Below the pieces are notes generated by a model that saw only the letters and a program-made list of their open reading frames with translations, did no database searches and had not been told where the DNA came from. This document shows, in pieces, positions 1 through 64,000 of a stretch of 64,000 bases of DNA. The position numbers were made by a program, and so were the translations under genes. Source of the DNA: an uncultured virus (IMG/VR IMGVR_UViG_3300012352_000670). Its lineage: Duplodnaviria; Heunggongvirae; Uroviricota; Caudoviricetes. The stretch lies in the IMG/VR virus record IMGVR_UViG_3300012352_000670; one strand, written 5' to 3'. Numbering within the stretch: position 1 is the first letter of the stretch; each line of letters starts with the position of its first letter.

Positions 1-1098
1 ATCGATTGCTGCGTCCTCGCTGTAGTTAACGTTACCTGGAACGTTGTAGGTGCTGCCACCTACACCGATCTGGGCACTAGTTGTAGCAACTGGAGCTGGG
101 TGGCTCTCAGTTACAGAGTTAGTTGCAGTTACACGAGCACCAGCGTTTGTGATGGTGAACTCGGTGATGTCAGCAGTAATTGCTGCAGTCTCAAACTCAA
201 CGGTAAACGGTGAGGTTGTGGTTACAGCAGTAACTGTCTGGGTGCCGTTTAGCATAGAACTTACGTTCTGTACGTAGATGGTGTCGCCAACTGCAATGTT
301 GTGAGCAGCTGAGAAGGTAAGAACACCGGTGGTGTCAACAAGGGTTGCAGACGCCTTAGTTACGTTCTTTGTTGTAGGCTGCTTAGCAGTAGTTGAAGTG
401 AAGATAACCTGGTCAGTAGAGTTGTCAGTCCAAGTGTAGAAGCCTGACAGGCCGGTTGGAGCCCAGTCGGTACGTGCATAAGCGTATGGACGCTCAGCTG
501 CGATTGGGAACTCCCAGCGGCCGTCGATACCTGACTGGAATGAAGCGTTTCCAAGACCGTAGCCTTCGAAGGTGTTAGCCAATAGACCGTTTTCAATAAC
601 ACGGTCACCAGACTGACGCATCTTCACGAATGGGAATACCCAGTGGAAGTAAGGAAGAACGCCAGCGCGCTTTCCGTCCTTCACAGCGTGTGACCAAGCC
701 TCGATGGCAACACCGTTACCAGCAGGGTCGTCACCAACACCAGGAGCTGCCCAACCGACAGACTTTAGGTTAGGGTCTTCAGAAGATCCTAGGTTCTTGC
801 GAAGCAGTAGACCACCAGATAGTAGAGCTGAAAGCTCTGGGTCTGGCTCACAGATTGCGAGCTCCATGGTGATACGCTTCAGTGTGTCTGGTGCCTTGTA
901 GGTTACACATACAACACCGTTTGCACCCTTTTCAGTGATCTCGTCGCCCTCTTCATATTCTGGGGTGAACGAGATACGCATGAATGCAGAGGTGGTATAG
1001 CTGTCTCCTGGACCAGTCATCAAGTTGCCAGCAGAATCCAAACGGGTGACGCGGATAGACACACCCTGGATGCTAGCTGCATATTCTTGAGTAGCCAT
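1..1098 (-). CDS. Major tail (tube) protein, 3' end truncated by window edge
   Basis: Not in ORF track. ATG at 1098 with AAGGAG SD. Reads MATQEYAASIQGVSIRVTRLDSAGN...FTPEYEEGDEITEKGANGVVCV...LAICEPDPE, resembling cluster-B-type actinophage major tail proteins. Lies directly downstream of the capsid genes. Confidence 0.8.
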   Translation of the reverse strand, partial: MATQEYAASIQGVSIRVTRLDSAGNLMTGPGDSYTTSAFMRISFTPEYEEGDEITEKGANGVVCVTYKAPDTLKRITMELAICEPDPELSALLSGGLLLRKNLGSSEDPNLKSVGWAAPGVGDDPAGNGVAIEAWSHAVKDGKRAGVLPYFHWVFPFVKMRQSGDRVIENGLLANTFEGYGLGNASFQSGIDGRWEFPIAAERPYAYARTDWAPTGLSGFYTWTDNSTDQVIFTSTTAKQPTTKNVTKASATLVDTTGVLTFSAAHNIAVGDTIYVQNVSSMLNGTQTVTAVTTTSPFTVEFETAAITADITEFTITNAGARVTATNSVTESHPAPVATTSAQIGVGGSTYNVPGNVNYSEDAAID

Positions 1099-1117
1099 TT
1101 AGCTATTCTCCTTAGGT

Positions 1118-1993
1118 TTAGGCTGTTAGATCGACTCGAACAGCGAGGTGGATTGATGTATCAAAGTAAGCCGCAGCTGGGCGGATTGCCTTGAGACGCA
1201 TGTCATTCGCATTACCCGACACATCGTAAGCCTGGCTTAGATTGTCGTTCACGACATCAACATCGCCCACGTAAGTGCGGACGGTGCCAGTGGCGTAAAT
1301 CCATTTGTTGGTGGCTGACGCGGTAGCACCAGTTGCACCATCAGGACCAGTGCCTGAATAACCAGATCCAACAACTACTGGAGTGCCACCCATGGTTTGT
1401 AGGTGTTCTGTTCCGGCGTCGTGGAAAAGCATGTTTGAGTTGCTAGCAAGAAGTGCTGCAACGTCGCGAGTCATGTGAATTACACCCTGCTCGCCACCGT
1501 CTGATGCCTGACCGATTGAGTGCTCTAGAAGAGCAAGTGCACGCTTAGGCGAGAGAGCAGATCCGCTATTGAGAATGGTAGCAGCGGCATCGGAAAGAGC
1601 TAGGTTCGCGTGTGATTCACCCTTGCGTACAGCACCATCCCAGAGTTCGACTTCCATAGCGTGCTGGGTAATACCCTCTAGCTGACGCTTTAGTCGCTCA
1701 ATGCGGTCAAGACCGCTAAAACCTAGAGTAGAGCGTAGCTCTTCGGCTTCGATGAACCAAGGCTTGATCTCAGTGTAGTAAGTTGGTGTTCCAACAGCTA
1801 CTACTTCGCCGTCTGTAGAGTCGGTGTCGTCCCAGTTTGTGGCTGAGTAAAGAGTTGTTTCCCATTCCTGAGAAAATCCACGGACCCACTGGTCCTCGTT
1901 AGGACCATTTTCTGGCTTGACTACGGCGAGTAGGCCAAAAGCCGATGGCACAATCTTCGGTGCTGTTACTACACCAGTCTTTGTGAAAGCCAT
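1118..1993 (-). CDS. Major capsid pentamer protein (cluster-B/Rosebush-like)
   Basis: 291 aa immediately after the main capsid gene; size and synteny match hexamer/pentamer gene pairs. Confidence 0.65.
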   Translation of the reverse strand: MAFTKTGVVTAPKIVPSAFGLLAVVKPENGPNEDQWVRGFSQEWETTLYSATNWDDTDSTDGEVVAVGTPTYYTEIKPWFIEAEELRSTLGFSGLDRIERLKRQLEGITQHAMEVELWDGAVRKGESHANLALSDAAATILNSGSALSPKRALALLEHSIGQASDGGEQGVIHMTRDVAALLASNSNMLFHDAGTEHLQTMGGTPVVVGSGYSGTGPDGATGATASATNKWIYATGTVRTYVGDVDVVNDNLSQAYDVSGNANDMRLKAIRPAAAYFDTSIHLAVRVDLTA

Positions 1994-2033
1994 TTAAAAT
2001 CCTCTAAATAAAGTCTGTATTTTTACTCGTATT

Positions 2034-2057
2034 GGGAGGGCCCCGAAGGACCCTCCC
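2034..2057 (-). terminator. Strong hairpin between capsid hexamer and pentamer genes (attenuator or mRNA stabiliser)
   Basis: Minus strand GGGAGGGUCC-UUCG-GGGCCCUCCC, no U-tract. Confidence 0.6.
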
Positions 2058-2083
2058 TCAACGATAACTGCTCTATCGAACTA

Positions 2084-4093
2084 TTAGAGTTCGATGGTGG
2101 CTGCAGCGGTGCCACCAGTGGTGTCGCGCAATGCAGCAGCAACACCGTTGATTGAGATGGTCGAGGTGATCTTAAGAGCCTCGATGCCGACCTTAGCAAC
2201 ATTCTCAAAGGTCTCAGTGAACATCTTGTAGTCGTTGGTGCCGACTAGTGAAGAGTCACGGATGATACCTAGGTCTAGGGTACCGCCGTCTAGGAACAAG
2301 AATGTTCCCTCAGCGAATAGGTACCAAACGAAGCTGTCTGGGAACTCTAGAAGTGCAGATGCACCCTGTGAGCCGAAGACAGTTGCGTCTAGAGAAGCTA
2401 CTAGGTCAACGTTAACGGTTGCTAGGTAGCCGTCGATTTCTGACTTTGATACTGCAAGAGTACCGTCACCAGGCATCGATAGAGTTAGGTCAGCTGCCAT
2501 TGCCTCGTAGATCCATGAAGGAACGATTGCCTTCAAGCGGGTCTGTGGGTCAATGCGGTGACGTGAGCGGTAAGCAACAGCTGCACGACGGATCTGAACT
2601 AGGAAGTCACGACCAAAACCGATTAGGTTAGTGGTAGTAACAGCAGTCGATGCGTTACCAATCTTGGTAAGCAAGTTCTGCTCTGCTTCACGAGCGTGCT
2701 GTACAAGAGCTAGCTCGTTGTGACGAGCAATTAGCTCTGGGTAAGCGCGGGTCATCAAGTTACCGAACTGTAGCTGTAGGGTTACAGCGTCAGTTGAAAC
2801 GGTCTCTTCCTGAGCTGCAGTTACAGTCAAGCTGGTCTTGGTAGCGCTCTGTGGGTCCGCGTCAGTTGCAGCAGTCCATACACCAACAGCGTCAGCGTAG
2901 TCACCAGAAGCAAATGATGGTGGAGTTACGAAGCGGATACCGCCACGGTCAGCCTGGAAGCGAGGCAATGCATCGCGAACTGGGCGTACAGTGGTTGAAC
3001 CGATCGAGAAGATGTCGTACTTGACTTCGAATGGAGCAGCGTGGCCACCAGAAGCAACAAGTGCGTCCTGACCTACAACGTTACCAATCTTCAGTGCGTT
3101 CTCTTCTGCGTTAGCAGTTAGGGTACGCTCTTCTGGGTACTGGGTGGTGATAGATGCAACGATGTGCTGCTCTCCATCGCCGCCGTTTACACGACGTAGC
3201 GAGTGGATACGCTTCTCCATAGCCGAAGCTACTTCGTACATGTCGTTGATGGTGCTGCCTGCGGTGTAGCCAGGGATGTCTGCGCCAGCGGTGATTGCCA
3301 CTGGAGCTGCCTCTGATACCTGAACTACAGGCTGACGGTCAGCTGGAGCCTCAAAAGGCTGTTCTGCTGCGGCGCTCACTAGTGCCTGCTCTTTCTGCTC
3401 TTCTACGAGAGCGGTTGTTGTTTCTAAAGTGGTTTCTTCGGCTGATGCTTCTGATCCCTCTACTGCTTCTACAACTACCTCAGCCGAAGCTTCGATGGTC
3501 TCTACTTCTACCTCGGCAGCAGGTGCTTCTTCAGCAACTACTTCCTCAGCAGAACCGTCTGCAGTAATGGTCTCGTCCACAGTCTCAACCGATTCGGTCG
3601 ATAGTTCAGAATCTGATTCCTGGTCAATTGATGCTTCAGCTTCAGTCTCAGCAGAAGTTTCGGTCTCGGCTGATGCCTTTATGGCCTCATCCTCGTCTTC
3701 TTCTTCCTTTTCAGCAGGCTCTACTTCTTCAGCAGGGCTAGCCTCTTCAACTGGTGCTTCTTCTACAGGAGCCTCTTCAACAGGGGCGTCCTCTACGATT
3801 GGCATGTCTTCCATAGCCATTTCCTCTCCTTCTTCGGCTCCACCCTTAATACGGGCAGTAGCCTCAGCCGCACGAGCAGCTAACTCTTCAGCGAGGGCCT
3901 CGCGACGAGAAAGCTCACCACGTACGATGTCAAGGGAATCCGCAAGGGATGTCATCGCATCAACTGACGCAGAAGTTGGTTCATCAGCATCGATCGACTC
4001 AAACTCGCCGACGATCTGGGTCTGAAGCTCAGCGAGTTGTTCATCGCTAAGATCAGCCAGAGTGTCTAGCTGTGTTTTAATCTGGTCGTACAC
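2084..4093 (-). CDS. Major capsid hexamer protein with N-terminal acidic scaffold-like region
   Basis: 669 aa. Coiled-coil plus E/A-rich N-terminal ~240 aa, then ALVASGG, RPVRDALPRFQADRGG and FLFLDGGTLDLGIIRDS motifs of actinophage MCPs. GGAGG SD. Confidence 0.85.
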   Translation of the reverse strand: MYDQIKTQLDTLADLSDEQLAELQTQIVGEFESIDADEPTSASVDAMTSLADSLDIVRGELSRREALAEELAARAAEATARIKGGAEEGEEMAMEDMPIVEDAPVEEAPVEEAPVEEASPAEEVEPAEKEEEDEDEAIKASAETETSAETEAEASIDQESDSELSTESVETVDETITADGSAEEVVAEEAPAAEVEVETIEASAEVVVEAVEGSEASAEETTLETTTALVEEQKEQALVSAAAEQPFEAPADRQPVVQVSEAAPVAITAGADIPGYTAGSTINDMYEVASAMEKRIHSLRRVNGGDGEQHIVASITTQYPEERTLTANAEENALKIGNVVGQDALVASGGHAAPFEVKYDIFSIGSTTVRPVRDALPRFQADRGGIRFVTPPSFASGDYADAVGVWTAATDADPQSATKTSLTVTAAQEETVSTDAVTLQLQFGNLMTRAYPELIARHNELALVQHAREAEQNLLTKIGNASTAVTTTNLIGFGRDFLVQIRRAAVAYRSRHRIDPQTRLKAIVPSWIYEAMAADLTLSMPGDGTLAVSKSEIDGYLATVNVDLVASLDATVFGSQGASALLEFPDSFVWYLFAEGTFLFLDGGTLDLGIIRDSSLVGTNDYKMFTETFENVAKVGIEALKITSTISINGVAAALRDTTGGTAAATIEL

Positions 4094-4218
4094 TGTACCT
4101 CCTAGGCCAGTATTGGTTTATGAATAAGAAATTCTCATTCATGGTGAACAGTCAAGGCTGAGGGACTCAGCACACAATGTGCGAGGCGCTCCACCTATCA
4201 CTAATTGTACCTTACTTT

Positions 4219-7200
4219 TTAGGTAAGGAGTCTGAGCAGGGTGTTCATCTCTGACTGAATTTCAGCCTGAGAATAGACATCTGCACCGGACATAAAGGAC
4301 TTCAGGTTTGCGGTTGCAACGTCTGAGTCCTCTTTACCGATCTTTGCTTCGACTCGAGAAATCATCCCATCGATGAGTGTCTTTAGTCCGGCAGGTAGAT
4401 CGCTAAATCTAACTTTCTGAGCTTCCTTGCCGAATGGCAATGGAAGGTTGGCAATCGTCTTGCCTAGCTCCGCTGCAGTCGAGCGGACGTTTTCTAGAGA
4501 CTCAGGGTTTAGGGCCTTGGTGTCTAGACGGTCAATCATTCCTAGTAGCTCGCTGCTAGCTTTCGCTGAGTTCACGTAGTCGCCAGCAAACTCTAGGTTT
4601 TCAGCAGTCTCTACCTTTTCTAGGGCCTTCTGAAGACCAGCTACACCTAGGTTCTGCTTTAGACGAGCAAGAACCTTACGGTACTTGCCCTTAGCATCAC
4701 GAGGCTGAGTCTTTGGAGTGTACTTACTGCGACCCTCTGCGTCATAGACTTCCTTAGCAGTGGTCTTACCTGTACGGATGTCTTCAGCAATCTTGATCTC
4801 TTCTTCAGTCTGCTTGTCAGCTTCCTGCTTAGCTTCTTTCAGCTTTTCTAGATCGGCATCAGAAATTTCTTTGGCTGGAGCTTCTGCAAACTCTGCTAGT
4901 CGAGAGCGCATCGAAGCAACAATAGTAGCAGCCTCGGTTGATCCGGCTGACTTCCATTCGTCTGGAATTAGATATGCCTTACCAAGAGCCTTGGCTCGCT
5001 TAACAATGTGCTTGCGAACGGTAACACGCTTCTCGCGCTTTGCACGTCCATATGCCTGAATTGCATTACGTAGATCTTGCTCGTTACGAATAGGGTACGA
5101 GCCGTCTGGAAGAGCGAAGCCCTTGTCAGCAAGTTCAGATCGTTCTTCTTCAGAGAACTTAGCTAGCTCGGCAACAGCCGCAGCAACTAGAGCACGGGTC
5201 TTTAGTTCTTCTGCTTTAGTAGCAGCGGCAACAATAGCCTGCTTCTTTACAGCCTTCTTAGCTGACTTAACGCGAGAGCGTAGATCAGGAGCATTAGCCG
5301 AAAGCTCAGCTAGGTTGTATGCACGCTCAGACAGAGTTGCTACGTGCTGGCTCTTCATGATTGCCATCATGCTTGCGCCAGCCGCAACTAGAGCCATAAC
5401 CTTACCTGAAGCAACCATTGCGCGAGCAATTGGGAAGCCTGGAACGTTTACTTGGCAAACAGCAACAAGCTCAAGTGAGCCGTTGATTGGACGCCAGTCA
5501 CCAGAAGGAGCAGAAGCGCGAAGTGCACGAATCTGCATTTCAGTTGCGTCTGGACGTACAGAGCCAGAGCACCAGATACCGTACTCGTCTTCACCCATGT
5601 GGACATCGGCGATTGCAGAGGCGGTGTCGTCATAGTGCTTAGCCGCAGAAGCTGCGTTAGCAGTTAGTGGAGCGTGTCCACCAGCAAGAGTTAGCTGACC
5701 CACTGGCATGTCAGTTCCATCGGCACAGCGGACTACGCCAGTGTGGAAGTAAGCATACTTGCTCTTTGAGCGAGGTGGGCGGGTAGAGCGAGGCATACCG
5801 ATGTGGTTTACGTGCCAAGCTGCAATGTGTCCGTAAATGCGACCAGAAGGGTCAACGGTGATCGGGGTAGCCTTAGTTAGCTTAGGGTCCTTGAACCACT
5901 CTGCTGGTGGTGTCATAGGAATCTCGCCGTCAATGAATCCTGAAGCAACTAGCGGTGCGCCAGAGAATTCTTGTTCGACGGATTCTTCGTATATTCCGTC
6001 AACTGGAATCACTTCATCCTCCTGGTCTCCCGCTGGTTGTTCTTCAATAGAGATAGTGCATTCTTGGAATGCAGGCTTAGCTACAATTGTAGCAGCCATT
6101 ACACGGGCGTGATTTATAGTTAGCTTTTTCTTGCCTACGTCTTCGGTGTCCTCGGCATTTTCAGTCTTCTCTTCTTCTGCCTCGAACTGGTCTAGATCTG
6201 CAGAAACACCACGGATGAATCCGTTACGTACTAGACGCTCTGCCTCTTGACCATATGCTCCTGTATCAAAAACACCATAGGCATTTCCAATACCGTTTTC
6301 GGTTCTTTCTACGTAATCAATACGTCCAACTACTACAGATCCCATGTGACCGTCGCCGGTCTTGATCTGCCATAGGAGTGGAAGTGGAAGCTCTCGAACT
6401 GACAGAGAGTCCTTTACAAACTTACGACCATCTCCTGATTCCAAGTCTTCTGGGATCAGTAGAGGAATGTTGAACTTGGCACCGTGCTCCATTTTTGCAC
6501 CAGCGACCAGCCCTAGACGCTCTCTCGCGTCATTTGCTCTCGCAGTTAGTTCGGACTGAGCAACTACTGACTGGACCAAGTCCATCTCGCTCGCAAATAG
6601 GCTAGAAGTTTCGTTACGACGGCCCGGGTTTAGACGGCTACCAGTGTAGACACCAGTAGCGTCCTTGTGGCGTAGCTGGCAGTATCCCTTAGCACGTGGG
6701 CCCATGTACTTTGAAAGTTGACGGACGCAACGAGTCCAGTCGCCTGGAGTGCCCCAACGAATCTTGGCAGCGCCCTTACCACGAGTCCAGTATTGGCGAA
6801 GCTCTTCCGCGTTGCCACGGTTACGGTCTAGGCCGCCAGCAGCAACAAATGCATCAAAGACAGTTAGCAAGCTAGCTGCAACAGCCTCTGGAGCAGATTC
6901 TTCTGTAGGCTTTCCCTCTGCCATCTGAGACAAGACATCCTTTAGGGATTCTTTATCTAGTTCAATTACTGGAGGTTTGGTGGCCGAGCGTAGGTCAGCT
7001 AGAGTTTGGTCATCCTGAACCCACTTATCTCCCTCACGCTTATAGACAAGAGGAGTAGTGGAAGTAGCAGTCTTAGGGATAACAGCAACGAGATCAACCA
7101 TTGCCTCTGGGTCTTGCTGATCAACAATGGCAAGGTATCTAGGTCTTACGTCAGAAGTAGAAGGAGTAAGAATCTCTTCTTTTTCTTCTGCCGCTGCAAT

Positions 7201-8724
7201 AATAGAAGTCTCAGTGAACTTGGCATTTGGCCAACGCTTTTTAACAGCAGCTTTGTCAGCCGCGTTCTTTGGCTTGTAGCGTTCCTTCTCTACCCAAGAC
7301 GCGTAGTTGTTGATAAATGCATCAACATCTAGCTTCGGTAGAGTTCCCGGAAGGTGAGCCTTCTTGCTGTTCTGAGGAGTACGAGGCTCCCCGATGATCC
7401 CAGAAAAGTCCATAGGAGCTTTGCTAGCGTCATCAACACGAAGTGAGTTTGGTCGGCTGTTTGCCTTCTCTGCTGGCACTAAGTACTTAGAGCCAACCTT
7501 GACGGATCTACCGTCTTCAAGATCAACGGTGACAATGCCTGTAGCACCGTCAATGTCTCGGATTGTGCCAGAACCTCTAGCAGCATCTCCACCGATAGCT
7601 ACTTTCTGGCCTACCTTAGCAAACTGACCGGTAGCATTACGAGGCTGGTTTCCAGCATTCGCTGAACGTTCTTCTGGGGTGTAGTTTCCATCCTGATCAG
7701 AAGCTGCAGCAGTAATGACTTGGTCAATGAATTCCCAGTCTTCTCCGCCGATGCCAGCTTCCATTAAAGCCGCTTCGTCAGCGTCTAGGTCAAAAACAGA
7801 AGTCTTGCAATATGGGTCTACAGCCATACGCGCTGCAATCATAAGTGCAGACTGAGGGTCAATAATTACGTGAGACTTTTCCTCAAGATCGTAGACGTCA
7901 TCTAGCATGCGGTCATAGGTCCAGATGTCGCCATCAACGTGACCTAGGTTGTCCCAACACCCGTCATCCCAAACGTGCACAGAACCATCAATATCGATCA
8001 TGTAGAGTCGGTCAATGCCAGAACCATCTAGGCAGACTCGAGCCAAGAACTCTGGGCCGTAGTTTGCGTCAAGCTCGTGAGCGTACTTAAAAGGATTTAG
8101 CTCTTCATTCTGCTTAGGGTAGTTGATCTGATCAACGTAGTTAGAAACAGTGTATCCACCCGCAGTGACAGAGTTTTCCTTTTTGTCTTCGCGCTCAACG
8201 ATGGCACGTGCCCAGCGCCAAGCAGCGTCTCCACCCCAGAGTGCCCATGCGATACGTCCGTTAGACGGGAAGTTGTCTTCGCCCGGCTTCCAGCCTTTAC
8301 CCTTTTTGTCAACTTCGTGACGAGGGAAGTACTTTGCAATGTGGCGGATCTTACGGATGCCAATCTGACCGCCCTTAGCGAGGGTGCGGGCAGTGTTAAG
8401 GCCGACGGGAGTTCCGCCTCTGCCTTCTTCTCTGCGCCAAGCTAGGGCTTTTTCCGCCTCTGCCTGAGCTGACTTAGGAATGGTATACATCCTGTCAGCA
8501 GATGCAACAATAGCGTCTTCTTCTAGAGTGGCTATGACCTTGTCAGCAAGCAGTTGCTCTGATTGAGTGAGAGGAGTCGATGAAAGCTCCCACTTGTTTT
8601 CTGCAAATAGGTCTAGCGCTGCACCGCTGGCGACAACGGCTCCTACGGCAGTATCAATAACTACACCGTGAGTGTTGTTAGCATAGAATGCTAGTTCGCC
8701 AGAGCGGCCGATTAGGTGGTTCAT
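4219..8724 (-). CDS. Capsid maturation protease, multidomain fusion
   Basis: 1501 aa directly upstream of MCP. Central protease-like block (ESGDGRKF...LPLLWQ...GHMGSVVVGRID...GVSADLD), GRIYGHIAAW block, and accessory head domains (WALWGGD; KIRWGTPGDWTRC; LPDGSYPI). Confidence 0.75.
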   Translation of the reverse strand: MNHLIGRSGELAFYANNTHGVVIDTAVGAVVASGAALDLFAENKWELSSTPLTQSEQLLADKVIATLEEDAIVASADRMYTIPKSAQAEAEKALAWRREEGRGGTPVGLNTARTLAKGGQIGIRKIRHIAKYFPRHEVDKKGKGWKPGEDNFPSNGRIAWALWGGDAAWRWARAIVEREDKKENSVTAGGYTVSNYVDQINYPKQNEELNPFKYAHELDANYGPEFLARVCLDGSGIDRLYMIDIDGSVHVWDDGCWDNLGHVDGDIWTYDRMLDDVYDLEEKSHVIIDPQSALMIAARMAVDPYCKTSVFDLDADEAALMEAGIGGEDWEFIDQVITAAASDQDGNYTPEERSANAGNQPRNATGQFAKVGQKVAIGGDAARGSGTIRDIDGATGIVTVDLEDGRSVKVGSKYLVPAEKANSRPNSLRVDDASKAPMDFSGIIGEPRTPQNSKKAHLPGTLPKLDVDAFINNYASWVEKERYKPKNAADKAAVKKRWPNAKFTETSIIAAAEEKEEILTPSTSDVRPRYLAIVDQQDPEAMVDLVAVIPKTATSTTPLVYKREGDKWVQDDQTLADLRSATKPPVIELDKESLKDVLSQMAEGKPTEESAPEAVAASLLTVFDAFVAAGGLDRNRGNAEELRQYWTRGKGAAKIRWGTPGDWTRCVRQLSKYMGPRAKGYCQLRHKDATGVYTGSRLNPGRRNETSSLFASEMDLVQSVVAQSELTARANDARERLGLVAGAKMEHGAKFNIPLLIPEDLESGDGRKFVKDSLSVRELPLPLLWQIKTGDGHMGSVVVGRIDYVERTENGIGNAYGVFDTGAYGQEAERLVRNGFIRGVSADLDQFEAEEEKTENAEDTEDVGKKKLTINHARVMAATIVAKPAFQECTISIEEQPAGDQEDEVIPVDGIYEESVEQEFSGAPLVASGFIDGEIPMTPPAEWFKDPKLTKATPITVDPSGRIYGHIAAWHVNHIGMPRSTRPPRSKSKYAYFHTGVVRCADGTDMPVGQLTLAGGHAPLTANAASAAKHYDDTASAIADVHMGEDEYGIWCSGSVRPDATEMQIRALRASAPSGDWRPINGSLELVAVCQVNVPGFPIARAMVASGKVMALVAAGASMMAIMKSQHVATLSERAYNLAELSANAPDLRSRVKSAKKAVKKQAIVAAATKAEELKTRALVAAAVAELAKFSEEERSELADKGFALPDGSYPIRNEQDLRNAIQAYGRAKREKRVTVRKHIVKRAKALGKAYLIPDEWKSAGSTEAATIVASMRSRLAEFAEAPAKEISDADLEKLKEAKQEADKQTEEEIKIAEDIRTGKTTAKEVYDAEGRSKYTPKTQPRDAKGKYRKVLARLKQNLGVAGLQKALEKVETAENLEFAGDYVNSAKASSELLGMIDRLDTKALNPESLENVRSTAAELGKTIANLPLPFGKEAQKVRFSDLPAGLKTLIDGMISRVEAKIGKEDSDVATANLKSFMSGADVYSQAEIQSEMNTLLRLLT

Positions 8725-8785
8725 CCATCAATCCTATAAAGTCAGAAACCCTAGACTAATTTTACCCGTTATTTATTAAAGTGAT

Positions 8786-8953
8786 TTATTTGTCAGGTGT
8801 GATATCTTTGATGACAACACCGTTTTCATCAACGAATTCGCTGTCATCTTCATAATCCGGGACTGGATTGCCAAGTATCTTGGCTAGAAGAGTCCAGTAC
8901 TCAGGATCATTCTCAGTATATCCGCCTAGCATGTCAGGCTTTTCTTTACTCAT
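8786..8953 (-). CDS. Small acidic hypothetical protein (55 aa)
   Basis: MSKEKPDMLGGYTENDPEYW...; start overlaps the end of the upstream gene; GGAG SD; below the ORF-track cutoff. Confidence 0.5.
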   Translation of the reverse strand: MSKEKPDMLGGYTENDPEYWTLLAKILGNPVPDYEDDSEFVDENGVVIKDITPDK

Positions 8954-11219
8954 CTGAGTCTCCATCTGATTTAGATTTGTTTGATGATCGGTAACCCTCG
9001 ATAGGGCTCCAGTCTCCCAGATCCATACCTAGCAAATAGTCTACTACCTTCTGAGCTTCAGAAGAGGCCTTCATAACCATATCAGGGTTGTCCTGTAGTG
9101 CCTGTAGCCAGCTCTTTACATAGGCCGCGGTGTTGTCAAAGTCACTGTTTACGCCGAACATGCTAGCTAGGATCGCTGAAGAAATTTCCGCGATAAGCTC
9201 TTCTTCGCCTCGAGCTGCATTGCTTGTTCCATAGTTCTTAGTTAGCTCGGTGCGGTCAAGGCGGTCCTTGTGTCCGGTCGAGTGAGCTAACTCATGAGCA
9301 ATAGTGTCAAACATGTCTTCTGGGCTGTTGAACTGTTCCTTGGTTGGAAGAGTAATGACGTCAGAAGCCGGGTTCCAGTTCGGAGAAGACGAGTGGCTTC
9401 CGTACGCACCAACATAGGTGTATGAGACCTGAGGAGCCTTCAGACCCTTTGCTTCCATTGACTTCTGATAGCGTTCCAGAATGAAATCCTGAGACTCTAG
9501 AGGAGTTTTTGGTTCGCCCGCTTCGGCCTTAACCGTTGGCAGGTTTAGGCCATCAATCTGTTCGACGTTGAATACAGTCTTTACGCCGAAGGTGACATAG
9601 CTACCAGTTACGGTCTCTTCGCCAGTAGAAGAATCCTTCTCTTTCTTGACCCTCTTGTAAGGAACAAGAATTTGAACACCCTTAGAGCCTTTACGAACTT
9701 GACCACCTAGTTCGGTAGCTTGGTTGTAGGTCATCCAACGAGGATCTGAGTAGCCAGCAAGCTCTTGGTGTAGTCGAAGAACGATAGAGTTAATGCCGCT
9801 GTAGATGTGCTTTGACGCTGGGTTACGTGGAACGAATGCACCAGCATAGTTAGCATCATCCTTGAATGGCTTACGCCAAGGAGCTTTACCTTCTTTAATC
9901 TTTTCCAGTAGGCCAGATAGAACTCGCTCTTTGGCGTCCTTGCTGTCTGACACTGAATTGGCACGGTTGAAAGGCTTCTTACCTGGGGCTTGCTCAAGGC
10001 CTACTAGAGGAGCATCAACTGAATCAGGATTAGTGTCTGGGTTCAGGCTCGAGTCTTCTGGAGTAGTAGATGCCATTCTTGCTGACTGTAGGGTCGGAGC
10101 AACCTTAGTCTTTAGTGGGTTCCACTGAGGAAGAACGTCATTACCCAGCAGGTAGTCCGCAGCCAGCTGAGCACGAGTCATGGCGTCAGTCACGGCCTTG
10201 TCGGCATTCACGCCGTCTAGGTTCTTGATGTGGGTGAGTAGATAGCTAATCGAGTTGTCTGGATCAGAATTTAGCCCGAACATCTTTGCTAGAAGCATGG
10301 AGCCTAACTCAGCGGTTAGCTCTTCTTCTGCGTAGGCATTACTGTTCCCCTCCAGTGCCTTCTTAACTTCTTCTCGGTTAAGTCGGTTAGTTCTACCAGT
10401 GCTGTGAATAAGCTCGTGAGCAAATGCATTGAACCACGACTCGTCGCTGTCAAAGTTTGCGCGGAGTGGTAGTCGTACGCTATCAACGTCTCTACCGTAA
10501 TTTGGTGACCAGCGAGGATTTTGATCTTTATCTAGCTGAATACCGAAGATCTCTGGAGTTTTTACATCTCGGAGAGTTGCAGCTTCGCGCATCCTGTCGA
10601 GAACAATATCTACAGCTTCCTTTGCAGTATATGACTTGTTGTCGTCAGCGTTGTATGGAGCGATTCCTTGAATCTGGTCACCGTTAAAAACAGTAACTTT
10701 TCTGAACTCAAAGTATTCAACAACCTTGCCATCGCGGTTAGCGACATAGAAGCTAGGTACGAGAATCTGAGTACCCTTAGTTCCGGCTGGAATCGAGCCA
10801 CCCGCCTGAGCAACCTGAGAGGCGCTCATCCAACGAGGGTCGCTGAATCCGTTTTCCGAGGCCGCATTTTCTAGCGCAAGCAAGTTAGGGCCCGTGTAGT
10901 GGGTGTCACTTGCAGGGTTAACTGGGAGAGGTCGATTAGCGTCCCTATCCCATTTGCGCGCCCAAGCTTGGATACTCTTAGGGGTACGTAGCTTCTCTAA
11001 TACATCAGCAAGAACGCTAGATGCCGCGGACTTGTTGGTCTCGGTTACAGAAGCAAGCTTCTCGTCAAACTGCTCCGAGGTAAGCTCGAGCGGATTAGTT
11101 TTAGATCCTGGTTCACCTTCAGGCACTGCAGGGCGAACAGAATTAGTAGTCGCAGGCTTAGTGCGGTACTTATCAAGGATGCTAGAGATTCTTGCTAAAT
11201 CTGGAGCGTCCTGATCCAA
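8946..11219 (-). CDS. Polyvalent protein with tandem ArdC-N (DUF1738-like ssDNA-binding) + zincin MPTase units; probably the -1 frameshift extension of the upstream ORF
   Basis: Two copies of P.NPAS..HY.G.N...DPRWM....Q....GG, each followed by HELxHSTG..RL.R and EEL.AE. TTG start with weak SD. Confidence 0.85.
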   Translation of the reverse strand: MDQDAPDLARISSILDKYRTKPATTNSVRPAVPEGEPGSKTNPLELTSEQFDEKLASVTETNKSAASSVLADVLEKLRTPKSIQAWARKWDRDANRPLPVNPASDTHYTGPNLLALENAASENGFSDPRWMSASQVAQAGGSIPAGTKGTQILVPSFYVANRDGKVVEYFEFRKVTVFNGDQIQGIAPYNADDNKSYTAKEAVDIVLDRMREAATLRDVKTPEIFGIQLDKDQNPRWSPNYGRDVDSVRLPLRANFDSDESWFNAFAHELIHSTGRTNRLNREEVKKALEGNSNAYAEEELTAELGSMLLAKMFGLNSDPDNSISYLLTHIKNLDGVNADKAVTDAMTRAQLAADYLLGNDVLPQWNPLKTKVAPTLQSARMASTTPEDSSLNPDTNPDSVDAPLVGLEQAPGKKPFNRANSVSDSKDAKERVLSGLLEKIKEGKAPWRKPFKDDANYAGAFVPRNPASKHIYSGINSIVLRLHQELAGYSDPRWMTYNQATELGGQVRKGSKGVQILVPYKRVKKEKDSSTGEETVTGSYVTFGVKTVFNVEQIDGLNLPTVKAEAGEPKTPLESQDFILERYQKSMEAKGLKAPQVSYTYVGAYGSHSSSPNWNPASDVITLPTKEQFNSPEDMFDTIAHELAHSTGHKDRLDRTELTKNYGTSNAARGEEELIAEISSAILASMFGVNSDFDNTAAYVKSWLQALQDNPDMVMKASSEAQKVVDYLLGMDLGDWSPIEGYRSSNKSKSDGDSDE

Positions 11220-11228
11220 TCCAGGCTC

Positions 11229-11258
11229 AGCCCCCTCTTCGGGGGCTAGGCTTTTGGG
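11229..11258 (-). other. Candidate programmed -1 ribosomal frameshift signal
   Basis: C_CCA_AAA slippery heptamer (11258-11252), then hairpin AGCCCCC-GAAGA-GGGGGCT. The -1 frame is open into ORF 8946..11219. Confidence 0.7.
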
Positions 11259-14200
11259 GAGGTGCCGCCATTAAGCTGTTCTACCCTGTCGGCGTAGTCT
11301 TCCAGCTTATTAGCGATCTGATCTCCTTGGTTTCGACGAGTAGTACGGAACCATGCTGCAGCTGAACGAATCTTTTCAACTAGGACAGCTGGATCGTCAC
11401 CGTACTCTTTAATCAAATCTTCTAGAGACTCCTGCGAGCCATCATTGAGCAGGCGAGCCTCTAGAGGAGGAAGATACTTGTTCTCATCTGCCATACTCGC
11501 GCCAACCCAGTCGGCAGCGTCATACTTAGAGTCGAAGTCTTCGCCGTAGCTCTCCGAGTCTTGACCAGGAGAAGTCATGCGAGCTTCCCACTTGTCGGTC
11601 TCCTCGTTGAAACGTACTGAACCTTCCCAGCCGCCTCCGCGAACATCGCCAACAATACCGCCATCATCATCGTTTAGTCGGTCAGCGATCTCATCTGCGT
11701 CTGAAGGGTAGTAGTAAGAAATTAGATCTTCAATTTCATCAAAAACCTTACCAAATTCAAAGGTACTTCCCATGTCGTCCGGGTTGCGCTTAGCTGCTTC
11801 GATAGGCCCCATATCGGACTCGATCTTGGCGAGCAAGTCGTCAGCTGACTTCTTCAGGCGAGCCTCTAGTGCCTTGCCTTCTTCTGATTCAGGGCGCATC
11901 GCTTTGTATGCATCCATCAACTCGGAGTAAAGGTAGTAGGCATCATCAATATCGTTCGGGTCAAGGCCCTCTACAAATTCTTTACTTAAGAACGCGTAGC
12001 CTTTTTCATCGCTGTTCTCGGTATCCTCGGCCAACGAAACCAACTCTGGCTTCATCTGCTCCCAAGATGTTCCGTACTGCTTTCCAGCGTTCTGATCAAA
12101 ACCCTTATCACCAGACTCTAGCTTAGAAATAGCATTGTCTAGGTCAACGTTGTAGTCACCAAAACGGCCATCTTCACGTAGACGCTTCAAAGCATCAACA
12201 TCACCACTCTGAACTAGGCTGTCAATGTACTTCTCCATACCGCCAGCAACATTGTCCATATCCTTCAACATGCTGATGATAGATGAAACGTCGCCCTTTG
12301 AGCGGTTTTCTAGGTCCTTAAGAATTTCCTCACGGTCAGCGTCAGACAGACCCTTAGCGTAAACGTCACGCTTTACAGAGTCAATCATCTTCTGAGAAGG
12401 CTTGCCGTACTGGCCTAGGTTTTCCTTGTCACCCAGTTCGCGAAGCTTGCCAATAAATGCACCAGCCTGAGCCTTGGTCAGGTTCTTAGATTCCAAAGCT
12501 TCGGTGATTGCCTGAGCCGTGTCAGCGTCAACGCCGTTCTTGCTTTCGAAGAGACCCTGTAGATAGCTGTACTGAGCATCAGTGGCTGGTTCCATCATCT
12601 TTGGGGACAGAGTCTTGGTTTCTCCAGGTGCCTGATCAAAACCAGCACCAGAGTTGCGCCAGTCTTCGTAGATCTCATCGTAGAGCTTGTCGCGATCATC
12701 GATGGTCGCTGCAAAGTCTTCCGCTGCTTTACGTGCTTCTTCTTCAGAATCGTAAGTCTCGGTTTTTTCGTAGCTGTGTTCGATGTTCTCGTCTAGCAAG
12801 AACTGAGACGCAGACTTCGTTACCTTGAACTTGTCGCCGTCTTTCTCTACAACAACTTCCGCACCGTCACCGAAGTACTCTGAGCTGCCGTCTGGGTTAG
12901 TTGTTAGACGGTTACCCGCTGACTGATCAAGACCATCTTCTCCATTAGAATCAAAGATAGCGTCTCGGTCACGCTTTTCATCGCGGTTTGACTGTGCATT
13001 CCATGCCTCTAGAACATCGTTATAGGCTTCATTGAAATTACCATCTTCCCAGAGATAGTCGTACTCACGGCGTCGAGCTGCCCACTTGAACTGGTCTAGC
13101 CCTTCCTCGATCTTGTTTCGCGCTTGTTCAGCCTCGAACTCGGTAAGTTCTCCGTCCGCTTCCTTCTGGTCAATCTCTTCAAAGTCACGCTCGTGATCAT
13201 TCCAAGCACGCTTGATTGCATCCTCGATGCGCTCCTTGATGTCATCATCAGCGTCAACGGCAGAGTCTGGCATACTCCAGTCTGGAGTTCTTCCAGGAGC
13301 TTGGTCAAAACCTTCGGTCTGCTGGCGGTCCGGGCGACGACGTAGCTTGGCAGTAAGCTTTTCGATTGAATCACGGTCTAGACCAGTTTCAAGCTGAGCG
13401 AGGATATCGTTCATCTCGTCAGGAGTTAATTCCTTAGTAGATAGGTAGCCCTGAAGTGAGTTGATCTGGCGCTCGGTTGGCTTGCTTGGGTCAACGCCAG
13501 GCTTGAAAGGCTTCTTGGTTACCTCTCCAAGAATTGATGCCATCTGAGCCTTAGTCAGGTTGCGGTTGTCCAGTGCATCTTGAATGGCTTTTTCGGTTAC
13601 AGGCGAGATGCCGTCACGCTCTGAGCGTAGCTCTTCTAGGAAAGCATACTGCTTGTCAGTCGCTGGCTCCATCTGCTTTTCAGATAGTGGCTTAGCTGGT
13701 GCCTCTGCATTCTGGTCAAGGCCAGCGGCTGGCTCAAGTTCATCAAGCTTCTTGTCTAGGTGTGCGTTGACACCGTCGCGGATTTCGGAAGCAATGTCGG
13801 TCTCATCGTGGTTTGGTCCTGCAACACCAGTAGCGATTTCATCGCCATCTTCGTTGTAGACGCCCCAGTTGCGGTAACCGTCTTCGTCCTCGTCGCCGAC
13901 CCACATGCTGTCGTCGCTCTCACCGTTGAAGATCTTGTTTGCTAGGTCATCTACCTTCTTAAGTAGGCCCTCTTTATCAACAGCGTCACGCGCCTGCTCC
14001 TGAGCGGCGTCTGCCTGCTCTTTTTCCCACTTAGCGCGGGCACGCTTTTCTACCTGCTCTGGCGAGTTATAGAAGTCTTCGCGAGCCTTACGATCGGCCT
14101 CGCGCTTGGCCTTCTTTTCTTCTGCATAGTTAGGGTTTTCTAGACCGTTTTCCGACATAGCAGCAACGCGGTCAAGGAAGTCAGGCCAAGACTCTCGTCC

Positions 14201-16321
14201 GTCTCGAACTAGAGAATCAACGAGCTTACCATCAACAGAGATTTCCATCTCGTCCCAAGGGATGTAGCCCTTCTCGTCATCAAACCAAGAGCCATCGCGG
14301 TACTTAGCCTCTACGCGACCGTCTGGAGATGTGTAAGTTTCCTCTCCTCCGGTAAAGTTGCCGTCTGCATCTTGTTCGAGGAAGAACTTGTGGTCGCCTA
14401 GGTCCTTGGCAATCTTCTTACCAGCGGCGCTTAGTTTTGGTGCTTCACCCGGGGCTTGGTCAAAGCCAGGGTCGTCCATGTAGCTTTCGTTTAGTAGCTG
14501 AGAAAGCTTGTCCTCATCGTTAAGGGTCTCGGCGAATTTCTCTGCATCAGCTAGAGCTTCCTCTTTCGTCTTGAACCTAGAGGTGGTGAAGTAAGAACCT
14601 TCACGGTTTTCGTCAATTAGATCGCGAGCTTCTTTTTCGACCTTGTAGCCGATGAACTTGCCACTCTTGTCAAATTCTGGAGCTACTTCTACGTAGCCCT
14701 TGTCGGTACTAAAGTCGTGTGTTCTGCCATCTTCAGTCTTGACTAGGTTGCTCGGGTTAAACCAAGATTCTTGCTTGAAAAGCTTGTCTAGGCCGTCAGC
14801 AATATCTCCTTCTTCGAGGTCACGCTGGGTAGCACGGTATGAACCAATCGGCTGACCGTCGTATTCAACAGAAATGCCAGAAAGGTCGGTGGCTCCGAAG
14901 CCGACATCGCCTTCACCGTCTGGTTCCCAAGTTAGCTTTAGCTTGCCGTCAGGAGAAGTATAGGTGGCTTCGCCGTCTTTGTACTGGCTCCAGTTCTGAG
15001 GATCAGATAGGTGATCCCAGTCAACTGCACTGTCAAACCAGTCCTTACCTTCTCCAGCGTTCTGGTCTAGGCCTGGCTCTTCTGGAGTGCCATCGCCCTC
15101 TCCATTAAGAGCATCGTAGGTCATGGCGATCTTGTTCAGACCCGCCCAGTTCTGGCCAACACCGAGAATCTTGCCGTCTTTGTCGCGAATTTCGAATAGC
15201 GGGACGTTAGGGTCAATCGCATTGCTTTCGCCAGCGCCTTCAACCATGTAGTCACCATCTGGCTGAGCGTCAACTGCCTTAACAGTCTGACCAGACTTAG
15301 AAGTGAAAGAACCATCCTCGTTCTTGGTCCAACCCTCTGGAGCGTCGGTGCGAGTCTTCAGGAAGTCCTCTAGTGGAATTGCAGAGGCGATATCAGCCTT
15401 GGTTGGGTTTTCAATAGACTTGTTAGCCTTTAGGCCCTTTACCTTAGAAAGAATTCGCTTAGAAAGAATTGCTTTAACTGGCGCAGTCTTAGCCGCGTCA
15501 ATTGTGTAGATGCCGTCAGGAATCTCTGGGCTATCTTTGATTTCGATTTGGAAGTTGTTAGTTCCGGCTGGTGCGCCAACAATACGGCCATCTTCCGAGA
15601 AGATGCTTCCGTCTTTACGACTAAAGAATCCGCGTAGGCGTCCAAACTCTTCTGCGAATCGACCATCGCGGTGACGACGACGAACCGCTGCCAAAGCCTT
15701 TGCCATTGCAGAGCGCATAGCGAAGCTCATCTTGAAAGCGGCAGTGATAGGAAGAACTACATCTTCTGGAACGTAGCCCGCTGCAACCAAGGCACCAAGC
15801 TTCGCGCTAGCGTAATCTGCCTCTACGGACCCAGGCTTAGTTGCATATGCGCTATATACGTCTAGACGTGCTTGCTCTGAAGCAATACGTGGGTCTCCAG
15901 CCACCCAGAGAGCGGTAACCTGAGACAGAGCAGAAGCCGTCATGGCTACGCGGTTGGTGCGTGAAGGGTGCCCTAGAGGAAGGAAGTCGGTGTATTCGCC
16001 AAGGCCAGAGGCGAGGATACCGTTGTGTGAGTAGTTAAGAACGTTGTCAACAGCATTAGCTGCGAATAGCATCCACTCGCTCGGGTCAGCATCTAGGTTG
16101 AAGTGGATTGCTGTCTCAATGATGTTCTCGATAGACGTCTCTGGCACCTGACGAGCAGAAGCAACTAACGCGTTCTGAGTCTTCGCGTAGTCTACGATCG
16201 CTAGGCGAGATAGGTACTCGGCATCCTCGGTCGTGTAGTCGCTATCAGCGTAGAAGTTTTCGATCTTGCTGATGAGATTAGTGAATGCTGAGCTCACTTT
16301 AGGCCTTCCTGAGCAGGGCAA
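11246..16321 (-). CDS. Giant acidic modular (polyvalent-like, putative internal virion) protein
   Basis: 1691 aa in the head module; seven G[LF]DQ linkers and internally duplicated modules (EPATDxQY...LTKAQ; TYTSPDG; EEA..AE.FA.T..D.DKL). Start codon uncertain. Confidence 0.7.
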   Translation of the reverse strand: MPCSGRPKVSSAFTNLISKIENFYADSDYTTEDAEYLSRLAIVDYAKTQNALVASARQVPETSIENIIETAIHFNLDADPSEWMLFAANAVDNVLNYSHNGILASGLGEYTDFLPLGHPSRTNRVAMTASALSQVTALWVAGDPRIASEQARLDVYSAYATKPGSVEADYASAKLGALVAAGYVPEDVVLPITAAFKMSFAMRSAMAKALAAVRRRHRDGRFAEEFGRLRGFFSRKDGSIFSEDGRIVGAPAGTNNFQIEIKDSPEIPDGIYTIDAAKTAPVKAILSKRILSKVKGLKANKSIENPTKADIASAIPLEDFLKTRTDAPEGWTKNEDGSFTSKSGQTVKAVDAQPDGDYMVEGAGESNAIDPNVPLFEIRDKDGKILGVGQNWAGLNKIAMTYDALNGEGDGTPEEPGLDQNAGEGKDWFDSAVDWDHLSDPQNWSQYKDGEATYTSPDGKLKLTWEPDGEGDVGFGATDLSGISVEYDGQPIGSYRATQRDLEEGDIADGLDKLFKQESWFNPSNLVKTEDGRTHDFSTDKGYVEVAPEFDKSGKFIGYKVEKEARDLIDENREGSYFTTSRFKTKEEALADAEKFAETLNDEDKLSQLLNESYMDDPGFDQAPGEAPKLSAAGKKIAKDLGDHKFFLEQDADGNFTGGEETYTSPDGRVEAKYRDGSWFDDEKGYIPWDEMEISVDGKLVDSLVRDGRESWPDFLDRVAAMSENGLENPNYAEEKKAKREADRKAREDFYNSPEQVEKRARAKWEKEQADAAQEQARDAVDKEGLLKKVDDLANKIFNGESDDSMWVGDEDEDGYRNWGVYNEDGDEIATGVAGPNHDETDIASEIRDGVNAHLDKKLDELEPAAGLDQNAEAPAKPLSEKQMEPATDKQYAFLEELRSERDGISPVTEKAIQDALDNRNLTKAQMASILGEVTKKPFKPGVDPSKPTERQINSLQGYLSTKELTPDEMNDILAQLETGLDRDSIEKLTAKLRRRPDRQQTEGFDQAPGRTPDWSMPDSAVDADDDIKERIEDAIKRAWNDHERDFEEIDQKEADGELTEFEAEQARNKIEEGLDQFKWAARRREYDYLWEDGNFNEAYNDVLEAWNAQSNRDEKRDRDAIFDSNGEDGLDQSAGNRLTTNPDGSSEYFGDGAEVVVEKDGDKFKVTKSASQFLLDENIEHSYEKTETYDSEEEARKAAEDFAATIDDRDKLYDEIYEDWRNSGAGFDQAPGETKTLSPKMMEPATDAQYSYLQGLFESKNGVDADTAQAITEALESKNLTKAQAGAFIGKLRELGDKENLGQYGKPSQKMIDSVKRDVYAKGLSDADREEILKDLENRSKGDVSSIISMLKDMDNVAGGMEKYIDSLVQSGDVDALKRLREDGRFGDYNVDLDNAISKLESGDKGFDQNAGKQYGTSWEQMKPELVSLAEDTENSDEKGYAFLSKEFVEGLDPNDIDDAYYLYSELMDAYKAMRPESEEGKALEARLKKSADDLLAKIESDMGPIEAAKRNPDDMGSTFEFGKVFDEIEDLISYYYPSDADEIADRLNDDDGGIVGDVRGGGWEGSVRFNEETDKWEARMTSPGQDSESYGEDFDSKYDAADWVGASMADENKYLPPLEARLLNDGSQESLEDLIKEYGDDPAVLVEKIRSAAAWFRTTRRNQGDQIANKLEDYADRVEQLNGGTSPKA

Positions 16322-16369
16322 TAATTGCTTAAGCTATGATACTAGAATTTTACCGTATTACCGGACAAT

Positions 16370-17065
16370 TTATTTTCTAGTTGACTTCGGATGTGCTTTT
16401 GGAAGCAGGTCGTTGTCTGTGGTGTATTTTGAATTTTTAGGTGAACCAGAGCGCAGTAAGTGCAAATATGCATTTACACGAGCCATAGCCCATGAGTTAC
16501 GATTCTGATCTGGTCGGTGCGAAGTCGAGAATGCACCAGCACCACGGCGATACACAGCCTTGAGAGTACCCATGGTAGCTTTTCTGCCATCTGGTGCTTT
16601 CTTGTTGTGTGTTTCCATTTTGTTCTTTAGTGCTGTAACAATGGCTTCAGTAAAATCAACTGACTTGCCATCAGAGGCCGATCCTTTTTTGTTCTTGTCC
16701 GAGCCCTTGATTCGGTCTTTCTTTGGGGCTGGCTTAGATCCGGCAGTAGCAGTGACAGCGCCATCTGGCAGAACTGCAAAACGGCAAAGTCCGCCGTCTT
16801 CTACTTCTGCAACAATGATTGAACATCCGTTAGGTGCATTGAAGAAAACGCAGTTGCCACACTTGACGCCAATGGCCGCGTTTTCCTCGTTCTCTGATGC
16901 AGGGGTATAGCCTGCCCAGATTCCGGTGTTGTCATCGTTGAACTTGCCATACTTATTGGCAATAAGCTGCAGTGCGTTAGCTAGCTCTTGCTCCTCGGGG
17001 ACCAAGTTATATCCGCCAGCAGTTACAGAATCGTCTTTATTGAATACGTCACCAACGTAAGACAT
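16370..17065 (-). CDS. Head-module protein with HiPIP-like 4-Cys motif and basic C-terminal domain
   Basis: KCGNCVFF...GC...GLC motif; AVYRRGAGAF...WAMARVNAY. Start moved to 17065 (TAATG overlap with dps). Confidence 0.55.
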   Translation of the reverse strand: MSYVGDVFNKDDSVTAGGYNLVPEEQELANALQLIANKYGKFNDDNTGIWAGYTPASENEENAAIGVKCGNCVFFNAPNGCSIIVAEVEDGGLCRFAVLPDGAVTATAGSKPAPKKDRIKGSDKNKKGSASDGKSVDFTEAIVTALKNKMETHNKKAPDGRKATMGTLKAVYRRGAGAFSTSHRPDQNRNSWAMARVNAYLHLLRSGSPKNSKYTTDNDLLPKAHPKSTRK

Positions 17066-17520
17066 TACTGAACCCCTAAAGTTGATTTCAATTGCCACTG
17101 CCACTTCTTGTGCATGTCAATACGCCCAGCTAGGAAGTCAGCAATACCTTGCTCGTTACATGCGTCAGCCATACCGAAAGCCTGTTCATAGCAAAGAATG
17201 ACTCCCTGATTCACGCGAGCCAGAGACTCAACCATGAGGACCGGATCTCCGAGCTCCCTGTCCTGACGGGTAACACAAGTCAGCTCAACGAAGTCGGTGA
17301 TCAAGTAGGGGGCATCGTAACCTAGCTTGCGGATGTTTTCAGCTAGCGGGTCAATCGCACCGTCAATGTCAGCGTAGATCTCTGCAAAGAACTCGTGAAA
17401 CTGAGAAAAGTTAAGGCCCTTCACATTCCAGTGATATCCCTGAGCTAAGAACCCAAGCGTAGTGACATCAGCTAGCAGATGCGCAAGCTGTTCGGCTAGT
17501 CCGTCTTTTTCTTGGATCAT
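17065..17520 (-). CDS. dps: Dps / DNA starvation-protection ferritin-like protein
   Basis: HWNVKGLNFSQFHEFF..IY...D.LAE.IR.LG and HKKWQWQL signature motifs. Confidence 0.9.
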   Translation of the reverse strand: MIQEKDGLAEQLAHLLADVTTLGFLAQGYHWNVKGLNFSQFHEFFAEIYADIDGAIDPLAENIRKLGYDAPYLITDFVELTCVTRQDRELGDPVLMVESLARVNQGVILCYEQAFGMADACNEQGIADFLAGRIDMHKKWQWQLKSTLGVQ

Positions 17521-19259
17521 GGTGTCGGTACCTCTGGTTCTGCTGGTGGCGCTTCAGGAGTAGCTGGCTCGGCCGAAGGTTCTGGAGTAGGGCTGCCTGG
17601 ACCGCCTTCGAGAATGTTCTCGATCTCTGGGGTCATCGGGGCAACTGAACGAGCTTGGCTAGCTGCGTTAATGATGTCCTTCAGCTCTGGAGCAACCGCT
17701 TCGAGCATCGACTGGGTAAGCTCTGGAGTGATCATACCCTTCTCGACAACAAGACGTAGTGCAAGTTCCTCTGGGCTTGGTGCATCTGCTTCGGAGAAGC
17801 CGTGTGCACGACGCCAAGTGTTGAATGACACTGCCATCTTGTCAAAGCCCGAGTCAGCATCAGCTGCGCGGTCATTACGAGTAGCGACCTGTGATGGGTC
17901 ATACCAAACCTGAATACGAGCTACTTCATCTTGGTCGTAGCCGTTGGCAATTAGGTATGGACGCAAGTAAACAACAGTCAGTGCGTCAGCAATAAGAAGC
18001 ATCAGAGGCTCGATGTGCGCCTTGTAGAGGGCTTCATCAATCTGAAGGGCGTTGGAGTACTTAACGTTAGCAAGTCCCGTCACAACGTCTTTAGGGACGT
18101 CTAGACCCTGCATAATGCGCTCTAGTACACGGTCAGCACGAGCAACTAGTGATGCGTCGAATGAACGCTCGAACTTGAACTGCTTAATCTTGTCGCCAAG
18201 CTCTGCTGGACCACGAATGATAAGTGGAACAACAGCAGACGCTGAGTCCTCGTCCTTAATCGGAGTGGTCATCGCATCAATGAGCTGGTCCTCGAAGTCA
18301 TCAGCAGCTTCTTCGGTGTTGTAGAGCTCGTTGTATTCGCCATCTTCATCATATGGGTAGTCAGGATCTGGGCTAGCTGCAACAGACAAACCATCAGGCA
18401 GGTACAAAGCACCCGCATTGAGGCGAGAACGGGCCGTAGCGCGGAAAGTACGGTTGAGTAGCAACAATTCCGCACAAAGATCTAAAAGTCCGCGTAGCGA
18501 GCTGTCAGACTCCATTGAGTAGCGTGGGTGTGCTTTCCAGATACGTCCGATGAATGCATCAGAAGGTAGCCTGATTGCATTTTTGCCAGCCTGGCCCGAA
18601 GAAGAACCGCTAGCATCGCGAATAGGGTTGATTGTGTAGTTTCCACGAGAGTCAAGCTGTAGTTCATCCACTGAGCGGATGTCCCATGACTCAGGGATCT
18701 GTGAGCCAATACGTTCTGGTACCTGAACCAAGTAGCATTCACCAGTGACCTGAAGATTTAGTGCTGCATCCTTTAGAAGACCTGCTTGGCCTCCGTAGGC
18801 CGAGTCAAGACGAGATAGCGCACGCTGAGCAGCTGACGCCAACTGAGGGTCAACAATCTTTGACATGTCAACTGGTACTGGAGACTCCGAAGGGTCGTCT
18901 ACAGCAGCAGCGTAAAGGCGGATGCGTGATACGACAGACGCCACAAGGTTAAACGCATACTTAACTTCACCAATTGCATCGTAATACTCCCATGCTTCGG
19001 CTTGCCATGCAGTCGCAGCTGACTGACGGCGGTTCTTAAACATCTCGGCTTCAGTTTTGTCACCAATTCGAATCTGAGCAGCGGCGGCAGTAAGTGGACG
19101 AGGTGTGTTGTAAGCTGCAGGCTCTGCGTATACGAGACCGAACGAGTCTACAGAGATGCCTGGAGCGATAGGGGTTGCACTTCGGGGAGTAGATGCACGC
19201 AACCCGGCAGCCAATGCTCTACCGCGAGCATTTTTGTTGTTCTTTTTAAAAATTCCCAA
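17517..19259 (-). CDS. Portal protein
   Basis: 580 aa downstream of terminase; WQAEAWEYYDAIGEVKYA..., SRL..AGALYLP and SAVVPLII motifs of cluster-B-like portals. Confidence 0.85.
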   Translation of the reverse strand: MGIFKKNNKNARGRALAAGLRASTPRSATPIAPGISVDSFGLVYAEPAAYNTPRPLTAAAAQIRIGDKTEAEMFKNRRQSAATAWQAEAWEYYDAIGEVKYAFNLVASVVSRIRLYAAAVDDPSESPVPVDMSKIVDPQLASAAQRALSRLDSAYGGQAGLLKDAALNLQVTGECYLVQVPERIGSQIPESWDIRSVDELQLDSRGNYTINPIRDASGSSSGQAGKNAIRLPSDAFIGRIWKAHPRYSMESDSSLRGLLDLCAELLLLNRTFRATARSRLNAGALYLPDGLSVAASPDPDYPYDEDGEYNELYNTEEAADDFEDQLIDAMTTPIKDEDSASAVVPLIIRGPAELGDKIKQFKFERSFDASLVARADRVLERIMQGLDVPKDVVTGLANVKYSNALQIDEALYKAHIEPLMLLIADALTVVYLRPYLIANGYDQDEVARIQVWYDPSQVATRNDRAADADSGFDKMAVSFNTWRRAHGFSEADAPSPEELALRLVVEKGMITPELTQSMLEAVAPELKDIINAASQARSVAPMTPEIENILEGGPGSPTPEPSAEPATPEAPPAEPEVPTP

Positions 19260-19271
19260 GGGTACTCCCTG

Positions 19272-19559
19272 TTATTCAGCCTTAGAAGAAATGATACCCA
19301 CTAATGCAGACGTTGATAAGACTAATGATACCACAAAAACGGCATCTGGCACTAAAATATATGCCACGACAAAGACAATTGAAACCCAAAAACCAGTGCA
19401 CCAGTTGCAGGTGATCAAATATCCTAGTTTTGTATCTGGTGGAAACCTTTTCCACACTTTTTCTCGAGCAGACTCGAGGATTGTGTCTGTAGTTATTGCT
19501 CGAGTAACTCTATATGCTGCTAAAACCAATAGCAAATAGGAAAACCAGTCAATACTCAT
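19272..19559 (-). CDS. DUF1360-like membrane protein
   Basis: LAAYRVTRAITTD.I...R; LITCNWCTGFW; ATGA overlap gives start 19559. Confidence 0.75.
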   Translation of the reverse strand: MSIDWFSYLLLVLAAYRVTRAITTDTILESAREKVWKRFPPDTKLGYLITCNWCTGFWVSIVFVVAYILVPDAVFVVSLVLSTSALVGIISSKAE

Positions 19560-19921
19560 AGCCCGTCCTTCAATGCAGTGATAGTTTTGTATGCATTCCA
19601 ACTGCGAAGACGTGATCCGCATCCGCAATTGGTGTCTTTTTGGAATGCTAGCATCTTTCCAGACTTGGTTACAACCCTATAATCACTTTTTTTGTCTGCA
19701 GCGGGCAGTAGAAGGTCATATTTCTCTTGAAAAATGATCTGAGCCCCGTTAGGAGAGTCCTGAGCAACAAAAATAGCCTCGTCGGTCACAACAACTCGGG
19801 TGGTTGCCCTATAAAACGCATCCTTGGTGGCTGGATTTGACTTCAGAGAGTAAACATCCTCAAAAGTTCCGGCTGGAACTACTGCCAAGTGCGCCGGAAA
19901 CACGTCTAATAGTACTTTCAT
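19556..19921 (-). CDS. Hypothetical protein with C-terminal CGCG motif
   Basis: Translationally coupled between terminase and the DUF1360-like gene. Confidence 0.6.
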   Translation of the reverse strand: MKVLLDVFPAHLAVVPAGTFEDVYSLKSNPATKDAFYRATTRVVVTDEAIFVAQDSPNGAQIIFQEKYDLLLPAADKKSDYRVVTKSGKMLAFQKDTNCGCGSRLRSWNAYKTITALKDGL

Positions 19922-21324
19922 TAGCGCACTCGGAAGATTTTGCCGTTATTTCCAGGTCTAGTGTTCGGAATTCGACGATCGGACAAGGATTTAGCTCGGA
20001 TTTTACCTCCTGAGAAGCCTGCAGGTGGTTTAATGAGCAGTGCGGTCAATGCGTGAACGAGAGCGTCGACGCGGTCTGGTGATTTACCCTCTCCAGGCAC
20101 CCAAGAAATCATCTGAGACTCCAAATCAGCCAAGAATCCAACGTGGTGGACGCGTTGCTGTTCGTAAGCTAGCGTGATTGGCTCTGCTCGGAGAGCTTTT
20201 CCTTGCTTTGAGTGGACTTCAAGGACTTTAATAGTTGGATCGATGGTGTTGATCGCGTTACGTACAAGTGCCCCGCCTTGGTTAACTTCCGCAACAACTG
20301 GGCAGCCCCATTTGCGAGCCATTTTGACGACTTGGTTCGCCCAGACGTCTGGAGACCCGTGGACGGAGGCGTCTTCCAGAACCCAGGCTTGGCGCTTATA
20401 AAGATCATGCTCAGAAGTAGAAGCACATACAACAATGCCGCACTCATCTCTCGGATTTTCCGCAACAGATGGATCAACTCCAATCACTCGTAATGGCGTG
20501 GAGAGCGGGTAGTACCCTTCTCGGCCAGCTTCAATCATTTCTTCAGTCCAAAGAGCACCCTCCATGGCCTCAAGCATTTCACCGTAAAGTTCCTGACGCG
20601 CCAGAGAGGTTCCCTCATATACGCCAAGCATGGTGTCAAGATACGCGCCCGAAAGGTTACCTGCGTTGTCCATTGTTGAACCGCGAGTGATCTTTACGAT
20701 CTCGCCCTTTAGAGACTCTTCAATAAGTTTGTAAAGAAGCGGAGTGCGCTTCGGGGTGGTAGTGACAAGGATCTTTGGGTTAGCACCAAGACGAGTACCA
20801 ACACGTAAGTTATCAAACGCGGTCATACCTGCAGCATCGGGGGTCTGACGCCAAGCTGCGATCTCATCGCCCCATGCGTGGGTGAACTGAGGACCACGGA
20901 GTGAGTCAGGCTCATCCGCGGTGAAGAGTGTGGCAGTGTTTCCGTTAGGCCAAGTCAGACGACGCTTCGAAGGCTCGTAGAGTGGACGCTCGCTCGGAGG
21001 AGTGACGTTCAGGATTCCTGACTCACCTTCAACGATAACGTCACGTACGTCAGCTGCGGTACGAGCAACTAGACCGAAACGGCGCTGACCAGTATTGGTG
21101 TACTTCGCTTCTTCGCGTACCCATTCGGACGCAAGGCGAGTCTTACCGAAACCACGTCCAGCTAGAACAAGCCAGATGTTCCAGTCACCTGGAGGGGCTT
21201 GCTGTTCTGGGCGACCCCATACGGACCAGTCCCACATTAAAACTTCTGGGTCTAATCCAGCCAAAGCTTCGCGTTGTTCCTCTGGGGGCAGGAGCGCAAT
21301 CTGCTCCATAATGCTTTTACCCAT
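19921..21324 (-). CDS. terL: Terminase large subunit
   Basis: Walker A LAGRGFGKT, LRGPQF..AWGDE Walker B, TTTP motif III, nuclease GVDP and SPDRVDALV. Confidence 0.95.
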   Translation of the reverse strand: MGKSIMEQIALLPPEEQREALAGLDPEVLMWDWSVWGRPEQQAPPGDWNIWLVLAGRGFGKTRLASEWVREEAKYTNTGQRRFGLVARTAADVRDVIVEGESGILNVTPPSERPLYEPSKRRLTWPNGNTATLFTADEPDSLRGPQFTHAWGDEIAAWRQTPDAAGMTAFDNLRVGTRLGANPKILVTTTPKRTPLLYKLIEESLKGEIVKITRGSTMDNAGNLSGAYLDTMLGVYEGTSLARQELYGEMLEAMEGALWTEEMIEAGREGYYPLSTPLRVIGVDPSVAENPRDECGIVVCASTSEHDLYKRQAWVLEDASVHGSPDVWANQVVKMARKWGCPVVAEVNQGGALVRNAINTIDPTIKVLEVHSKQGKALRAEPITLAYEQQRVHHVGFLADLESQMISWVPGEGKSPDRVDALVHALTALLIKPPAGFSGGKIRAKSLSDRRIPNTRPGNNGKIFRVR

Positions 21325-22241
21325 TAGAATCCAATCTCTGCATCTCTACTGTCATGGTACCGATTCATAAAATATTTAGAATAGTAGTCATGTATCGCTA
21401 GACCTTGGTGATCTTCGTCAAGAGCGTCGCGAAAAAACTTTTTGTATTTACTGTGTTTATATTCTAGCTCATAGTTCCGACAGTGGGCTTCTATCGCACT
21501 TTCCTGATTAGTCAAGTCGAGACCTAGAAGGCTCTCTCGAACATCCCCCGAATAGTGTTCTAGATCTGTGCGCCACTCTGGAGATGCCCATGTAGTCGCT
21601 ATCAGAGTTATCCCCTGCGCCTTGCAGTGAATGTCCAACGCCAAGTACAAAGCGAAAACAAGTGAGTCAATTTGCTTGGTGTCTACTAGTTTCATCGGAT
21701 CGTCTATGCCTTGGATGGAGTCGCTCTTCCTGAAGTCCATAGCTGATGCGTAGTAGTACTCTCGATCGGGGTCAGGGAGGTTGATAAAAATAGTTGAAGG
21801 ATTGCCGTACAGATTTATGTATCTAAATATCTGAGAGATCGTCTCCGCAATAGACGCTCCGGGGAAAGCAATATTGAAATAGCCTGAAAGTTTCTCTGTC
21901 TTGATTAGTTCTTGATAAACCTTGTACGCCCACGTCTGCTCTAGCAGAAGTCCCTCGCCTGCGGTGACAGAGCATCCAGCGAAAAGAACGTGCTTACCGT
22001 CATGCTTGCTGGTGAATTCATCAGATCTAAGGCCGTCAGAATTTAGAATGTAAAGCTGGCTTGGGTCGAAGTTCTTGTCAATCTTGGATGCATTTTTACA
22101 GACGGTCTTAAATCTTGAAGTTGTAGTGCTGAACTTATAAAGCTCGGACCCTGGCGGAATAGTTTTTGTTGGTTCGATATTCTCGGCCCTAAATGATTCT
22201 ATGGATTCTCTAATTCCCGGAGCATCTACCCACCTACGCAC
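21324..22241 (-). CDS. SGNH/GDSL-like hydrolase-fold protein
   Basis: HVLFAGCSVTAGEG block-I-like motif, N.AFPGAS, C-terminal D..H. Confidence 0.5.
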   Translation of the reverse strand: MRRWVDAPGIRESIESFRAENIEPTKTIPPGSELYKFSTTTSRFKTVCKNASKIDKNFDPSQLYILNSDGLRSDEFTSKHDGKHVLFAGCSVTAGEGLLLEQTWAYKVYQELIKTEKLSGYFNIAFPGASIAETISQIFRYINLYGNPSTIFINLPDPDREYYYASAMDFRKSDSIQGIDDPMKLVDTKQIDSLVFALYLALDIHCKAQGITLIATTWASPEWRTDLEHYSGDVRESLLGLDLTNQESAIEAHCRNYELEYKHSKYKKFFRDALDEDHQGLAIHDYYSKYFMNRYHDSRDAEIGF

Positions 22242-23673
22242 CGAGCACCTCCATCTTGTTTGCGATGGACCATTGCCGTGCGTCCTCTGCGGTATTTACA
22301 AGTGGCTGACCTTTGATGTTCAAGCTAGTGTTCAGTAAAACAGGAATGCCTGTGCGCTTGTGGTAATCGGAGAGGGCGTCGTAGAGACCTTGGTGTTGGC
22401 TCCTATTGACTGTCTGAACCCTAGACGTGCCGTCTACATGGACGGCAGCTGGAATCAGGTCTGGCCTTAGACAGCGAGGCGTAAATTGCATGTATGGCGA
22501 GGTGTAGTCCATGTCAAACCACTCGTGAGCATACTCTTCGAGAACTATAGGAGCTACAGGCCTAAAGTCTTCTCGGCCTTTGATCTCATTCAATCGAAGT
22601 TTGATCTGAGGGTCACGAGCATCAGCAAGAAGGCTCCTGTTACCTAACGCTCTAGGGCCGAACTCGGCTCGCCCAGATGCTACAGCTACAATTCCGTCAG
22701 ACAGAATCCCGTCAACAATTTTCTGTACCGGATAGTCTCCAGCAATATTGGAGCCTAGGTACGGCGTCTGCCAGTTCAGGTGCGCGCCGTATACAGAGGC
22801 TGCAGCTCCTAGAGAAGATCCGGCATCGCCAGGGTTTGGCATGATCCATACGTTAGGGAAAATATCGTGAAGCAGTGTGTTGGCTTTACTGTTTAGTGCG
22901 CATCCGCCCATGAAAACTAAATTGGAACTGTCCGATTCTTGTCTAGCAATGTAGACAAAATCCCATAAGCGATCTTCATAGACTTTCTGCACCGAGGCTG
23001 CAATGTGGAACTTATCTTCTTCCGAGATCTCCTGCCTCCAGTTATTGATGCCCCTGTGAAAGTTATAGTTTTGCTTGTAAACAGAAGGAAAGTATTCGGA
23101 GACTTTGTCTAAGTATTTCTCTGGATCTCCGTAAGCAGACATCCCCATCAAAATGTATTCTTCTTCGTTGGGCTTAAGCCCGATCAGCTGAGTAAACGCT
23201 GAGTAGAACAATCCGAAGCTGTATGGGTAGCTCCAGCTCTTGACTCGTGTCAACTTGGCACCTTCGCCAGCCCAGACGGAACTAGTAGTGAACTCGCCAA
23301 TCGCATCAAGAACAATAACTACAGCGTCATCAAAGCCTGAGGTGTAGTATCCCGCAGATGCGTGGGACTCGTGGTGGGAGACGGATGTTACTGGTATGCC
23401 CTTCAGGGGCTCATAGGTTTTGTAGTAAGGCTTAGCTGGCCGTAGGCCACCGCAAGTAAGCAACCGTAGTCGCTTGAGTCCGCTGTTCTCGAAATATGCA
23501 AGTCGGTCTGGAGTTCCGTAGGAGAGTGCCTCTTGGAGAATGGCATAATTCAGAGAAACATCATTCTTTACACCGCTGAAGCGTTCCGCGTGAGAGGCGT
23601 AGAGGATCTCTCCATCTTCTATCAGGCAAACTGCAGCATCGTGAGATGTCTCATTGATGCCTAGGATCTTCAT
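22234..23673 (-). CDS. Carbamoyltransferase (NodU/CmcH family)
   Basis: HDAAVC, HHESHA, LDAIGE, GGCALN, GDAGSSLGAA, EFGPRALGNRS, LLNTSLN. Confidence 0.93.
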   Translation of the reverse strand: MKILGINETSHDAAVCLIEDGEILYASHAERFSGVKNDVSLNYAILQEALSYGTPDRLAYFENSGLKRLRLLTCGGLRPAKPYYKTYEPLKGIPVTSVSHHESHASAGYYTSGFDDAVVIVLDAIGEFTTSSVWAGEGAKLTRVKSWSYPYSFGLFYSAFTQLIGLKPNEEEYILMGMSAYGDPEKYLDKVSEYFPSVYKQNYNFHRGINNWRQEISEEDKFHIAASVQKVYEDRLWDFVYIARQESDSSNLVFMGGCALNSKANTLLHDIFPNVWIMPNPGDAGSSLGAAASVYGAHLNWQTPYLGSNIAGDYPVQKIVDGILSDGIVAVASGRAEFGPRALGNRSLLADARDPQIKLRLNEIKGREDFRPVAPIVLEEYAHEWFDMDYTSPYMQFTPRCLRPDLIPAAVHVDGTSRVQTVNRSQHQGLYDALSDYHKRTGIPVLLNTSLNIKGQPLVNTAEDARQWSIANKMEVLGA

Positions 23674-23755
23674 TGTCAGTAGATAAAGTCTCTGCGCTTT
23701 TGCTTATTCTTCTTTCCCTTGAAAAGGTTTCTAAGAATTCTAAGCAAAGTGCTCA

Positions 23756-24367
23756 TTACGCTAGCCAGCGCTTTTCTAGCTCGGCAAAAATGTACTGGTT
23801 GAACCTGAAGGCAAGGATTACCTCGTCAATGAAGATCTTTGTGTCTGCGGTAGAAAGGTTTAGGCTGTCTAGACCTTCGCGGTAGGTCTCCTTGTAGCGG
23901 ACCTTGTCGTCAATCTCGTCGAACTCGTAGAAAGATAGGAAGTTTGGCGGAATCATCAGATTGCGCATAACAAGAGTCGCGATTGCCTGACCACCTGAAA
24001 GATCTCCGAGGTAGCGGGTGTAGTGGTGTGCAAGTAGACGGGTCCAGTCCTTCTCGCGCACAAGCTTGTTGATGTGATCAACGTAATCAATGGTGCTGTT
24101 GCAGACGAGCTTTGATCCGCCTAGGGATTCTATGTCGCAAACGATTCGCTGGAAGCGGTCTAGTCTGCGGTCAAACATTGGCCACGGATTGCTACGGTCG
24201 TCCCAGCCTTCGAGGGCTTCGTAGATCGGAGCAAGCTGAGTTAGGTAGTCTGCGTAGGCGTCAGCTCCTACCTGACCACGCATAAGCGCAACCATGAACG
24301 GACTACGTTCGGCGGACGAGTGAGCGTCCTGTGAAGCTTCTTTTACTAATTTAGAAAGCATAATCAT
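23756..24367 (-). CDS. Biliverdin-producing heme oxygenase
   Basis: H..AE...FM..L, LLAHHYTRYLGDLSGGQ signature, AF.FN. Confidence 0.92.
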   Translation of the reverse strand: MIMLSKLVKEASQDAHSSAERSPFMVALMRGQVGADAYADYLTQLAPIYEALEGWDDRSNPWPMFDRRLDRFQRIVCDIESLGGSKLVCNSTIDYVDHINKLVREKDWTRLLAHHYTRYLGDLSGGQAIATLVMRNLMIPPNFLSFYEFDEIDDKVRYKETYREGLDSLNLSTADTKIFIDEVILAFRFNQYIFAELEKRWLA

Positions 24368-24651
24368 CCAATTCGTTTCCAGTGGGCGTCTTCGTTAAGT
24401 TTAGCAAACTTGTATAAATGCTTAACTAGAATATCCTGAATTTGTTCCAGGGATGGTTCATCATCTGCATAGGCCTTCAGGCATACAGAGTTGTTGCTTT
24501 CGTAGGCTTCAGCTGCGCCTAGATCTGGAAATAGAAGGAAGCCCTCTTGGAGGGCCCCCTTCTTAGACAAGTGCGAATTCAATTGCTTGATATAGCGTTC
24601 CGGGCGCTCTAGTGGCACCTCGTGAAAAGACTTGTATAGAAATCCAGACAT
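24364..24651 (-). CDS. DUF2218-like protein
   Basis: RPERYIKQL.SH...L..IQDIL..HL.KFA....W pattern; start moved to ATG 24651. Confidence 0.6.
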   Translation of the reverse strand: MSGFLYKSFHEVPLERPERYIKQLNSHLSKKGALQEGFLLFPDLGAAEAYESNNSVCLKAYADDEPSLEQIQDILVKHLYKFAKLNEDAHWKRIG

Positions 24652-24652
24652 G

Positions 24653-24973
24653 TTAGATGCCGATTGCAACAATCGAGTGCCACGGGAAGAACATAGGTTC
24701 AGTCTGCTCTTCCCAGAAACGCTCTTCATCTAGCTTGCCTTCTTCGAAAGCCTGCTTGGCTTGTGCCCACGCTACAAGACCCTCTGAGAAGTGATGGAAG
24801 AAAACTCCATGCTTGTTGACTTCGGTAAGCAGTCCAGACAAGATAAGTCCGTCCTGCTCGAAGCGATCAGCAATCCAAAGATCGTTGTGGAATGCCTTAG
24901 CACGCTTGTCTAGCGTGATTCGTACCCTTTTGCCTACTAGATCCTCTAGCTTGCTCTTAACTGTAAAACTCAT
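24653..24973 (-). CDS. Hypothetical protein (Sm-like pattern)
   Basis: LVGKRVRITL...SGLLTEV...FFPWHSIVAI; AAGGA SD. Confidence 0.5.
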   Translation of the reverse strand: MSFTVKSKLEDLVGKRVRITLDKRAKAFHNDLWIADRFEQDGLILSGLLTEVNKHGVFFHHFSEGLVAWAQAKQAFEEGKLDEERFWEEQTEPMFFPWHSIVAIGI

Positions 24974-24982
24974 TTGTTGTCC

Positions 24983-25537
24983 TTACTTAATACGGTTCTC
25001 TGCTGAGATCGGAGTGTAGACCTTAGAGGTTGCCGTTACTGGCTGCTTGTAGCCGTAGCGTGCAAGACGGAAGCGCAGGGCTCCGTGAGTAACGCCAAGA
25101 CGCTTAGCAAGACGGTACAGGGTAACGCCTTCTACGGTGTGTGCGTGATTTAGTAGGCGGGTATACTCCTCGGCCTCCTCGCGGTACTTCTTGCCGTTAG
25201 AGCGGACCTGCTGGGCGTAAGGCTGAAGTTCTAGTAGACGCTCGAGTGTATCTGGGTTCGGCTCTACGTAAACTGGCTTAGCCTTCTCTGGCTTTAGCGG
25301 TGGCTCTGGAAGCTCTAGGCGGGTGTGGAAGCCAGGAATGCTGGTCTTTGCAATCTGGCGGACGCGCTCACGGGTTAGTCCAGACGCTCCTGAGATTGCC
25401 TCGAGAGTCCAGCCCTTATCGCGTAGCTCACGGATCAGCTGGTCTCGGAAGTCGGTTGATACAGATTCAGCAAAGATGTCGTAAATAACCTTTGGCAGCT
25501 TCTGGTTCTTCTTGATGTACTCGTTCATTTTTGTCAT
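24983..25537 (-). CDS. Double HTH DNA-binding protein (sigma region 4-like)
   Basis: WTLEAISGASGLTRERVRQI and VTLYRLAKRLGVTHGAL. Confidence 0.75.
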   Translation of the reverse strand: MTKMNEYIKKNQKLPKVIYDIFAESVSTDFRDQLIRELRDKGWTLEAISGASGLTRERVRQIAKTSIPGFHTRLELPEPPLKPEKAKPVYVEPNPDTLERLLELQPYAQQVRSNGKKYREEAEEYTRLLNHAHTVEGVTLYRLAKRLGVTHGALRFRLARYGYKQPVTATSKVYTPISAENRIK

Positions 25538-25809
25538 TACTTTCGTGTTCGCTTGATTGCGTTCATTACAACAGGGGTTAAAGTTATCACATAGTCCTCG
25601 CTGTCAACGCGAGACGTAATTCGTACGTCAATAACGTTGATCATTGATTCAATCAGTGAAACAATTCGCTCGATGTCCTCTACAGGTCCGATCGGGCTAG
25701 CAACAATCTCTACCGTGCAATCAAGCATGTCAAATAGCTGGGTTAGATGAATGTTGTCGCGAAACTCCTCATAACTAGTTGTTTCGATTACTACTGGTGC
25801 GTCGCGCAA
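25537..25809 (-). CDS. Hypothetical protein
   Basis: Coupled ORF within the operon. Confidence 0.5.
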   Translation of the reverse strand: MRDAPVVIETTSYEEFRDNIHLTQLFDMLDCTVEIVASPIGPVEDIERIVSLIESMINVIDVRITSRVDSEDYVITLTPVVMNAIKRTRK

Positions 25810-25951
25810 AGTTCTCTCCGTCTCCTAAGTCGTGTATTGATCCGTCATCTTCTGCTAGTGCCTTGTATAGAACACTTGCAGTCCAAAACAGAACTGATAG
25901 AACAATAACTGTAAAAGTGAGGATTGTCAAAATTACAATTAAAGCGTCCAT
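25775..25951 (-). CDS. Small membrane protein
   Basis: MDALIVILTILTFTVIVLSVLFW transmembrane segment; AAGGAG SD. Confidence 0.5.
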   Translation of the reverse strand: MDALIVILTILTFTVIVLSVLFWTASVLYKALAEDDGSIHDLGDGENFARRTSSNRNN

Positions 25952-25956
25952 AATTT

Positions 25957-26166
25957 TTACTCCTTGCCGCTGAGAATAGCTAGTGCAATAGAGGTAAGAG
26001 CTAGTGTGAGGGCGACGATTCCGACGGCAAGGATGCTTGTGGCGGGGGTGGCGGGAGTCGTAGTAATAGACGCCGTTATTGTGATTAGCAGAGCGAGCGA
26101 GGCTGAAATAACGGAGAGGGTAGATGGCCATGAGATCTGGCGAAGGAAAAGAATGAAGCGTGTCAT
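25957..26166 (-). CDS. Two-TM membrane protein
   Basis: Two hydrophobic segments. Confidence 0.55.
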   Translation of the reverse strand: MTRFILFLRQISWPSTLSVISASLALLITITASITTTPATPATSILAVGIVALTLALTSIALAILSGKE

Positions 26167-26361
26167 TTAATGGACGTCCTTATGCGGGTAGACGACGCCT
26201 AAGAGCGCCGAAGGTTCATTGTTCTTGTGCTTACGGTAGAGCTTGTAGAGGTGGAATAGACGCACGAGAAAGTAAATGCCGACCCCAGCAAAGAAGATCA
26301 ATGCAAAAGGGTCGGCACTTACTACCGTTACGGTGTCGCTTGTTGGGTTAGTATTTGCCAT
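26167..26361 (-). CDS. Small membrane protein (leaderless)
   Basis: TTGACA...TATGCT-6nt-ATG; one TM segment. Confidence 0.5.
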   Translation of the reverse strand: MANTNPTSDTVTVVSADPFALIFFAGVGIYFLVRLFHLYKLYRKHKNNEPSALLGVVYPHKDVH

Positions 26362-26384
26362 ACAACAAGCATACACCTTATGGT

Positions 26385-26984
26385 TTAGTTGTCAAGCAGG
26401 TTTCGATACGTAACTTTGGAATAGTTTCCTGCGAATTGCTCAACGGACTCGATACGAGTCACCTCACCCTTACGTGGAGCATGAATCATCAATCCATCGC
26501 CAATGTAAATTCCAGTGTGGTACGCAGACTTGGACTTGTTGTATGTGAACACAACAATGTCACCCGGAGTAGGGGCGTCTGTTACTTTTCCTGCTTTACC
26601 TTGGATTGATGCTCGGTGCTCCAGGGGAATTCCTACTTGCTCGTAGGCCCAAAGCACGAGGCCAGAACAATCCCAACCTTGTGGGGTGGTTCCGGAGAAG
26701 ACGTACCATGTCTTGCCAACTGTTTTCTGCAGCTTGGAGATCATGACGTCTAGTTTTGTTCGGTTTGCCTCAAGCATCTCTTGGTGAGCTGCTTGTTCCT
26801 CTAGAAGAGTCCTTTCTGCTTCCATAGCAAATAGGGTTTCCATTAGATCCTCCGGCTTGTGCTCTTGGAATGAGACCACGGCCGTAGGGGCGTTTGTTAC
26901 TTCTGATCCTGGAGGCAGTACCCCAGCATTTGTTGCGGTGGCTGCCGTTGTGGATGCAGTTAGTAGAAATGTTAACCATTTCAT
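26385..26984 (-). CDS. Secreted NlpC/P60 peptidoglycan endopeptidase
   Basis: Signal peptide; YVFSG..P.GWDCSGLV, PGDIV, HTGIYIGDG.MIHA. Confidence 0.92.
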   Translation of the reverse strand: MKWLTFLLTASTTAATATNAGVLPPGSEVTNAPTAVVSFQEHKPEDLMETLFAMEAERTLLEEQAAHQEMLEANRTKLDVMISKLQKTVGKTWYVFSGTTPQGWDCSGLVLWAYEQVGIPLEHRASIQGKAGKVTDAPTPGDIVVFTYNKSKSAYHTGIYIGDGLMIHAPRKGEVTRIESVEQFAGNYSKVTYRNLLDN

Positions 26985-27076
26985 TTAGCGCCTACCTTTC
27001 CTTTGAGAGTAATTTCTCGGCGTTTATTGTCTTGGTGTTTCATCAATATTCAGTTATAAACGAAGAGCCTAACACG

Positions 27077-27290
27077 TAGGGGCGTCTATTGCAACTCAAA
27101 TCCTACAGAGATGCAAAAAAGCACACCCTAAGCTTTTATTGCTCGGATGTGCTCTCCGTAGGATCTATTTTACACCCGTAGGGGCGTCTATTATTTGGAT
27201 CGGGGCTTGACTTTTTGTTGAAGTGTGGTACCCCTAGACGATTTTTTTGAAAATTTGTGGAGCTGGATTTTATAAATAGGGGCGTCTATT
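27077..27290 (+). repeat. Three TAGGGGCGTCTATT direct repeats at ~100-bp spacing
   Basis: Copies at 27077, 27179, 27277; partial copies at 26570 and 26885. Confidence 0.85.
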
Positions 27291-27977
27291 TGGCCGAGGA
27301 ATTTGCAGAAGGGGGGTACTATGCTATATTGATCGCTAGGTGCTTTTGGCGGGTGAGACGGCAGTTGCTTGTTTTGGGGCCGCGCGTATTTGTTTCCGGT
27401 CCTGAGGGGGGTCACCCTATGAGGTCATTCGTTGTTTGGTTTCGCGTTTTGGTTTCGCGAAAAACCTTGATAGTCATTCGTCAAAAGGGTCATAACTTCT
27501 AGGGGGTCTTCCCCTAGCAAGGGTCAAAACATTAGGGCTAGGCGAGCAACTTTTGAACAACCTTTTTCCTAGGCAACATTTCATTGGTTGTTAGGTATGC
27601 GAAACTTCGAACGAAAACTCTAGGGGGTCATTCCAAGTTTGCCTAGGGGCTAACAACCTATCAACGAATCCAAACCTAGAGATAGCCAAGCTGCCAAACT
27701 AGGCAAGCCAAGAATAGGCAAGTCAAGAACTTCTGCCAAGGCTTCCAAGCTTTTCACTTCGATCGAAATTGGTCTTGTGAGTTTGTGAAAGTGTCACTAA
27801 ACAAGGCGAGCGCGAACGAAAAAAGTTTGGGGCTTTCCGGGCGAGAGAGAGTCCAGGCGCGGATCGACCAACCAAGAACCTGGCAACGGCAAGCCCAAGC
27901 TTCGAGCAACCTTGACGGCAACGGCAAAAGAAAACCCCCTAGGGGGCTAGGGGGCTTTCGGGTTACCGCTTTGGGGG

Positions 27978-28211
27978 TTAGCGGTAAGTCTTTGCTAGGC
28001 GGTATCCGTATGCCTTTACCGCGAGCGCGATAATCACCGCAACCGCGCTAACGGCAAGAATAATCGGGTAAGCAACTTCACCGAATCGGCTTAGGTCATT
28101 GTCCATTGCCAACGCGTAGTAATCCGCGCCAATAAAAACGGCAACGGCAACCGCAACGAAAACAATCGTGCTTAGTGTGCTTTGTGCTTTCTCAAACTTC
28201 TGAATGTTCAT
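27978..28211 (-). CDS. Two-TM membrane protein (cassette)
   Basis: Own promoter TTGACA/TAAATT, SD and terminator. Confidence 0.7.
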   Translation of the reverse strand: MNIQKFEKAQSTLSTIVFVAVAVAVFIGADYYALAMDNDLSRFGEVAYPIILAVSAVAVIIALAVKAYGYRLAKTYR

Positions 28212-28368
28212 TTCCGTATCCCTTTCGTTTTGCTAGGCGGTATCACCTAACACTTCTAATTTACCAACCTTCAACCATTTGTCAAGGGTTTCCGCAAACA
28301 TTTTTTCGAGCGTGTCGCGGTAAAGAAAAACCCCTAGCCACAATCGGCTAGGGGCTTTCCGTAAGTTG

Positions 28369-28608
28369 TTAGAGAGTGTTTTCGATAATCTCTTCGGCAA
28401 CCATTACGCCGTTTCCGTTTTCATCGTTGTAAGCAAGTCCACGAACAACAACGCGAACCCCTGCGCGAGCGGTTGCGTAAAAGTCCACGATGGCGCGAAA
28501 CTTCTCTTCGCCGTAAGTTTCGTATGCGTAGGTCATTACCTGTCCGTCTTCGAAAGTAACTTCGGCAACGGTGGTGACGATGGTCTTTGTGGTGTCTACT
28601 ACTAGCAT
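28369..28608 (-). CDS. Hypothetical protein (cassette)
   Basis: TTGACA/TATGCT promoter, AAAGGGAAA SD, terminator. Confidence 0.7.
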   Translation of the reverse strand: MLVVDTTKTIVTTVAEVTFEDGQVMTYAYETYGEEKFRAIVDFYATARAGVRVVVRGLAYNDENGNGVMVAEEIIENTL

Positions 28609-28791
28609 TTCATTTCCCTTTCGTTGTATAAACCTTTTGGCTTATGTAATAAGCATACGCCTTTTTTCGTGTTTGTCAAATCAAATCAGAAACTTTTTTC
28701 CTGGCGTGTCGTTTCGATCGAAATTGCCACGAACGAAACGGCAAAAGAAAAACCCCCAACCCTTTCGGGCTAGGGGCTTTCGCTTTCCCTT

Positions 28792-29094
28792 TTACTTTGT
28801 GGTTAGGGTCAGAACATCGGTGAACTTCACCAAGGCTTCATAAGCTTCTGGGTAAGTAGCTTCGAATGAATCCCAATCGTTTACCGAACGGCGAACGCTC
28901 TCAACAACTTCGGCAATCACTTCGCCAGTCTTTGGGTCTGCGATTACGGTTGCGGTGTTGCCAGTCTCACCCAAGACAACCTTGCGAATCGCGCTCTCGC
29001 GGTTTGCCAAGTCTGCCTTTGCCTTCTTCACATCTACCAACTCGGCGATTAGTGAAACTAGGTCTACTACTACGGTCTCGGTCTTTGCGGTCAT
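28792..29094 (-). CDS. Coiled-coil hypothetical protein, paralog of 34542..34838
   Basis: Shares RRSVNDWD.FEATYPEAYEALVKFTDVLTL with the paralog. Confidence 0.75.
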   Translation of the reverse strand: MTAKTETVVVDLVSLIAELVDVKKAKADLANRESAIRKVVLGETGNTATVIADPKTGEVIAEVVESVRRSVNDWDSFEATYPEAYEALVKFTDVLTLTTK

Positions 29095-29422
29095 TTCATT
29101 TCCCTTTCGTTTTTGTATCTAAGCCAACTGGCTTATGGAATAAGCATAAGCGGTATTTTTTGTTTTGTCAAATCGAATCGGCAATTTTTGGTAACAGGTT
29201 GATAACAAGAATTTGGCACTCGCCCCGGCAGACTGCTAACCAACTTCCAACCAAGGCCGCGAGCGCGAGCTGCTTCCGGTCCGGCAAACTTCCAACGAAC
29301 AACCTGGGCAAGCCTGGCGCGAGCTACGAAAAAATTTGATCGATCGACCAAACCAATTTCGATCGAAATACGGCGAGCGCGAAAAACCCCTAGCGTTTCC
29401 ACTAGGGGCTTCGGGCTTCGGA

Positions 29423-29755
29423 TTAGAATCGGTATTCCGAAAAGAACTTCACTTCTTCAAATCGGCAATTGGTAATCGTTTCTTCGTGTGCTTCGCCGTT
29501 GCTCTCGCAATCGTCATTCGCGCATTCTTCACACAACCAAGTAACCAAGACATCGCCATTGAACGAAACCAAATCAAAAGTCACATCAAGAATCTCAATC
29601 GCCTTGCTCTCGCGCCCTGCGGTAATCCAATCTAGGTTGTCCTTTAGCCAAGCGGTGAAAACCTGCTCTGCTTGTTCCTTGCTTCCGCCGATGAACTTCG
29701 CGCCATCAATCTCGCGAGTAGCGAATACAGTTTCGGTCCTGGTGTCTAGTAGCAT
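29423..29755 (-). CDS. Hypothetical protein with CxxC motif (cassette)
   Basis: Start MLLDTR after the long SD. Confidence 0.65.
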   Translation of the reverse strand: MLLDTRTETVFATREIDGAKFIGGSKEQAEQVFTAWLKDNLDWITAGRESKAIEILDVTFDLVSFNGDVLVTWLCEECANDDCESNGEAHEETITNCRFEEVKFFSEYRF

Positions 29756-30064
29756 TTCATTTCCCTTTCGTTTTGCCGTTTGGCTTATGTAATAAGCGTA
29801 GCGCGTATTTGCCAAAAGTCAAGTCAAATCTAGAGAAATTTGGTAACAAATAAATAACGAAAATTCCTAGCTCAAGCTGCGTCAAGCTGCGAACAAACCC
29901 GGCGCGAGCTGCCAACTTTCCACGAACAAGCTGCGAGCTTCCAGGGCTTCCGGCAAAAGAACCAGGGCGGATCGATCGACCATCAGCTTTCTAATTTCGA
30001 TCGAAACCGCGAGCGCGTAAAAAGAAAACCCCCGCTTTCGCGAGGGCTTTCCATTTTCTTCGGG

Positions 30065-30235
30065 CTAGTAGTTTTCGTTCACCCATTCGAGCATTTGCTC
30101 ATAGGTTGCGCCACTTTTGTAAAGTTCCGCCAACTCTTCGTTTTCTGCCAGTAGCCAAACATCTACGGTTGATTCTGCCGACAAGCTCATTAGCAAGTGA
30201 CGAACAGTGTTTGCGGTCTTTGCGTCTAATGCCAT
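30065..30235 (-). CDS. Small hypothetical protein (cassette)
   Basis: MALDAK after the long SD; terminator at 30019. Confidence 0.6.
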   Translation of the reverse strand: MALDAKTANTVRHLLMSLSAESTVDVWLLAENEELAELYKSGATYEQMLEWVNENY

Positions 30236-30347
30236 TTTGTTTCCCTTTCGTTTTTCGGCTTTCTGCCGATAACAAAAGTATGCCATACATCTGCCAAAAA
30301 CACAACAACCGCCACATTGGGCGGTTGCGTGTCGCGAGCGTGTCGCG

Positions 30348-30773
30348 CTAGAACAATTCGTCTTCGTCTTCGGGCTTCGGCTCAAAAGTAATCAAGCCAG
30401 TTCCAACAGGCTCATCGTGAGAGTAGCGAACAACAGTAAGCGTCTTGCCACCATCTGAGAGAGTGAATCGTAAAGTCCAATCGCCATTGATAGACAACTT
30501 CTCAACCATCTCGTCTGGCGTTAGGTAAGCGTATCCGCTCAAGCGTTGCCAAGTCATTCCAGTTCCGCGAGCAACCAACTCGGTGTCTTCGTCATAACCG
30601 TTTGCGCTCATCCAAGGCTTCAGAATCTCAGACTTGAAATTAGCCATCTCGTCTTCGTAGCAACCCCAACAAGAATCGCTAGGCGAATAGGTGTCGGTGT
30701 CTTCATCCCAATCTTCGCAAATACAAGAATTGGTCAATTCGTAGTTTTCGTATTCGGTGATTACAGTTTCCAT
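30348..30773 (-). CDS. Acidic hypothetical protein (CxC..CxxC, SHDEP motif)
   Basis: SD; promoter TTGACT/GATACT. Confidence 0.7.
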   Translation of the reverse strand: METVITEYENYELTNSCICEDWDEDTDTYSPSDSCWGCYEDEMANFKSEILKPWMSANGYDEDTELVARGTGMTWQRLSGYAYLTPDEMVEKLSINGDWTLRFTLSDGGKTLTVVRYSHDEPVGTGLITFEPKPEDEDELF

Positions 30774-31044
30774 TTTCGTTTCCCTTTCATTCGAGCCTTT
30801 CGGCTAATCCAAGTATCCCGCGTTTCGAGAAAAAAGTCAAGCAACTTCCAACGAATGTTGTTCCAGTGTGACGCGCGGATCGACCAGGGGGCAAGCTGCG
30901 AGCTGCGAGCTGCGAGCTGCGAGCTACGATCGATCGATCGACCAGGGTCCGGCCAGGCCAGGGCAAGCTAGGCCAGGGCAGTCTGCGAGCGCCGTTTGAT
31001 CGTGATCCCGCGAGCGCGAGCTTTCCGAATCTAGGCGTGATAAA

Positions 31045-31072
31045 AGGCCAGTTTAGAGACTTAGCCTAGGTC
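31045..31072 (-). ncRNA. Small H-type pseudoknot, copy 1
   Basis: GAC-CU-AGGCUA-A-GUC-UCUAAAC-UGGCCU; covaries with the copy at 37104. Confidence 0.55.
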
Positions 31073-31096
31073 TTTGTTTTCGTAGGGAAACGAAAC

Positions 31097-31468
31097 TTAG
31101 TGAGAGTGTTCCATTGCCTTTAGAACGACTTCCATAATCTTATCAGTTTCTTCACTAGTGAGAGACTCAATCTCGCCATCGTAGTTCTCGCCACCAGTGA
31201 TTAGAATGTTACCAACAATAAAGTCAGTCTTGCCGTATGAGTCTTCCCAAATAGCCGTAGCCAACTCATTTAGCGGAAGGTCTGAAAACTTACCCTCTTC
31301 GTTTAGCCACATTGACAAGCCACGTAGTGAACCTGCCAACGGGACAACCTGAACCCAACCGCCAACGAATGACTGTAAGAACTCAAGTGAAATAATTTCG
31401 TGTGTCTCTTCCCCAAAAATAAATCCGCCGTCTTCATTCGAGCGAATTGCGAATACCTTCGTAGTCAT
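31097..31468 (-). CDS. DUF3846-like protein
   Basis: LEFLQSFVGG.VQ...NEEGK...LP.N..AT...IVGN..I.G. Confidence 0.75.
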   Translation of the reverse strand: MTTKVFAIRSNEDGGFIFGEETHEIISLEFLQSFVGGWVQVVPLAGSLRGLSMWLNEEGKFSDLPLNELATAIWEDSYGKTDFIVGNILITGGENYDGEIESLTSEETDKIMEVVLKAMEHSH

Positions 31469-31539
31469 TTTGTTTCCCTTTCCTTTGCGCTAGCGTTTGC
31501 TAACAGAATCAGTTTACTGCGTTTTGATAAAAAGTCAAA

Positions 31540-31701
31540 TCAATCTCGTGATAACCACAACGAACCTAAAGCTGCGAGCAACAGTAGTCCTGGCGCGATG
31601 GCGTTGTCATACCCAATAGCGAATCCCATAACGAACATAAACCCTAGCCCGATCGAGATACCACGCCAAATAATCGCAAACTCAGAATTGCGCTTTGACA
31701 T
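31540..31701 (-). CDS. Small two-TM membrane protein (53 aa)
   Basis: MSKRNSEFAIIWRGISIGLGFMFVMG...; not in ORF track. Confidence 0.5.
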   Translation of the reverse strand: MSKRNSEFAIIWRGISIGLGFMFVMGFAIGYDNAIAPGLLLLAALGSLWLSRD

Positions 31702-31888
31702 TTTGCCACCACTTCCAAATTGCGGTTAGGGGTTTGCGCTCTTGACGACGGCGACCGTGGCGACCACCTTTGACATAAGACTTGTGCGCGAGTGTCTGCG
31801 TTGTGTGAAAGGTGCGATAAGCGACTGAACCAATCACGCGCCAAAGCTTCTCCATAAAACGGTGATACCTAATCACGATTATTTCCAC
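31682..31888 (-). CDS. Basic hypothetical protein
   Basis: Overlapping, coupled ORF. Confidence 0.45.
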   Translation of the reverse strand: MEIIVIRYHRFMEKLWRVIGSVAYRTFHTTQTLAHKSYVKGGRHGRRRQERKPLTAIWKWWQNVKAQF

Positions 31889-32103
31889 CTCTTGATAGTA
31901 ATGGTGCGACCAACAAACTCAACATCCAAAGCGATACCAGTTTCGTTCACAACTTCAAACTCCATCCCATCAAAGATAGAGAACACATTTGGCTTCGCGT
32001 CAAACTCGGCGAGTGCGCCAAATACTTCGAGCGCGGTCTTGCGTGCGCTCATAAGTTCCTTGCGCCTTTTGTAGCGACTTACGACTTCGAGATTACTGCC
32101 CAT
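31879..32103 (-). CDS. Hypothetical protein
   Basis: GAAAGGG SD. Confidence 0.55.
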   Translation of the reverse strand: MGSNLEVVSRYKRRKELMSARKTALEVFGALAEFDAKPNVFSIFDGMEFEVVNETGIALDVEFVGRTITIKRWK

Positions 32104-32228
32104 TTTTCAGCCCTTTCTGCTTTACATTCGGCACAAATCTGGCGACTTGAATAGTTGCCAATCCAAGGCACTTCAACAGTCTTACCACAATCCCAGCAAC
32201 CAATCCAAATCGTGTCTTGCTTTCCCAT
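32079..32228 (-). CDS. Small Zn-finger protein (CxxC..CxxC)
   Basis: CWDC...CAEC; long SD. Confidence 0.6.
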   Translation of the reverse strand: MGKQDTIWIGCWDCGKTVEVPWIGNYSSRQICAECKAERAEKWAVISKS

Positions 32229-32309
32229 TTCGTTTCCCCTTTCTAGGTATTTCCAGACTAGCCTAGTTTGCTCAAACAAGCAACAAACAAACTTCGGCGT
32301 GTTGCGTGT

Positions 32310-32453
32310 CTACTTGAACATCCGCAATTGTTGTGCGAACCAATCGTCAAAATCTCCATCGCAATCTTCACACAACGGATGGACTTGCCCAACGAACGCT
32401 TCGATCTCGGCTTCGCATTTGTAGCAAGTTGTAGTCTCTTTGGTTTCCATCAT
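32310..32453 (-). CDS. Small Zn-finger protein (CxxC..CxxC)
   Basis: CYKC...CEDC; own promoter. Confidence 0.6.
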   Translation of the reverse strand: MMETKETTTCYKCEAEIEAFVGQVHPLCEDCDGDFDDWFAQQLRMFK

Positions 32454-32731
32454 TTCCCTTTCTTTGGATACCAACAGGTTACCCCATAACAGAAACAAAA
32501 GCAAGCAACTTCAAACGAATACCGCGAGCGCGTTTCGATCCTGGCAAGCTCCGGTCCGGCCAGGGTGCAGCTCTGATCGATCAGCGAGCGCGGCCGTAGT
32601 TCACCGGACAAAAGAAAAACGGTAGCAAGGGGGGACTTGCTACCGCTTTCTTTGCGGAAGGTGAAAGGGGGATAACTCCTTCCGCGTTATCACTTAGGCG
32701 AGTAATCTCAAGCCCAAGCAACTCTTACAGT

Positions 32732-33079
32732 CTACACGCTCTCTGACATTTTCGCAAACTCGGTGAAAGTTTCACCCTTGTAGCGATAGACACCAGTGTC
32801 GGCATTGACATAGACAGTTGGGTTGTTCACCCAACCAACGACTTCAGGGTCATCTCCATAGTTGTCAATCCCGAATGAAAGCTCGCCATCGTAGTTTCCT
32901 AGGGTTGCGAACTCGTAGAAAATCTGCGCGGTGAGGTAGCTCGCGTCACCGATACGGTCACTACGACCTAAGACATTGCGAACGGCAAGAATGTTGTCTT
33001 CTCCCGACCAGTGCCCATAAAAGGTAATCGGCGTCTTGAAACCCTCGGCTTCGACTTGAATGTATGCGCGGTCACCCAT
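32732..33079 (-). CDS. Hypothetical protein (MGDRA..YGHWSG type)
   Basis: TAATG coupling; N-terminus similar in pattern to 35053..35577. Confidence 0.65.
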   Translation of the reverse strand: MGDRAYIQVEAEGFKTPITFYGHWSGEDNILAVRNVLGRSDRIGDASYLTAQIFYEFATLGNYDGELSFGIDNYGDDPEVVGWVNNPTVYVNADTGVYRYKGETFTEFAKMSESV

Positions 33080-33288
33080 TATGCCACCGCCACCCATTTG
33101 ACAGCGGTGCGTAGCAAGTTGTCATAATCGCCACTCGTGCTCTCCTCGTAGTATTCGTCAATCTCAGACTGAGGAACGCCTGCGCTCTTTAGCGCGCTTG
33201 CTACACGACCCATAATCGCGAAAGCATTTCCATCTTCCCCGACCAACTGAACTTGAACATCTGGATACTTCGGCTCTCCGAAACTCAT
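33079..33288 (-). CDS. Small conserved phage/mobile-element protein (GEDGNAF..MG.V motif)
   Basis: LVGEDGNAFAIMGRV..AL..AG...SGDYD.LL. Confidence 0.7.
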   Translation of the reverse strand: MSFGEPKYPDVQVQLVGEDGNAFAIMGRVASALKSAGVPQSEIDEYYEESTSGDYDNLLRTAVKWVAVA

Positions 33289-33444
33289 TTTCTTTCCCTA
33301 CTTTCCTAGGCAATCTGCCTAATACAAAGATAATACATTTTGCTTGTTAGCGCAACTTCAAACGAATACTAATTTCGTGTCTTCTGATCGATCAACCAAG
33401 GCGACTAGCTTCGATCCGCGAGCGCGGCCGTAGCCGAGCTCCCC

Positions 33445-33852
33445 CTAGTCTTCGTCTTCTTCGTCTTCGTCTTCGTCTTCGTCTTCGTAGTCATTACAAA
33501 CACCAGCGCAACCGCTCTCACCGCAATCTTCGCAATCGTCTTCTTCGAACTGCCCAATCAAAGTTTCGAATCCTTCGTTAGCGTCCACACCTTCTGGCAT
33601 AGTAGAGACCGCGCTCACAAAACGTAGACCACAGCTTTCTTCATACCAGTGCTTGACTTTCTCCAACATCTTGTCCGCGCTCATTGCGTATTTGGTGATG
33701 AGACCTTCTGTATCAGTTCCATCCCCATAGCCATACTCGCGCATAAGCGAGACTTGCTCATCGTCCATAAGCACGTAAATCTTGTGGCAAGTGTCCCAAG
33801 CAATCGCCTTGGCGTCTACCAATCGTTCTTCAACCAAATCAAAGTTTGTCAT
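33445..33852 (-). CDS. Acidic hypothetical protein with poly-ED tail
   Basis: WDTCHKIY...SCGLRF; SD and promoter present. Confidence 0.7.
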   Translation of the reverse strand: MTNFDLVEERLVDAKAIAWDTCHKIYVLMDDEQVSLMREYGYGDGTDTEGLITKYAMSADKMLEKVKHWYEESCGLRFVSAVSTMPEGVDANEGFETLIGQFEEDDCEDCGESGCAGVCNDYEDEDEDEDEEDED

Positions 33853-34541
33853 TTCGTTTCCCTTTCGTTTAGGCGTTTTCGCCTAACTAAAAGATACCGC
33901 ATTTCGGGACAATACGCAACATCCAACGAACATTTTTTTCGTGTCTTGATCGATCGACCAGCTCCCGGGTCATCTAACTTCCAACGAATTAGTTGCAGCT
34001 TGTTAGATCTGGATCGCCGGTAACCACCTGGCTAGATCTCCCTGGTCCGGCCCTGGTGATCAGATCAATCTCAGCTGCGAGATCTCCGGGGATCAGCTGC
34101 GCAACTTCGGACAAAAAGAAAACCCCCTTTCGGGGGCTTCTTNNNNNNNNNNNNNNNNNNNNNNNNNNNNNNNNNNNNNNNNNNNNNNNNNNNNNNNNNN
34201 NNNNNNNNNNNNNNNNNNNNNNNNNNNNNCATCTTGCACCCCCTATCTCCCTTTCTACTTCCAAAACTACCACCCAACCCAAAACTTGTCAAGTGTTTTT
34301 TGATAACGAATCTGTAACACTCTCGAGCTGCCTCGAGCTGCCTCGAGCTGCGCCAGCTCCGGTGAAACTTCCAACGAGCTGCCACTAAGCTGCAACGCCA
34401 GCTGCCGCGATTCGCTTCATAACTTCTAACGAACCATCAACGATCACGATCAAACCAGGGCGACCGGTAATCGGATCGACCAGCGACCAGAGAAAGAAAA
34501 ACCCCCCAGTCTTTCGACTGAGGGGCTTGTCTGCCTCGAGA

Positions 34542-34838
34542 TTACTTCTTGACAGTGTTGAGGGTCAGGACATCAGTAAACTTCACTAGTGCCTCGTATG
34601 CCTCTGGATAGGTTGCCTCGAACTCGTCCCAGTCATTGACTGAACGGCGAGTGCTCTCGACTACCTCGGCGATAATCACGCCAGCCTCGTCAGCAATCGA
34701 AACAGCAGTGTTGCCAGTCGCTCCAAGAACCGACTTGCGGATAACGCTCTCACGAGCAGATAGTTCAGCCTTTGCTTCACGAACTGAAACCAGTTCGTCA
34801 ATCAGGGCTACAACATCAACGACAACAGCCTTAGCCAT
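34542..34838 (-). CDS. Coiled-coil hypothetical protein, paralog of 28792..29094
   Basis: High visible identity to 28792..29094. Confidence 0.75.
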   Translation of the reverse strand: MAKAVVVDVVALIDELVSVREAKAELSARESVIRKSVLGATGNTAVSIADEAGVIIAEVVESTRRSVNDWDEFEATYPEAYEALVKFTDVLTLNTVKK

Positions 34839-35052
34839 TTTCGTCCTTTCCCTAGAAATCAAGCCAACCTTGTGTTCGCTTGTAATACCAAGCCTAGTCT
34901 GCTAAGTTTCGCAAGTCAAGCCCAGAGGGCACTTTTTTGTCACAAAATGGTAACGAATTTTTTAGCTGATCAATCAGCTGCAACCGGTGATCGCCAGGAT
35001 CTCGGGCAAAAGAAAACCCCCACATTTCTGCGGGGGCAATCTTTTGTGGCGA

Positions 35053-35577
35053 CTAGACGCGAGACTCGCTCGCGTTGTAGCAACCCTTCACAAACTCTTC
35101 GTTCGTGCTTGGAAAGTCATCCAACGAAAACTCCACTCGAGGTTCGTCAGACCCAGCGTAGACCTTGAGGGTTCGAGTGTCGAGGTCAAGGACATACGCC
35201 CACTCGCAAAACAAGGTGTCCTGTAAAAATGCCATCTCGTTTACCAGAGGCACGCGCTTTGTTGCATTGGCAACCACGCTAAGGATTTCGGCACAAGTGT
35301 CGCGAGAGAGAGTTGGATAGGCCTCGCTAAATGCTTGGCCTTGCTCCATAGTCATCCAGCCTTCTTCACTCTGATACTTCGAGTAGATGGCCTTGAGTTC
35401 GTCCTCGTCTGCCCAGTAAGCCTTGTCCAAGTTTGCCTCGAGACGAGCCACTCCCGCGTGCTTGACGAATTCATAGACAGTTGTGCCCTGTCCCTCTGGA
35501 TAGCCATCCCATTGGCCATACTGCGCGATTACAGGTGCGCCATTCTTGATTACTGCAGTTAGGTTTCGAGTTCCCAT
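35053..35577 (-). CDS. Hypothetical protein (MGTR..QWDGYP.G.G..EWAY type)
   Basis: Motif pattern common in phage early proteins; start moved to the ATG after the SD. Confidence 0.7.
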   Translation of the reverse strand: MGTRNLTAVIKNGAPVIAQYGQWDGYPEGQGTTVYEFVKHAGVARLEANLDKAYWADEDELKAIYSKYQSEEGWMTMEQGQAFSEAYPTLSRDTCAEILSVVANATKRVPLVNEMAFLQDTLFCEWAYVLDLDTRTLKVYAGSDEPRVEFSLDDFPSTNEEFVKGCYNASESRV

Positions 35578-35759
35578 TGTTTCCCTTTCGATTAGTAGCC
35601 TTTTGACTACCCTCTGATTATTGCATAGTCCAGCAAACTTTGCAACAACACGCCCAAACTTCGTTCGATGTTTCAGCGCCGGTGATCCTGGCTCTGATTG
35701 ATCAGACAAAAGAAAACCCCGCGAGCTGCGAGAGCTGCGGGGCTAACTTTGAGTCAGCG

Positions 35760-35990
35760 TTACTCAGGTGAGCCAGTCAACTTTTCCAGTAGAGCATTGA
35801 CCTGCGGTGAGAAAGTAAACATTACGGCACTCACCAAACCAATCAACATTCCATTGTTCCAAATCTCTTCAATCTTGAGTGAACTCTCTGCCCCCAAGAG
35901 CAACAGACCCAGATAAACAAAAACATAGGCTCCAGATACCATTGGCACTGCTAACGCTCCGAAGATTGCTCTGCGAATGTAAAACTTCAT
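35760..35990 (-). CDS. Two-TM membrane protein
   Basis: Hydrophobic segments; cassette signals. Confidence 0.65.
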   Translation of the reverse strand: MKFYIRRAIFGALAVPMVSGAYVFVYLGLLLLGAESSLKIEEIWNNGMLIGLVSAVMFTFSPQVNALLEKLTGSPE

Positions 35991-36198
35991 TTTTCCCTAC
36001 TTTCCGTAGCAACTTGCTACAAAATAAAAATACCATCAACTGATAAAAAAAGCAACAACCAACGAAGAAAAACTTTTCACCAGCTTGAGATCCCTCGAGA
36101 TCTTCCGGCCCTGGTGATCGATCTAAGCTGCAGCTCTTTCGCCGGACAAAGAGAAAACGCCCACCCCGAAGGGTGAGCGTTCGCTCTCGAAACTCTAC

Positions 36199-36408
36199 CT
36201 ACGCATTTAGGCGAGAGTTCACGATTTCCAGAAGTGCGTTAGACACCTCTAGAACCTTGTTCACCTCTGCGAACATCTTTAGTTCGGTGAGAGTGTTTGC
36301 CACCTCCATAAGAGTAGCAACGGTCTCAGCCAAAGGCTGAACAGCATCCAACTTTGCGTTGGTGCGCTCGAGGAACTCAAGTCCCTCGGTGATAACTGGA
36401 TTAGTCAT
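36199..36408 (-). CDS. Small helical hypothetical protein
   Basis: MTNPVI after the long SD; terminator at 36148. Confidence 0.6.
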   Translation of the reverse strand: MTNPVITEGLEFLERTNAKLDAVQPLAETVATLMEVANTLTELKMFAEVNKVLEVSNALLEIVNSRLNA

Positions 36409-36545
36409 CGTTTCCCTTTCTGTTGGAACTTTTCCAACTACTAGAACTTTAGCATAGTCTTCGGACATTTTACGACATTTCCAAAAACTTTTTTTCAGCT
36501 GCTGATCCGGCAAACCTGGCGATCGATCCGGCGAGCGCCGCGCCC

Positions 36546-36749
36546 CTAATCTTTTGCTAGGGGAACGGTGTTCAGGATTTCGAGAGCTTCTGAGTAAAGC
36601 TCCATCTCGGAATCTTCCGACCACTCGCAAGACTCGGTGTCCCAGACTTGCTCGCTCTTATCAAACCGCGCGGTGAAAACATCATCATCGATGAACGGCT
36701 CGCGCGTATCAAGATCAACGCCCACCACGAAGTAAACCTGCTTGCCCAT
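36546..36749 (-). CDS. Acidic small protein downstream of the HicA-like gene (possible antitoxin)
   Basis: Abuts the HicA-like stop; GAGG SD. Confidence 0.5.
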   Translation of the reverse strand: MGKQVYFVVGVDLDTREPFIDDDVFTARFDKSEQVWDTESCEWSEDSEMELYSEALEILNTVPLAKD

Positions 36750-36956
36750 TTATTTCCTCTCGATTGTGATTCCGTGTCGGCGAAGTTCCGACACCAAGTT
36801 TTTGACGGCACGCCCGTCTGACGGAGTGGACGCGGAGAAAACTATCTGCCCACTTGGCGAAGTCCACTTCAAGTGTCCCCCACCAGTTAGAGTTACGACC
36901 CAGCCCTTAGACTCGGCGACCTTGACTATCTGCTTGAATTCTTTTCTGTTCGACAT
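36750..36956 (-). CDS. HicA-like dsRBD-fold toxin/mRNA interferase
   Basis: AESKGWVV..TGGGHLKW..P.G..V....TPSD.RA..N....LRR.G; leaderless. Confidence 0.7.
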   Translation of the reverse strand: MSNRKEFKQIVKVAESKGWVVTLTGGGHLKWTSPSGQIVFSASTPSDGRAVKNLVSELRRHGITIERK

Positions 36957-37103
36957 ACTTCAAATGTAGCACTACCCACTGACATTTTCAACGACACGCC
37001 AGAAACTTTTTGAAAGCTTTTGATCTGATCCTGATCCTGCACTGCAGCTCCGGCACCTGATCTCCCAGACCACCCTGCCCTGGACCAACCAGAAAAGAGT
37101 GGC

Positions 37104-37130
37104 GAGCAGTTTTACAACTTGCTCAGGTTG
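37104..37130 (-). ncRNA. Small H-type pseudoknot, copy 2
   Basis: CAAC-CU-GAGCA-A-GUUG-UAAAAC-UGCUC. Confidence 0.55.
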
Positions 37131-37145
37131 GGTGTGGCTTCGAAC

Positions 37146-37535
37146 CTAAACGAGTTCTTCCTCGGGTTCAGGTTCGCGAACCAAGACGGTGCGAGTGTAG
37201 ACCGAAGTTCCCCAAGTCAAATCGTGGCCCATTGCTGACGCTTCGATTTCCACCGAAGTTCCCGAACGCTCTCCATTGTCCCAGTCGCGAACGCGAAGTG
37301 TGCCAGTGACGGTGATACGGTCGCCCTTGTTGATAGAGGTAGAGACATTGAAAGCAAGTTTATTGAACGAGGTGACAGTGAACCAGTTCGTCTCGCCGTC
37401 CACCCACTTGCTCTCCACGCGGTCAAACTTGCGGTAAGAACTCGCGAGACGGAATGAAGTAATCGGCAAGCCGTCCGCCGTAATGATGTGGCGAGGTGTG
37501 GTGGCAACGAGGCCAGTGACAGATACAGTTTCCAT
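37146..37535 (-). CDS. ssb: Single-stranded DNA-binding protein (actinobacterial type)
   Basis: VTGLVATTP...FRLAS...WVDGETNWFTV...KGDR..V.G.LR.RDW...EIEA...GHDL.WG. Confidence 0.9.
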   Translation of the reverse strand: METVSVTGLVATTPRHIITADGLPITSFRLASSYRKFDRVESKWVDGETNWFTVTSFNKLAFNVSTSINKGDRITVTGTLRVRDWDNGERSGTSVEIEASAMGHDLTWGTSVYTRTVLVREPEPEEELV

Positions 37536-37772
37536 TAGTTTCCCTTTGATAGTTTCCCCTGTGAACTTTTGTCCACCCTTGTATTGTAGCATAACTCGCG
37601 ATGACATTCAACTTGCCACGAATCTTTTGCTTCGTGAGAAGTTCCTACGGTAGCCCCCAGCTTGATGATTGATCAGCTTGATCACAAACCCATTGATCCG
37701 GTTCAGCTGCACTTCCACCCAAACAAGAAACCCCCGCCCGAAGGCGAGGGTTCTTGCTTTTTAGGGAAACGA

Positions 37773-38246
37773 CTACCAACTGGATTGGTATTCGAAATCG
37801 TAATCCTTCAGACTTTCCGAAGTCAAAAGGTGGTTCAGCATTTCAGCAGTTTGCTTCAGGCTGTCGTAGTACCACTCATCAAGGTCAGTTCCACCGAAGA
37901 AGAACCCACTCTGTGGTGGCAACAACTCATCAGCCTTGGTGGCATCAGCCAATACAGCCTGGCACGCCTCCAGAAGTTCAGCCAGTTGCTCACGAGATAC
38001 CCAAGCCTTCTGGCACTCATCACGACCACCCTGAACATTCTGAACGAACCAGTTGTGAATGGCGTTCGCCTTACGCCAGTAACCAACGCTGATTTCGATT
38101 GTGGCACTTGGGTTGCCATACTCCAAGTCTGCCTTGGTCAAGCCACTAGCAGATAGAACTTCAGCGTACGCCTGCTTCTCTGGCTCTTTGTTGAAATCGT
38201 AGCCACTCACGTACTTGCGAGCAGATAGATACATATCTAGTCCCAT
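37773..38246 (-). CDS. Conserved phage protein (MGLDMY..YWRKANAIHNWF..GFFFG..YQSSW)
   Basis: Motif set typical of a widespread phage hypothetical family. Confidence 0.75.
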   Translation of the reverse strand: MGLDMYLSARKYVSGYDFNKEPEKQAYAEVLSASGLTKADLEYGNPSATIEISVGYWRKANAIHNWFVQNVQGGRDECQKAWVSREQLAELLEACQAVLADATKADELLPPQSGFFFGGTDLDEWYYDSLKQTAEMLNHLLTSESLKDYDFEYQSSW

Positions 38247-38323
38247 TGGAACTCCCTCTTTCCCTACGCCCTACTCTTTTTCAGGCACGCCACCAGTTTA
38301 CACTAAGTCAGCGAAAATACAAA

Positions 38324-38626
38324 CTATTTAGCGAAAGTTTTTTGGCCTAGATCGACCAACAATTCTTCGACAGTGTCAGGGATCTGATATCCACCAACCA
38401 GAATCCCGGCTCGGATCACTAGTTCTCCGGTGGTCAAGGAAAGAGCTGCGGCCCAAGACGATACAACTTCGGAAGAAGCTTCTTTCTGTCCACGCTCCAA
38501 TTCGCTCAGGTACCCGAGTGCCATGTTCGCACGAGTAGAAACCTGGCGTAGGGTTAGCTTCTGATCGATCCGTTCCTCGCGTGCAACGTGTCCGAGGGCT
38601 TCGCGGTATAGCAATTCACTAGTCAT
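38324..38626 (-). CDS. ClgR-like XRE HTH transcriptional regulator
   Basis: REALG...R..R....TLRQVS..A..ALGYLSELERGQKEASSE closely matches actinobacterial ClgR; leaderless. Confidence 0.8.
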   Translation of the reverse strand: MTSELLYREALGHVAREERIDQKLTLRQVSTRANMALGYLSELERGQKEASSEVVSSWAAALSLTTGELVIRAGILVGGYQIPDTVEELLVDLGQKTFAK

Positions 38627-38712
38627 ACGATCAGCGTAGTGCACGCACGCCAATCCGTCAAACAAAAAACACCAGCAGCTCTCTCGCCACTGGTGTTCTC
38701 TGTCCGTTTTGG

Positions 38713-39570
38713 TTAGGCAACCTCGGTCAAGGTCGGATAGACACGCACTCCGTCTTCCTCCACCCACGCCACGCTGTCTTCACTAATCAGCACGCCGTTC
38801 GGTTGCTCGGCGTTGGTAAAGTTTTCCAGCACGCCGTTCGCAATCTCCCACGCCGATTCAGCCGACTTCGCCGTAATCCGAATGACTTGCCGAACCACAA
38901 CCTCGAACTCCTTTTCAGGGCGAGGGCAATCCGCATACCAATACTCGTCGTCGTCAGGGTCGCTCTGGCAGTTGCACGACTCTTCCCTGTCCCTGTCCAC
39001 ATAGTCTTGGTGGCTGTCGGGGATGTCCCATTCCTTGGTCATAATCAAAGAACGCTCGCCATCCTCGTCGCCGTCCGAAGAAGTGAACTCCGCACCCCAG
39101 CCCTGTTCTTCCTCACTCCAGAACTCAAAGTCCAGCGTTGGGAACTTACGAACAATCGCATTGAAGACTGGCTCAGGGATACTCCACGCCGTATTGAACG
39201 AGTAGCCCAGCGAGGTTTCGCTGTCGTCATTCAAGTCCACATCACAAGCGTCCCACTTAGTTCCCCACTCACGAATGTTCCAGTCATACCAGCCATTCGA
39301 CGAGAACTTCATAGAGTGAGCCATACGCTCTTCCATAGTCCACGAATCGTAGCCCTCTGGCTTGTAGTCGCTTGCCCCAAAGTAGAGTGCCTTGTCTTCT
39401 GGCTCAATGAAGTTCCAGAATGAAAAGACCTCCTCCTTGTCTTCGTAGGTCAGCAACCCAGTTTCGCTATCGAATCCAGTTGGTGCTTTTCGCCCTGCCA
39501 GTTCCTTGAACTCAGCAATCGTTTCTTTTGAACCTGAAACGCTCAGGGTGTTGTAAACCCAGTTTGGCAT
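38713..39570 (-). CDS. DUF1281/YubB ferredoxin-like domain protein
   Basis: MPNWVYN.L..; WYDWN...WGTKWD; F.TAWS.P. Confidence 0.8.
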   Translation of the reverse strand: MPNWVYNTLSVSGSKETIAEFKELAGRKAPTGFDSETGLLTYEDKEEVFSFWNFIEPEDKALYFGASDYKPEGYDSWTMEERMAHSMKFSSNGWYDWNIREWGTKWDACDVDLNDDSETSLGYSFNTAWSIPEPVFNAIVRKFPTLDFEFWSEEEQGWGAEFTSSDGDEDGERSLIMTKEWDIPDSHQDYVDRDREESCNCQSDPDDDEYWYADCPRPEKEFEVVVRQVIRITAKSAESAWEIANGVLENFTNAEQPNGVLISEDSVAWVEEDGVRVYPTLTEVA

Positions 39571-39571
39571 T

Positions 39572-39859
39572 TTAGTTCTCCTCTCCAGTTAGGTTGTGTT
39601 CCTCAATCAAAGTGTCAATGGTCATACCAGCGTAAATCTTGGTGGTTTCCAAGTAAGTGAGCAAGCCCTCGCTACCAAACTTCTTTCCAAGTTCAGTCGC
39701 AAGTTCCAGCAAGCGATACATCCTTGGGTCAGCGTATCCCTCTTGGCAGTAATCCTCAACGAAGACAGCAATGGCAGTAAGAGCAATGCCAGCAATGTCT
39801 TTGTCGTCCAACTCCATTTCAGCGAAGTTTGGAATGTTGTTTCCACAGTTGTCGCACAT
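39572..39859 (-). CDS. Hypothetical protein
   Basis: MCDNCG after SD. Confidence 0.6.
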   Translation of the reverse strand: MCDNCGNNIPNFAEMELDDKDIAGIALTAIAVFVEDYCQEGYADPRMYRLLELATELGKKFGSEGLLTYLETTKIYAGMTIDTLIEEHNLTGEEN

Positions 39860-40368
39860 TTCGTTTCCCTTCTTTTGGCAACAAGTAAATCGTAGCATAC
39901 ATCAGCGACATTTCAAATAGGTTCGTTCGAAGTTTTGGCATTTCGTAGAGCTGCTTTTGCCAGGTCCGGTGCAGCTTATGATCGATCAGCAAAAGCTCCT
40001 ACATGCGTATGACGATCCGACTGAAGATCTGAGATCCCGAGATCATCGGCCCAAGCTTCACCCGGGCATGAGATCTAAAGCTGCTGAACTTCTAACGATC
40101 ACCAACGGCCGCGCATTCTGGTACCGGATATCTTTCCCGGGTACGATTCGAGATCCTCTAGCGCGTCCGTCTTCGTGGGTAGTTCCACCCGGGTGATCGA
40201 TCAGCAGCTTTTCTCGCGCACGCCAGCACGCCACCGTTAGTCCGGGCAAAACGAAATCCCTACCAGTGGGGGCTGATAGGGATTCCTAATCCGTTAGCGG
40301 AGAGCGATTATTGGAAAGGGGGAAACGAGTTTGCTCGATCCGCTAATGGACTTCTTTGGCACGCCGAC

Positions 40369-42159
40369 TTACACGCCACCCCCGATTTTCGCGAGAGCGT
40401 CAGACGCAGACTTGCCGATTTCCAGCGCGATACTTTCGACAGCCATTCCGTTTAGGTGAACCGCGTGAGTTCCGCGCGTGATGTCTTGCGCGCCAGTTCC
40501 GTAGCAATCCTTTGGAGTGATGAACAGAACAGCCACGCCAGCCTGTTCACATTCCTTGACAATCCGTTTCGCGTTTTCGGTTTCTTTCGGAGTGTAGTTT
40601 CCGTCCGATACAACAACCAACAAACGCACGCCGTCCGAATAGGTCAGACCAAGCGCGCCATTGAGAGCCGAGAACCCCTTGTCAAAAACTTCCGTTCCGT
40701 CTGGCGCAGACCAGACCGAAACTTCTTCCAACTTCTGCCCGACCTTGAGTGTCGCGAACACATCTTCACCGAAGTAGACCATAGCGGTTTTCGCCTGAAC
40801 CCTACGACCAGCCTCACTTAGCACCCAAGCAGTTGTCGCCATAGCGTCCATAGCCGAACCCATAGAACCAGAAATGTCCACCATTACGCCAATGGTCAGC
40901 GTTGGGTCGTCAGTGTGTTTGCGCGACTTCGACTTCCAAGCAGGGAGTTCGCCACGCAATCCCATTGACTTCATAGCACTATTCTGAACAGCGTTGCGAG
41001 TGTTGAGTTTGCCAAGTGGCGCGTGAGTTTTGCGAGTGTGAACTGAACGCTCACGATACTTCGCCTTGTCCAGCATTTCAGCAATCTTGACAGCACTCGC
41101 ACGCTCACCAGATTTTGGCGCACGCTTTTCGCGAAGTGATGAACGCGACTTCGTTCCAGTAGAACCCTCTTCGCGCTTGTCGAAAATCACCTCTGCCACC
41201 TTGCGCTCTTCGCTCTTCTTCTTGCTCTGGCTTGCGCGACCCTTTGCCTCTTCTGCCCACTCTTCGTCAGTCTGTTGGTCAGACAAGTCAATCGAAACAG
41301 CAATCGCAGTTTCGCCAGCGTCCTCTTCCAAGTCGCCCTTGCTTGCGAGAACGAAAGCCATTCCAGCACCCTCGCCACTCTCGCCCTCTGGGTCAGCCTC
41401 GCGTAGCAAGTCCACCCACTCGCGAGCCAAGTCAAGACCAGCGATAGTCGCGCCATTTGGAAGAGCGTGGAAACGCACCCAAACAGAACGCAACTTCTCA
41501 AACAACTCGCTACCAAGAACCTCAAGCGCGCGCTCGTAAATCTTCTGAACATCTGCCAGACCAAGAACGCCAGCGTCCACGCGAGCGAGAGCAAGTCCAG
41601 CCATTTGAGCAAGCACGCGAACCTCGCTCAACTTTGACAACGCCTCTTCGTCAATCTCGCCAAGAGCAAGACCAAGAGCAGACGCACGCAGGAAAAGCCT
41701 GTTCTTTGGATAGGTCAGAACGCCAATGCGCTCAATGCGAGATTCCTCAAGCAACCAGAAAGCGTCAAGAACATTTTGGTTGCCCTTGTGATGTTCGCTT
41801 TCGAAGAGCGAGTAATCCCACTTGTCAGACGAACGCGCGTGAAGAGCCTCGTGATAAATCACGCCAGTTGGTTCTGCCCAATCGTATTGAGTTTCGCGAA
41901 GTGTGAAGTCGCCAACCATTTCTGGCTTAGTTGCTTTCCCAAAAGCACCAGCCAAGTTGATTTCGATTTCGGCAGTAGAGCCAATGAAACAAGCAATCGC
42001 TTGACCCATACCAGCGTCCTCACCAGCATAGACAGCCAAGTCATTACGACCAGCCCAATCGTTTGCGACCTTACCAATCTGGGCGCAAGTCGCCAACCAT
42101 TCAGACGGAGTTGAGCCAGCGCGAGTTGCGAGGCGCGAGTTAGGTGTGAAGTGTGTCAT
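40369..42159 (-). CDS. vWA domain protein with N-terminal HExxH (CobT-like partner of MoxR AAA+)
   Basis: YHEALH, LEESRIE, MIDAS DISGSM, VVSDG. Confidence 0.85.
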   Translation of the reverse strand: MTHFTPNSRLATRAGSTPSEWLATCAQIGKVANDWAGRNDLAVYAGEDAGMGQAIACFIGSTAEIEINLAGAFGKATKPEMVGDFTLRETQYDWAEPTGVIYHEALHARSSDKWDYSLFESEHHKGNQNVLDAFWLLEESRIERIGVLTYPKNRLFLRASALGLALGEIDEEALSKLSEVRVLAQMAGLALARVDAGVLGLADVQKIYERALEVLGSELFEKLRSVWVRFHALPNGATIAGLDLAREWVDLLREADPEGESGEGAGMAFVLASKGDLEEDAGETAIAVSIDLSDQQTDEEWAEEAKGRASQSKKKSEERKVAEVIFDKREEGSTGTKSRSSLREKRAPKSGERASAVKIAEMLDKAKYRERSVHTRKTHAPLGKLNTRNAVQNSAMKSMGLRGELPAWKSKSRKHTDDPTLTIGVMVDISGSMGSAMDAMATTAWVLSEAGRRVQAKTAMVYFGEDVFATLKVGQKLEEVSVWSAPDGTEVFDKGFSALNGALGLTYSDGVRLLVVVSDGNYTPKETENAKRIVKECEQAGVAVLFITPKDCYGTGAQDITRGTHAVHLNGMAVESIALEIGKSASDALAKIGGGV

Positions 42160-42450
42160 TTCCAGTCCTTTCCAAAACTGATTACCTATTCAGGATAGCG
42201 CACTTTTGCGCTTTGGCGCAACTCAATCCAAGAAAAGATTTTGTTCGATTTCGATCCCTAGTCCGGCGCAGCTTTGGCCCAAGCTTTTGGGTGATTAAAT
42301 CCTGGGCCATCCACCCGGGTGATCGATCAGTGGTCAAGCTTTTGATTTCTTCGTTGGAAGTAATGCGTACGATCCCTAGAGCTGCCTCTCCACCAAAAAG
42401 CAAAAGTGCCAGATTTCTCTGGCACTTCGCTTTTCAGTTTCGGACGGAAA

Positions 42451-43467
42451 CTAAATCTTGGCAGGGCGACATTCCTCACCGAACACGCGAGTGAAAACAT
42501 CTGCCACGACAGGGCGGTCAAGTTCTGGCGCACTCGCAAGCAAGTTGGAGATTGCGAACTTAGTTCCAAACACTTCGCTGATTGACTTGTATGCCAACAG
42601 TTCACGCATTTGTGGCGACCACGAAGTTTCACCATTCGCTTGCTTTTTCGCAAGGTTCTGGGCAACCGAAACAGCAGACGCAGGAACGCCCAACTTTTTC
42701 GCAAGCGACCAGTCAGTCGTCATTTCTGCCTGAATGGAGAAACGAGAGAGCAACGCCTCGCTTAGGCGAACTCCGGGCGCATTGGGATTTGTCGCGCCAA
42801 TCACATAAAAGCCGTCCTTGGCTTTCACAGTTCCGCGCTCTGGGTTCGCGGTGATTACGATTTCCTTGCGTCCGTCCATAAGACCATAGACAGCCGAAAG
42901 AACCTTTGGGTCAATCAGACCAATCTCGTCAATCAACAGAACTTTGCCCTCTTCGGCAGACTTGACCAAAACGCCGTCCACCCATTCGAATGAGCCACTT
43001 GGAGTTTGGACATAGCCACCAATGAAGTCAGAAAGTTCGGTGTCGCCAGAACCAAGGATTGTGTAAAGTTCGTCTGGGAACGCGCCCTCAACGAGAGCAG
43101 TTTTGCCAGTTCCGGGCGCACCATACAAAAGGACATACTGGTTGTTTGCGCGTGCTTTGCGAAGAACCTCAACATCTGAATGTTCTCCCCAAGTGCGAGA
43201 GAAGTAGAAGTCGCCATTCGGACGCTGATACTTCTCCGCACCCTCAATCGTTTCTACGCTCACAGTTGCCTTTGCCTTTGGTTTTGGAGTTCCAGTTCCA
43301 ATCTTAGCGCGAAGATTAGCGCGTCCACTTTTCGGCATTAGCGAAGTAAGACCAGCAGGAACTTTGGTTTCGTCCTCACCCTGAACAGCAACGCCGAAAA
43401 TCAGCGAGGTGAGTTCTGGGTAGATTGCGTCCACGATTTCTTCGTAGGTGTTTGTTGTAGTAGTCAT
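42451..43467 (-). CDS. MoxR-type AAA+ ATPase (CbbQ/NirQ/CobS-like)
   Basis: GAPGTGKT, LLIDEI, ATNP, LSEALLSRF. Confidence 0.9.
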   Translation of the reverse strand: MTTTTNTYEEIVDAIYPELTSLIFGVAVQGEDETKVPAGLTSLMPKSGRANLRAKIGTGTPKPKAKATVSVETIEGAEKYQRPNGDFYFSRTWGEHSDVEVLRKARANNQYVLLYGAPGTGKTALVEGAFPDELYTILGSGDTELSDFIGGYVQTPSGSFEWVDGVLVKSAEEGKVLLIDEIGLIDPKVLSAVYGLMDGRKEIVITANPERGTVKAKDGFYVIGATNPNAPGVRLSEALLSRFSIQAEMTTDWSLAKKLGVPASAVSVAQNLAKKQANGETSWSPQMRELLAYKSISEVFGTKFAISNLLASAPELDRPVVADVFTRVFGEECRPAKI

Positions 43468-43494
43468 TTCAGTTTTCCGTCCTTTTCGATTTCC

Positions 43495-44001
43495 CTAGTA
43501 AAGGTTTTCTGGGTAGCCAACTTCGGCGCGCGCTTTGGTGATTCGGCGCAACGCAGACGCAGGTGCTTTCCAAGTGCTGATGTCAGTGAAATCAACATCA
43601 GTTAGTTCGAACACGATTGGTCGTGGTCGTGGCGTAAATCCCTCTGGGAACATACGCGCAGTGATTTCGCTCGCACGCGAACCAAGTTCGACAGCCTTAT
43701 CAACAGGCGACATAGCGTCAAACTCTTTAGGGGTTCGAACGAAGTTAGTGCGCCATTGAGCGCGAGGTGAGAACTCGCTAATGGTGCGATAGATAACAGC
43801 CATACTTACGACTTCGCCCTTTTCGTTCTTACCACTTGGGGTAATCAGAACTTGGGTGGTTCGTGGGTATGAGTTGGTTGCGTGTGCCTCAAGGTAAATG
43901 CCCATTCCCATTAGGCGAGGCTTGGTGCTTACCTCTTCGTGAGAAGTGGCAAGTGCGTCAGCAATCTCGGAAGAAACTTCTCCGAATGTTGTTGGGTTCA
44001 C
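43495..44001 (-). CDS. Hypothetical protein
   Basis: GGAAAGG SD with GTG start; first gene of the AAA+ cassette. Confidence 0.65.
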   Translation of the reverse strand: MNPTTFGEVSSEIADALATSHEEVSTKPRLMGMGIYLEAHATNSYPRTTQVLITPSGKNEKGEVVSMAVIYRTISEFSPRAQWRTNFVRTPKEFDAMSPVDKAVELGSRASEITARMFPEGFTPRPRPIVFELTDVDFTDISTWKAPASALRRITKARAEVGYPENLY

Positions 44002-44130
44002 TTTCGTGCCTTTCCAGTAGTTGAGTGTCGTTTTCCCGACAAGACCAACTTTACACGAAGTCGCGACAAAAGCGCAACTCTTCCAACAAAGATTTTTTAT
44101 TTAGTTTTTCCCGGGCTGATCGATCAGCAG

Positions 44131-44421
44131 CTACTCGTCTTCAAGATCGTCGAAAGTTAGGGGATCAAGATCCTCATCTATATATGGGCTAGCAGGTACA
44201 GCGCTGATCGCATCCTGAGCACAATCGAAGCAGACGATCCACTGGGACTTCTCATCAAGACCTACTAGATATGCATAGAAGGTACCATCGACTTGGCCAA
44301 CATCTTCAGTGCAGCTTATGCATGCAATGTCAGCTAGATCCTCAGGGGTAACTAGTCCAGCCACGATGGCCATACCAGCATCGACTTCGTCTTCTATTAA
44401 GTGGAGTTCAATTGCTCTCAT
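44131..44421 (-). CDS. Acidic Zn-finger protein (CxxC..CxxC)
   Basis: CISC...CFDC; leaderless-type start. Confidence 0.55.
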   Translation of the reverse strand: MRAIELHLIEDEVDAGMAIVAGLVTPEDLADIACISCTEDVGQVDGTFYAYLVGLDEKSQWIVCFDCAQDAISAVPASPYIDEDLDPLTFDDLEDE

Positions 44422-44558
44422 GGAATCTAATCGTACTGTACTTAATAAATAGTGATTCGTTCGAAGTTAGCTGATGCCTGGCCGGCGATCCATCCGCTTA
44501 AAAGAAAACTTCCCACGAACGCATTCGCAGGAAGTTTCAGTGTGGATCCGTTAGCTAG

Positions 44559-44792
44559 TTACTTCCAACGCTCCACATACACGTGACCAGCACCGTTACC
44601 TTCTGGGTCCATCGATGGGATGAGTGCTTGCCCGTTGTCAAGAAGGATGACGAATCCGACATCGTACGAGTCTTCCCATCCCATGTCCGCGAGTTCGCTT
44701 GCCGTCAACGGACGCACGCCGACAATCTTGGCACCGACGATGGAACCGTACTCCTTCTGGATGTAGGCCTTTGAGTCAAATTTAGTTTCCAT
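44559..44792 (-). CDS. Hypothetical protein (DPEGNG.G motif)
   Basis: SD, promoter, terminator at 44499. Confidence 0.65.
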   Translation of the reverse strand: METKFDSKAYIQKEYGSIVGAKIVGVRPLTASELADMGWEDSYDVGFVILLDNGQALIPSMDPEGNGAGHVYVERWK

Positions 44793-45100
44793 GAGAATCC
44801 TTTCCTAGATACTTAAATGGTAGCAGAGTGCACGCCGTAATGCAAGTTAACTTACTGATCTTCTAATTCGTCGCATCCGCAACAGTCCGCGCACTCGAGC
44901 GCCCACTTGCAGCTCGGGCAGAGATTCCAGTCGAGGACATGCTCATCGCACGCCGTACAAGGAGTGTCCTTCAGGTCCTGAACGGTCTTGACGTCATCAT
45001 ATGAATTTACTTTAGCCATATATAAAACATAGCATACGGTGCTCGGATCTGCAAGCCGGCCGCGACTTCAAACGAGTCCGCTTGGTTGGAAGTTATGAAA

Positions 45101-45418
45101 TCAATCTGATGACGGCAGCTTCTGATCCCGCTTAGCTGCGCGGGCCTTCTTGATCTCGGCTTTGATCTTCGTTAGAAGTTGCACCGGTGTGAGCTGCTCA
45201 TCACCTGGGATGGATCCGTACTTGTGAAGAAGCTTTAGAAGCATGCCCGCTACAAAGAGATCGTCGCTGAATGCTAGCCATGGAAAGATGACGTCAAATG
45301 GGTCTATCGGCATAACGAGGTACCCGATGCATAAAGTTGCGATCGCTTTAACCCACCAAGGGGCTCGCTTGAACTGATCTACGTACTGACGCAGGCCGTT
45401 CTTAATTCTTTGTCGCAA
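45101..45418 (-). CDS. DUF1232/YkvA membrane protein
   Basis: YLVMPID..D..P.L...DD. Confidence 0.75.
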   Translation of the reverse strand: MRQRIKNGLRQYVDQFKRAPWWVKAIATLCIGYLVMPIDPFDVIFPWLAFSDDLFVAGMLLKLLHKYGSIPGDEQLTPVQLLTKIKAEIKKARAAKRDQKLPSSD

Positions 45419-45629
45419 GTAGTGTTTTGCTTTCCTTCAGTGTCCAGCTCGCCAGAGGTTGTCCGTTGAAAGTTACAGCTGCAAGCTGCTTCTCGGCATC
45501 CGTCACATCTTCAGCAAAGACGATCACTCGTTCGAAGTTAGAGCTCGCCGCTGATGGTGTTACCTGGTATTCAAATCCGTACATGTTTATTTCTTTCGTT
45601 AATAGTTTAGCTGATCCGTCTAGATGCAA
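45402..45629 (-). CDS. Hypothetical protein
   Basis: ORF in operon; start probably MYGFEY. Confidence 0.45.
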   Translation of the reverse strand: MHLDGSAKLLTKEINMYGFEYQVTPSAASSNFERVIVFAEDVTDAEKQLAAVTFNGQPLASWTLKESKTLLATKN

Positions 45630-45882
45630 GCCGTGTTGAAAAAGTTGGGAAGTAGTTCAGAGGGACATCCGCGAAGTCCGCGGGCACCAACTTTCTACCA
45701 AGCCGTTGCTCCACACATCCGATGCAGAGCATTCCACGCCGTTTCTTGTAGATCGACTTCCAGACCGTGTCCGTGAGCATGTAGTACTCATCGATGTGTA
45801 GCGTGTTCGCACCGCAGTCCCTGCAGACAAACGGTTTGCAATCTGTGTCGCAGAAAGGCTCGCCGCAACTACCAATCATTGT
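45607..45882 (-). CDS. Cys-rich hypothetical protein (CRDC..YML...VW..LCIGC.E.RLGR.L)
   Basis: Conserved Cys pattern; start uncertain. Confidence 0.55.
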   Translation of the reverse strand, partial: TMIGSCGEPFCDTDCKPFVCRDCGANTLHIDEYYMLTDTVWKSIYKKRRGMLCIGCVEQRLGRKLVPADFADVPLNYFPTFSTRLASRRIS

Positions 45883-46093
45883 TGGCGTCCGCGCCGAGTT
45901 CAGCAAGGATGTCCTTGATTTCGTTCTCGACCGATTCGGGCACGCCCGCGCCGTAGACAACCAAGGAGTCCAGTTCTGGACCTTCGTCATCGGACAGGTA
46001 CCCAACAGGCACCGTACGACCATCATTCAAAGTGACAACTGCCTGGTTGACCCAGCGCATGGCTTCCGAAGAAGTAACTTTTAATTTTCCCAT
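45869..46093 (-). CDS. Hypothetical protein (leaderless)
   Basis: TTGACT...TACAGT-6nt-ATG. Confidence 0.55.
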   Translation of the reverse strand: MGKLKVTSSEAMRWVNQAVVTLNDGRTVPVGYLSDDEGPELDSLVVYGAGVPESVENEIKDILAELGADANNDW

Positions 46094-46142
46094 GCAGTAA
46101 CTGTAACACGGCGCTCGCCGAAAGTCAAGTTACTTGAATTCC

Positions 46143-46841
46143 TTAGTACTTCTTTGTGGTCTGATACTTCAAATGCATAGGACTTGGGTTGTGCACAAAT
46201 CCCTCAGGCAGCTCGTGCTGCTTGATGAAACAAGGAAGAACATAGCGCAGAGGACCAGGCCCTGGAGGATTGACGCCATGAGGGTGAGTCTCTCCAGATG
46301 AGAACATCAACATCGAACCAGGCTTTGGTTTTAACTCGAGGCCCTGCTCAGGGAAGATGACCTCGCCATGGGTGTAGTCGTCGTTCAAATAAATCACTGC
46401 AGCATATGCAACATGTGGGTCTACGTGGTTGTCAACGTGGACCTTGAGGTCAGAGCCCTCGTATTGGCGCTGAATGGTCCCAGCTCCTGTGAAGTAAAGA
46501 TTTGGGTCGTACGCAATGATGCTGTCAATTCCAGAGTTGACGCGTCCAATGATTTCTGAATTAGGAAACATGATGTTCTTATCAGCCCAGTCGAAGGTGA
46601 TCTCCATCTTGCCCTCCTTCTGAAGAGTTTCGATGTCGCGAGTTCCGAACTCCCTCTCCGCCTTGTCGCGGAGGTGGTTCATGTAGTGGCCGATCCAGTC
46701 TTCCTCCGTCAGTGTTTCGACGAACTCGAAGATTCGTTCGATGTCCGCTGAGCTGATGAAATTCTCAACCTCCCAGATCTCTGGAGCTAGCTCCTTAACT
46801 TCGTATCCGGCTTCGTTAAAAGCTGCAGTGTTAAGCGTCAT
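46143..46841 (-). CDS. 2OG-Fe(II) oxygenase (prolyl-hydroxylase-like)
   Basis: HVD...YLNDDY..GE..F...HGV...RY. Confidence 0.85.
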   Translation of the reverse strand: MTLNTAAFNEAGYEVKELAPEIWEVENFISSADIERIFEFVETLTEEDWIGHYMNHLRDKAEREFGTRDIETLQKEGKMEITFDWADKNIMFPNSEIIGRVNSGIDSIIAYDPNLYFTGAGTIQRQYEGSDLKVHVDNHVDPHVAYAAVIYLNDDYTHGEVIFPEQGLELKPKPGSMLMFSSGETHPHGVNPPGPGPLRYVLPCFIKQHELPEGFVHNPSPMHLKYQTTKKY

Positions 46842-47493
46842 CCGTGTTCTCCTCGGTTGTTCGTTTGTTGATGAAAGCTGGGAGGGCATACCGTGTGGGT
46901 CCTGCTTCTACAGGAAGCACGCCGTGCAAATAGTCATCCGCTGATGGAAAGATTATCAGATCCCTAGCTGCGGGCTTTATCTTCACATCAATTCGTGGAA
47001 AGTGTAGCTCGCCGCCTTCGAAGTCCCCGTTCACATACATGACAGCTGCATAAACAACTAACGGGTTTGACTCACTGTCTACGTGGTAGTTAAGCCGCAC
47101 GCCTTCGTACTGTCTTTGGATCGAGCCTGCTCCGCGAAGCTCGAGCTCCGGGAACTGAACAAAGATCGAAGCAAGCCGTTCGTTGATTGTTTGCCGGACG
47201 TCGAGATCCTGGATCAACGCATTCTTGTCAACCCACTCGCCGTCGATATCAATACGGTGCCCTAGCGCTTGAGCTTCTTCGAATGTAGTAACACCGTACT
47301 GGTCCTCGATGAACCGGTACAAGCTTTCAGTGTAAGAGACTCGCCAGTCTTCTTCGTTCATTGTTGAGAACTGTAGCTCCAGCTTGCTGATCTCATCCTC
47401 TGTGAGGAATTCGTGCACAGTAAAAATACCTGGGTAGATCTCTTCTGCATGCAGGCCTGCAGTTTCAAAGTGCTCGAGCTTTAAAACGTTCAT
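46831..47493 (-). CDS. 2OG-Fe(II) oxygenase (prolyl-hydroxylase-like), tandem paralog
   Basis: HVD...YVNGDFEGGEL.F...HGV...RY. Confidence 0.85.
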   Translation of the reverse strand: MNVLKLEHFETAGLHAEEIYPGIFTVHEFLTEDEISKLELQFSTMNEEDWRVSYTESLYRFIEDQYGVTTFEEAQALGHRIDIDGEWVDKNALIQDLDVRQTINERLASIFVQFPELELRGAGSIQRQYEGVRLNYHVDSESNPLVVYAAVMYVNGDFEGGELHFPRIDVKIKPAARDLIIFPSADDYLHGVLPVEAGPTRYALPAFINKRTTEENTDDA

Positions 47494-47511
47494 GAGTGAA
47501 TTATATCTCAT

Positions 47512-48345
47512 CTACTCAGAGACTGTGAACAAGCCCGTTTCTTTTGATAGACGTTGCAACGTCGGAAGATCTGGAGCACCGGATGCATCGGATCCAACTC
47601 GGCCGATCGTCCGTTGGAAGTTAGCGAAGGCGGAAGCTGTAGCTCCATCCCACTTCCCACGTTCGGCTCCTTTGAGATCCGTTACAAGTGAGAGCGCTAA
47701 CTGAACCCGTTCAATGTCCGTGTTCTTGGTACGTGCGGTTAGTAACTTGGGAAGACGGATCTCCTTAGGTGAGCTCGCCGCTTCGTTAATTGTTTGTAGC
47801 TCGACTCGATCCGGAGCTCCGCCGGTTAACTTCTTAAAAAGCTTCGTCAGAAGATGCAGGCCGCTTGTTCCTGGATCCGTCGGCCGACAAAACAAAACGA
47901 CTTCGTTTAAAGATCGGATCCGTTGGTGCACGCCGTCTTTGTTTTGGTAGACGCCCGTTCCGATGGTGTTACCTTCGATCGCGAGGAATTCACCAGTCCG
48001 TTTGAAGTTACGTGTGTCAACTACGATCCCGCAGTGGGGAGCTGAGAAAGCGCTCGCCGTGTTACTAGAGAATGCATATACCGCGATGTCCCCTGGCTTA
48101 GGTGTTCGTGAGATGTTACCCGTACGTAAGCAGGCCGCTAGTCCCGCGGGCACATAAGTGAAAGATGGTAGACGCAGTCCAGCCTCCCTGGCACAGACAT
48201 CAATGAAGGCACCCGCCCAAGGCTGAGCATCGTAGCCCACCCGCTGGCCAAACATGTTACGACCAAGAAGCTCCGAGGTATACCCGTTGTACTTCCTCGC
48301 CGTCGTAATGAACGCGCTTATTAAAGCTTTATTAGATCTGGTCAC
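47512..48345 (-). CDS. CHAP-like amidase domain + peptidoglycan-binding domain protein
   Basis: QPWAGAF (usual catalytic Cys replaced by Ala), PGDI..Y, HCGIV, IEGNT; C-terminal G.WD..T..A...FQ. Confidence 0.7.
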   Translation of the reverse strand: MTRSNKALISAFITTARKYNGYTSELLGRNMFGQRVGYDAQPWAGAFIDVCAREAGLRLPSFTYVPAGLAACLRTGNISRTPKPGDIAVYAFSSNTASAFSAPHCGIVVDTRNFKRTGEFLAIEGNTIGTGVYQNKDGVHQRIRSLNEVVLFCRPTDPGTSGLHLLTKLFKKLTGGAPDRVELQTINEAASSPKEIRLPKLLTARTKNTDIERVQLALSLVTDLKGAERGKWDGATASAFANFQRTIGRVGSDASGAPDLPTLQRLSKETGLFTVSE

Positions 48346-48529
48346 CCGTTGAGTCTAACACAGCTGATGCAGCAAAGAAAGACTCGAGCTCCGTTACAAG
48401 GTTCGCAGCTTCTTGAGTCAACGTTGTGATCCGTATGTGCTCGATCCGTGTATGTGCGTTTGCAATGTCCGCTTTAAGGTTCCCGTACAGAGCGCGTGCC
48501 GCTTCGAGGATCTCTCCCTGAGTCTTCAT
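48332..48529 (-). CDS. Small coiled-coil protein
   Basis: TAATG coupling. Confidence 0.5.
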   Translation of the reverse strand: MKTQGEILEAARALYGNLKADIANAHTRIEHIRITTLTQEAANLVTELESFFAASAVLDSTGDQI

Positions 48530-49470
48530 TATTTCTTTTCTTCCTCCGAAGTAAGCGCAGGCCGCTCTTCCGTTTTCTCATCTGTGACTATATCAGCATC
48601 AATGATCTCTTTATCCGGAGACACATGAATACCTGCATCCGCTAACTTCGCAGCAGTTGCGATCGCTCCTTGAGCTAGGCGGTCCAACCTCTCGGCAATG
48701 ACACTAGCTGCAGGCCGGACGTCGATATTGACATTGGTGTCTATCTCCACGCCGCCTCGAACTCCAGCGCGATCTAGGATCTCCGTTGCAGCTTTGAGTC
48801 TTACCGGCTCACTCTCAGCATACTCCATGAGTTCTTCGAGTTTGTCCACAGCGTACGGTGCAGCCTGCATTAACTTCGCACGAGCTCGTTCGATGTCATC
48901 GGTTGTCTTATGTTGGATAGATCTCAGGTGTACTCTGCACAGGCCGTCATCGTTTGGACGCCCGCTGGACCATAGCATACATCTGATTCCGTCATCTTTT
49001 ACGTGACGGCAACGAGCTGGCATGGCAAGCGGTTTCCGTTTCGGGGACATAGGTCCCCCGGCTTCTTGCTCCTTGAGGTACATACGGGTGGCATTAACTA
49101 CCCACGGAGGAACCAAGTAGTCGCTCGCCGTTTCCGCTAAGAGGTCCAGGCCTGTGATGAAGTCGGAGTTCTTGTTGTCCGGTTCAGCAAGGATCGGTTT
49201 CTTTTCAGCTAAAGATAGTAGACGCTTCTCGGCGATCGATTCCTTCGAACGAACGCGGATGAGTCCCGTTGGAACTCCGTTGAGGGAATAGACGCTGTCC
49301 CAGATGAGACGCGCTCGCCGAATGATAGCACGGTTCTCAAATGTATCTTGGCAGACGCCCTTGTCCACTTCCTCGATGCCGTATTGGCTGAGGTCAACGC
49401 GCATGTCGATCGGGTCATCGATCATGTATTCGGGTGCTAAGTTTTTGCTGTCTATCTCGTCATCAAACAT
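48529..49470 (-). CDS. Putative terminase small subunit-like protein
   Basis: RC...G.RC...LCRVH Zn motif and A..AVDKL.ELM..AESEPVRLKAATEILDRAG helix typical of TerS-like proteins. Confidence 0.55.
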   Translation of the reverse strand: MFDDEIDSKNLAPEYMIDDPIDMRVDLSQYGIEEVDKGVCQDTFENRAIIRRARLIWDSVYSLNGVPTGLIRVRSKESIAEKRLLSLAEKKPILAEPDNKNSDFITGLDLLAETASDYLVPPWVVNATRMYLKEQEAGGPMSPKRKPLAMPARCRHVKDDGIRCMLWSSGRPNDDGLCRVHLRSIQHKTTDDIERARAKLMQAAPYAVDKLEELMEYAESEPVRLKAATEILDRAGVRGGVEIDTNVNIDVRPAASVIAERLDRLAQGAIATAAKLADAGIHVSPDKEIIDADIVTDEKTEERPALTSEEEKK

Positions 49471-49680
49471 CTCATGAACTTTCGTTCGAAGTTGGGGCGA
49501 CGGCCCGCTTAACTGGGGAGAGGACTTGTAAACGAGCCGCCGCTGTATTAATTTTACGCGACGCCACTAATGTTGATTTATCTTCGGACGAAGTCGGACG
49601 AAAAAATTGCGCGTGGAGAGGGAGACGGCTGCCTTTTCCCTCTTTTATTAACAAATCTTTGGGGGTATCTAGCCACCCTG

Positions 49681-49953
49681 CTATAGTAATCCGCTTACAT
49701 TCTTGCCGTTTAAGTCACCCGATAGAAGTCGGAACTTGCCGTTCTTGTCTCGCTCAAATCGTTCGCTGCGGAGTTTGGCTTGCTCTGTCTTGCGGTTCTG
49801 GACGGAGATGATTGCTCGCCGAAGGTCAGCTTCAAAGACATATCCAGGGTGTGCCAGCTTCAGATGACCGTTCTGAATCCAGCTGTAAATAGTTCTTTCG
49901 GCGACCTGAGCTAGCTCTGCAGCTAGTTTGATCTTGATCATTTTGTCATCCAT
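49681..49953 (-). CDS. Excisionase/MerR-like HTH DNA-binding protein
   Basis: AAELAQVAERTIYSWIQNGHL; C-terminal RDKNGKF. Confidence 0.7.
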   Translation of the reverse strand: MDDKMIKIKLAAELAQVAERTIYSWIQNGHLKLAHPGYVFEADLRRAIISVQNRKTEQAKLRSERFERDKNGKFRLLSGDLNGKNVSGLL

Positions 49954-49962
49954 GAAAGAGTC

Positions 49963-50400
49963 CTATACGTAGTCGGTGCAGACGGCATAGACTTCACCCT
50001 CGCCGTAGTTGTGGTCGGGGCGGAGGTCAACAACAATCGAATCCTTCGTAAAAGGTTTACCTGGATACACCCAGATGTGGCCGTGGCTGGTGAGGGTGTA
50101 ATCATCAGACTGGTGCCAGAAGAACTTGTAGCCTTGGTCCTTCTTTGAGAAGTAGTCAAGGGCCCCTAGATTTTTACAATGAAACCAAGCATCACGATGG
50201 ATGAGCTCGACGAAGGTCTCACCAACTTCGTGCTGTGGCTCGTCGTGTCCAAAGAAGATCTTCCCATCAACAACCCAAACATCCACTTCAACATCGACGC
50301 CCACATTCAAAGCTTCGACTAGATAGGCTGGTGTGTTCTCTCGTTCAGGGTTGGGACCGTCAATGTTTCCTCGGTGTGAGATTAACTTAGCCGTTGACAT
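49963..50400 (-). CDS. GDPD/PLC-like phosphodiesterase-fold protein
   Basis: ISHRGN..G...EN, VEVDVW, GHD.P, HCKN, VCTDY. Confidence 0.8.
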   Translation of the reverse strand: MSTAKLISHRGNIDGPNPERENTPAYLVEALNVGVDVEVDVWVVDGKIFFGHDEPQHEVGETFVELIHRDAWFHCKNLGALDYFSKKDQGYKFFWHQSDDYTLTSHGHIWVYPGKPFTKDSIVVDLRPDHNYGEGEVYAVCTDYV

Positions 50401-51736
50401 ATGCCTCCAAATCTTCTGGGGTTCCTAGGCTAATCATACGATCTACTTCGTAAGTTCCGATCTTTAACCCGCTGGCAATTGCTTCGTTGTAAGTTGGGCA
50501 GATATAGAACTCGCCGTTGGTTCGAATATCTTTCTCGATCATCTGCTCGGCAAACTTCACATAGTCTGAGCCATGCTTCCAATAGTAGATTCCAACCGTT
50601 GCCAAATCACTGATGACCTGCTTCTCTGCAACCTCTGTCACCAATCCGTCATCTCCGACTTTGGCGTAGGACCACTTTGGATCGTCACTCCTGAAAACTA
50701 CAATGCAACCGTCAAGGTTCTTCTCCCCTGTTTCTTGAAGGAAAGCTATTGAGTTCCAATCAACCAGTTGGTCTGAGTTGCAAATGACTAGTGGATTCTC
50801 GTTGTTGATAAGTTCTTTGGCCAGCAAGGAAGTTGAAGCTGCTCCATCAGTTAGACCATCAACGCCGATAACCGTAACCTTTGGGGCTAGTGGGCAAATG
50901 TCTTCTAAGAACTTTTGAAGGCCATACTTCTCAGTGACTGCTTCCTGCGCCAAGTAGATGTAGTGCCCATTCATGTCGAGGCTGTAGATGACGTTCTGAA
51001 TCATCGGCTTACCATTGACATCAATCATTGGCTTAGGATCTTCGTATCCTTTTTCAACGAAACGACTTCCGGCTCCAGCCATCGGAATCAAAAGGCTGAA
51101 CATTGGAGCTTCCGGCTGTTGTAGTTCTTCCATGGTTTGTTTTACCAATCCTTCAGTTAGGTCACTTCGACTGTCCACTGGGACTAACTTCGCACCAGAT
51201 CGTTCAGCTGCAAGTCTACCGACAATACTATCTTCAAAGATGGCCGTAGTCAAGGTGTCGGACTTCAAACCAATCATCGCCATCTTGTATCCGCTAGGAG
51301 ATGGCTTGACTTCCAAAACTTCTTCGTTGCTTAGTGACAGGTCCACATACTCAGCGATGCCTAGGCGATTCAAGCAAACATCTAAAGTTTGTCGGATGCT
51401 GTTGCTGACGACACCAATCTGGAATCCCTCGTCTTTAATCGTCTTAAAGATCGCAATAAGTTCCGAGTCTTCTTCCAAGCTTTCGAATAGCTCAGCCGTG
51501 TGGCTCTGCTTGCTCTGCCAAACTTCTTCGAACTTATCCGTTGGAAGTCCCCTGGTCTTGTTCAGAATCTCGAGCTTGACTTTGGTTGTAAGACCTTCGT
51601 AAGTTGTTGCTTGCTCATCAGCGCTGATCACATACTTCGAATCAACTTCTGCCAATGCCAAGTTCAGTGCTTCGAAGTGTAGCTCTCGGCTATCAACCAG
51701 AACACCATCGAGATCAAACAGAAGTGCGTAGCTCAT
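50387..51736 (-). CDS. HAD phosphatase fused to a sugar nucleotidyltransferase/GT-A domain
   Basis: FDLDGVLVDS, KPSP, FEDS; then IPMAGAGSRF...KPMI, EK..IS.LATVG.Y, LGTPEDL. Confidence 0.88.
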   Translation of the reverse strand: MSYALLFDLDGVLVDSRELHFEALNLALAEVDSKYVISADEQATTYEGLTTKVKLEILNKTRGLPTDKFEEVWQSKQSHTAELFESLEEDSELIAIFKTIKDEGFQIGVVSNSIRQTLDVCLNRLGIAEYVDLSLSNEEVLEVKPSPSGYKMAMIGLKSDTLTTAIFEDSIVGRLAAERSGAKLVPVDSRSDLTEGLVKQTMEELQQPEAPMFSLLIPMAGAGSRFVEKGYEDPKPMIDVNGKPMIQNVIYSLDMNGHYIYLAQEAVTEKYGLQKFLEDICPLAPKVTVIGVDGLTDGAASTSLLAKELINNENPLVICNSDQLVDWNSIAFLQETGEKNLDGCIVVFRSDDPKWSYAKVGDDGLVTEVAEKQVISDLATVGIYYWKHGSDYVKFAEQMIEKDIRTNGEFYICPTYNEAIASGLKIGTYEVDRMISLGTPEDLEAYVNG

Positions 51737-52749
51737 TAGTTCACAAACAAAGCCTTGAGTCTCGGGTCTCCATCAATTCTTTCAACAATCTTTGAGGCAA
51801 CTCGATCGTGCGAGAGGGAAAGGTAGCTGTGCTTAAAGTCATGCGCCAAGTACATGTAGTGCGGATGGATTGAAATGAAGTCAGTATCGTCAGCCATCTT
51901 TAAAGTCAGTGGTGTAGACAGTTCTACTACCAACGCCCCTGGCTTCATAAAGAACATGGAAGCTAGGCTTGCGCTAGTCAAAGAAACAACCGTCTTGACT
52001 TCAGCCATAAACTTTAGCTGATCTTCGAATGATTCGATATCTTCTGGAGATTTAATCTCAAAGCCAAGTCCAGAAAAGTATTCTTCCAACAAAGCTTCGT
52101 CATCAACACGATCGCTCATTTTGTACTTGTGCTTTTCCCTAATCTGTCTGATAGTTAGGGTGTTGTATTCATCGTCAGCTGCTCTAAACCCACCGTTAGG
52201 CAGGGTCATGCTTCGAGTTAGGTAGACCTTTCGTGTTGGTTCTACCTTTTCTAGGTCAACAACTCCCTTAAGCATGAACTCTGAGATTGCCTTGTTTAGT
52301 GCCATGTTCGAGTGATACTGCCGATAGATTGAGAAGTTATTGATAAAAAGTTCATCACCATTGTTCAACGAAACTAAAGAAACTTTATGTCCGTGTCGAA
52401 CGATCTGTTGAGCGAAGTGGTTATACAACGGACCGACATGAGCACTAGGACCGCCCTGTCCACCGGCATCGACACTCAAAACAAAGTGAGCTGTTCGTCC
52501 CTCTGAATCTGCTTTTCTAATTTCATCAACAAGAATCGGAGCGACCTCCGTAAGAACATGGAAGTACGCAGCGTGAGCTTGAACAATAATCTTTCTATCG
52601 TCTGAGATAAAGTCGTGCATCTTCCCACGGTCAGGGATCAACTTACTTACATCGCTAGAGCTGAAAATCCCCCGCTCGTTACGTGAGACGTACTTCGAGT
52701 CTTCGCATAGCTCAAAGTTGAATTGAATTTCGTCCCAGGTAGGTTGCAT
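51736..52749 (-). CDS. Glycosyltransferase family 61 (DUF563)-like
   Basis: YFH.L.E, KVYLTR, R..DE..LE.Y....GFEI..PE....FEDQ. Confidence 0.75.
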   Translation of the reverse strand: MQPTWDEIQFNFELCEDSKYVSRNERGIFSSSDVSKLIPDRGKMHDFISDDRKIIVQAHAAYFHVLTEVAPILVDEIRKADSEGRTAHFVLSVDAGGQGGPSAHVGPLYNHFAQQIVRHGHKVSLVSLNNGDELFINNFSIYRQYHSNMALNKAISEFMLKGVVDLEKVEPTRKVYLTRSMTLPNGGFRAADDEYNTLTIRQIREKHKYKMSDRVDDEALLEEYFSGLGFEIKSPEDIESFEDQLKFMAEVKTVVSLTSASLASMFFMKPGALVVELSTPLTLKMADDTDFISIHPHYMYLAHDFKHSYLSLSHDRVASKIVERIDGDPRLKALFVN

Positions 52750-52765
52750 ATCCTCATCTTACCAA

Positions 52766-52804
52766 CAAAAAAGAAAACGGGCCAGTCCGAAAACTGACCC
52801 GTTT
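52766..52804 (-). terminator. Rho-independent terminator
   Basis: AAACGGGUCAG-UUUUCGGA-CUGGCCCGUUU followed by a U-tract. Confidence 0.75.
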
Positions 52805-52835
52805 GAGTACAGGCTCTCCCGCCTATACTTCCATC

Positions 52836-53150
52836 CTACTTCTTTTTAGGAGTGGTCTTTGGCTTTGGCTTGGCCTTAGCAACTGGAGCGTCAGCAAGAT
52901 CCTTCTTGATCGCTTCCTTCTTCTCAGTAGTCTTTGCTACTGGCTTCTTTGCAGGAGCCTTCTTTGCTACTGGCTTTTCTGCAGACGACTTAACAACTTC
53001 AATCTTTGGGATTGAATCTGCCTTGTCCGTCACAGTTGCTGGAACAACCTTAACTTCAACCCAGCGTCCAGTCTCGTTACGCTCGACTGCTACTGGAACT
53101 TCCGCAACAGCTTTCTTCTTGTCCTTACGGAACCAATCAAACAGACCCAT
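52836..53150 (-). CDS. Lys/Ala/Pro-rich histone-like protein
   Basis: MGLFDWFRK..., KKPVAKK repeats. Confidence 0.6.
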   Translation of the reverse strand: MGLFDWFRKDKKKAVAEVPVAVERNETGRWVEVKVVPATVTDKADSIPKIEVVKSSAEKPVAKKAPAKKPVAKTTEKKEAIKKDLADAPVAKAKPKPKTTPKKK

Positions 53151-53349
53151 GGTCTCGTCCTTCTTCCTCTTCTCCAAACTTTTTCCAAATTTGGTTTAGT
53201 GAGTCAACATCAACCACCGGATCAATTTCCCCGATAGCTTTCCAGATGTATTCAGTCAGCGTTTCTGCCACTCCTGAATCAATCAGATCGTAGTCTACCA
53301 ATACTTGAATGTGTTCTTCAAGATATCGGGCAGCTTCTTCTTTCATCAT
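53137..53349 (-). CDS. Hypothetical protein
   Basis: ORF in operon. Confidence 0.5.
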   Translation of the reverse strand: MMKEEAARYLEEHIQVLVDYDLIDSGVAETLTEYIWKAIGEIDPVVDVDSLNQIWKKFGEEEEGRDHGSV

Positions 53350-53362
53350 CTTAAATCACATC

Positions 53363-53857
53363 CTACAACAAAAGACAGTCTTGACACAAGAAGACATTCA
53401 ATCGACTTGCTTTATCCAAGATCTCACCGTTAGGGCTTACTGGAGCTGGAATAACCTTAACCCCACTTGATCCACACTTGTCACAGCTTGGCTGTTCAAT
53501 CCAGTTCATCTCGATCTCAGCCTTCTTAGCTGCCAACATACCCTGGGTCAAAGCGTGGGACGAACCCATTCCCTTGGTACTACGCAAGAACTTACGCAAG
53601 TCTCCGGTTTCCAACACTGCCCTCGGTGTCCTACACAAGCAACCAGCTGCGTTCGGACTACAGACAAAGTACCCAAGATCCACTTCCAACTTATGGCGCA
53701 CCATCGGATGCCCACAAATACAAACTCGTCGATCCTGAATGTGTTTGCCATTCTCGATCTCTTTGAGATACTCCTCGGCTTCGTTTTCGTCTACACCCAG
53801 GAAATCAAAAACATCACTCATGCTCTCAAACTCCGTTCTCTCTGACCCAAAAGTCAA
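53363..53857 (-). CDS. Zn-binding hypothetical protein
   Basis: CICGH..H..C..C.C and CxxC..CxxC. Confidence 0.6.
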   Translation of the reverse strand: MTFGSERTEFESMSDVFDFLGVDENEAEEYLKEIENGKHIQDRRVCICGHPMVRHKLEVDLGYFVCSPNAAGCLCRTPRAVLETGDLRKFLRSTKGMGSSHALTQGMLAAKKAEIEMNWIEQPSCDKCGSSGVKVIPAPVSPNGEILDKASRLNVFLCQDCLLL

Positions 53858-54098
53858 ATGTCAAATTACAAGTGATTCCATACTATCACTTTTCTATAAA
53901 TATATCAACGACTATGGTTTACATTCAGCGCTAGAAAAAATCTCTCGCGCGTGAATAGGAAATATAATCACTAATACTTTTATAGTATATAGATATCATA
54001 GTTTCATTAGCAAAATTTTCCACTTCATTTTTTTCCCTTCTTGCTAATAACCTCTCCTACCTTAGCTCCGATCCTTCGGATATTAGCAAGATTAATAA

Positions 54099-54218
54099 CG
54101 GCGTCTATCATTTGCCCTTCTACCCATACCCTTCTATACTCCAACCTACCCTGCTACACTTCACCCCTCTTTTTCTCTGCCTCTGCTTCTTATATCCGTA
54201 TATCGGCGTCTATCATTT
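54099..54218 (+). repeat. Two CGGCGTCTATCATTT direct repeats
   Basis: At 54099 and 54204; share the GGCGTCTAT core with the 27-kb repeats. Confidence 0.75.
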
Positions 54219-54529
54219 TTACCCCCATTTCATTCAAAATAAAAATAAAAATAAACAATCGTAAGGTAACGAATATATAACCCAAACTTCCAACGAACCT
54301 TCATTCGAAGTTGCAGCAACTTAAGTNNNNNNNNNNNNNNNNNNNNNNNNNNNNNNNNNNNNNNNNNNNNNNNNNNNNNNNNNNNNNNNNNNNCCTTCGT
54401 TCGAAGTTATTTTACCTATATACCTACCACGACTTCCCGCCCCCGCCACCCCCTCTAGTTTTAAGACCGTCGTAGCATTGGCGCACAGCAGGAGTTGACA
54501 TATCTATATATGCGGTGTAAGGTCAGAGC

Positions 54530-55543
54530 ATGATTAATGCACGAGACACATTAGAGCTACTTGCGGACCTAGCTAAGGTAAGTAAGAATGACCAGTTCAT
54601 CGAAGCTGGTTCTTTCAGGATCTACGCAACTACCGTTGTTAACAACTCGATTGTTCAAGGAATTGACCCCGAGCAACGCACGGATCTCAAGGAACTTAAA
54701 GAAAGCGCCGACTACCTAGCGTTCGGCGTAGCTGCTATTACTAATAGTAATCCAAAGGTTTTCTACTGCGACCCAGAGATGTCTGCAGTTATCCAGGCTT
54801 CTGCCGGAGCAATGGACAATACCGACCTAACTGACCTAAGCCTACTGCCTAGCAAGTACGGGTTCTGCTACTTTGCGCAGGGTATTAAGGTATCCGAGGG
54901 TATGACTATTCATGCGCTGTTGTGGTGTGAACAGCCTAAGGATCCTAGTAACGTTCTTGTTTACGGACTGAATGATAAGTTCAACGAGGCAGACGGATCA
55001 AAGGAGTCATGGACAGAGTACCTAGAGCGCCACGGCTTTGACCAGATTAAACGGGAACGCTGGGTATTTAGGTTCAACCTTTCTTACCGCGAAGGCACCT
55101 CTTTGTCTCCAGTTACCCCCGAAGAGCGCGAAGAGTTCACTGCTAAGAGTCGCGAGATGTACAGCGTGCACGCAATTGACCTAGATCCTAGGCAGGTTTT
55201 TCACGCTCTAATGCTCATGCTCAACCAAGAACCAGAGGTAATTCATCTATCTAAGGCCGAAGCTACTAAGAAAAAAGCAGCTCGACTTACAAAAAGCAAG
55301 ATGCCAACCGAAGTTACGGTCATTGATATTCGCCGTAAGTATGCAACAGTTGCGAGCTCTGGGGGATCAAGCGATCGCGAGTATTCGCACCGCTGGGTTG
55401 TAAACGGATTCTGGCGCTGGCAACCATATAAAGATGCCAACAAGGAATGGAAGCGCAAGCGCATCTGGATTGACTCATATGTAAAGGGTCCAGCAGATAA
55501 GCCACTACACGTCACCGAAAAGGTTTACGCACTTCTTAAATAA
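54530..55543 (+). CDS. Hypothetical protein (C-terminal HRW.V.G.WR.Q..RIWI..Y.KGP), leaderless
   Basis: TTGACA...TAAGGT-6nt-ATG; motif seen in actinophage proteins. Confidence 0.75.
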   Translation: MINARDTLELLADLAKVSKNDQFIEAGSFRIYATTVVNNSIVQGIDPEQRTDLKELKESADYLAFGVAAITNSNPKVFYCDPEMSAVIQASAGAMDNTDLTDLSLLPSKYGFCYFAQGIKVSEGMTIHALLWCEQPKDPSNVLVYGLNDKFNEADGSKESWTEYLERHGFDQIKRERWVFRFNLSYREGTSLSPVTPEEREEFTAKSREMYSVHAIDLDPRQVFHALMLMLNQEPEVIHLSKAEATKKKAARLTKSKMPTEVTVIDIRRKYATVASSGGSSDREYSHRWVVNGFWRWQPYKDANKEWKRKRIWIDSYVKGPADKPLHVTEKVYALLK

Positions 55544-55572
55544 GACAAGGTATCCCAAGCTAAAATAGTTTC

Positions 55573-55791
55573 ATGGAAACCAGGGATCCACTACGCAGAG
55601 CTCTAGAACGTATAGAGTTATGTACTTACGCCATCCAAGAGGCGCATTACGAGGTAGAAGAACCTACTGACCCTGAGAAAAAGGCAGACCTGCTACTTGC
55701 GGTAGAAGCCCTAGCTTATGAAGCTATTGATCTTCTAGGGACTGCAAAGTTGTATGCGTGGGGGCCAGAAGAAGAGGACGAAGACCTTTAA
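55573..55791 (+). CDS. Small acidic protein (leaderless)
   Basis: TAAAAT-6nt-ATG. Confidence 0.55.
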   Translation: METRDPLRRALERIELCTYAIQEAHYEVEEPTDPEKKADLLLAVEALAYEAIDLLGTAKLYAWGPEEEDEDL

Positions 55792-56770
55792 GGGCTTCCA
55801 CCATCTTTCCTGCTTCTTTGTCTGGATTTGATATCAAGATATGAGTATGACGCTTTATATAGGAAAGATCTACGTACTCACCAATTAGTATTTGATAGGG
55901 CTCGTGCCAGTAGCCACCGATGTGCCCAAACAGCAGCTCGCACCTGAGCTCCACTACTAACCCACCTTCAGGCATAAATCCTAGATTTACTAAGCCAGAA
56001 CCAGTGCTCGTTATAAGTACGTCTGTCTCAGCAAGTAGCTTTACTTGATCATCAAAAGAGTCAAAGTCTTCAGGGCAGACTATGTCAAACCCCAGCTCAG
56101 CAAGGTATTGCTCAAGCTCAGCTTCCCCGTATAGACGGGAATCATCTTTATATCCAGGGTAGTCACTACCTTCATCTAGGCTGTGGAAGCGAACCTTCCT
56201 ACGACTTAGGTAGACTTTACGGCGTTTGTTAGAAGTTACCGCACTGAACTCGCAGATCTTATCTAGAACCAGTTTTATGTCTGGAAGCGACGCTTCTAGG
56301 GATAGCTCTGACATTTGGCGCATAGAGGACATATAGGAGAAGTTGGTCATCCTAGTTACAACAGGCAGTGCCATACCAACCCCAGGCACTGGTGTTCCTA
56401 CTATGAAGTAGTCAATACCGTTAGCATCCAATAAATCTAATGTATAGGAGTAGATTGAAGACTCAGTAGCCTTATCTAGGTCCACATGTAGAACAAATAG
56501 GATATTAGGATCTAAGGCCCTAACTCGAAATATCTCCGGCAAAACCTCCATGATTACGTGGAAGTAGGCTAGGTTGAAGTTTACGATGTACTTGCGACGA
56601 TCCGTTAGAAGTTCAGGGATATCCTGCAGCTTCATATATTCGATCTTAAGTTTTAATTCATCTAGAGTCCCAGAGATTAGCTCCCCAGACATATGCTCAT
56701 AGCCTACGTAGGAATCCCTATTGTAATTAATAGATAGGTCTAAAGGCGTGATTAAGGTTGTGTGCTTCAC
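55724..56770 (-). CDS. Glycosyltransferase family 61 (DUF563)-like, paralog of 51736..52749
   Basis: AYFHV..E, KVYLSR, PED..SF.DQ..L. Confidence 0.75.
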   Translation of the reverse strand: MKHTTLITPLDLSINYNRDSYVGYEHMSGELISGTLDELKLKIEYMKLQDIPELLTDRRKYIVNFNLAYFHVIMEVLPEIFRVRALDPNILFVLHVDLDKATESSIYSYTLDLLDANGIDYFIVGTPVPGVGMALPVVTRMTNFSYMSSMRQMSELSLEASLPDIKLVLDKICEFSAVTSNKRRKVYLSRRKVRFHSLDEGSDYPGYKDDSRLYGEAELEQYLAELGFDIVCPEDFDSFDDQVKLLAETDVLITSTGSGLVNLGFMPEGGLVVELRCELLFGHIGGYWHEPYQILIGEYVDLSYIKRHTHILISNPDKEAGKMVEALKGLRPLLLAPTHTTLQSLEDQ

Positions 56771-57231
56771 GTGCGCCTAGGTTATCTGTGGAATTTAGGC
56801 GGAAACAGGATCTTAGTTAGCTGTATATGCCCTTCTGGCGTTTCGCGCAGGTGCTTAATAATAGGCATAATCCGTATCCAGAAATAGATGCTGAAACTTA
56901 GTATTGATAGTAGCCATACAACTACGACCACTACCAGTACTAAGATTCTGCCGTCTTCCATATACTAAGTATAACTTAGATACGACCTCGACGTCCGGTT
57001 CCACGTGACTGCTTACGATACTGCAAAGCTGCAACAACGAAGGCACCGATAAAGCTAATCACTACGGTTGAAACCACTCCAACAAAGAATGACGCCCAGT
57101 CTAGAACGAATGAAATTACCACAGTAAACCTCCTTAAGGTCCCCTAAATACTAACACCTACACCCAGTCAGCGCAAGCTATACGTGGTAAAATAGGTATC
57201 GGGGAGAGGCCACCTAACGGGAGCCTCCATT

Positions 57232-57537
57232 TTGTCTACGAAAAATAAGAACAGTAAGACTGGTCTAACCCTCGACATCACGTACAGGGTTATAGCCACA
57301 TTCATTGCCAGCGCGCTCGGCGTAATCGGAGCTGGCTCAATTATTGGTTTAGATGTATGGATGTCCGCCGCGCTTGGTGGTCTGCTAGCAGTTGCAAAGG
57401 TTGTTGAGAAGCTAGCTCTCGCTTTCTTGGAGGACGGAAAGATCAGCCGAAGTGAAGTCAACATGATTTTCTCTCAAGTTGTCCGCCTCAAAGAAGCTGG
57501 AGAAGACTCCCCAAATGCGTCTAAGCTCAAGAAATAG
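57232..57537 (+). CDS. Holin-like membrane protein
   Basis: Two TM segments, R.IATF...ALG, DGKISR.E. Confidence 0.6.
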
Positions 57538-60500
57538 ACCCCTACTAAACGCATACTTAGCTGTAAGCCTTGCTTTTCTCTTCCCCCTAGCAGCTGGCTC
57601 TACTATCTCATATGCGTCAGTTGACCCTGCCCAGCAGGTTGCTGGTCTCCAGCAGGACCTACAGACCTATACCCAGCAGTACTCGACCTACACAGGGCAC
57701 TACCAGACATACGCTCCTTCTAGGATTAACGAACTAAACGACTTTGCATCAGCCCTAACTCCTTTCTCGTCGGCCGTATCTACCGCGACTTCGGCGCTAC
57801 AGAACCACTACAGTGCTCTAGCAGCTCTTCAAGTTGCACAAGGGAATGTAAGCGCAGTGCCAGGGCAGATCGCTACAGCTCAGGCTTCGTTGGATGTTGC
57901 CCAAGCAAACTACGAAACTGCTTCTGCTTCTTTAGCTGCTCTACAGCCAAGCTACTCAGAAGCTTTGTCAGCTAGAAATACTGCATATGCTAACTACCAA
58001 TCAACTGTTGTCAATGCCAACATCCTTGAAGACTTCAACGGAAACCAGATTATTTCCGGGATCCAGTTCCTACTAAACGGAACCAACGCTCTAGTTTCGA
58101 ACACTGGCAACCCAATGATTACCAGCGGGCGCGTCTTCGTGAACCAGTGGCCTCAGAACCTTCACGTTATTGCACCAGCCAACTCTTCTCCAACAGCCCT
58201 AGGTTTCGAGACCTACGCTCGTAATGGCGATCAGACTATTACCGTCACCTTCACCGATGACTCCACCGCCACCTTCGTGAACCCTAATGGTGTTGGAAAC
58301 AATGCTTGTCCGAGCTACTACTGCAACGTTTCATATACTGCACCAACAGGCAAAGTCATTAAGTCTTACGTAATTCCAGGCGACTATGACATTCTCTACC
58401 TAGACAAGTTCACATTCGCTAGCAACTCTTACGATGCAACCGCACAGCAAACTTATCAACAAGCTCAGGCAGCTTTAGATGCTTTGACCCCAAACTACAC
58501 TGCAGCTTCTAGTGCAGTAAGTTCAGCGACTGCTACACTTGCGAGTTCTCAGCAAAATTACAACAATTTATCCGCTTCAAGTTACCTTCAGAACCTAGAA
58601 ACGCTCCGCGACAACGCACAACAGGTAGCATCTGACGCTTCAACGGCTCTTACAAATGCAATAAATACTGCTACAGTTGCAAAACAAGCAGTAGTAGATG
58701 CGATTTCCGCCATCACTTTGCCACCTACCAGCCTAGAAGTCACCTCTACAGCCGACACTACAGCTGAAGGAACACTCCGCTGGGCAATTGCACAGGCTAA
58801 CGCACAAGCTGGTGGTATCTACGATCTCATCACCATCAATACAACAGAGCCAATCGTTCTGACCGCAAACCTCCCACTGATCACCCAGAACGTAACCATT
58901 ACCTCCGACAACCGAGCAACCTCGATTATTGATGGTAATGCTCTCTACACTGCATTCGATATGAGAGGCAGCTCTCTCACACTGAACCTATCTAATGTCA
59001 CCATTCAGAACACCTTTGCATCCGACTGGCAACGTGGTTCGGCTGTGTGGATTGTCCGCGGAACTGCCAATGTTAATAACGTCCACTTCCGCAACATCGC
59101 ACAAGGAACTGCCGTAACAACTAAGGAAGGTGGTTCGTATATCAACATCTCGAACTCACTTTTCACGAACAACAACCAAGGTGTATTCTCTAACCACGGA
59201 TCAACTCCTTCTACTACTACAGCGGTAGACACTGCTTACGATAACCGCATCACTATTACCGGCACAACTTTCAACAACAACTCAACCGCCATTTACGGCG
59301 AGCGCACAGTTCTAGTTGACAACTCAACCTTCAACTCAAACGTTTTTGCATTCCGCATGCAAGGAATCAACAAGCACCGAGTTACTAACTCGACTTTCAA
59401 CGCTAACCAATACGCTATTTACACTAGCTCGTGGGTTCCTACCAGCTGGACTTCATTCTTCTCGGATCCACCACAGGGCCGTGTAATCCACAACAACGTC
59501 TTCACCAACAACGTAAACAAGGTAATCACCCTAGATGACCGAAACAATGACGGCAAATCTAACTCACGAGGCGCGTCTATTCAGAACAACTCATGGGATG
59601 GTAAGGGTGGCATCTTCGTTGAATACAACCACTTTGACTACACCAACAACGTAAATAACTACTACGCAATAAATGTTGCAAACTTCAGCGCACAGGTCAC
59701 TCACCCATTTGCATTTGCTAACAACCTAGAGGTCTCTCCTAAGATCGCAGCTCCAACCAACGTTCAAGCAACCGCTAACTCAGATGGGTCTGTAACCTTA
59801 ACTTGGGATGCTTCAGTTACCCAGAACACACAGGTAGAGCGTTACGCAGTGTTCTTCACTACTGGCGACAACGCAGGATGGGGAGTGCCTTCTACCGGAA
59901 CTTCAATCACTCTTCCAGCTCAGATCTTTGATACTACTGGAGGTAGAGGCCACACTTACACCTTCAAGATCCGCGGTGACATTGACAGCATCGCTCTTTA
60001 CTCAGAGTTCTCATCAACGGTCACCGCGAGCATTCCAGCCCCAGCGCCAACAGGGATTTACTCGATTGTAGAGGGTGAGTCACTTCTAATCAACGCAATC
60101 CAAGGTAACACTTTCCAGACAGTGACAGCTTGGTACGGAGATCCAAACAACCTATCTTGCGGTTTAGATGTCTCCCAGCAGATGACTCAGATCTTCGCAG
60201 GAACTTCATCAGTTGTTGTCTTCTCAGACAATGGCATTGCTGGAGACACCTGCCCTGGCGTAGTTAAAGTTCTTGTAATCCAGAGCATTTCGTACACCCC
60301 AATTCCAGTGGTAGTTCCGCCGACCCCAACTCCAACCCCAGAGCCAAGTCCACAGCCAGAGCCTACCCCGACTCCAACTCCAACTCCAACTCCTACCCCT
60401 GAACCAGAACCAACCCCAACCCCAACCCCAACTCCGGTGGAGCCTACTCCCGACCCTGAACCAACTCCAGAGCCGACCACACCAGTAGACCCAGAGCCAA

Positions 60501-61084
60501 CACCAGAACCGGAACCAACCCCAGAACCAGAGCCAACGCCAGAACCAGAAGAGACAGCAAAGCCAGAAGAACCTGTAGTAGAACCTGAAGAAGAACCTTC
60601 ACCTGAACCAACTCCTACCGAAGAACCAACTGAAGAAGAGCCTATCACTTCAGTCGAAGAGCTACCAGAAGTGATTACTGCTGATGTTCTTATGGAGATT
60701 GCTCTCGAAGAGATCGTTCCTACTGATCTAACTTCAGCTCAGGCAGAAGCAATTAAGGAAGCAGCGCTCGAAGTGTTCGAGACTGCAGTAGCTGGATCTC
60801 CTGAATACGAGCAAGCTCTTGATGCTTTATATGTCGCAGCCGAGGCTGACGACATTGTTGTAGACGAGGAACTTGCAAGCATTCCAGGTATTGGTGCCGC
60901 CGCAGTTGCAGTTGCCGAAGTTCTAAACCTTTTGTCCAACGTCGGTGCTGACATGAATCCCGAGGTTCGTGAAGATGCACAGAAGGCAACCGTAGCCGCG
61001 GTTATCGTTGGTCAAATTGCAGGTTCAGCAATCGCTGCAACCACAGCCGCTGCACCAGCTGCAGCTTCACGAAGGATCAAATAA
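57515..61084 (+). CDS. Large secreted/surface protein: coiled coil, beta-helix repeats, FN3, lectin-like domain, PT/PE linker, C-terminal hydrophobic anchor
   Basis: Signal peptide; [12 protein letters not shown] repeats, APTNVQA..VTLTW (FN3), YG....C...D.C.G..K.L (SUEL-like). Confidence 0.75.
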
Positions 61085-61497
61085 TGTACGAATACAGAGT
61101 TAAGTCTGTCCTCGGCGTTGTTGACGGGGATACTATCGACGTTGACATTGACTTAGGATTTGACATTTCTATTACGAAGCGGGTCCGCCTTGCAGGCATA
61201 GACACCCCCGAGTCACGCACTTCTGACAAAGCAGAAAAAGTGCTCGGGCTTGAAGTTAAGGATCTTCTTAAGAAGAAACTTAAAGAAGCAACAACCGTTG
61301 TAATCAGAACAGAAAAGCCAGACTCATCTGAGAAGTATGGACGAGTCCTTGGTTGGTTGTTCATTGACGGAGCAGAGCAGTCTTTTAACGAAACCATGAT
61401 TGCCTCAGGCTACGCGTGGGAGTACATGGGAGAAACCAAGATCAAGGACTTTGATCTTTTGAAGCAACGCCGAGCATCAGCTCAAACAAACAAGTAA
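61084..61497 (+). CDS. Thermonuclease (SNase-like)
   Basis: VVDGDTID...RVRLAGIDTPE...KYGR.LG...N..MI..GYA. Confidence 0.9.
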   Translation: MYEYRVKSVLGVVDGDTIDVDIDLGFDISITKRVRLAGIDTPESRTSDKAEKVLGLEVKDLLKKKLKEATTVVIRTEKPDSSEKYGRVLGWLFIDGAEQSFNETMIASGYAWEYMGETKIKDFDLLKQRRASAQTNK

Positions 61498-61506
61498 GGA
61501 ACAGAA

Positions 61507-61707
61507 ATGAAGCACTTTATCAAGGCTCTCTTTCAGGACCTAGTTGACCAAGCTTGGACTCTTCTCGGTCTTGGTACTGCATGGGTTCTTCTCGAGGGTT
61601 CAGCCCGCGAGCTAGTCGGAAACATGATTCTAATCACCCTAAGCATCTGGGTCATTACTTTCCCTATCTTCCGCTATGAAAAGCCAGAAAAAGACGACAA
61701 AAAGTAG
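61507..61707 (+). CDS. Small two-TM membrane protein (possible holin)
   Basis: QAWTLLG..AW..LEGSAR; upstream of the endolysin. Confidence 0.55.
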   Translation: MKHFIKALFQDLVDQAWTLLGLGTAWVLLEGSARELVGNMILITLSIWVITFPIFRYEKPEKDDKK

Positions 61708-61882
61708 TAACAATGCTCCTATGTGGGTGCAAACAACATAGCCATCAATCTTGGCTAGAGGCACAACTAGAGCTAGGTCGCGTCGAAAGCGTCGAAGGTC
61801 CTTTGGATTGGCGCTCTCGGCGCGATTTTATTTGCAATTTTATGCACAAATGGGATATATCTAAAGCTGATAAAATTGAGCC

Positions 61883-62146
61883 ATGAAGAGGCTTTTCTCA
61901 TACATTTGGTTCTATTTTCAGCCGAATGAGAAAGAGCTAGGTAGGGAGGCCTATCTAGCAGCTAAGACGTACTATGCCCTCAGACCGCTACGCAATCCAT
62001 CAAATATGTTTCCTAGGGTTGCAGAGTACAACCAAAGACGAGAAGCATTTATAGCTTTCCAAAGAGGCTACAAAAACAACTACCGCCACAGCTACGCTAT
62101 GGCAAAACTAAAGGATATGACATGGCAAAAGCACAGTTCCCACTAG
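61883..62146 (+). CDS. Basic hypothetical protein (leaderless)
   Basis: TAAAAT-6nt-ATG. Confidence 0.5.
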   Translation: MKRLFSYIWFYFQPNEKELGREAYLAAKTYYALRPLRNPSNMFPRVAEYNQRREAFIAFQRGYKNNYRHSYAMAKLKDMTWQKHSSH

Positions 62147-62997
62147 ACGGGAAGCTTGGAAAAGACTGGAAGATCACCAGCGAAATGGGCTGGAGAATTC
62201 ACCCAGTTCAGAAGACCAAGAAGCACCACAATGGTGCAGACATCATCGGCCTAGGCAAGGGCCCATTCTACATCGAAGCACCTTATGCAGGTAAGGTTCT
62301 TAAGGCAACTAAGTCAACCGCACCAGGCGGAGGCTTCGGAAACTACGTAGTTGTGTACCACAAGATTAACGGTAAGCACTACACAACTCTTTACGCACAC
62401 ATGAAGGACGGCTCAATCAAGGTTAAGCCAGGTCAGAAGATCGAAGCCGGAACAGTCCTAGGAATCATGGGAACTACTGGTATGTCAACTGGCGTCCACC
62501 TCCACTGGGAGATGTGGGCTGGAAAGACTCACGGTTGGTCTGCAGACGGCAAGGGCTTCGTTAACGCAGTTAAGTTCTTCAAGGCACTTATCGCACAAGA
62601 AGCAGAGATTGCTGCAGCACCAGCTTCTACCCCAGAAGATGCCCCTACCGCAGATGCGCCAGAGCACACTGAAGAGTTTGCAACTAAGGTACAGGAAAAG
62701 TATGAAGCAGAGAAGGCAGCTAATAAGGCTCCAGCTCCAGCAACTCCTGCCCCAGTCGCAGCACCTGTTGTAAAGAAAGCACCGCTAGCTCCAGCGAAGC
62801 CAGCACTAACTGGAGAACTTAAGAAGGGTTCTAAGGGAGCAGCGGTCAAATATCTACAAACGAAGTTAGCCGTACAGGGAGATCAGCTAGGCGTATTTGG
62901 TGAAAATACCCATAAGTCAGTAGCGGCACTCCAGAAGAAGAGCGGACTCAAGTCGGACGGAATTGTTGGTCCCCTGACTTGGAAAGCTCTAGGCTAA
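62122..62997 (+). CDS. Endolysin: M23 peptidase + peptidoglycan-binding domain
   Basis: HNGAD, YAHM, STGVHLHWE; C-terminal LKKGSKG.AV..LQ...DGIVGP.TW.AL. Confidence 0.92.
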   Translation: MAKAQFPLDGKLGKDWKITSEMGWRIHPVQKTKKHHNGADIIGLGKGPFYIEAPYAGKVLKATKSTAPGGGFGNYVVVYHKINGKHYTTLYAHMKDGSIKVKPGQKIEAGTVLGIMGTTGMSTGVHLHWEMWAGKTHGWSADGKGFVNAVKFFKALIAQEAEIAAAPASTPEDAPTADAPEHTEEFATKVQEKYEAEKAANKAPAPATPAPVAAPVVKKAPLAPAKPALTGELKKGSKGAAVKYLQTKLAVQGDQLGVFGENTHKSVAALQKKSGLKSDGIVGPLTWKALG

Positions 62998-63012
62998 CTC
63001 CCCCCAACAAAG

Positions 63013-63044
63013 AAAAGCCCTCGGTACTAGTGCCGGGGGTTTTT
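63013..63044. terminator. Bidirectional terminator between convergent genes
   Basis: AAAAGCCCTCGGTACTAGTGCCGGGGGTTTTT. Confidence 0.8.
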
Positions 63045-63047
63045 CCT

Positions 63048-63353
63048 TTACCTTCGATTATCTCCATCGAAGTCATCGAAGTCATCGTCGTCATCCAATA
63101 GACCGCGCTCATCCAGCTGCTCTAGATTAATTCGGATCGAATCAACGATATCTTGGAAAGAAGAATTAAGTCGAATAATGTCTTTATCACGAGCATGCAT
63201 CTCGATCATCTCGGCCTTGTAGATCAGCTTAGCCATCTTCTTTTGATCGGCCTCCCCTAGATTCTTAAAAATAGGGTTGTTTAAGATCATAATAATGATG
63301 TTAGACATATGCCGCTGTTTTTGAATTTTTCGCAGTTGCCGTTCTCGCATCAC
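63048..63353 (-). CDS. Hypothetical protein with acidic tail
   Basis: ORF converging on the terminator. Confidence 0.55.
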   Translation of the reverse strand: MMRERQLRKIQKQRHMSNIIIMILNNPIFKNLGEADQKKMAKLIYKAEMIEMHARDKDIIRLNSSFQDIVDSIRINLEQLDERGLLDDDDDFDDFDGDNRR

Positions 63354-63389
63354 TATCTCTTTCTCTAGTTAAAAAGATACTATCAGATT

Positions 63390-63608
63390 TTAGTCCAAGG
63401 TGGACACATCGGCATAGTGATCTATGTCAACCATTTCCATCTGATCTTCGCCATCTTCCTGCACCACAATCATATGGGGAATTTCAGAGTTTTCGACATA
63501 TGTCACAGTCCCCTGTATTTGAGTGGGGATGGAAGAGAAGTAGGGGGACCTGCAGACGATAACTCGGCCTAAAAGGTCACTAAAGTTATTGCGGTCAATT
63601 TCACCCAT
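63390..63608 (-). CDS. Hypothetical protein
   Basis: AGGAG SD. Confidence 0.5.
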   Translation of the reverse strand: MGEIDRNNFSDLLGRVIVCRSPYFSSIPTQIQGTVTYVENSEIPHMIVVQEDGEDQMEMVDIDHYADVSTLD

Positions 63609-64000
63609 AGGGTCTCCTGGAACTAGTACTTCTAGTTTAAAGGAGCCCAGACAAGGCTATTCGAGTCGAAAGTTTAAGAAGATTAGATCGCCATCTTTCC
63701 AGTAAAAATATACGTCATCTGGCTTGCTGTAGTTTATGTGCCCAGCTTTAACCAAGAAGTCGAGGACTTCTTTAGCTGTAGCTACTGGCTTATCCTCTTG
63801 TGATGGCATCAACTACAATTATAGCTGATCCTCGGAATCTAGATATCCCATATCATTGGCCAGCATTAGGAACGTAAATTCGATCTTTGTGGCCAAGTCC
63901 TCGATCTCTTTCTTACCCTTGACCAGCTTGCCGTCGATGTTCCTTAGGCGGTATAGAAAGTCATCCATCCGCTCTTCACCATTACCTGAATTGCTCATGA

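Follow-up and report, generated by a model that had tools for sequence, protein, structure and literature searches.

Programmed frameshifts in phages are known mainly from tail assembly chaperones and from some capsid proteins. Outside phages, the dnaX gene of Escherichia coli (tau/gamma) carries a heptamer with Lys codons and, some 6 nt beyond it, a 3' stem-loop, and the slip truncates the product to gamma. In the Gag-Pol arrangement of retroviruses and totiviruses, an abundant N-terminal product is accompanied by a less frequent frameshift fusion bearing enzymes, a protease among them. The portion of the PRFect paper dealing with tail chaperones describes their frameshift as kept across divergent phages despite differing sequences (PMC10885494). 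For the polyvalent proteins of phages, the main text of Iyer et al. 2017 proposes packaging, injection and autoprocessing by the MPTase domain, and the word "frameshift" does not occur in that main text (PMC5512222). Our literature search, supplements aside, found no paper describing a frameshift in this class of phage proteins.

The window, which is the whole 64,000-nt stretch of DNA analysed here, contains two overlapping reading frames that an earlier note had joined by a programmed −1 ribosomal frameshift. Comparative sequence evidence supports this interpretation, and we give a probability of roughly 85% to such a frameshift inside one long phage head-module gene, giving a 2450-aa fusion. 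The features of the locus are as follows.

16304..16310, minus strand: Shine-Dalgarno-like AGGAAGG, 6 nt 5' of GTG 16297
16297..11246, minus strand: ORF1 (0 frame), 1683 aa plus TAG, GTG start likely
11258..11252, minus strand: slippery heptamer C_CCA_AAA, in phase with ORF1, with CCA in the P site and AAA in the A site
11248..11246, minus strand: 0-frame stop TAG, one codon (GCC) past the heptamer, within the spacer and the foot of the stem
11247..11229, minus strand: hairpin (putative stimulator), 7-bp stem AGCCCCC/GGGGGCT, loop GAAGA, 4 nt past the heptamer
11245..11241 paired with 11235..11231, minus strand: hairpin core of 5 G:C pairs, starting 6 nt past the heptamer
11201..11224, minus strand: second, weaker hairpin CUGGA...UCCAG, with a sequence invariant only in the closest clade
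11211..11222, minus strand: G-L-D-Q linker codons GGA TTG GAT CAG, spanning the supposed TTG start at 11219..11217
8946..11258, minus strand: −1 frame extension (ORF2), 770 codons starting at the heptamer and closed by TAA 8948..8946, with a linker and two units of ArdC-N plus MPTase-PolyVal

The ORF listing starts ORF1 at TTG 16321, which gives 1691 aa. GTG 16297 is most likely the true start, since AGGAAGG precedes it at 6 nt and the homologue alignment opens at the same Met. ORF1 then has 1683 aa and the fusion 2450 aa, so that the fusion length of about 2450 aa given previously stands and the 1691 aa given for the upstream protein most likely does not. A conserved N-terminal domain of about 400 aa with unknown fold is followed by modules spaced by G[LF]DQ linkers. 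Pfam and PHROG scans place the gene pair in the head module, between the portal and the major head protein. All 26 homologues of the C-terminal 400 aa of ORF1 (36–68% identity, 1497–2200 aa long) end in [N/S/A]PKA followed by a stop, and ArdC or MPTase Pfam domains were found in 0/26 of them.

The frame of ORF2 is −1 relative to ORF1; reading from the heptamer gives PKSLAPEEGAEPGLDQDAP and continues without a stop for 770 codons. Pfam matches MPTase-PolyVal (E 2.8e-48) and ArdcN (E 3.7e-47), in two stretches each (PF08401 and PF18818 each matched twice), and the PHROG match is phrog_7245, anti-restriction (E 1.5e-117). By these matches ORF2 has the ArdC layout, in which a zincin metallopeptidase domain comes after an N-terminal, ssDNA-binding ArdC-N domain. 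ArdC of plasmid R388 is described as protecting incoming DNA from host restriction (PMC7213743), and an anti-restriction role is a candidate function for the ArdC units of this phage. The locus combines multiple effector-type domains, including MPTase and ArdC-N, as polyvalent proteins do, and ORF1 and these domains would be in one polypeptide only if the frameshift takes place. The MPTase protease domain was found solely downstream of the slip site in every lineage scanned. Reading in the −1 frame also adds the linker pointed out in the earlier note, a tenth G[LF][DE]Q of the same kind as those between the modules of ORF1; the ten observed compare with 0.16 expected, and none of 2000 shuffles gave more than 3.

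The slip site itself was located as previously described. ORF1 ends tcC CCA AAA GCC TAG with the heptamer in phase, the −1 frame leads into ORF2, and the 7-bp hairpin AGCCCCC-GAAGA-GGGGGCT is found 4 nt past the heptamer. CCCCC-N5-GGGGG occurs once in the window (0.02 expected), whereas C_CCA_AAA is not rare alone (8 found, 8.06 expected). A 63-nt fold has a minimum free energy of −27.4 kcal/mol with a modest z of −2.29, and 5/200 shuffles fold equally well. Significance therefore rests on the combination of elements and their conservation and not on any single element. The five-G:C core at 6 nt falls in the range of about 5–9 nt 3' of a heptamer at which a stable stimulatory RNA is expected. 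With the A-U and G-C extension the stem starts 4 nt past the heptamer, or 3 nt with a U-G pair; this full-stem spacing is shorter than usual, the canonical 6 nt holding for the G:C core only, and counts against the frameshift. C_CCA_AAG is highly shift-prone in E. coli according to the relevant section of Atkins et al. 2016 (PMC5009743). That section concerns heptamers ending in AAG, and the window heptamer ends in A, which also counts against the frameshift.

Conservation was the first check named for the claim. The homologous junction is contained in 19 related contigs. In 17 of these the arrangement is of the −1 type: the heptamer is followed by GCN, TAG or TAA, and CCCCC-loop-GGGGG, and the next ORF lies in −1. 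This cassette occurs in 12 distinct sequences, the window's own included, and the stop position is identical in all 17. Lineages that share heptamer, stop and hairpin are only 33–40% identical upstream. Eight different loops are found over an unchanged stem, and 93.4% of cells are paired over 13 distinct cassettes. Compensatory change affects three stem pairs, all from the single L028 lineage. The observed values were reached by 0/500 shuffles. The minimum free energy of a 45-nt segment ranges from −13.7 to −24.8 kcal/mol across lineages. The second hairpin is probably not essential, because it is missing in L014/L018 and invariant only in the closest clade. The cassette was not found in cultured phages, and Zooman and GodonK are without it.

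The heptamer is C_CCA_AAA in 15/19 contigs and A_AAA_AAA in four, which belong to two lineages (L024/L045/L046 and L044); both have the form X_XXY_YYZ and both are in phase. The seven-A run of these two lineages would suit a slip of RNA polymerase, in which one base is added in a run of A or C and a share of the mRNAs is brought into frame. In most lineages the runs at the site are no longer than four A and three or four C, and polymerase slippage is known at runs far longer than these. Slippage in transcription would also need neither the strict X_XXY_YYZ phase nor a conserved hairpin placed at ribosomal spacing, and we regard it as very improbable.

The junction could also be a split gene, in which an old fusion was broken by a 1-nt change and ORF2 is translated separately, from its own start or by re-initiation after the TAG. 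Gene callers do give ORF1 homologues as stand-alone proteins, and the window TTG at 11219..11217 is preceded at 11 nt by an SD-like GAGGGGG, inside the 3' arm of the hairpin, so some independent initiation could occur there. The earlier note had called the SD of this start poor, which is corrected to this extent. The codon is TTA or CTA in L001, L002, L003, L008 and L010, and TTA in the contigs of runs X1, X3 and X18 (two of the three DNA runs and the RNA run). The first ATG, GTG or TTG in the −1 frame lies +39 nt past the heptamer in the window only, and elsewhere at +69, +129, +132, +144, +228, +246, +255 or +432; no SD was found before the canonical starts at +69 to +432. In the interval from the ORF1 stop to these starts, synonymous changes make up 48% of the differing codons when read in the −1 frame, which has 0 stops; the 0 frame gives 20% with 16 stops and the +1 frame 5% with 34 stops, and all indels in this interval are multiples of 3. 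Judged by this signature, the stretch before any start codon evolves like a coding region read in −1. This conservation as protein 5' of the starts argues against separate translation, and a perfect heptamer, stop and hairpin would not persist after a broken fusion across lineages so divergent upstream. A split gene is consequently improbable, and a −1 frameshift into ORF2 is preferred.

What follows the cassette differs between lineages: ArdC/MPTase in some, an ADP-ribosyltransferase in L025–L027, where the extension has an ADPrib_exo_Tox domain and MPTase is absent by Pfam, and another extension start in L041. This would fit exchange of modules at the linkers, with the hairpin and its flanks serving as a recombination joint, or in RNA processing or stability, and with the heptamer incidental. 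The invariance of about 60 nt at the nucleotide level in the closest clade would fit such a purpose as well. It leaves unexplained the in-phase heptamer, its swap to another perfect heptamer, the fixed stop, the coding overlap and the missing starts; moreover, the hairpin is not followed by a T-run, and a terminator scan gave no entry at the site. We consider a purpose other than frameshifting to have very little probability.

Several homopolymers (C4, A4, C5, G5) crowd the site, and an indel from sequencing or assembly could in principle have split a single in-frame ORF. The same frame relation is present in 17 further contigs, which come from many assemblies, and contigs of three independent DNA studies cross the slip site without inserted or deleted letters, which answers the proposed read check at contig level and leaves an artefact with a negligible chance. 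The single RNA contig ends inside the hairpin and does not bridge the slip site; it is therefore uninformative on the transcript there.

In-frame homologues had been named as a result that would speak against the frameshift, and they do exist. L022 is a single ORF of 1430 aa with the N-terminal domain, ArdC-N and MPTase, and the forms of its type are short. In L028/L029 the site is in frame, and in L028 ArdC-N and MPTase follow it in frame. L028/L029 retain the heptamer and the hairpin, the latter with a covarying stem, and their stop has moved to the −1 frame, so they support recoding and do not refute it. They look like an inverted, dnaX-like version of the site. In the Actinomycetia phage DSL-LC01, apparently, the 0 frame stays open and a stop closes the −1 frame one codon past the slip. 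The in-frame relatives L022 and L028 show the fused polypeptide to be a normal product.

According to the proposed mechanism, ribosomes on ORF1 would arrive at C_CCA_AAA with CCA occupied by tRNA-Pro and AAA by tRNA-Lys, while the five-G:C hairpin, with its core 6 nt downstream, would stand at the mRNA entrance and resist unwinding. Some ribosomes would slip one base back to CCC_AAA and go on in the −1 frame, through the G-L-D-Q linker into the two ArdC-N and MPTase units, giving the 2450-aa fusion; the others would read GCC and TAG and release the 1683-aa form. With partial slipping, the N-terminal part would be common to both products and the ArdC/protease tail present on a share only, so that the fusion would be made at fractional stoichiometry. 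The sequence elements, their phase and conservation, the coding signal in the overlap and the lack of a conserved start or an indel are observed, and slipping and its efficiency are inferred. Packaging of both forms in the capsid, their injection and a need for two forms are likewise presumed, the location of the gene pair, flanked by portal and major head protein, being the sole pointer to the virion.

By analogy with Gag-Pro-Pol, the short form may be an abundant cargo or carrier inside the capsid, made of modules with G[LF]DQ linkers between them, and the rarer fusion may bring the only MPTase, and with it the ArdC ssDNA binder, into that particle by way of the shared N-terminal part, the protease then cutting the linkers of both forms in the particle or after injection. 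The mirror-image solution in frame (L028/L029, perhaps DSL-LC01) would also have evolved, and selection would keep the ratio of the forms and not the fusion as such. This scheme is speculative and rather unlikely in its full extent.

If true, the frameshift adds a conserved recoding site to giant polyvalent proteins that are thought to be injected against host defences, and it suggests that the dose of an injected enzyme is set at translation. ArdC/MPTase and ADP-ribosyltransferase ORFs without start codons, now annotated as separate truncated genes, should then be joined to the upstream gene. The cassette is compact (about 40 nt) and easily testable, and it offers natural variants: two heptamers, eight loops and the inverted form.

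Several known systems resemble this locus in part. Like the lambda G/GT tail assembly chaperone, it has a gene of a phage structural module, an X_XXA_AAZ heptamer, and a short product with an N-terminally identical long one. Unlike G/GT, the gene lies between portal and major head protein and not between tail tube and tape measure, the products have 1683 and 2450 aa, and the extension is enzymatic (ArdC-N/MPTase, or ADP-ribosyltransferase elsewhere). Identity as a tail assembly chaperone was rejected, as ORF1 and ORF2 matched no tail chaperone family in Pfam or PHROG and the gene position is wrong. The heptamer with Lys codons and the stem-loop about 6 nt off are similar to dnaX, and in L028/L029, and apparently DSL-LC01, a slip would truncate the product as it does there. 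In the window a slip would lengthen the protein, a conserved SD-like stimulator was not seen upstream, and the proteins are unrelated; a truncating frameshift of the dnaX type was rejected for the window, whose layout is opposite, and is found at sequence level in L028/L029 and DSL-LC01. As in Gag-Pol, the N-terminal part would be common and the protease reached solely on the frameshift side, but this is a dsDNA tailed phage without homology to those systems, and the extensions of L025–L027 are without MPTase. The very large multi-module protein with ArdC-N and zincin MPTase beside head genes is similar to the polyvalent proteins as set out in the main text of Iyer et al. (PMC5512222), unlike which part of it would be reached solely by recoding. 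The section of the PRFect paper on MuF-like/VIP2 ADP-ribosyltransferase pairs (PMC10885494) flagged them as head-associated carrier and effector genes lying in different frames, fused elsewhere and maybe joined by a frameshift, and the ADPrib_exo_Tox extension of L025–L027 is like them. That section lists the pairs under "false positives", without conservation analysis, and ORF1 has no MuF match in the Pfam scan. Taken with these comparisons, a known type of recoding probably operates here in a new gene context, by which a freshwater phage would make a giant protein with and without an anti-restriction and protease tail.

The gene for the upstream modular giant protein (ORF1) ends ...ACC TCC CCA AAA GCC TAG on the minus strand, and the part encoding the ArdC-N and MPTase domains (ORF2) lies in its -1 frame. 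An earlier note had read this junction as a candidate -1 frameshift that fuses the two. The heptamer, the stop, the hairpin and the -1 ORF2 are present as it claimed, and the junction observation is confirmed.

Features of the junction and of the surrounding head module
11246..16297, minus strand, ORF1, 1683 aa from GTG 16297
11258..11252, minus strand, heptamer C_CCA_AAA, in phase with ORF1
11248..11246, minus strand, TAG stop of ORF1
11247..11229, minus strand, hairpin AGCCCCC-GAAGA-GGGGGCT, with a five-G:C core starting 6 nt past the heptamer
8946..11258, minus strand, ORF2 (-1 extension), open for 770 codons from the heptamer
19921..21324, terminase
17517..19259, portal
4219..8724, minus strand, 1501-aa protein after ORF2, with PHROG head-protease and structural-protein matches
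2084..4093, major head protein

GTG 16297 is most likely the true start of ORF1, because AGGAAGG lies 6 nt upstream and homologues begin there. ORF1 is therefore 1683 aa, not the 1691 aa of the earlier note, and the frameshift fusion would have 2450 aa. ORF2 contains two ArdC-N and MPTase-PolyVal units (Pfam E 3.7e-47 and 2.8e-48) and matches phrog_7245 (E 1.5e-117). The heptamer by itself occurs 8 times in the window against 8.06 expected, and the fold of the 63-nt junction has a z of -2.29. The window has a single CCCCC-N5-GGGGG, where 0.02 would be expected. The case is thus built on the elements taken together and on what relatives show. Scans for intrinsic terminators and promoters found none at the junction, Rfam gave no family at E <= 1 apart from a chance lncRNA match away from it, and a tRNA gene search of the window found none.

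Scans of IMG/VR and metagenome contigs using protein queries, alignments and two pattern scans found the homologous junction in 19 contigs. The -1 cassette is conserved in 17 of the 19, with the same layout as in the window: a heptamer, an Ala codon (GCC, GCT or GCG), a stop (TAG or TAA), CCCCC-loop-GGGGG, and the next ORF in the -1 frame. C_CCA_AAA is replaced by A_AAA_AAA, a perfect X_XXY_YYZ heptamer in the same phase, in the lineages L024/L045/L046 and L044, which are only 33-38% identical to ORF1. Across 13 distinct cassettes 93.4% of stem cells are paired, and both sides have changed in three stem pairs, all from one lineage; none of 500 shuffles matched the observed values. The hairpin has eight different loops (GAAGA; AGCGA; AATGA; AACGA; GAAGC; AAAAA; GATGA and GAAAA; and, in L044, AAAG). 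A pseudoknot was rejected in favor of a simple hairpin because the loops vary among lineages and there is no conserved downstream partner. A degenerate cassette pattern matched 10 stretches in IMG/VR, all on contigs of the ORF1 gene family. Searches of the GenBank phage collection by blastn with the junction and by tblastn with the ORF1 C-terminus gave no match, an alignment search of metagenome contigs with the extension gave none that was confirmed, and one of genome contigs gave none. Six lineages (L002, L003, L008, L010, L021 and L041) have a further heptamer, A_AAC_CCA (within AAAAACCCAAAA), which is in phase and overlaps the main one from 3 nt upstream; it is absent from the window and is not considered essential.

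Protein sequences also fit a slip site. With the final 400 residues of ORF1 as query and 7995 candidates scored, 26 proteins of 1497-2200 aa were returned that are 36-68% identical. Every one of them ends in [N/S/A]PKA, and ArdC and MPTase Pfam domains are absent from all 26. A conserved slip site would predict just this, a strict Pro-Lys-Ala-stop on C-termini that diverge elsewhere. Longer proteins were sought with the extension N-terminus (1349-3850 aa) and with the ORF1 C-terminus (2961-5000 aa), and neither search had a match, each weak evidence only.

An assembly indel and independent initiation at the annotated TTG were among the alternatives to a fusion. Aligned to the window, contigs from three studies of DNA and from a single RNA run show no inserted or deleted letters, and those of the DNA studies cross the site. 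An assembly indel is therefore excluded, since independent contigs keep the same frame relation. The RNA contig (X18, 151 nt) stops within the hairpin and is uninformative on slip-site transcripts. The TTG (11219..11217, minus strand) encodes the Leu of a G-L-D-Q motif; the position is TTA in the related contigs L001, L002, L003 and L008, CTA in L010, and TTA in contigs of two DNA runs (X1 and X3) and of X18. Position 11217 is polymorphic (C>T on the plus strand); the change is synonymous, and the window has the less common variant. The first ATG, GTG or TTG in the -1 frame lies from +39 nt (window only) to +432 nt past the heptamer, and in the relatives, where the range begins at +69 nt, no SD-like sequence precedes these first starts. 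The TTG of the window does have an SD-like GAGGGGG, 11 nt before it and within the 3' arm of the hairpin. The protein sequence is kept from the heptamer onward, before any start codon. Codons were compared from the 0-frame stop to the first -1 starts: 48% of differing codons are synonymous in the -1 frame, with 0 stops, against 20% with 16 stops in the 0 frame and 5% with 34 stops in the +1 frame. All indels in this stretch are multiples of three. Judged from synonymous share, stops and indels, the stretch therefore appears to be read by ribosomes in the -1 frame, and they would reach it only by changing frame at the end of ORF1. Comparative sequence evidence for the frameshift interpretation of the ORF1/ORF2 junction is strong.

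Linker motifs lie on both sides of the site. G[LF]DQ motifs divide the modules of ORF1, and G[LF][DE]Q occurs 10 times in ORF1 plus the extension against 0.16 expected (at most 3 in 2000 shuffles); the neighbouring 1501-aa protein has none. As the earlier note had stated, G-L-D-Q, like the ORF1 linkers, is read in the -1 frame; it lies directly past the hairpin, and another linker lies between the two ArdC/MPTase units. Other lineages have GLDQ, GFDQ or GFSQ at the same place past the hairpin. The linkers may be places where a protease cuts, or may mark the borders of modules. An AlphaFold2 model of the ORF1 N-terminal domain had a mean pLDDT of 71.1 and a pTM of 0.45; Foldseek with this model against PDB and BFVD gave nothing at E <= 0.001, the best VIA wide match was a designed helical repeat (Z 6.7), and a PDB profile search gave no match below E 0.88.

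The extension past the site varies among lineages. It carries ArdC-N and MPTase in L018, L021, L024 and L044, a partial ArdC-N in L041, and an ADP-ribosyltransferase domain in L025/L026. In the last two, ADPrib_exo_Tox stands instead of ArdC/MPTase past the same cassette (L025 5803..8379; L026 9060..12047). Scans of the sequence upstream of the site, covering ORF1 of the window, 3023 aa of L026 and 3010 aa of L028, detected no MPTase. L022 (1430 aa) and L049 (1317 aa) are single in-frame ORFs, and in L022 the N-terminal domain is joined in frame to ArdC-N and MPTase.

L028 and L029, contigs of different samples, share 65% identity with L025 as far as the site, which reads CGC CCA AAA GGT AGA and then has a CCCGGC-GATAA-GCCGGG stem (L028 9033..9069; the same in L029). 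Here the 0 frame leads into ArdC-N and MPTase, the -1 frame has a stop one codon past the slip, the heptamer is one base nearer the hairpin, and the stem is altered by compensatory substitutions. The arrangement looks like a 1-nt deletion that shifted the stop into the -1 frame. That heptamer, stop and covarying stem are all retained suggests that slipping persists and, as in dnaX, cuts the protein short. An IMG/VR scan for such inverted cassettes with two 15-mers gave 142 matches, about chance level; those in the ORF1 family were only L155/L176, the same contigs as L028/L029. An in-phase heptamer and GC stem in an ORF of >2000 aa (L065) was set aside as chance, the ORF being without similarity to the ORF1 family. 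The Actinomycetia phage DSL-LC01 (OQ999401.1) has after its portal gene a 3289-aa gene whose product is 35% identical to ORF1 over 249 aa at the N-terminus (E 4e-27). At residue 2214 it has an in-phase C_CCA_AAA, GGTGA (TGA in -1) and an AGCCCC-UUCG-GGGGCU hairpin (35376..35406). A truncating frameshift is possible there, as a lead from a single record without flanking homology. Among cultured relatives found via the terminase, Microbacterium phage Zooman gp70 matches part of the ORF1 N-terminal domain (E 4e-7); no cassette was found at the end of gp70 or in Gordonia phage GodonK.

Pfam and PHROG place ORF1 and ORF2 in a phage head module. Residues 722-1197 of the 1501-aa protein match PHROG portal, head maturation protease and virion structural protein, and Zooman gp72 (1552 aa) is its counterpart. 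Between ORF2 and this gene, a 48-codon ORF (8786..8932, minus strand) is probably a real small gene, because its N-terminal motif TENDPEYWTL... recurs at the distant locus L022, again past the ArdC/MPTase gene. A carbamoyltransferase gene (22234..23673, minus strand; Carbam_trans_N/C, E 1e-40 to 4e-53) adjoins the terminase upstream; its role may be auxiliary or in DNA modification. Runs containing the window carry freshwater, aquatic or wetland metagenome labels. DSL-LC01 was assembled from a lake metagenome, and Actinomycetia is the host given in its record (PMC10611076). Because the window terminase resembles that of DSL-LC01 (73.7% identical), an actinobacterial host is weakly suggested.

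The simplest reading of the junction is tandem, hairpin-stimulated slippage at C_CCA_AAA. Slippage would be of the canonical type, from CCA to CCC and from AAA to AAA, and ribosomes that do not slip would terminate one codon later. Both products would share the N-terminal part, and the long form would add ssDNA-binding and protease units; what the two products are for we infer. We found no description of frameshifting in polyvalent or ArdC-bearing phage proteins in the literature searched. The nearest published remark found is in the PRFect paper (PMC10885494), where pairs of MuF-like and VIP2 ADP-ribosyltransferase proteins are predicted to be joined. Polyvalent proteins have been proposed to be packaged and injected, with MPTase domains processing them (Iyer et al. 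2017, PMC5512222). Combined with the linkers, these proposals make a Gag-Pro-Pol-like scheme, by analogy, an attractive candidate.

Follow-up and report, generated by a model that had tools for sequence, protein, structure and literature searches.

Early expression units nearly free of short palindromes and separated by site-rich gaps in a large uncultured phage

The window, that is the whole 64,000-nucleotide stretch of viral DNA analysed here, contains an early gene array on the minus strand (27700..44130), which stands out in 4-mer counts as purged of palindromes and consists of ~20 promoter-SD-ORF-terminator units. All units are transcribed in the same direction, from 44.1 kb to 27.7 kb, and each is built from a sigma-A-type promoter, a strong SD (GAAAGGGAAA), at least one small ORF and an intrinsic terminator. 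The array comprises putative early genes of a large lytic phage with freshwater Actinobacteria as putative hosts, and its role is presumably host takeover and anti-defence. The array has a sharp upper limit at 44,130, and the first gene upstream (44131..44421, minus strand) offers a contrast, with ordinary palindrome density. The purge starts at the promoter of gene 1 (43495..44001, minus strand), which lies in the first unit, encodes a 168-aa protein without a match in family searches and contains one site versus 14.6 expected under codon shuffling; in relatives it likewise starts ~1 kb upstream of the AAA gene. An AAA_5 (MoxR/CobS-like) ATPase of 338 aa (42451..43467, minus strand; PF07728, E 5e-21) and a CobT-like vWA protein of 596 aa (40369..42159, minus strand; a weak VWA_CoxE match, E 0.0013, under the Pfam cut-off) form a conserved pair at the array opening, and vWA homologues adjoin the AAA gene in DSL-LC01, Microbacterium phages and Gordonia phages. 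Also encoded within the array are an SSB (37146..37607, minus strand; PF00436, E 3e-17) and a DUF3846 protein (31097..31468, minus strand; PF12957, E 8e-16), and for most early-array proteins family searches returned no known family. At the distal end lies a non-coding stretch (27150..27700) with repeated CCCCTAG-type words and 13 CTAG per kb; contigs from two runs end at 27.2-27.4 kb, on this distal side of the array.

A sequence-only reading of this locus had described the vWA gene as free of GATC, AGCT, CCGG, GGCC, CATG, TGCA and GTAC and as tolerating CGCG, GCGC and TCGA. Both statements hold: the seven 4-mers are absent, as are six further palindromes (CTAG, ACGT, AATT, TTAA, TATA and ATAT), giving 0 versus 46.1 expected for the 13 avoided palindromes (codon shuffle), and the tolerated ones occur 27, 22 and 6 times, respectively. 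The AAA_5 gene has 2 avoided sites versus 31.8 expected. Across 27 early CDS (11,025 nt; codon-shuffle null, 300 shuffles), the 13 avoided 4-bp palindromes number 84 versus 339±14 expected, with 301 in the lowest shuffle, and the tolerated CGCG, GCGC and TCGA sum to 196 versus 193.5 expected. When all 256 4-mers are ranked over 26 CDS, excluding the HTH gene at 38324-38767, the 12 lowest observed/expected ratios are all palindromes (12/12); GATC (2 versus 25.8 expected) and AGCT (8 versus 37 expected) bear out the earlier description of units nearly without these sites. Longer motifs are depleted as well (CCWGG 2 versus 11.2, GCWGC 0 versus 7, GCSGC 0 versus 11.4), and AGCGCT, GTCGAC, TGCGCA, GGCGCC and CCGCGG are each absent, with a summed expectation of 13.2; the purge extends to 12 of the 16 palindromic 4-mers, CCWGG, GCWGC, GCSGC, CGWCG and most 6-mers on the three tolerated cores. 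All 16 palindromes are found at ordinary density in the late genes; the structural genes had already been described as using the named 4-mers freely. The depletion is palindrome-specific, robust to codon and dinucleotide controls, limited to one ~16-kb region and stronger than first stated. One such region is present in the window and one in the 136-kb relative G002, where the homologous region lies at 46-64 kb.

The sole undepleted gene of the 27 is the HTH gene (38324-38767; 27 versus 19.7 expected). It is of the Xre type (HTH_3) and leaderless, with an ATG at 38626 and a stop at 38324, and its promoter reads TTGACG, 17 nt, TACGCT, 6 nt, ATG. With the initial ~100 nt of the gene that follows, it forms an unpurged island of 33 palindromic sites (38146..38680, minus strand), which is also found in G002. 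That this palindrome-rich island persists within the array fits the idea that it is the units that are protected.

The purge is ongoing. In a comparison with a 13%-diverged relative (1,361 differences over 10,235 aligned CDS positions; 300 shuffles), 4 and 11 new GATC, AGCT and CCGG sites were counted in CDS, versus 53.7 and 56.1 expected, and none of the 300 shuffles was as low. For the tolerated CGCG, GCGC and TCGA, by contrast, this test gave new sites at the null rate (49 versus 55 and 73 versus 62.5).

The spacers had been described as packed with palindromic sites, and the positions given for them coincide with the mapped site clusters. Over 5,390 nt of spacer, dinucleotide shuffles support the description for GATC (71 versus 16.5), AGCT (58 versus 23.6), CCGG (33 versus 21.9), CTAG (27 versus 11.3) and TCGA (51 versus 25.9) but not for palindromes overall, as the 13 palindromes together reach 44/kb in spacers and 45/kb in the remaining window; hence, the spacers are packed with few site types and not with palindromes generally. 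ACGT (0 versus 14), TTAA (1 versus 30) and CATG (2 versus 11) are rare. Within the spacers, the promoter, leader and terminator parts hold 7 copies of nine palindromes versus 75.3 expected, compared with 42 versus 66.5 in the gap cores, which fits the earlier proposal that units are protected rather than the whole molecule. The partition is repeated in G002 (unit parts 14 versus 74.1, cores 37 versus 45.6, GATC 40 versus 9.6). In the gap cores, AATT, GGCC, TGCA and GTAC are at chance level, ACGT, CATG, TTAA, ATAT and TATA are still depleted, and GATC (58 versus 13), AGCT (50 versus 11.4-11.7), CCGG (30 versus 12) and TCGA (34 versus 15) are over-represented 2.3-4.5x; among 136 4-mer classes, GATC ranks first and AGCT second for enrichment. 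The purge is lifted between the terminator of one unit and the promoter of the following one, in untranscribed DNA where the sites lie in fast-changing simple-repeat blocks.

The first of these blocks marks the array's upstream boundary (44102..44130; CTGCTGATCGATCAGCCCGGG). The block that separates the AAA unit from the vWA unit (42253..42386) has 16 sites and the composition first reported for it (GATC x4, AGCT x4, CCGG x2, GGCC x2, CTAG x2, GTAC x1), and shows indels and replaced stretches across four relatives. The largest block (39949..40343; 33 sites) resembles a multiple cloning site, with CCCGGG, GATATC, GGTACC, CGGCCG, AGATCT and AAGCTT; in the alignment with G002, one stretch of 250 columns is 35% identical and includes 122 gap columns, and L006 has a different insert at this place. 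Downstream follow a block with AGCTGCAGCT, GATCGATCA, CCAGG, GCCGGA, AGATCT and CTCGAG (36082..36150), two blocks flanking a small ORF and an N run (33948..34480; CTCGAGCTGC x3, GATC x12), one with TGATCGATCA, AGCTGC, CCTGG and CCGGACCGGA (32530..32610), and one with the tandem repeats (AGCTGCG)x5.1, (CGAT)x3.8 and (GGCCA)x6.2 (30870..31025), whose copy numbers are unequal between the window and the 95%-identical G001. The block at 29870..30010 is paralogous to that at 29215..29385 (family D10), in which CGCGCTCGC, TTTCGATCGAAA, GGTCGATCGATC, CCWGG, GCCGGA and AGCTCGC appear in this order, and the last block of the array lies at 27760..27900.

The words in the gaps are strongly oriented (GCAGCT 27 versus AGCTGC 7; GCCGGA 10 versus 1; GCGCTCGC 10 versus 0) and recurrent. 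The perfect palindromes TGATCGATCA and TTTCGATCGAAA are found 6 and 3-4 times, respectively, and of 21 gaps about 9-10 have a TGATCGATCA-like word and 8-9 have TTCGTTGGAAGTTG, which abuts the -35 element. All 14 copies of GATCGATC in the window lie inside the array; in G002, the purged region holds 11 of 12, and the remaining copy is about 1 kb upstream of it. Such words could be protein-binding elements or the result of common descent, so site counts are not independent, and since the spacers are partly paralogous and carry tandem repeats, neither are the sites independent events.

The partition is present in four close relatives. The gaps evolve faster than the genes and differ in repeat copy number among relatives, and 36 of the 71 GATC spacer sites are positionally shared with G002, equal to the spacer baseline of 0.507. 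The AATT purge is relaxed in G002 only. More widely, 80 related loci were fetched with the AAA_5 gene as query and 77 classified; the same region is purged in 35 of the 77, with a lineage-specific tolerated set that differs, for example, in L025, L028, L036 and L080. Site-rich gaps are found in 9/77 loci, which belong to two distinct AAA clades that differ in word context, the second clade enriching the same three 4-mer cores in AGATCT, CGAGCT and CCGGCCGG (three copies of the last in L033, two in L043). In 26/77 loci, by contrast, the whole region including the gaps is purged, each with its own tolerated palindromes. As these loci keep their gaps as clean as their genes, selection appears to disfavour gap sites across most of the family, and site-rich spacers are not necessary to the design. 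In the relative A3Wally, a terminal repeat of 15,503 bp lies between the vWA and TerL genes, in a syntenic position.

A palindrome-specific depletion that survives controls, is confined to one region and is maintained is the expected signature of restriction pressure on early DNA, and restriction stealth of the early DNA, after the known T5 and T7 principle, is well supported. The purge would have been left by a variety of Type II restriction enzymes acting on DNA that has to be expressed before phage countermeasures, an extreme form of the first-step-transfer principle of T5 and the leading-region principle of T7. For the gaps we tentatively favour, at slightly less than even confidence, the explanation that selection protects the early expression units and not DNA continuity, and that breaks in gaps are survivable, so that sites are tolerated there. 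In this clade a cut in a gap would leave every unit expressible and might later be resealed or, should the region be terminally redundant, repaired from its other copy; indels there would be harmless, and sites could multiply by slippage or by duplication through cutting, fill-in and rejoining. GATCGATC here and CCGGCCGG in the second clade would be expected products of such duplication; a fill-in signature is seen for GATC and CCGG only, with none for AGCT or CTAG. This account would need no benefit of gap sites such as a decoy effect. It is weighed against by T5 itself, which, in the available text of PMC10644984, is sensitised by sites in first-entering DNA. The clean gaps of 26/77 loci, the depletion of ACGT, CATG, TTAA, ATAT and TATA that persists in gap cores, the strong orientation of gap words and a fill-in signature limited to GATC and CCGG also count against it. 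The anti-restriction design originally put forward is partly supported: a palindrome-specific, ongoing and unit-wide purge relaxed in the gaps stands, and site-rich spacers are not a necessary element of it.

The gap blocks may instead be cis-acting arrays bound by an early-promoter regulator or by a co-injected or host occluding protein, with functional palindromes shielded from restriction enzymes, in which case the partition would follow from the placement of binding sites and not from the harmlessness of cuts. We regard this as unlikely but a real contender: the blocks are always directly upstream of promoters, their palindromes and oriented flanking words recur, GATCGATC is array-confined in two genomes, and the fully purged relatives hold a different conserved 16-mer per gap in the same place. 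An Xre-type HTH gene lies within the array and a 757-aa virion-block protein has an ArdC-N domain. However, the sites are very varied (AGATCT, TGATCA, AAGCTT, CAGCTG, CCCGGG, CCWGG, GCWGC), the block-promoter distance varies in sequences read by eye, single sites show no more conservation than the gap sequence around them, genomes with 95% identity differ in copy numbers, and the second clade has the same three cores in other words. The chance levels of AATT, GGCC, TGCA and GTAC in gap cores would also be left unaccounted for.

That gap sites are selected as restriction decoys or sponges, or as methyltransferase landing pads, and raise survival on restricting hosts is improbable. No other 4-mers are as enriched in gap cores as GATC and AGCT, both of which rank among the most depleted in genes, site density is kept in a diverged lineage despite ~50% positional turnover, and the same cores are enriched in two clades. 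Yet the units are already nearly without sites and leave nothing to protect, ~60 extra sites are too few to titrate enzymes off the unpurged later DNA, which exceeds 100 kb, and most of the family lacks such blocks. In general R-M kinetics, more unmodified sites lower the odds that methylation outpaces cleavage, and added sites would worsen this race; a scan of 149 proteins found no DNA methyltransferase family. The earlier suggestion of decoys or landing pads is unsupported. We give a still smaller chance to self-immunity, in which early phage nucleases would degrade host DNA at short palindromes at a time when nothing but the early region has entered the cell, so that its units must lack sites. 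An analogous idea, Davison's proposal for T5 A1, appears in the available part of bioRxiv 10.1101/866236, most early proteins are without a known family, and SNase-like and PD-(D/E)XK nucleases are encoded outside the array. On the other hand, avoidance of more than 13 4-mers and several 5-mers requires too many specificities for a few nucleases, tolerated sets vary among close lineages, as fits changing host repertoires, family searches found no nuclease family in the array, and the site-rich gaps are not accounted for. A neutral relic, in which selection on GATC, AGCT and CCGG has lapsed and the faster-evolving gaps have regained sites while the slower genes retain the ancestral purge, is barely tenable even though the nearest other lineages are fully purged and the ancestor therefore probably was, as it is contradicted by the substitution test (4 and 11 new CDS sites versus about 54-56, tolerated palindromes at the null rate) and gap cores are 2.3-4.5x above chance, not at chance.

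An organisation into numerous small early genes that each have a strong promoter, SD and terminator of their own is also known from the host-takeover module of the Bacillus phage SPO1 and from T4-type PeSL (promoter-stem-loop) cassettes, whose repeated regulatory sequences are thought to favour cassette shuffling; to our knowledge, neither has been described with a palindrome partition. In T5-like phages (T5, BF23), the available text of PMC10644984 has restriction acting only via sites in the first-step-transfer (FST) region, and that of bioRxiv 10.1101/866236 describes non-coding stretches rich in repeats and palindromes there. The array resembles the FST region in being an early-gene block needed before the remaining genome is safe, in such stretches within the block and in the terminal repeat, here 15.5 kb in a relative. 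In contrast, nearly all 4-bp palindromes are gone over 16 kb here, compared with few host sites in T5, and the repeat stretches lie between ~20 units, are hypervariable and not conserved, and hold mostly GATC, AGCT and CCGG; no homology to T5 genes was seen, and two-step transfer and terminal redundancy are features of T5, the array being known from its sequence. In Murciavirus, only motifs in the leading region matter for restriction; in Autographiviridae, motif position and not total number decides escape, and this variable leading region carries anti-defence genes, whereas the motifs are single Type I ones and the part of the source available describes no wholesale palindrome purge or site-rich intergenic blocks (PMC12455610). 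Leading regions of conjugative plasmids, which enter first, carry an SSB along with anti-defence genes, as the array has SSB and DUF3846, but when tested for depletion of 4-8 bp palindromes were, in the available text, 'not consistently depleted' (PMC13478746), unlike the extreme depletion of the array. That ~20 early units are nearly stripped of palindromes and the gaps between them are laden with sites suggests that selection acts on the unit and not on the continuity of the DNA.

Avoidance of R-M-type palindromes in the array, a series of ~20 promoter-SD-ORF-terminator units on the minus strand at 27700-44130 of the window, exceeds what codon and dinucleotide composition would give and is confined to one region. 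The vWA gene (40369-42159, minus strand; weak Pfam match), which the sequence-only reading had described as lacking a series of named palindromes, indeed contains only three of the 16 palindromic 4-mers, CGCG (27 copies), GCGC (22) and TCGA (6), and not a single copy of the other 13. The depletion extends to the 27 minus-strand CDS of the array, curated by SD-guided calls, and survives a codon-shuffled null: the 13 avoided palindromes, that is, all palindromic 4-mers except the tolerated CGCG, GCGC and TCGA, occur 84 times versus 339±14 in 300 synonymous shuffles, the lowest of which holds 301, and the three tolerated ones together are at expectation (196 versus 193.5). When all 256 4-mers are ranked by observed/expected ratio (26 CDS), the 12 lowest are palindromes, every one, and composition or codon bias is thus ruled out as the cause of the purge by both the codon shuffles and this palindrome-only ranking. 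Interrupted palindromes are depleted from array CDS as well (CCWGG, GCWGC, GCSGC, CGWCG, AAWTT, GGWCC, TAWTA and TTWAA), and five 6-mers with tolerated cores (AGCGCT, GTCGAC, TGCGCA, GGCGCC and CCGCGG) are absent against a summed expectation of 13.2. Per-kb counts along the window show ACGT, ATAT, CATG, GTAC, TATA, TTAA and TGCA nearly absent at 28-44 kb and ordinary elsewhere. The expected restriction of the purge to one region was confirmed: the rest of the window is ordinary, and in the relative G002, whose 136,298-bp assembly is circular (overlap of 127 bp), the purge is likewise limited to a single region, 46-64 kb. The window contains two runs of N, at 34143-34229 (87 bases) and 54327-54393 (67 bases), the first of which lies in a gap/small-ORF region of the array and was excluded from all counts.

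The window is part of a large tailed phage genome. It encodes a T4-type large terminase (19921-21324, Pfam), an AAA_5 ATPase within the array (42451-43467, minus strand, Pfam) and a putative portal protein, for which the match is weak (E 0.0026) and falls below the Pfam cut-off, and SSB, glycosyltransferases and a carbamoyltransferase are among its other Pfam matches. The nearest named relative is DSL-LC01, a metagenome-assembled Actinomycetia phage (74% amino acid identity for TerL and 42% for vWA), followed by Microbacterium phages of ~190 kb and Gordonia phages of ~115 kb. Megablast with two window stretches as queries gave no close DNA match among 50,697 phage records; the close relatives are from IMG/VR, where G001 is 95-96% identical and G002 and G003 are about 80-90% identical. 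Among the genes of G002 are those for ThyX, RNR, PolA and many 2OG oxygenases and two WhiB genes, and the WhiB genes point to Actinobacteria as the putative host group. At least ten 2OG-Fe(II) oxygenase paralogues adjoin collagen-repeat proteins and glycosyltransferases (L010-L016 of G002; 46-49 kb of the window) and may modify collagen-like fibres. Part of the window is contained in 20 of 24 listed public freshwater runs (13 studies), nine of which contain at least half of its words; these runs, together with five related contigs with the same pattern, rule out an artefact or synthetic DNA, and the sequence is natural and widespread. Other minus-strand products of the array include a DUF3846 protein (31097-31468) and an Api92-like ferredoxin domain (DUF1281_C; 38713-39570), both weak or domain-only matches, a protein with a HicA-like match below the cut-off (36750-36956) and two paralogues of ~100 aa from repeat family D3 (28792-29094 and 34542-34838) that match a RecE-like PHROG in its C-terminal part.

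Sigma-70-like promoters and terminators are seen on the coding strand of the array. Read along that strand, a gap between units starts with a terminator (hairpin plus T run), continues with a block of words such as CGCGCTCGC, TTTCGATCGAAA, GGTCGATCGATC, CCWGG, GCCGGA and GCAGCTC, often followed by TTCGTTGGAAGTTGC, and ends with a TTGACN -35 element, 16-18 nt, a TANNNT -10 element, the SD GAAAGGGAAA and the start codon. That these spacers are packed with palindromic sites holds for GATC (71 versus 16.5) and AGCT (58 versus 23.6), with CCGG, CTAG and TCGA also enriched over dinucleotide shuffles, and does not hold for ACGT, TTAA and CATG, which are still scarce; nor are the gaps palindrome-dense overall, their summed palindrome density being the same as that of late genes. 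Long gaps were divided into edges, comprising 45 nt at the start and 80 nt at the end with terminator, promoter and leader, and a core, a fixed and approximate trim in which gaps of up to 160 nt count entirely as edges. In the cores GATC (58 versus 13), AGCT (50 versus 11.4) and CCGG (30 versus 12) are enriched, GATC ranking first and AGCT second among the 136 4-mer classes. The nine other palindromes number 42 versus 66.5 expected in the cores, where AATT, GGCC, TGCA and GTAC are at chance, and only 7 versus 75 expected at the edges. Since the edges are purged and the cores relaxed, the partition tracks the expression unit and not the reading frame. The same core/edge contrast recurs in G002, from which three ambiguous intervals were omitted.

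A mid-array gene of another expression class escapes the purge. Inside the array, 33 palindromic sites are found at 38146-38680, an island that spans an Xre-type HTH gene; the gene is leaderless, lacks an SD, has a promoter of its own and holds 27 sites versus 19.7 expected from codon shuffles, and the unpurged island is also present in G002.

A neutral relic could in principle leave genes poor and gaps rich in sites, and it is refuted by comparison of the window with G002. The proposed extension of the analysis to a relative reproduced the contrast in G002, with CDS/spacer counts of 6/51 for GATC, 6/43 for AGCT and 5/39 for CCGG. For a gain test, the 1,361 CDS substitutions observed between the two genomes were re-placed randomly, matched for codon position and base. 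New GATC, AGCT and CCGG sites in CDS number 4 and 11 in the two directions versus 54-56 expected, none of 300 shuffles being that low, and all newly arisen avoided sites number 52 and 30 versus 225 and 221; tolerated palindromes are gained at the null rate. Because new avoided sites fall so far below the substitution null, the purge reflects current, lineage-specific selection. For AATT, 26 gains versus 26.6 expected are seen in the G002 lineage and 3 versus 23.5 in the window lineage, and for CTAG 13 versus 14.3 and 5 versus 13.7, respectively. Avoidance of these two words has lapsed in the G002 lineage and persists in the window lineage; the avoided set has changed fast between lineages. The gaps are indel-rich and diverge faster than the genes between the two genomes, and the copy number of gap repeats varies even against the 95%-identical G001. 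Between 41 and 57% of gap sites are positionally shared with G002, no different from the fraction of 0.507 for any gap 4-mer, and lost gap sites are replaced by new ones.

The purge is not limited to the window's clade. With the AAA protein as an IMG/VR query, 195 related stretches were obtained, of which the best 80 were used; three loci that extended under 4 kb downstream were removed, and the other 77 were sorted by thresholds that we set ourselves. By these thresholds, 26 of the 77 loci are fully purged, gaps included, the purged region starting ~1 kb upstream of AAA, nine have purged genes and site-rich gaps (L019-L024, L033, L043 and L044), and 42 show little or no purge. Among fully purged loci, the tolerated sets are CATG/CTAG/GCGC/TCGA in L025, CGCG/GCGC/CTAG/TCGA/TATA in L028, CTAG/TTAA/TATA/AATT in L036 and CTAG/TATA in L080, and such lineage-specific sets lend indirect support to a putative fit of the avoided words to host restriction enzymes. 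Gap architecture and lengths are unchanged in the fully purged relatives, with a conserved AT-rich 16-mer replacing the site blocks. Downstream of the AAA gene, such an AT-rich word lies after the terminator and before the promoter in nearly all gaps (GTATTTATTTTTTCTG in L025 and L028, AGTTTTCATTTTTTCTAAT in L080); it is a candidate phage-specific promoter or regulatory element. On a quick ML tree, built from the 61 AAA rows left once 19 near-duplicate or short loci were removed and with SH-aLRT as its sole support measure, the site-rich-gap state appears as two changes, in the window clade and in L033+L043, each nested in fully purged lineages, and a single origin is also compatible with the strongly supported branches. 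The gaps of this second clade use words other than those of the window clade and enrich the same 4-mer cores within them (AGATCT, CGAGCT and CCGGCCGG). The partition is absent from the closest named relatives, DSL-LC01 and A3Wally. All 129,469 bp of DSL-LC01 (L003-L005) contain 0 ATAT and 0 TTAA, the remaining palindromes being ordinary; the avoidance concerns two AT palindromes and runs through the whole genome, unlike a regional purge.

Phage-encoded methylation, as a reason for late genes to keep their sites, is disfavoured by Pfam scans, which found no match to DNA methyltransferase families in 93 of 140 G002 ORFs of at least 90 aa or in the 56 window protein entries; the 47 unscanned G002 ORFs comprise 22 from the early region, 19 structural ones and 6 crossing locus borders. 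In the virion gene block of the window, a 757-aa protein (8946-11219, minus strand) combines ArdC-N, an anti-restriction domain, with a zincin-like metallopeptidase domain (E 4e-47 and 3e-48) and may be an injected anti-restriction protein.

A terminal repeat had been raised as a setting in which a second copy of the region exists. In the A3Wally record (L017/L018), positions 179,222-185,221 repeat the opening 6,000 nt without a difference, and the 6,000 nt checked imply a direct terminal repeat of 15,503 bp. This repeat carries ~40 small genes, including an endolysin gene, between the vWA and TerL genes and is syntenic with the array; no palindrome purge is seen in it. For the window phage, contigs of two public runs end at 27.2-27.4 kb, and depth steps up at about 27.3 kb (X6, 39.5 to 80-96; X1, 6.1 to 9.35), these being unreliable per-contig depths from mixed-strain metagenomes; the higher depth extends past 44.1 kb, so the array is not bounded by depth. 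The array ends in a 550-bp non-coding repeat stretch (27150-27700) with many CCCCTAG-type words and 13 CTAG per kb, which could be a terminus, origin or stop signal, its likeness to the injection stop signal of T5 being a resemblance only. A terminus 8.5-10 kb upstream of the AAA gene, as marked by contig ends in 6 of 80 loci, was rejected, the remaining end distances being evenly spread.

Neighbouring gaps are visibly paralogous and contain short tandem repeats, and their words are oriented relative to transcription (GCAGCT 27 versus 7, GCCGGA 10 versus 1 and GCGCTCGC 10 versus 0). Hence, the site counts of gaps are not independent events. Interpretations of the oriented words as Chi-like or topoisomerase sites were considered and set aside. 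Repeated promoter, SD and terminator sequences flank the small ORFs of the array (repeat families D1-D17), and whole segments are inserted or deleted at gaps between relatives (the 34 kb region and 39.9-40.3 kb); repeated flanking signals and cassette gain and loss among relatives are features shared with PeSL-like shuffling cassettes. Tandem doublets of GATC occur 14 times in the array and not at all in the other 46.5 kb of the window, and 11 of the 12 in G002 lie inside its purged region, the other ~1 kb upstream; for CCGG, three doublets are present in L033 and two in L043. As a general source of gap sites, fill-in scars were rejected, only GATCGATC and CCGGCCGG occurring as tandem duplicates and AGCTAGCT and CTAGCTAG missing from the array. 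AGCTAGCT is found seven times in non-early DNA of the window (1-27000 and 44500-64000) and 0 times in its array, and nine times in G002 outside 45-64.5 kb and 0 times in the early array of that genome; no other palindromic doublet is frequent in non-early DNA of either phage.

The reading of the purge as restriction stealth of a putative early gene array is well supported. This principle is established for the first-step-transfer region of T5/BF23 (PMC10644984) and for the leading region of Autographiviridae (PMC12455610). Plasmid leading regions are reported to lack consistent depletion (PMC13478746). Compared with T5/BF23 and Autographiviridae, the window array carries this principle to an extreme. 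We place the finding with a known phenomenon, site avoidance in early or leading DNA. Our literature searches turned up no account in which palindrome-free units alternate with site-rich gaps, which does not prove that there is none, and no account of a family-wide regional palindrome purge.

Because the same words are lost from units and multiply in gaps, promoters and terminators are purged too and a non-cassette gene is exempt, we infer that selection guards the integrity of expression units rather than DNA continuity. Gap sites would then be tolerated and would expand through duplication. Against this reading, the gaps are clean in 26 lineages, ACGT, CATG and TTAA are still avoided in gap cores, and the oriented, recurrent gap words are possible protein sites. 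As regards the last, an operator- or stoperator-like single motif better conserved than its surroundings is absent from the gaps, which hold several word families, and common descent of the gaps would be equally able to produce the orientation bias. Beyond unit integrity, the gaps might be sacrificial break points, restriction being survived by control of cut position in a strategy that apparently evolved twice in the phage family, a scenario that we regard as rather unlikely. A host enzyme acting on the first-entering DNA would cut solely between self-contained units, and all of the early, anti-defence proteins would still be supplied by the fragments. The leading copy, damaged by then, would later be resealed, or else replaced from another copy carried by a long terminal repeat, and cycles of cutting, fill-in and rejoining would leave the tandem duplications GATCGATC and CCGGCCGG.

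Restriction-site avoidance is usually measured by genome and by motif. Here, throughout a family of abundant freshwater phages, the avoidance takes the form of a sharply delimited stretch of 12-17 kb from which short palindromes are almost completely purged, and since the tolerated sets differ between close lineages, the purged region is a readable record of the restriction specificities that each lineage faces. The purge pattern can also serve as a simple sequence signature by which early or anti-defence regions are located in the genomes of uncultured phages. By inference from the contrast between units and gaps in one clade, selection is able to act on the position of cuts relative to gene units, providing a concrete case for asking whether every restriction break in early phage DNA is lethal.
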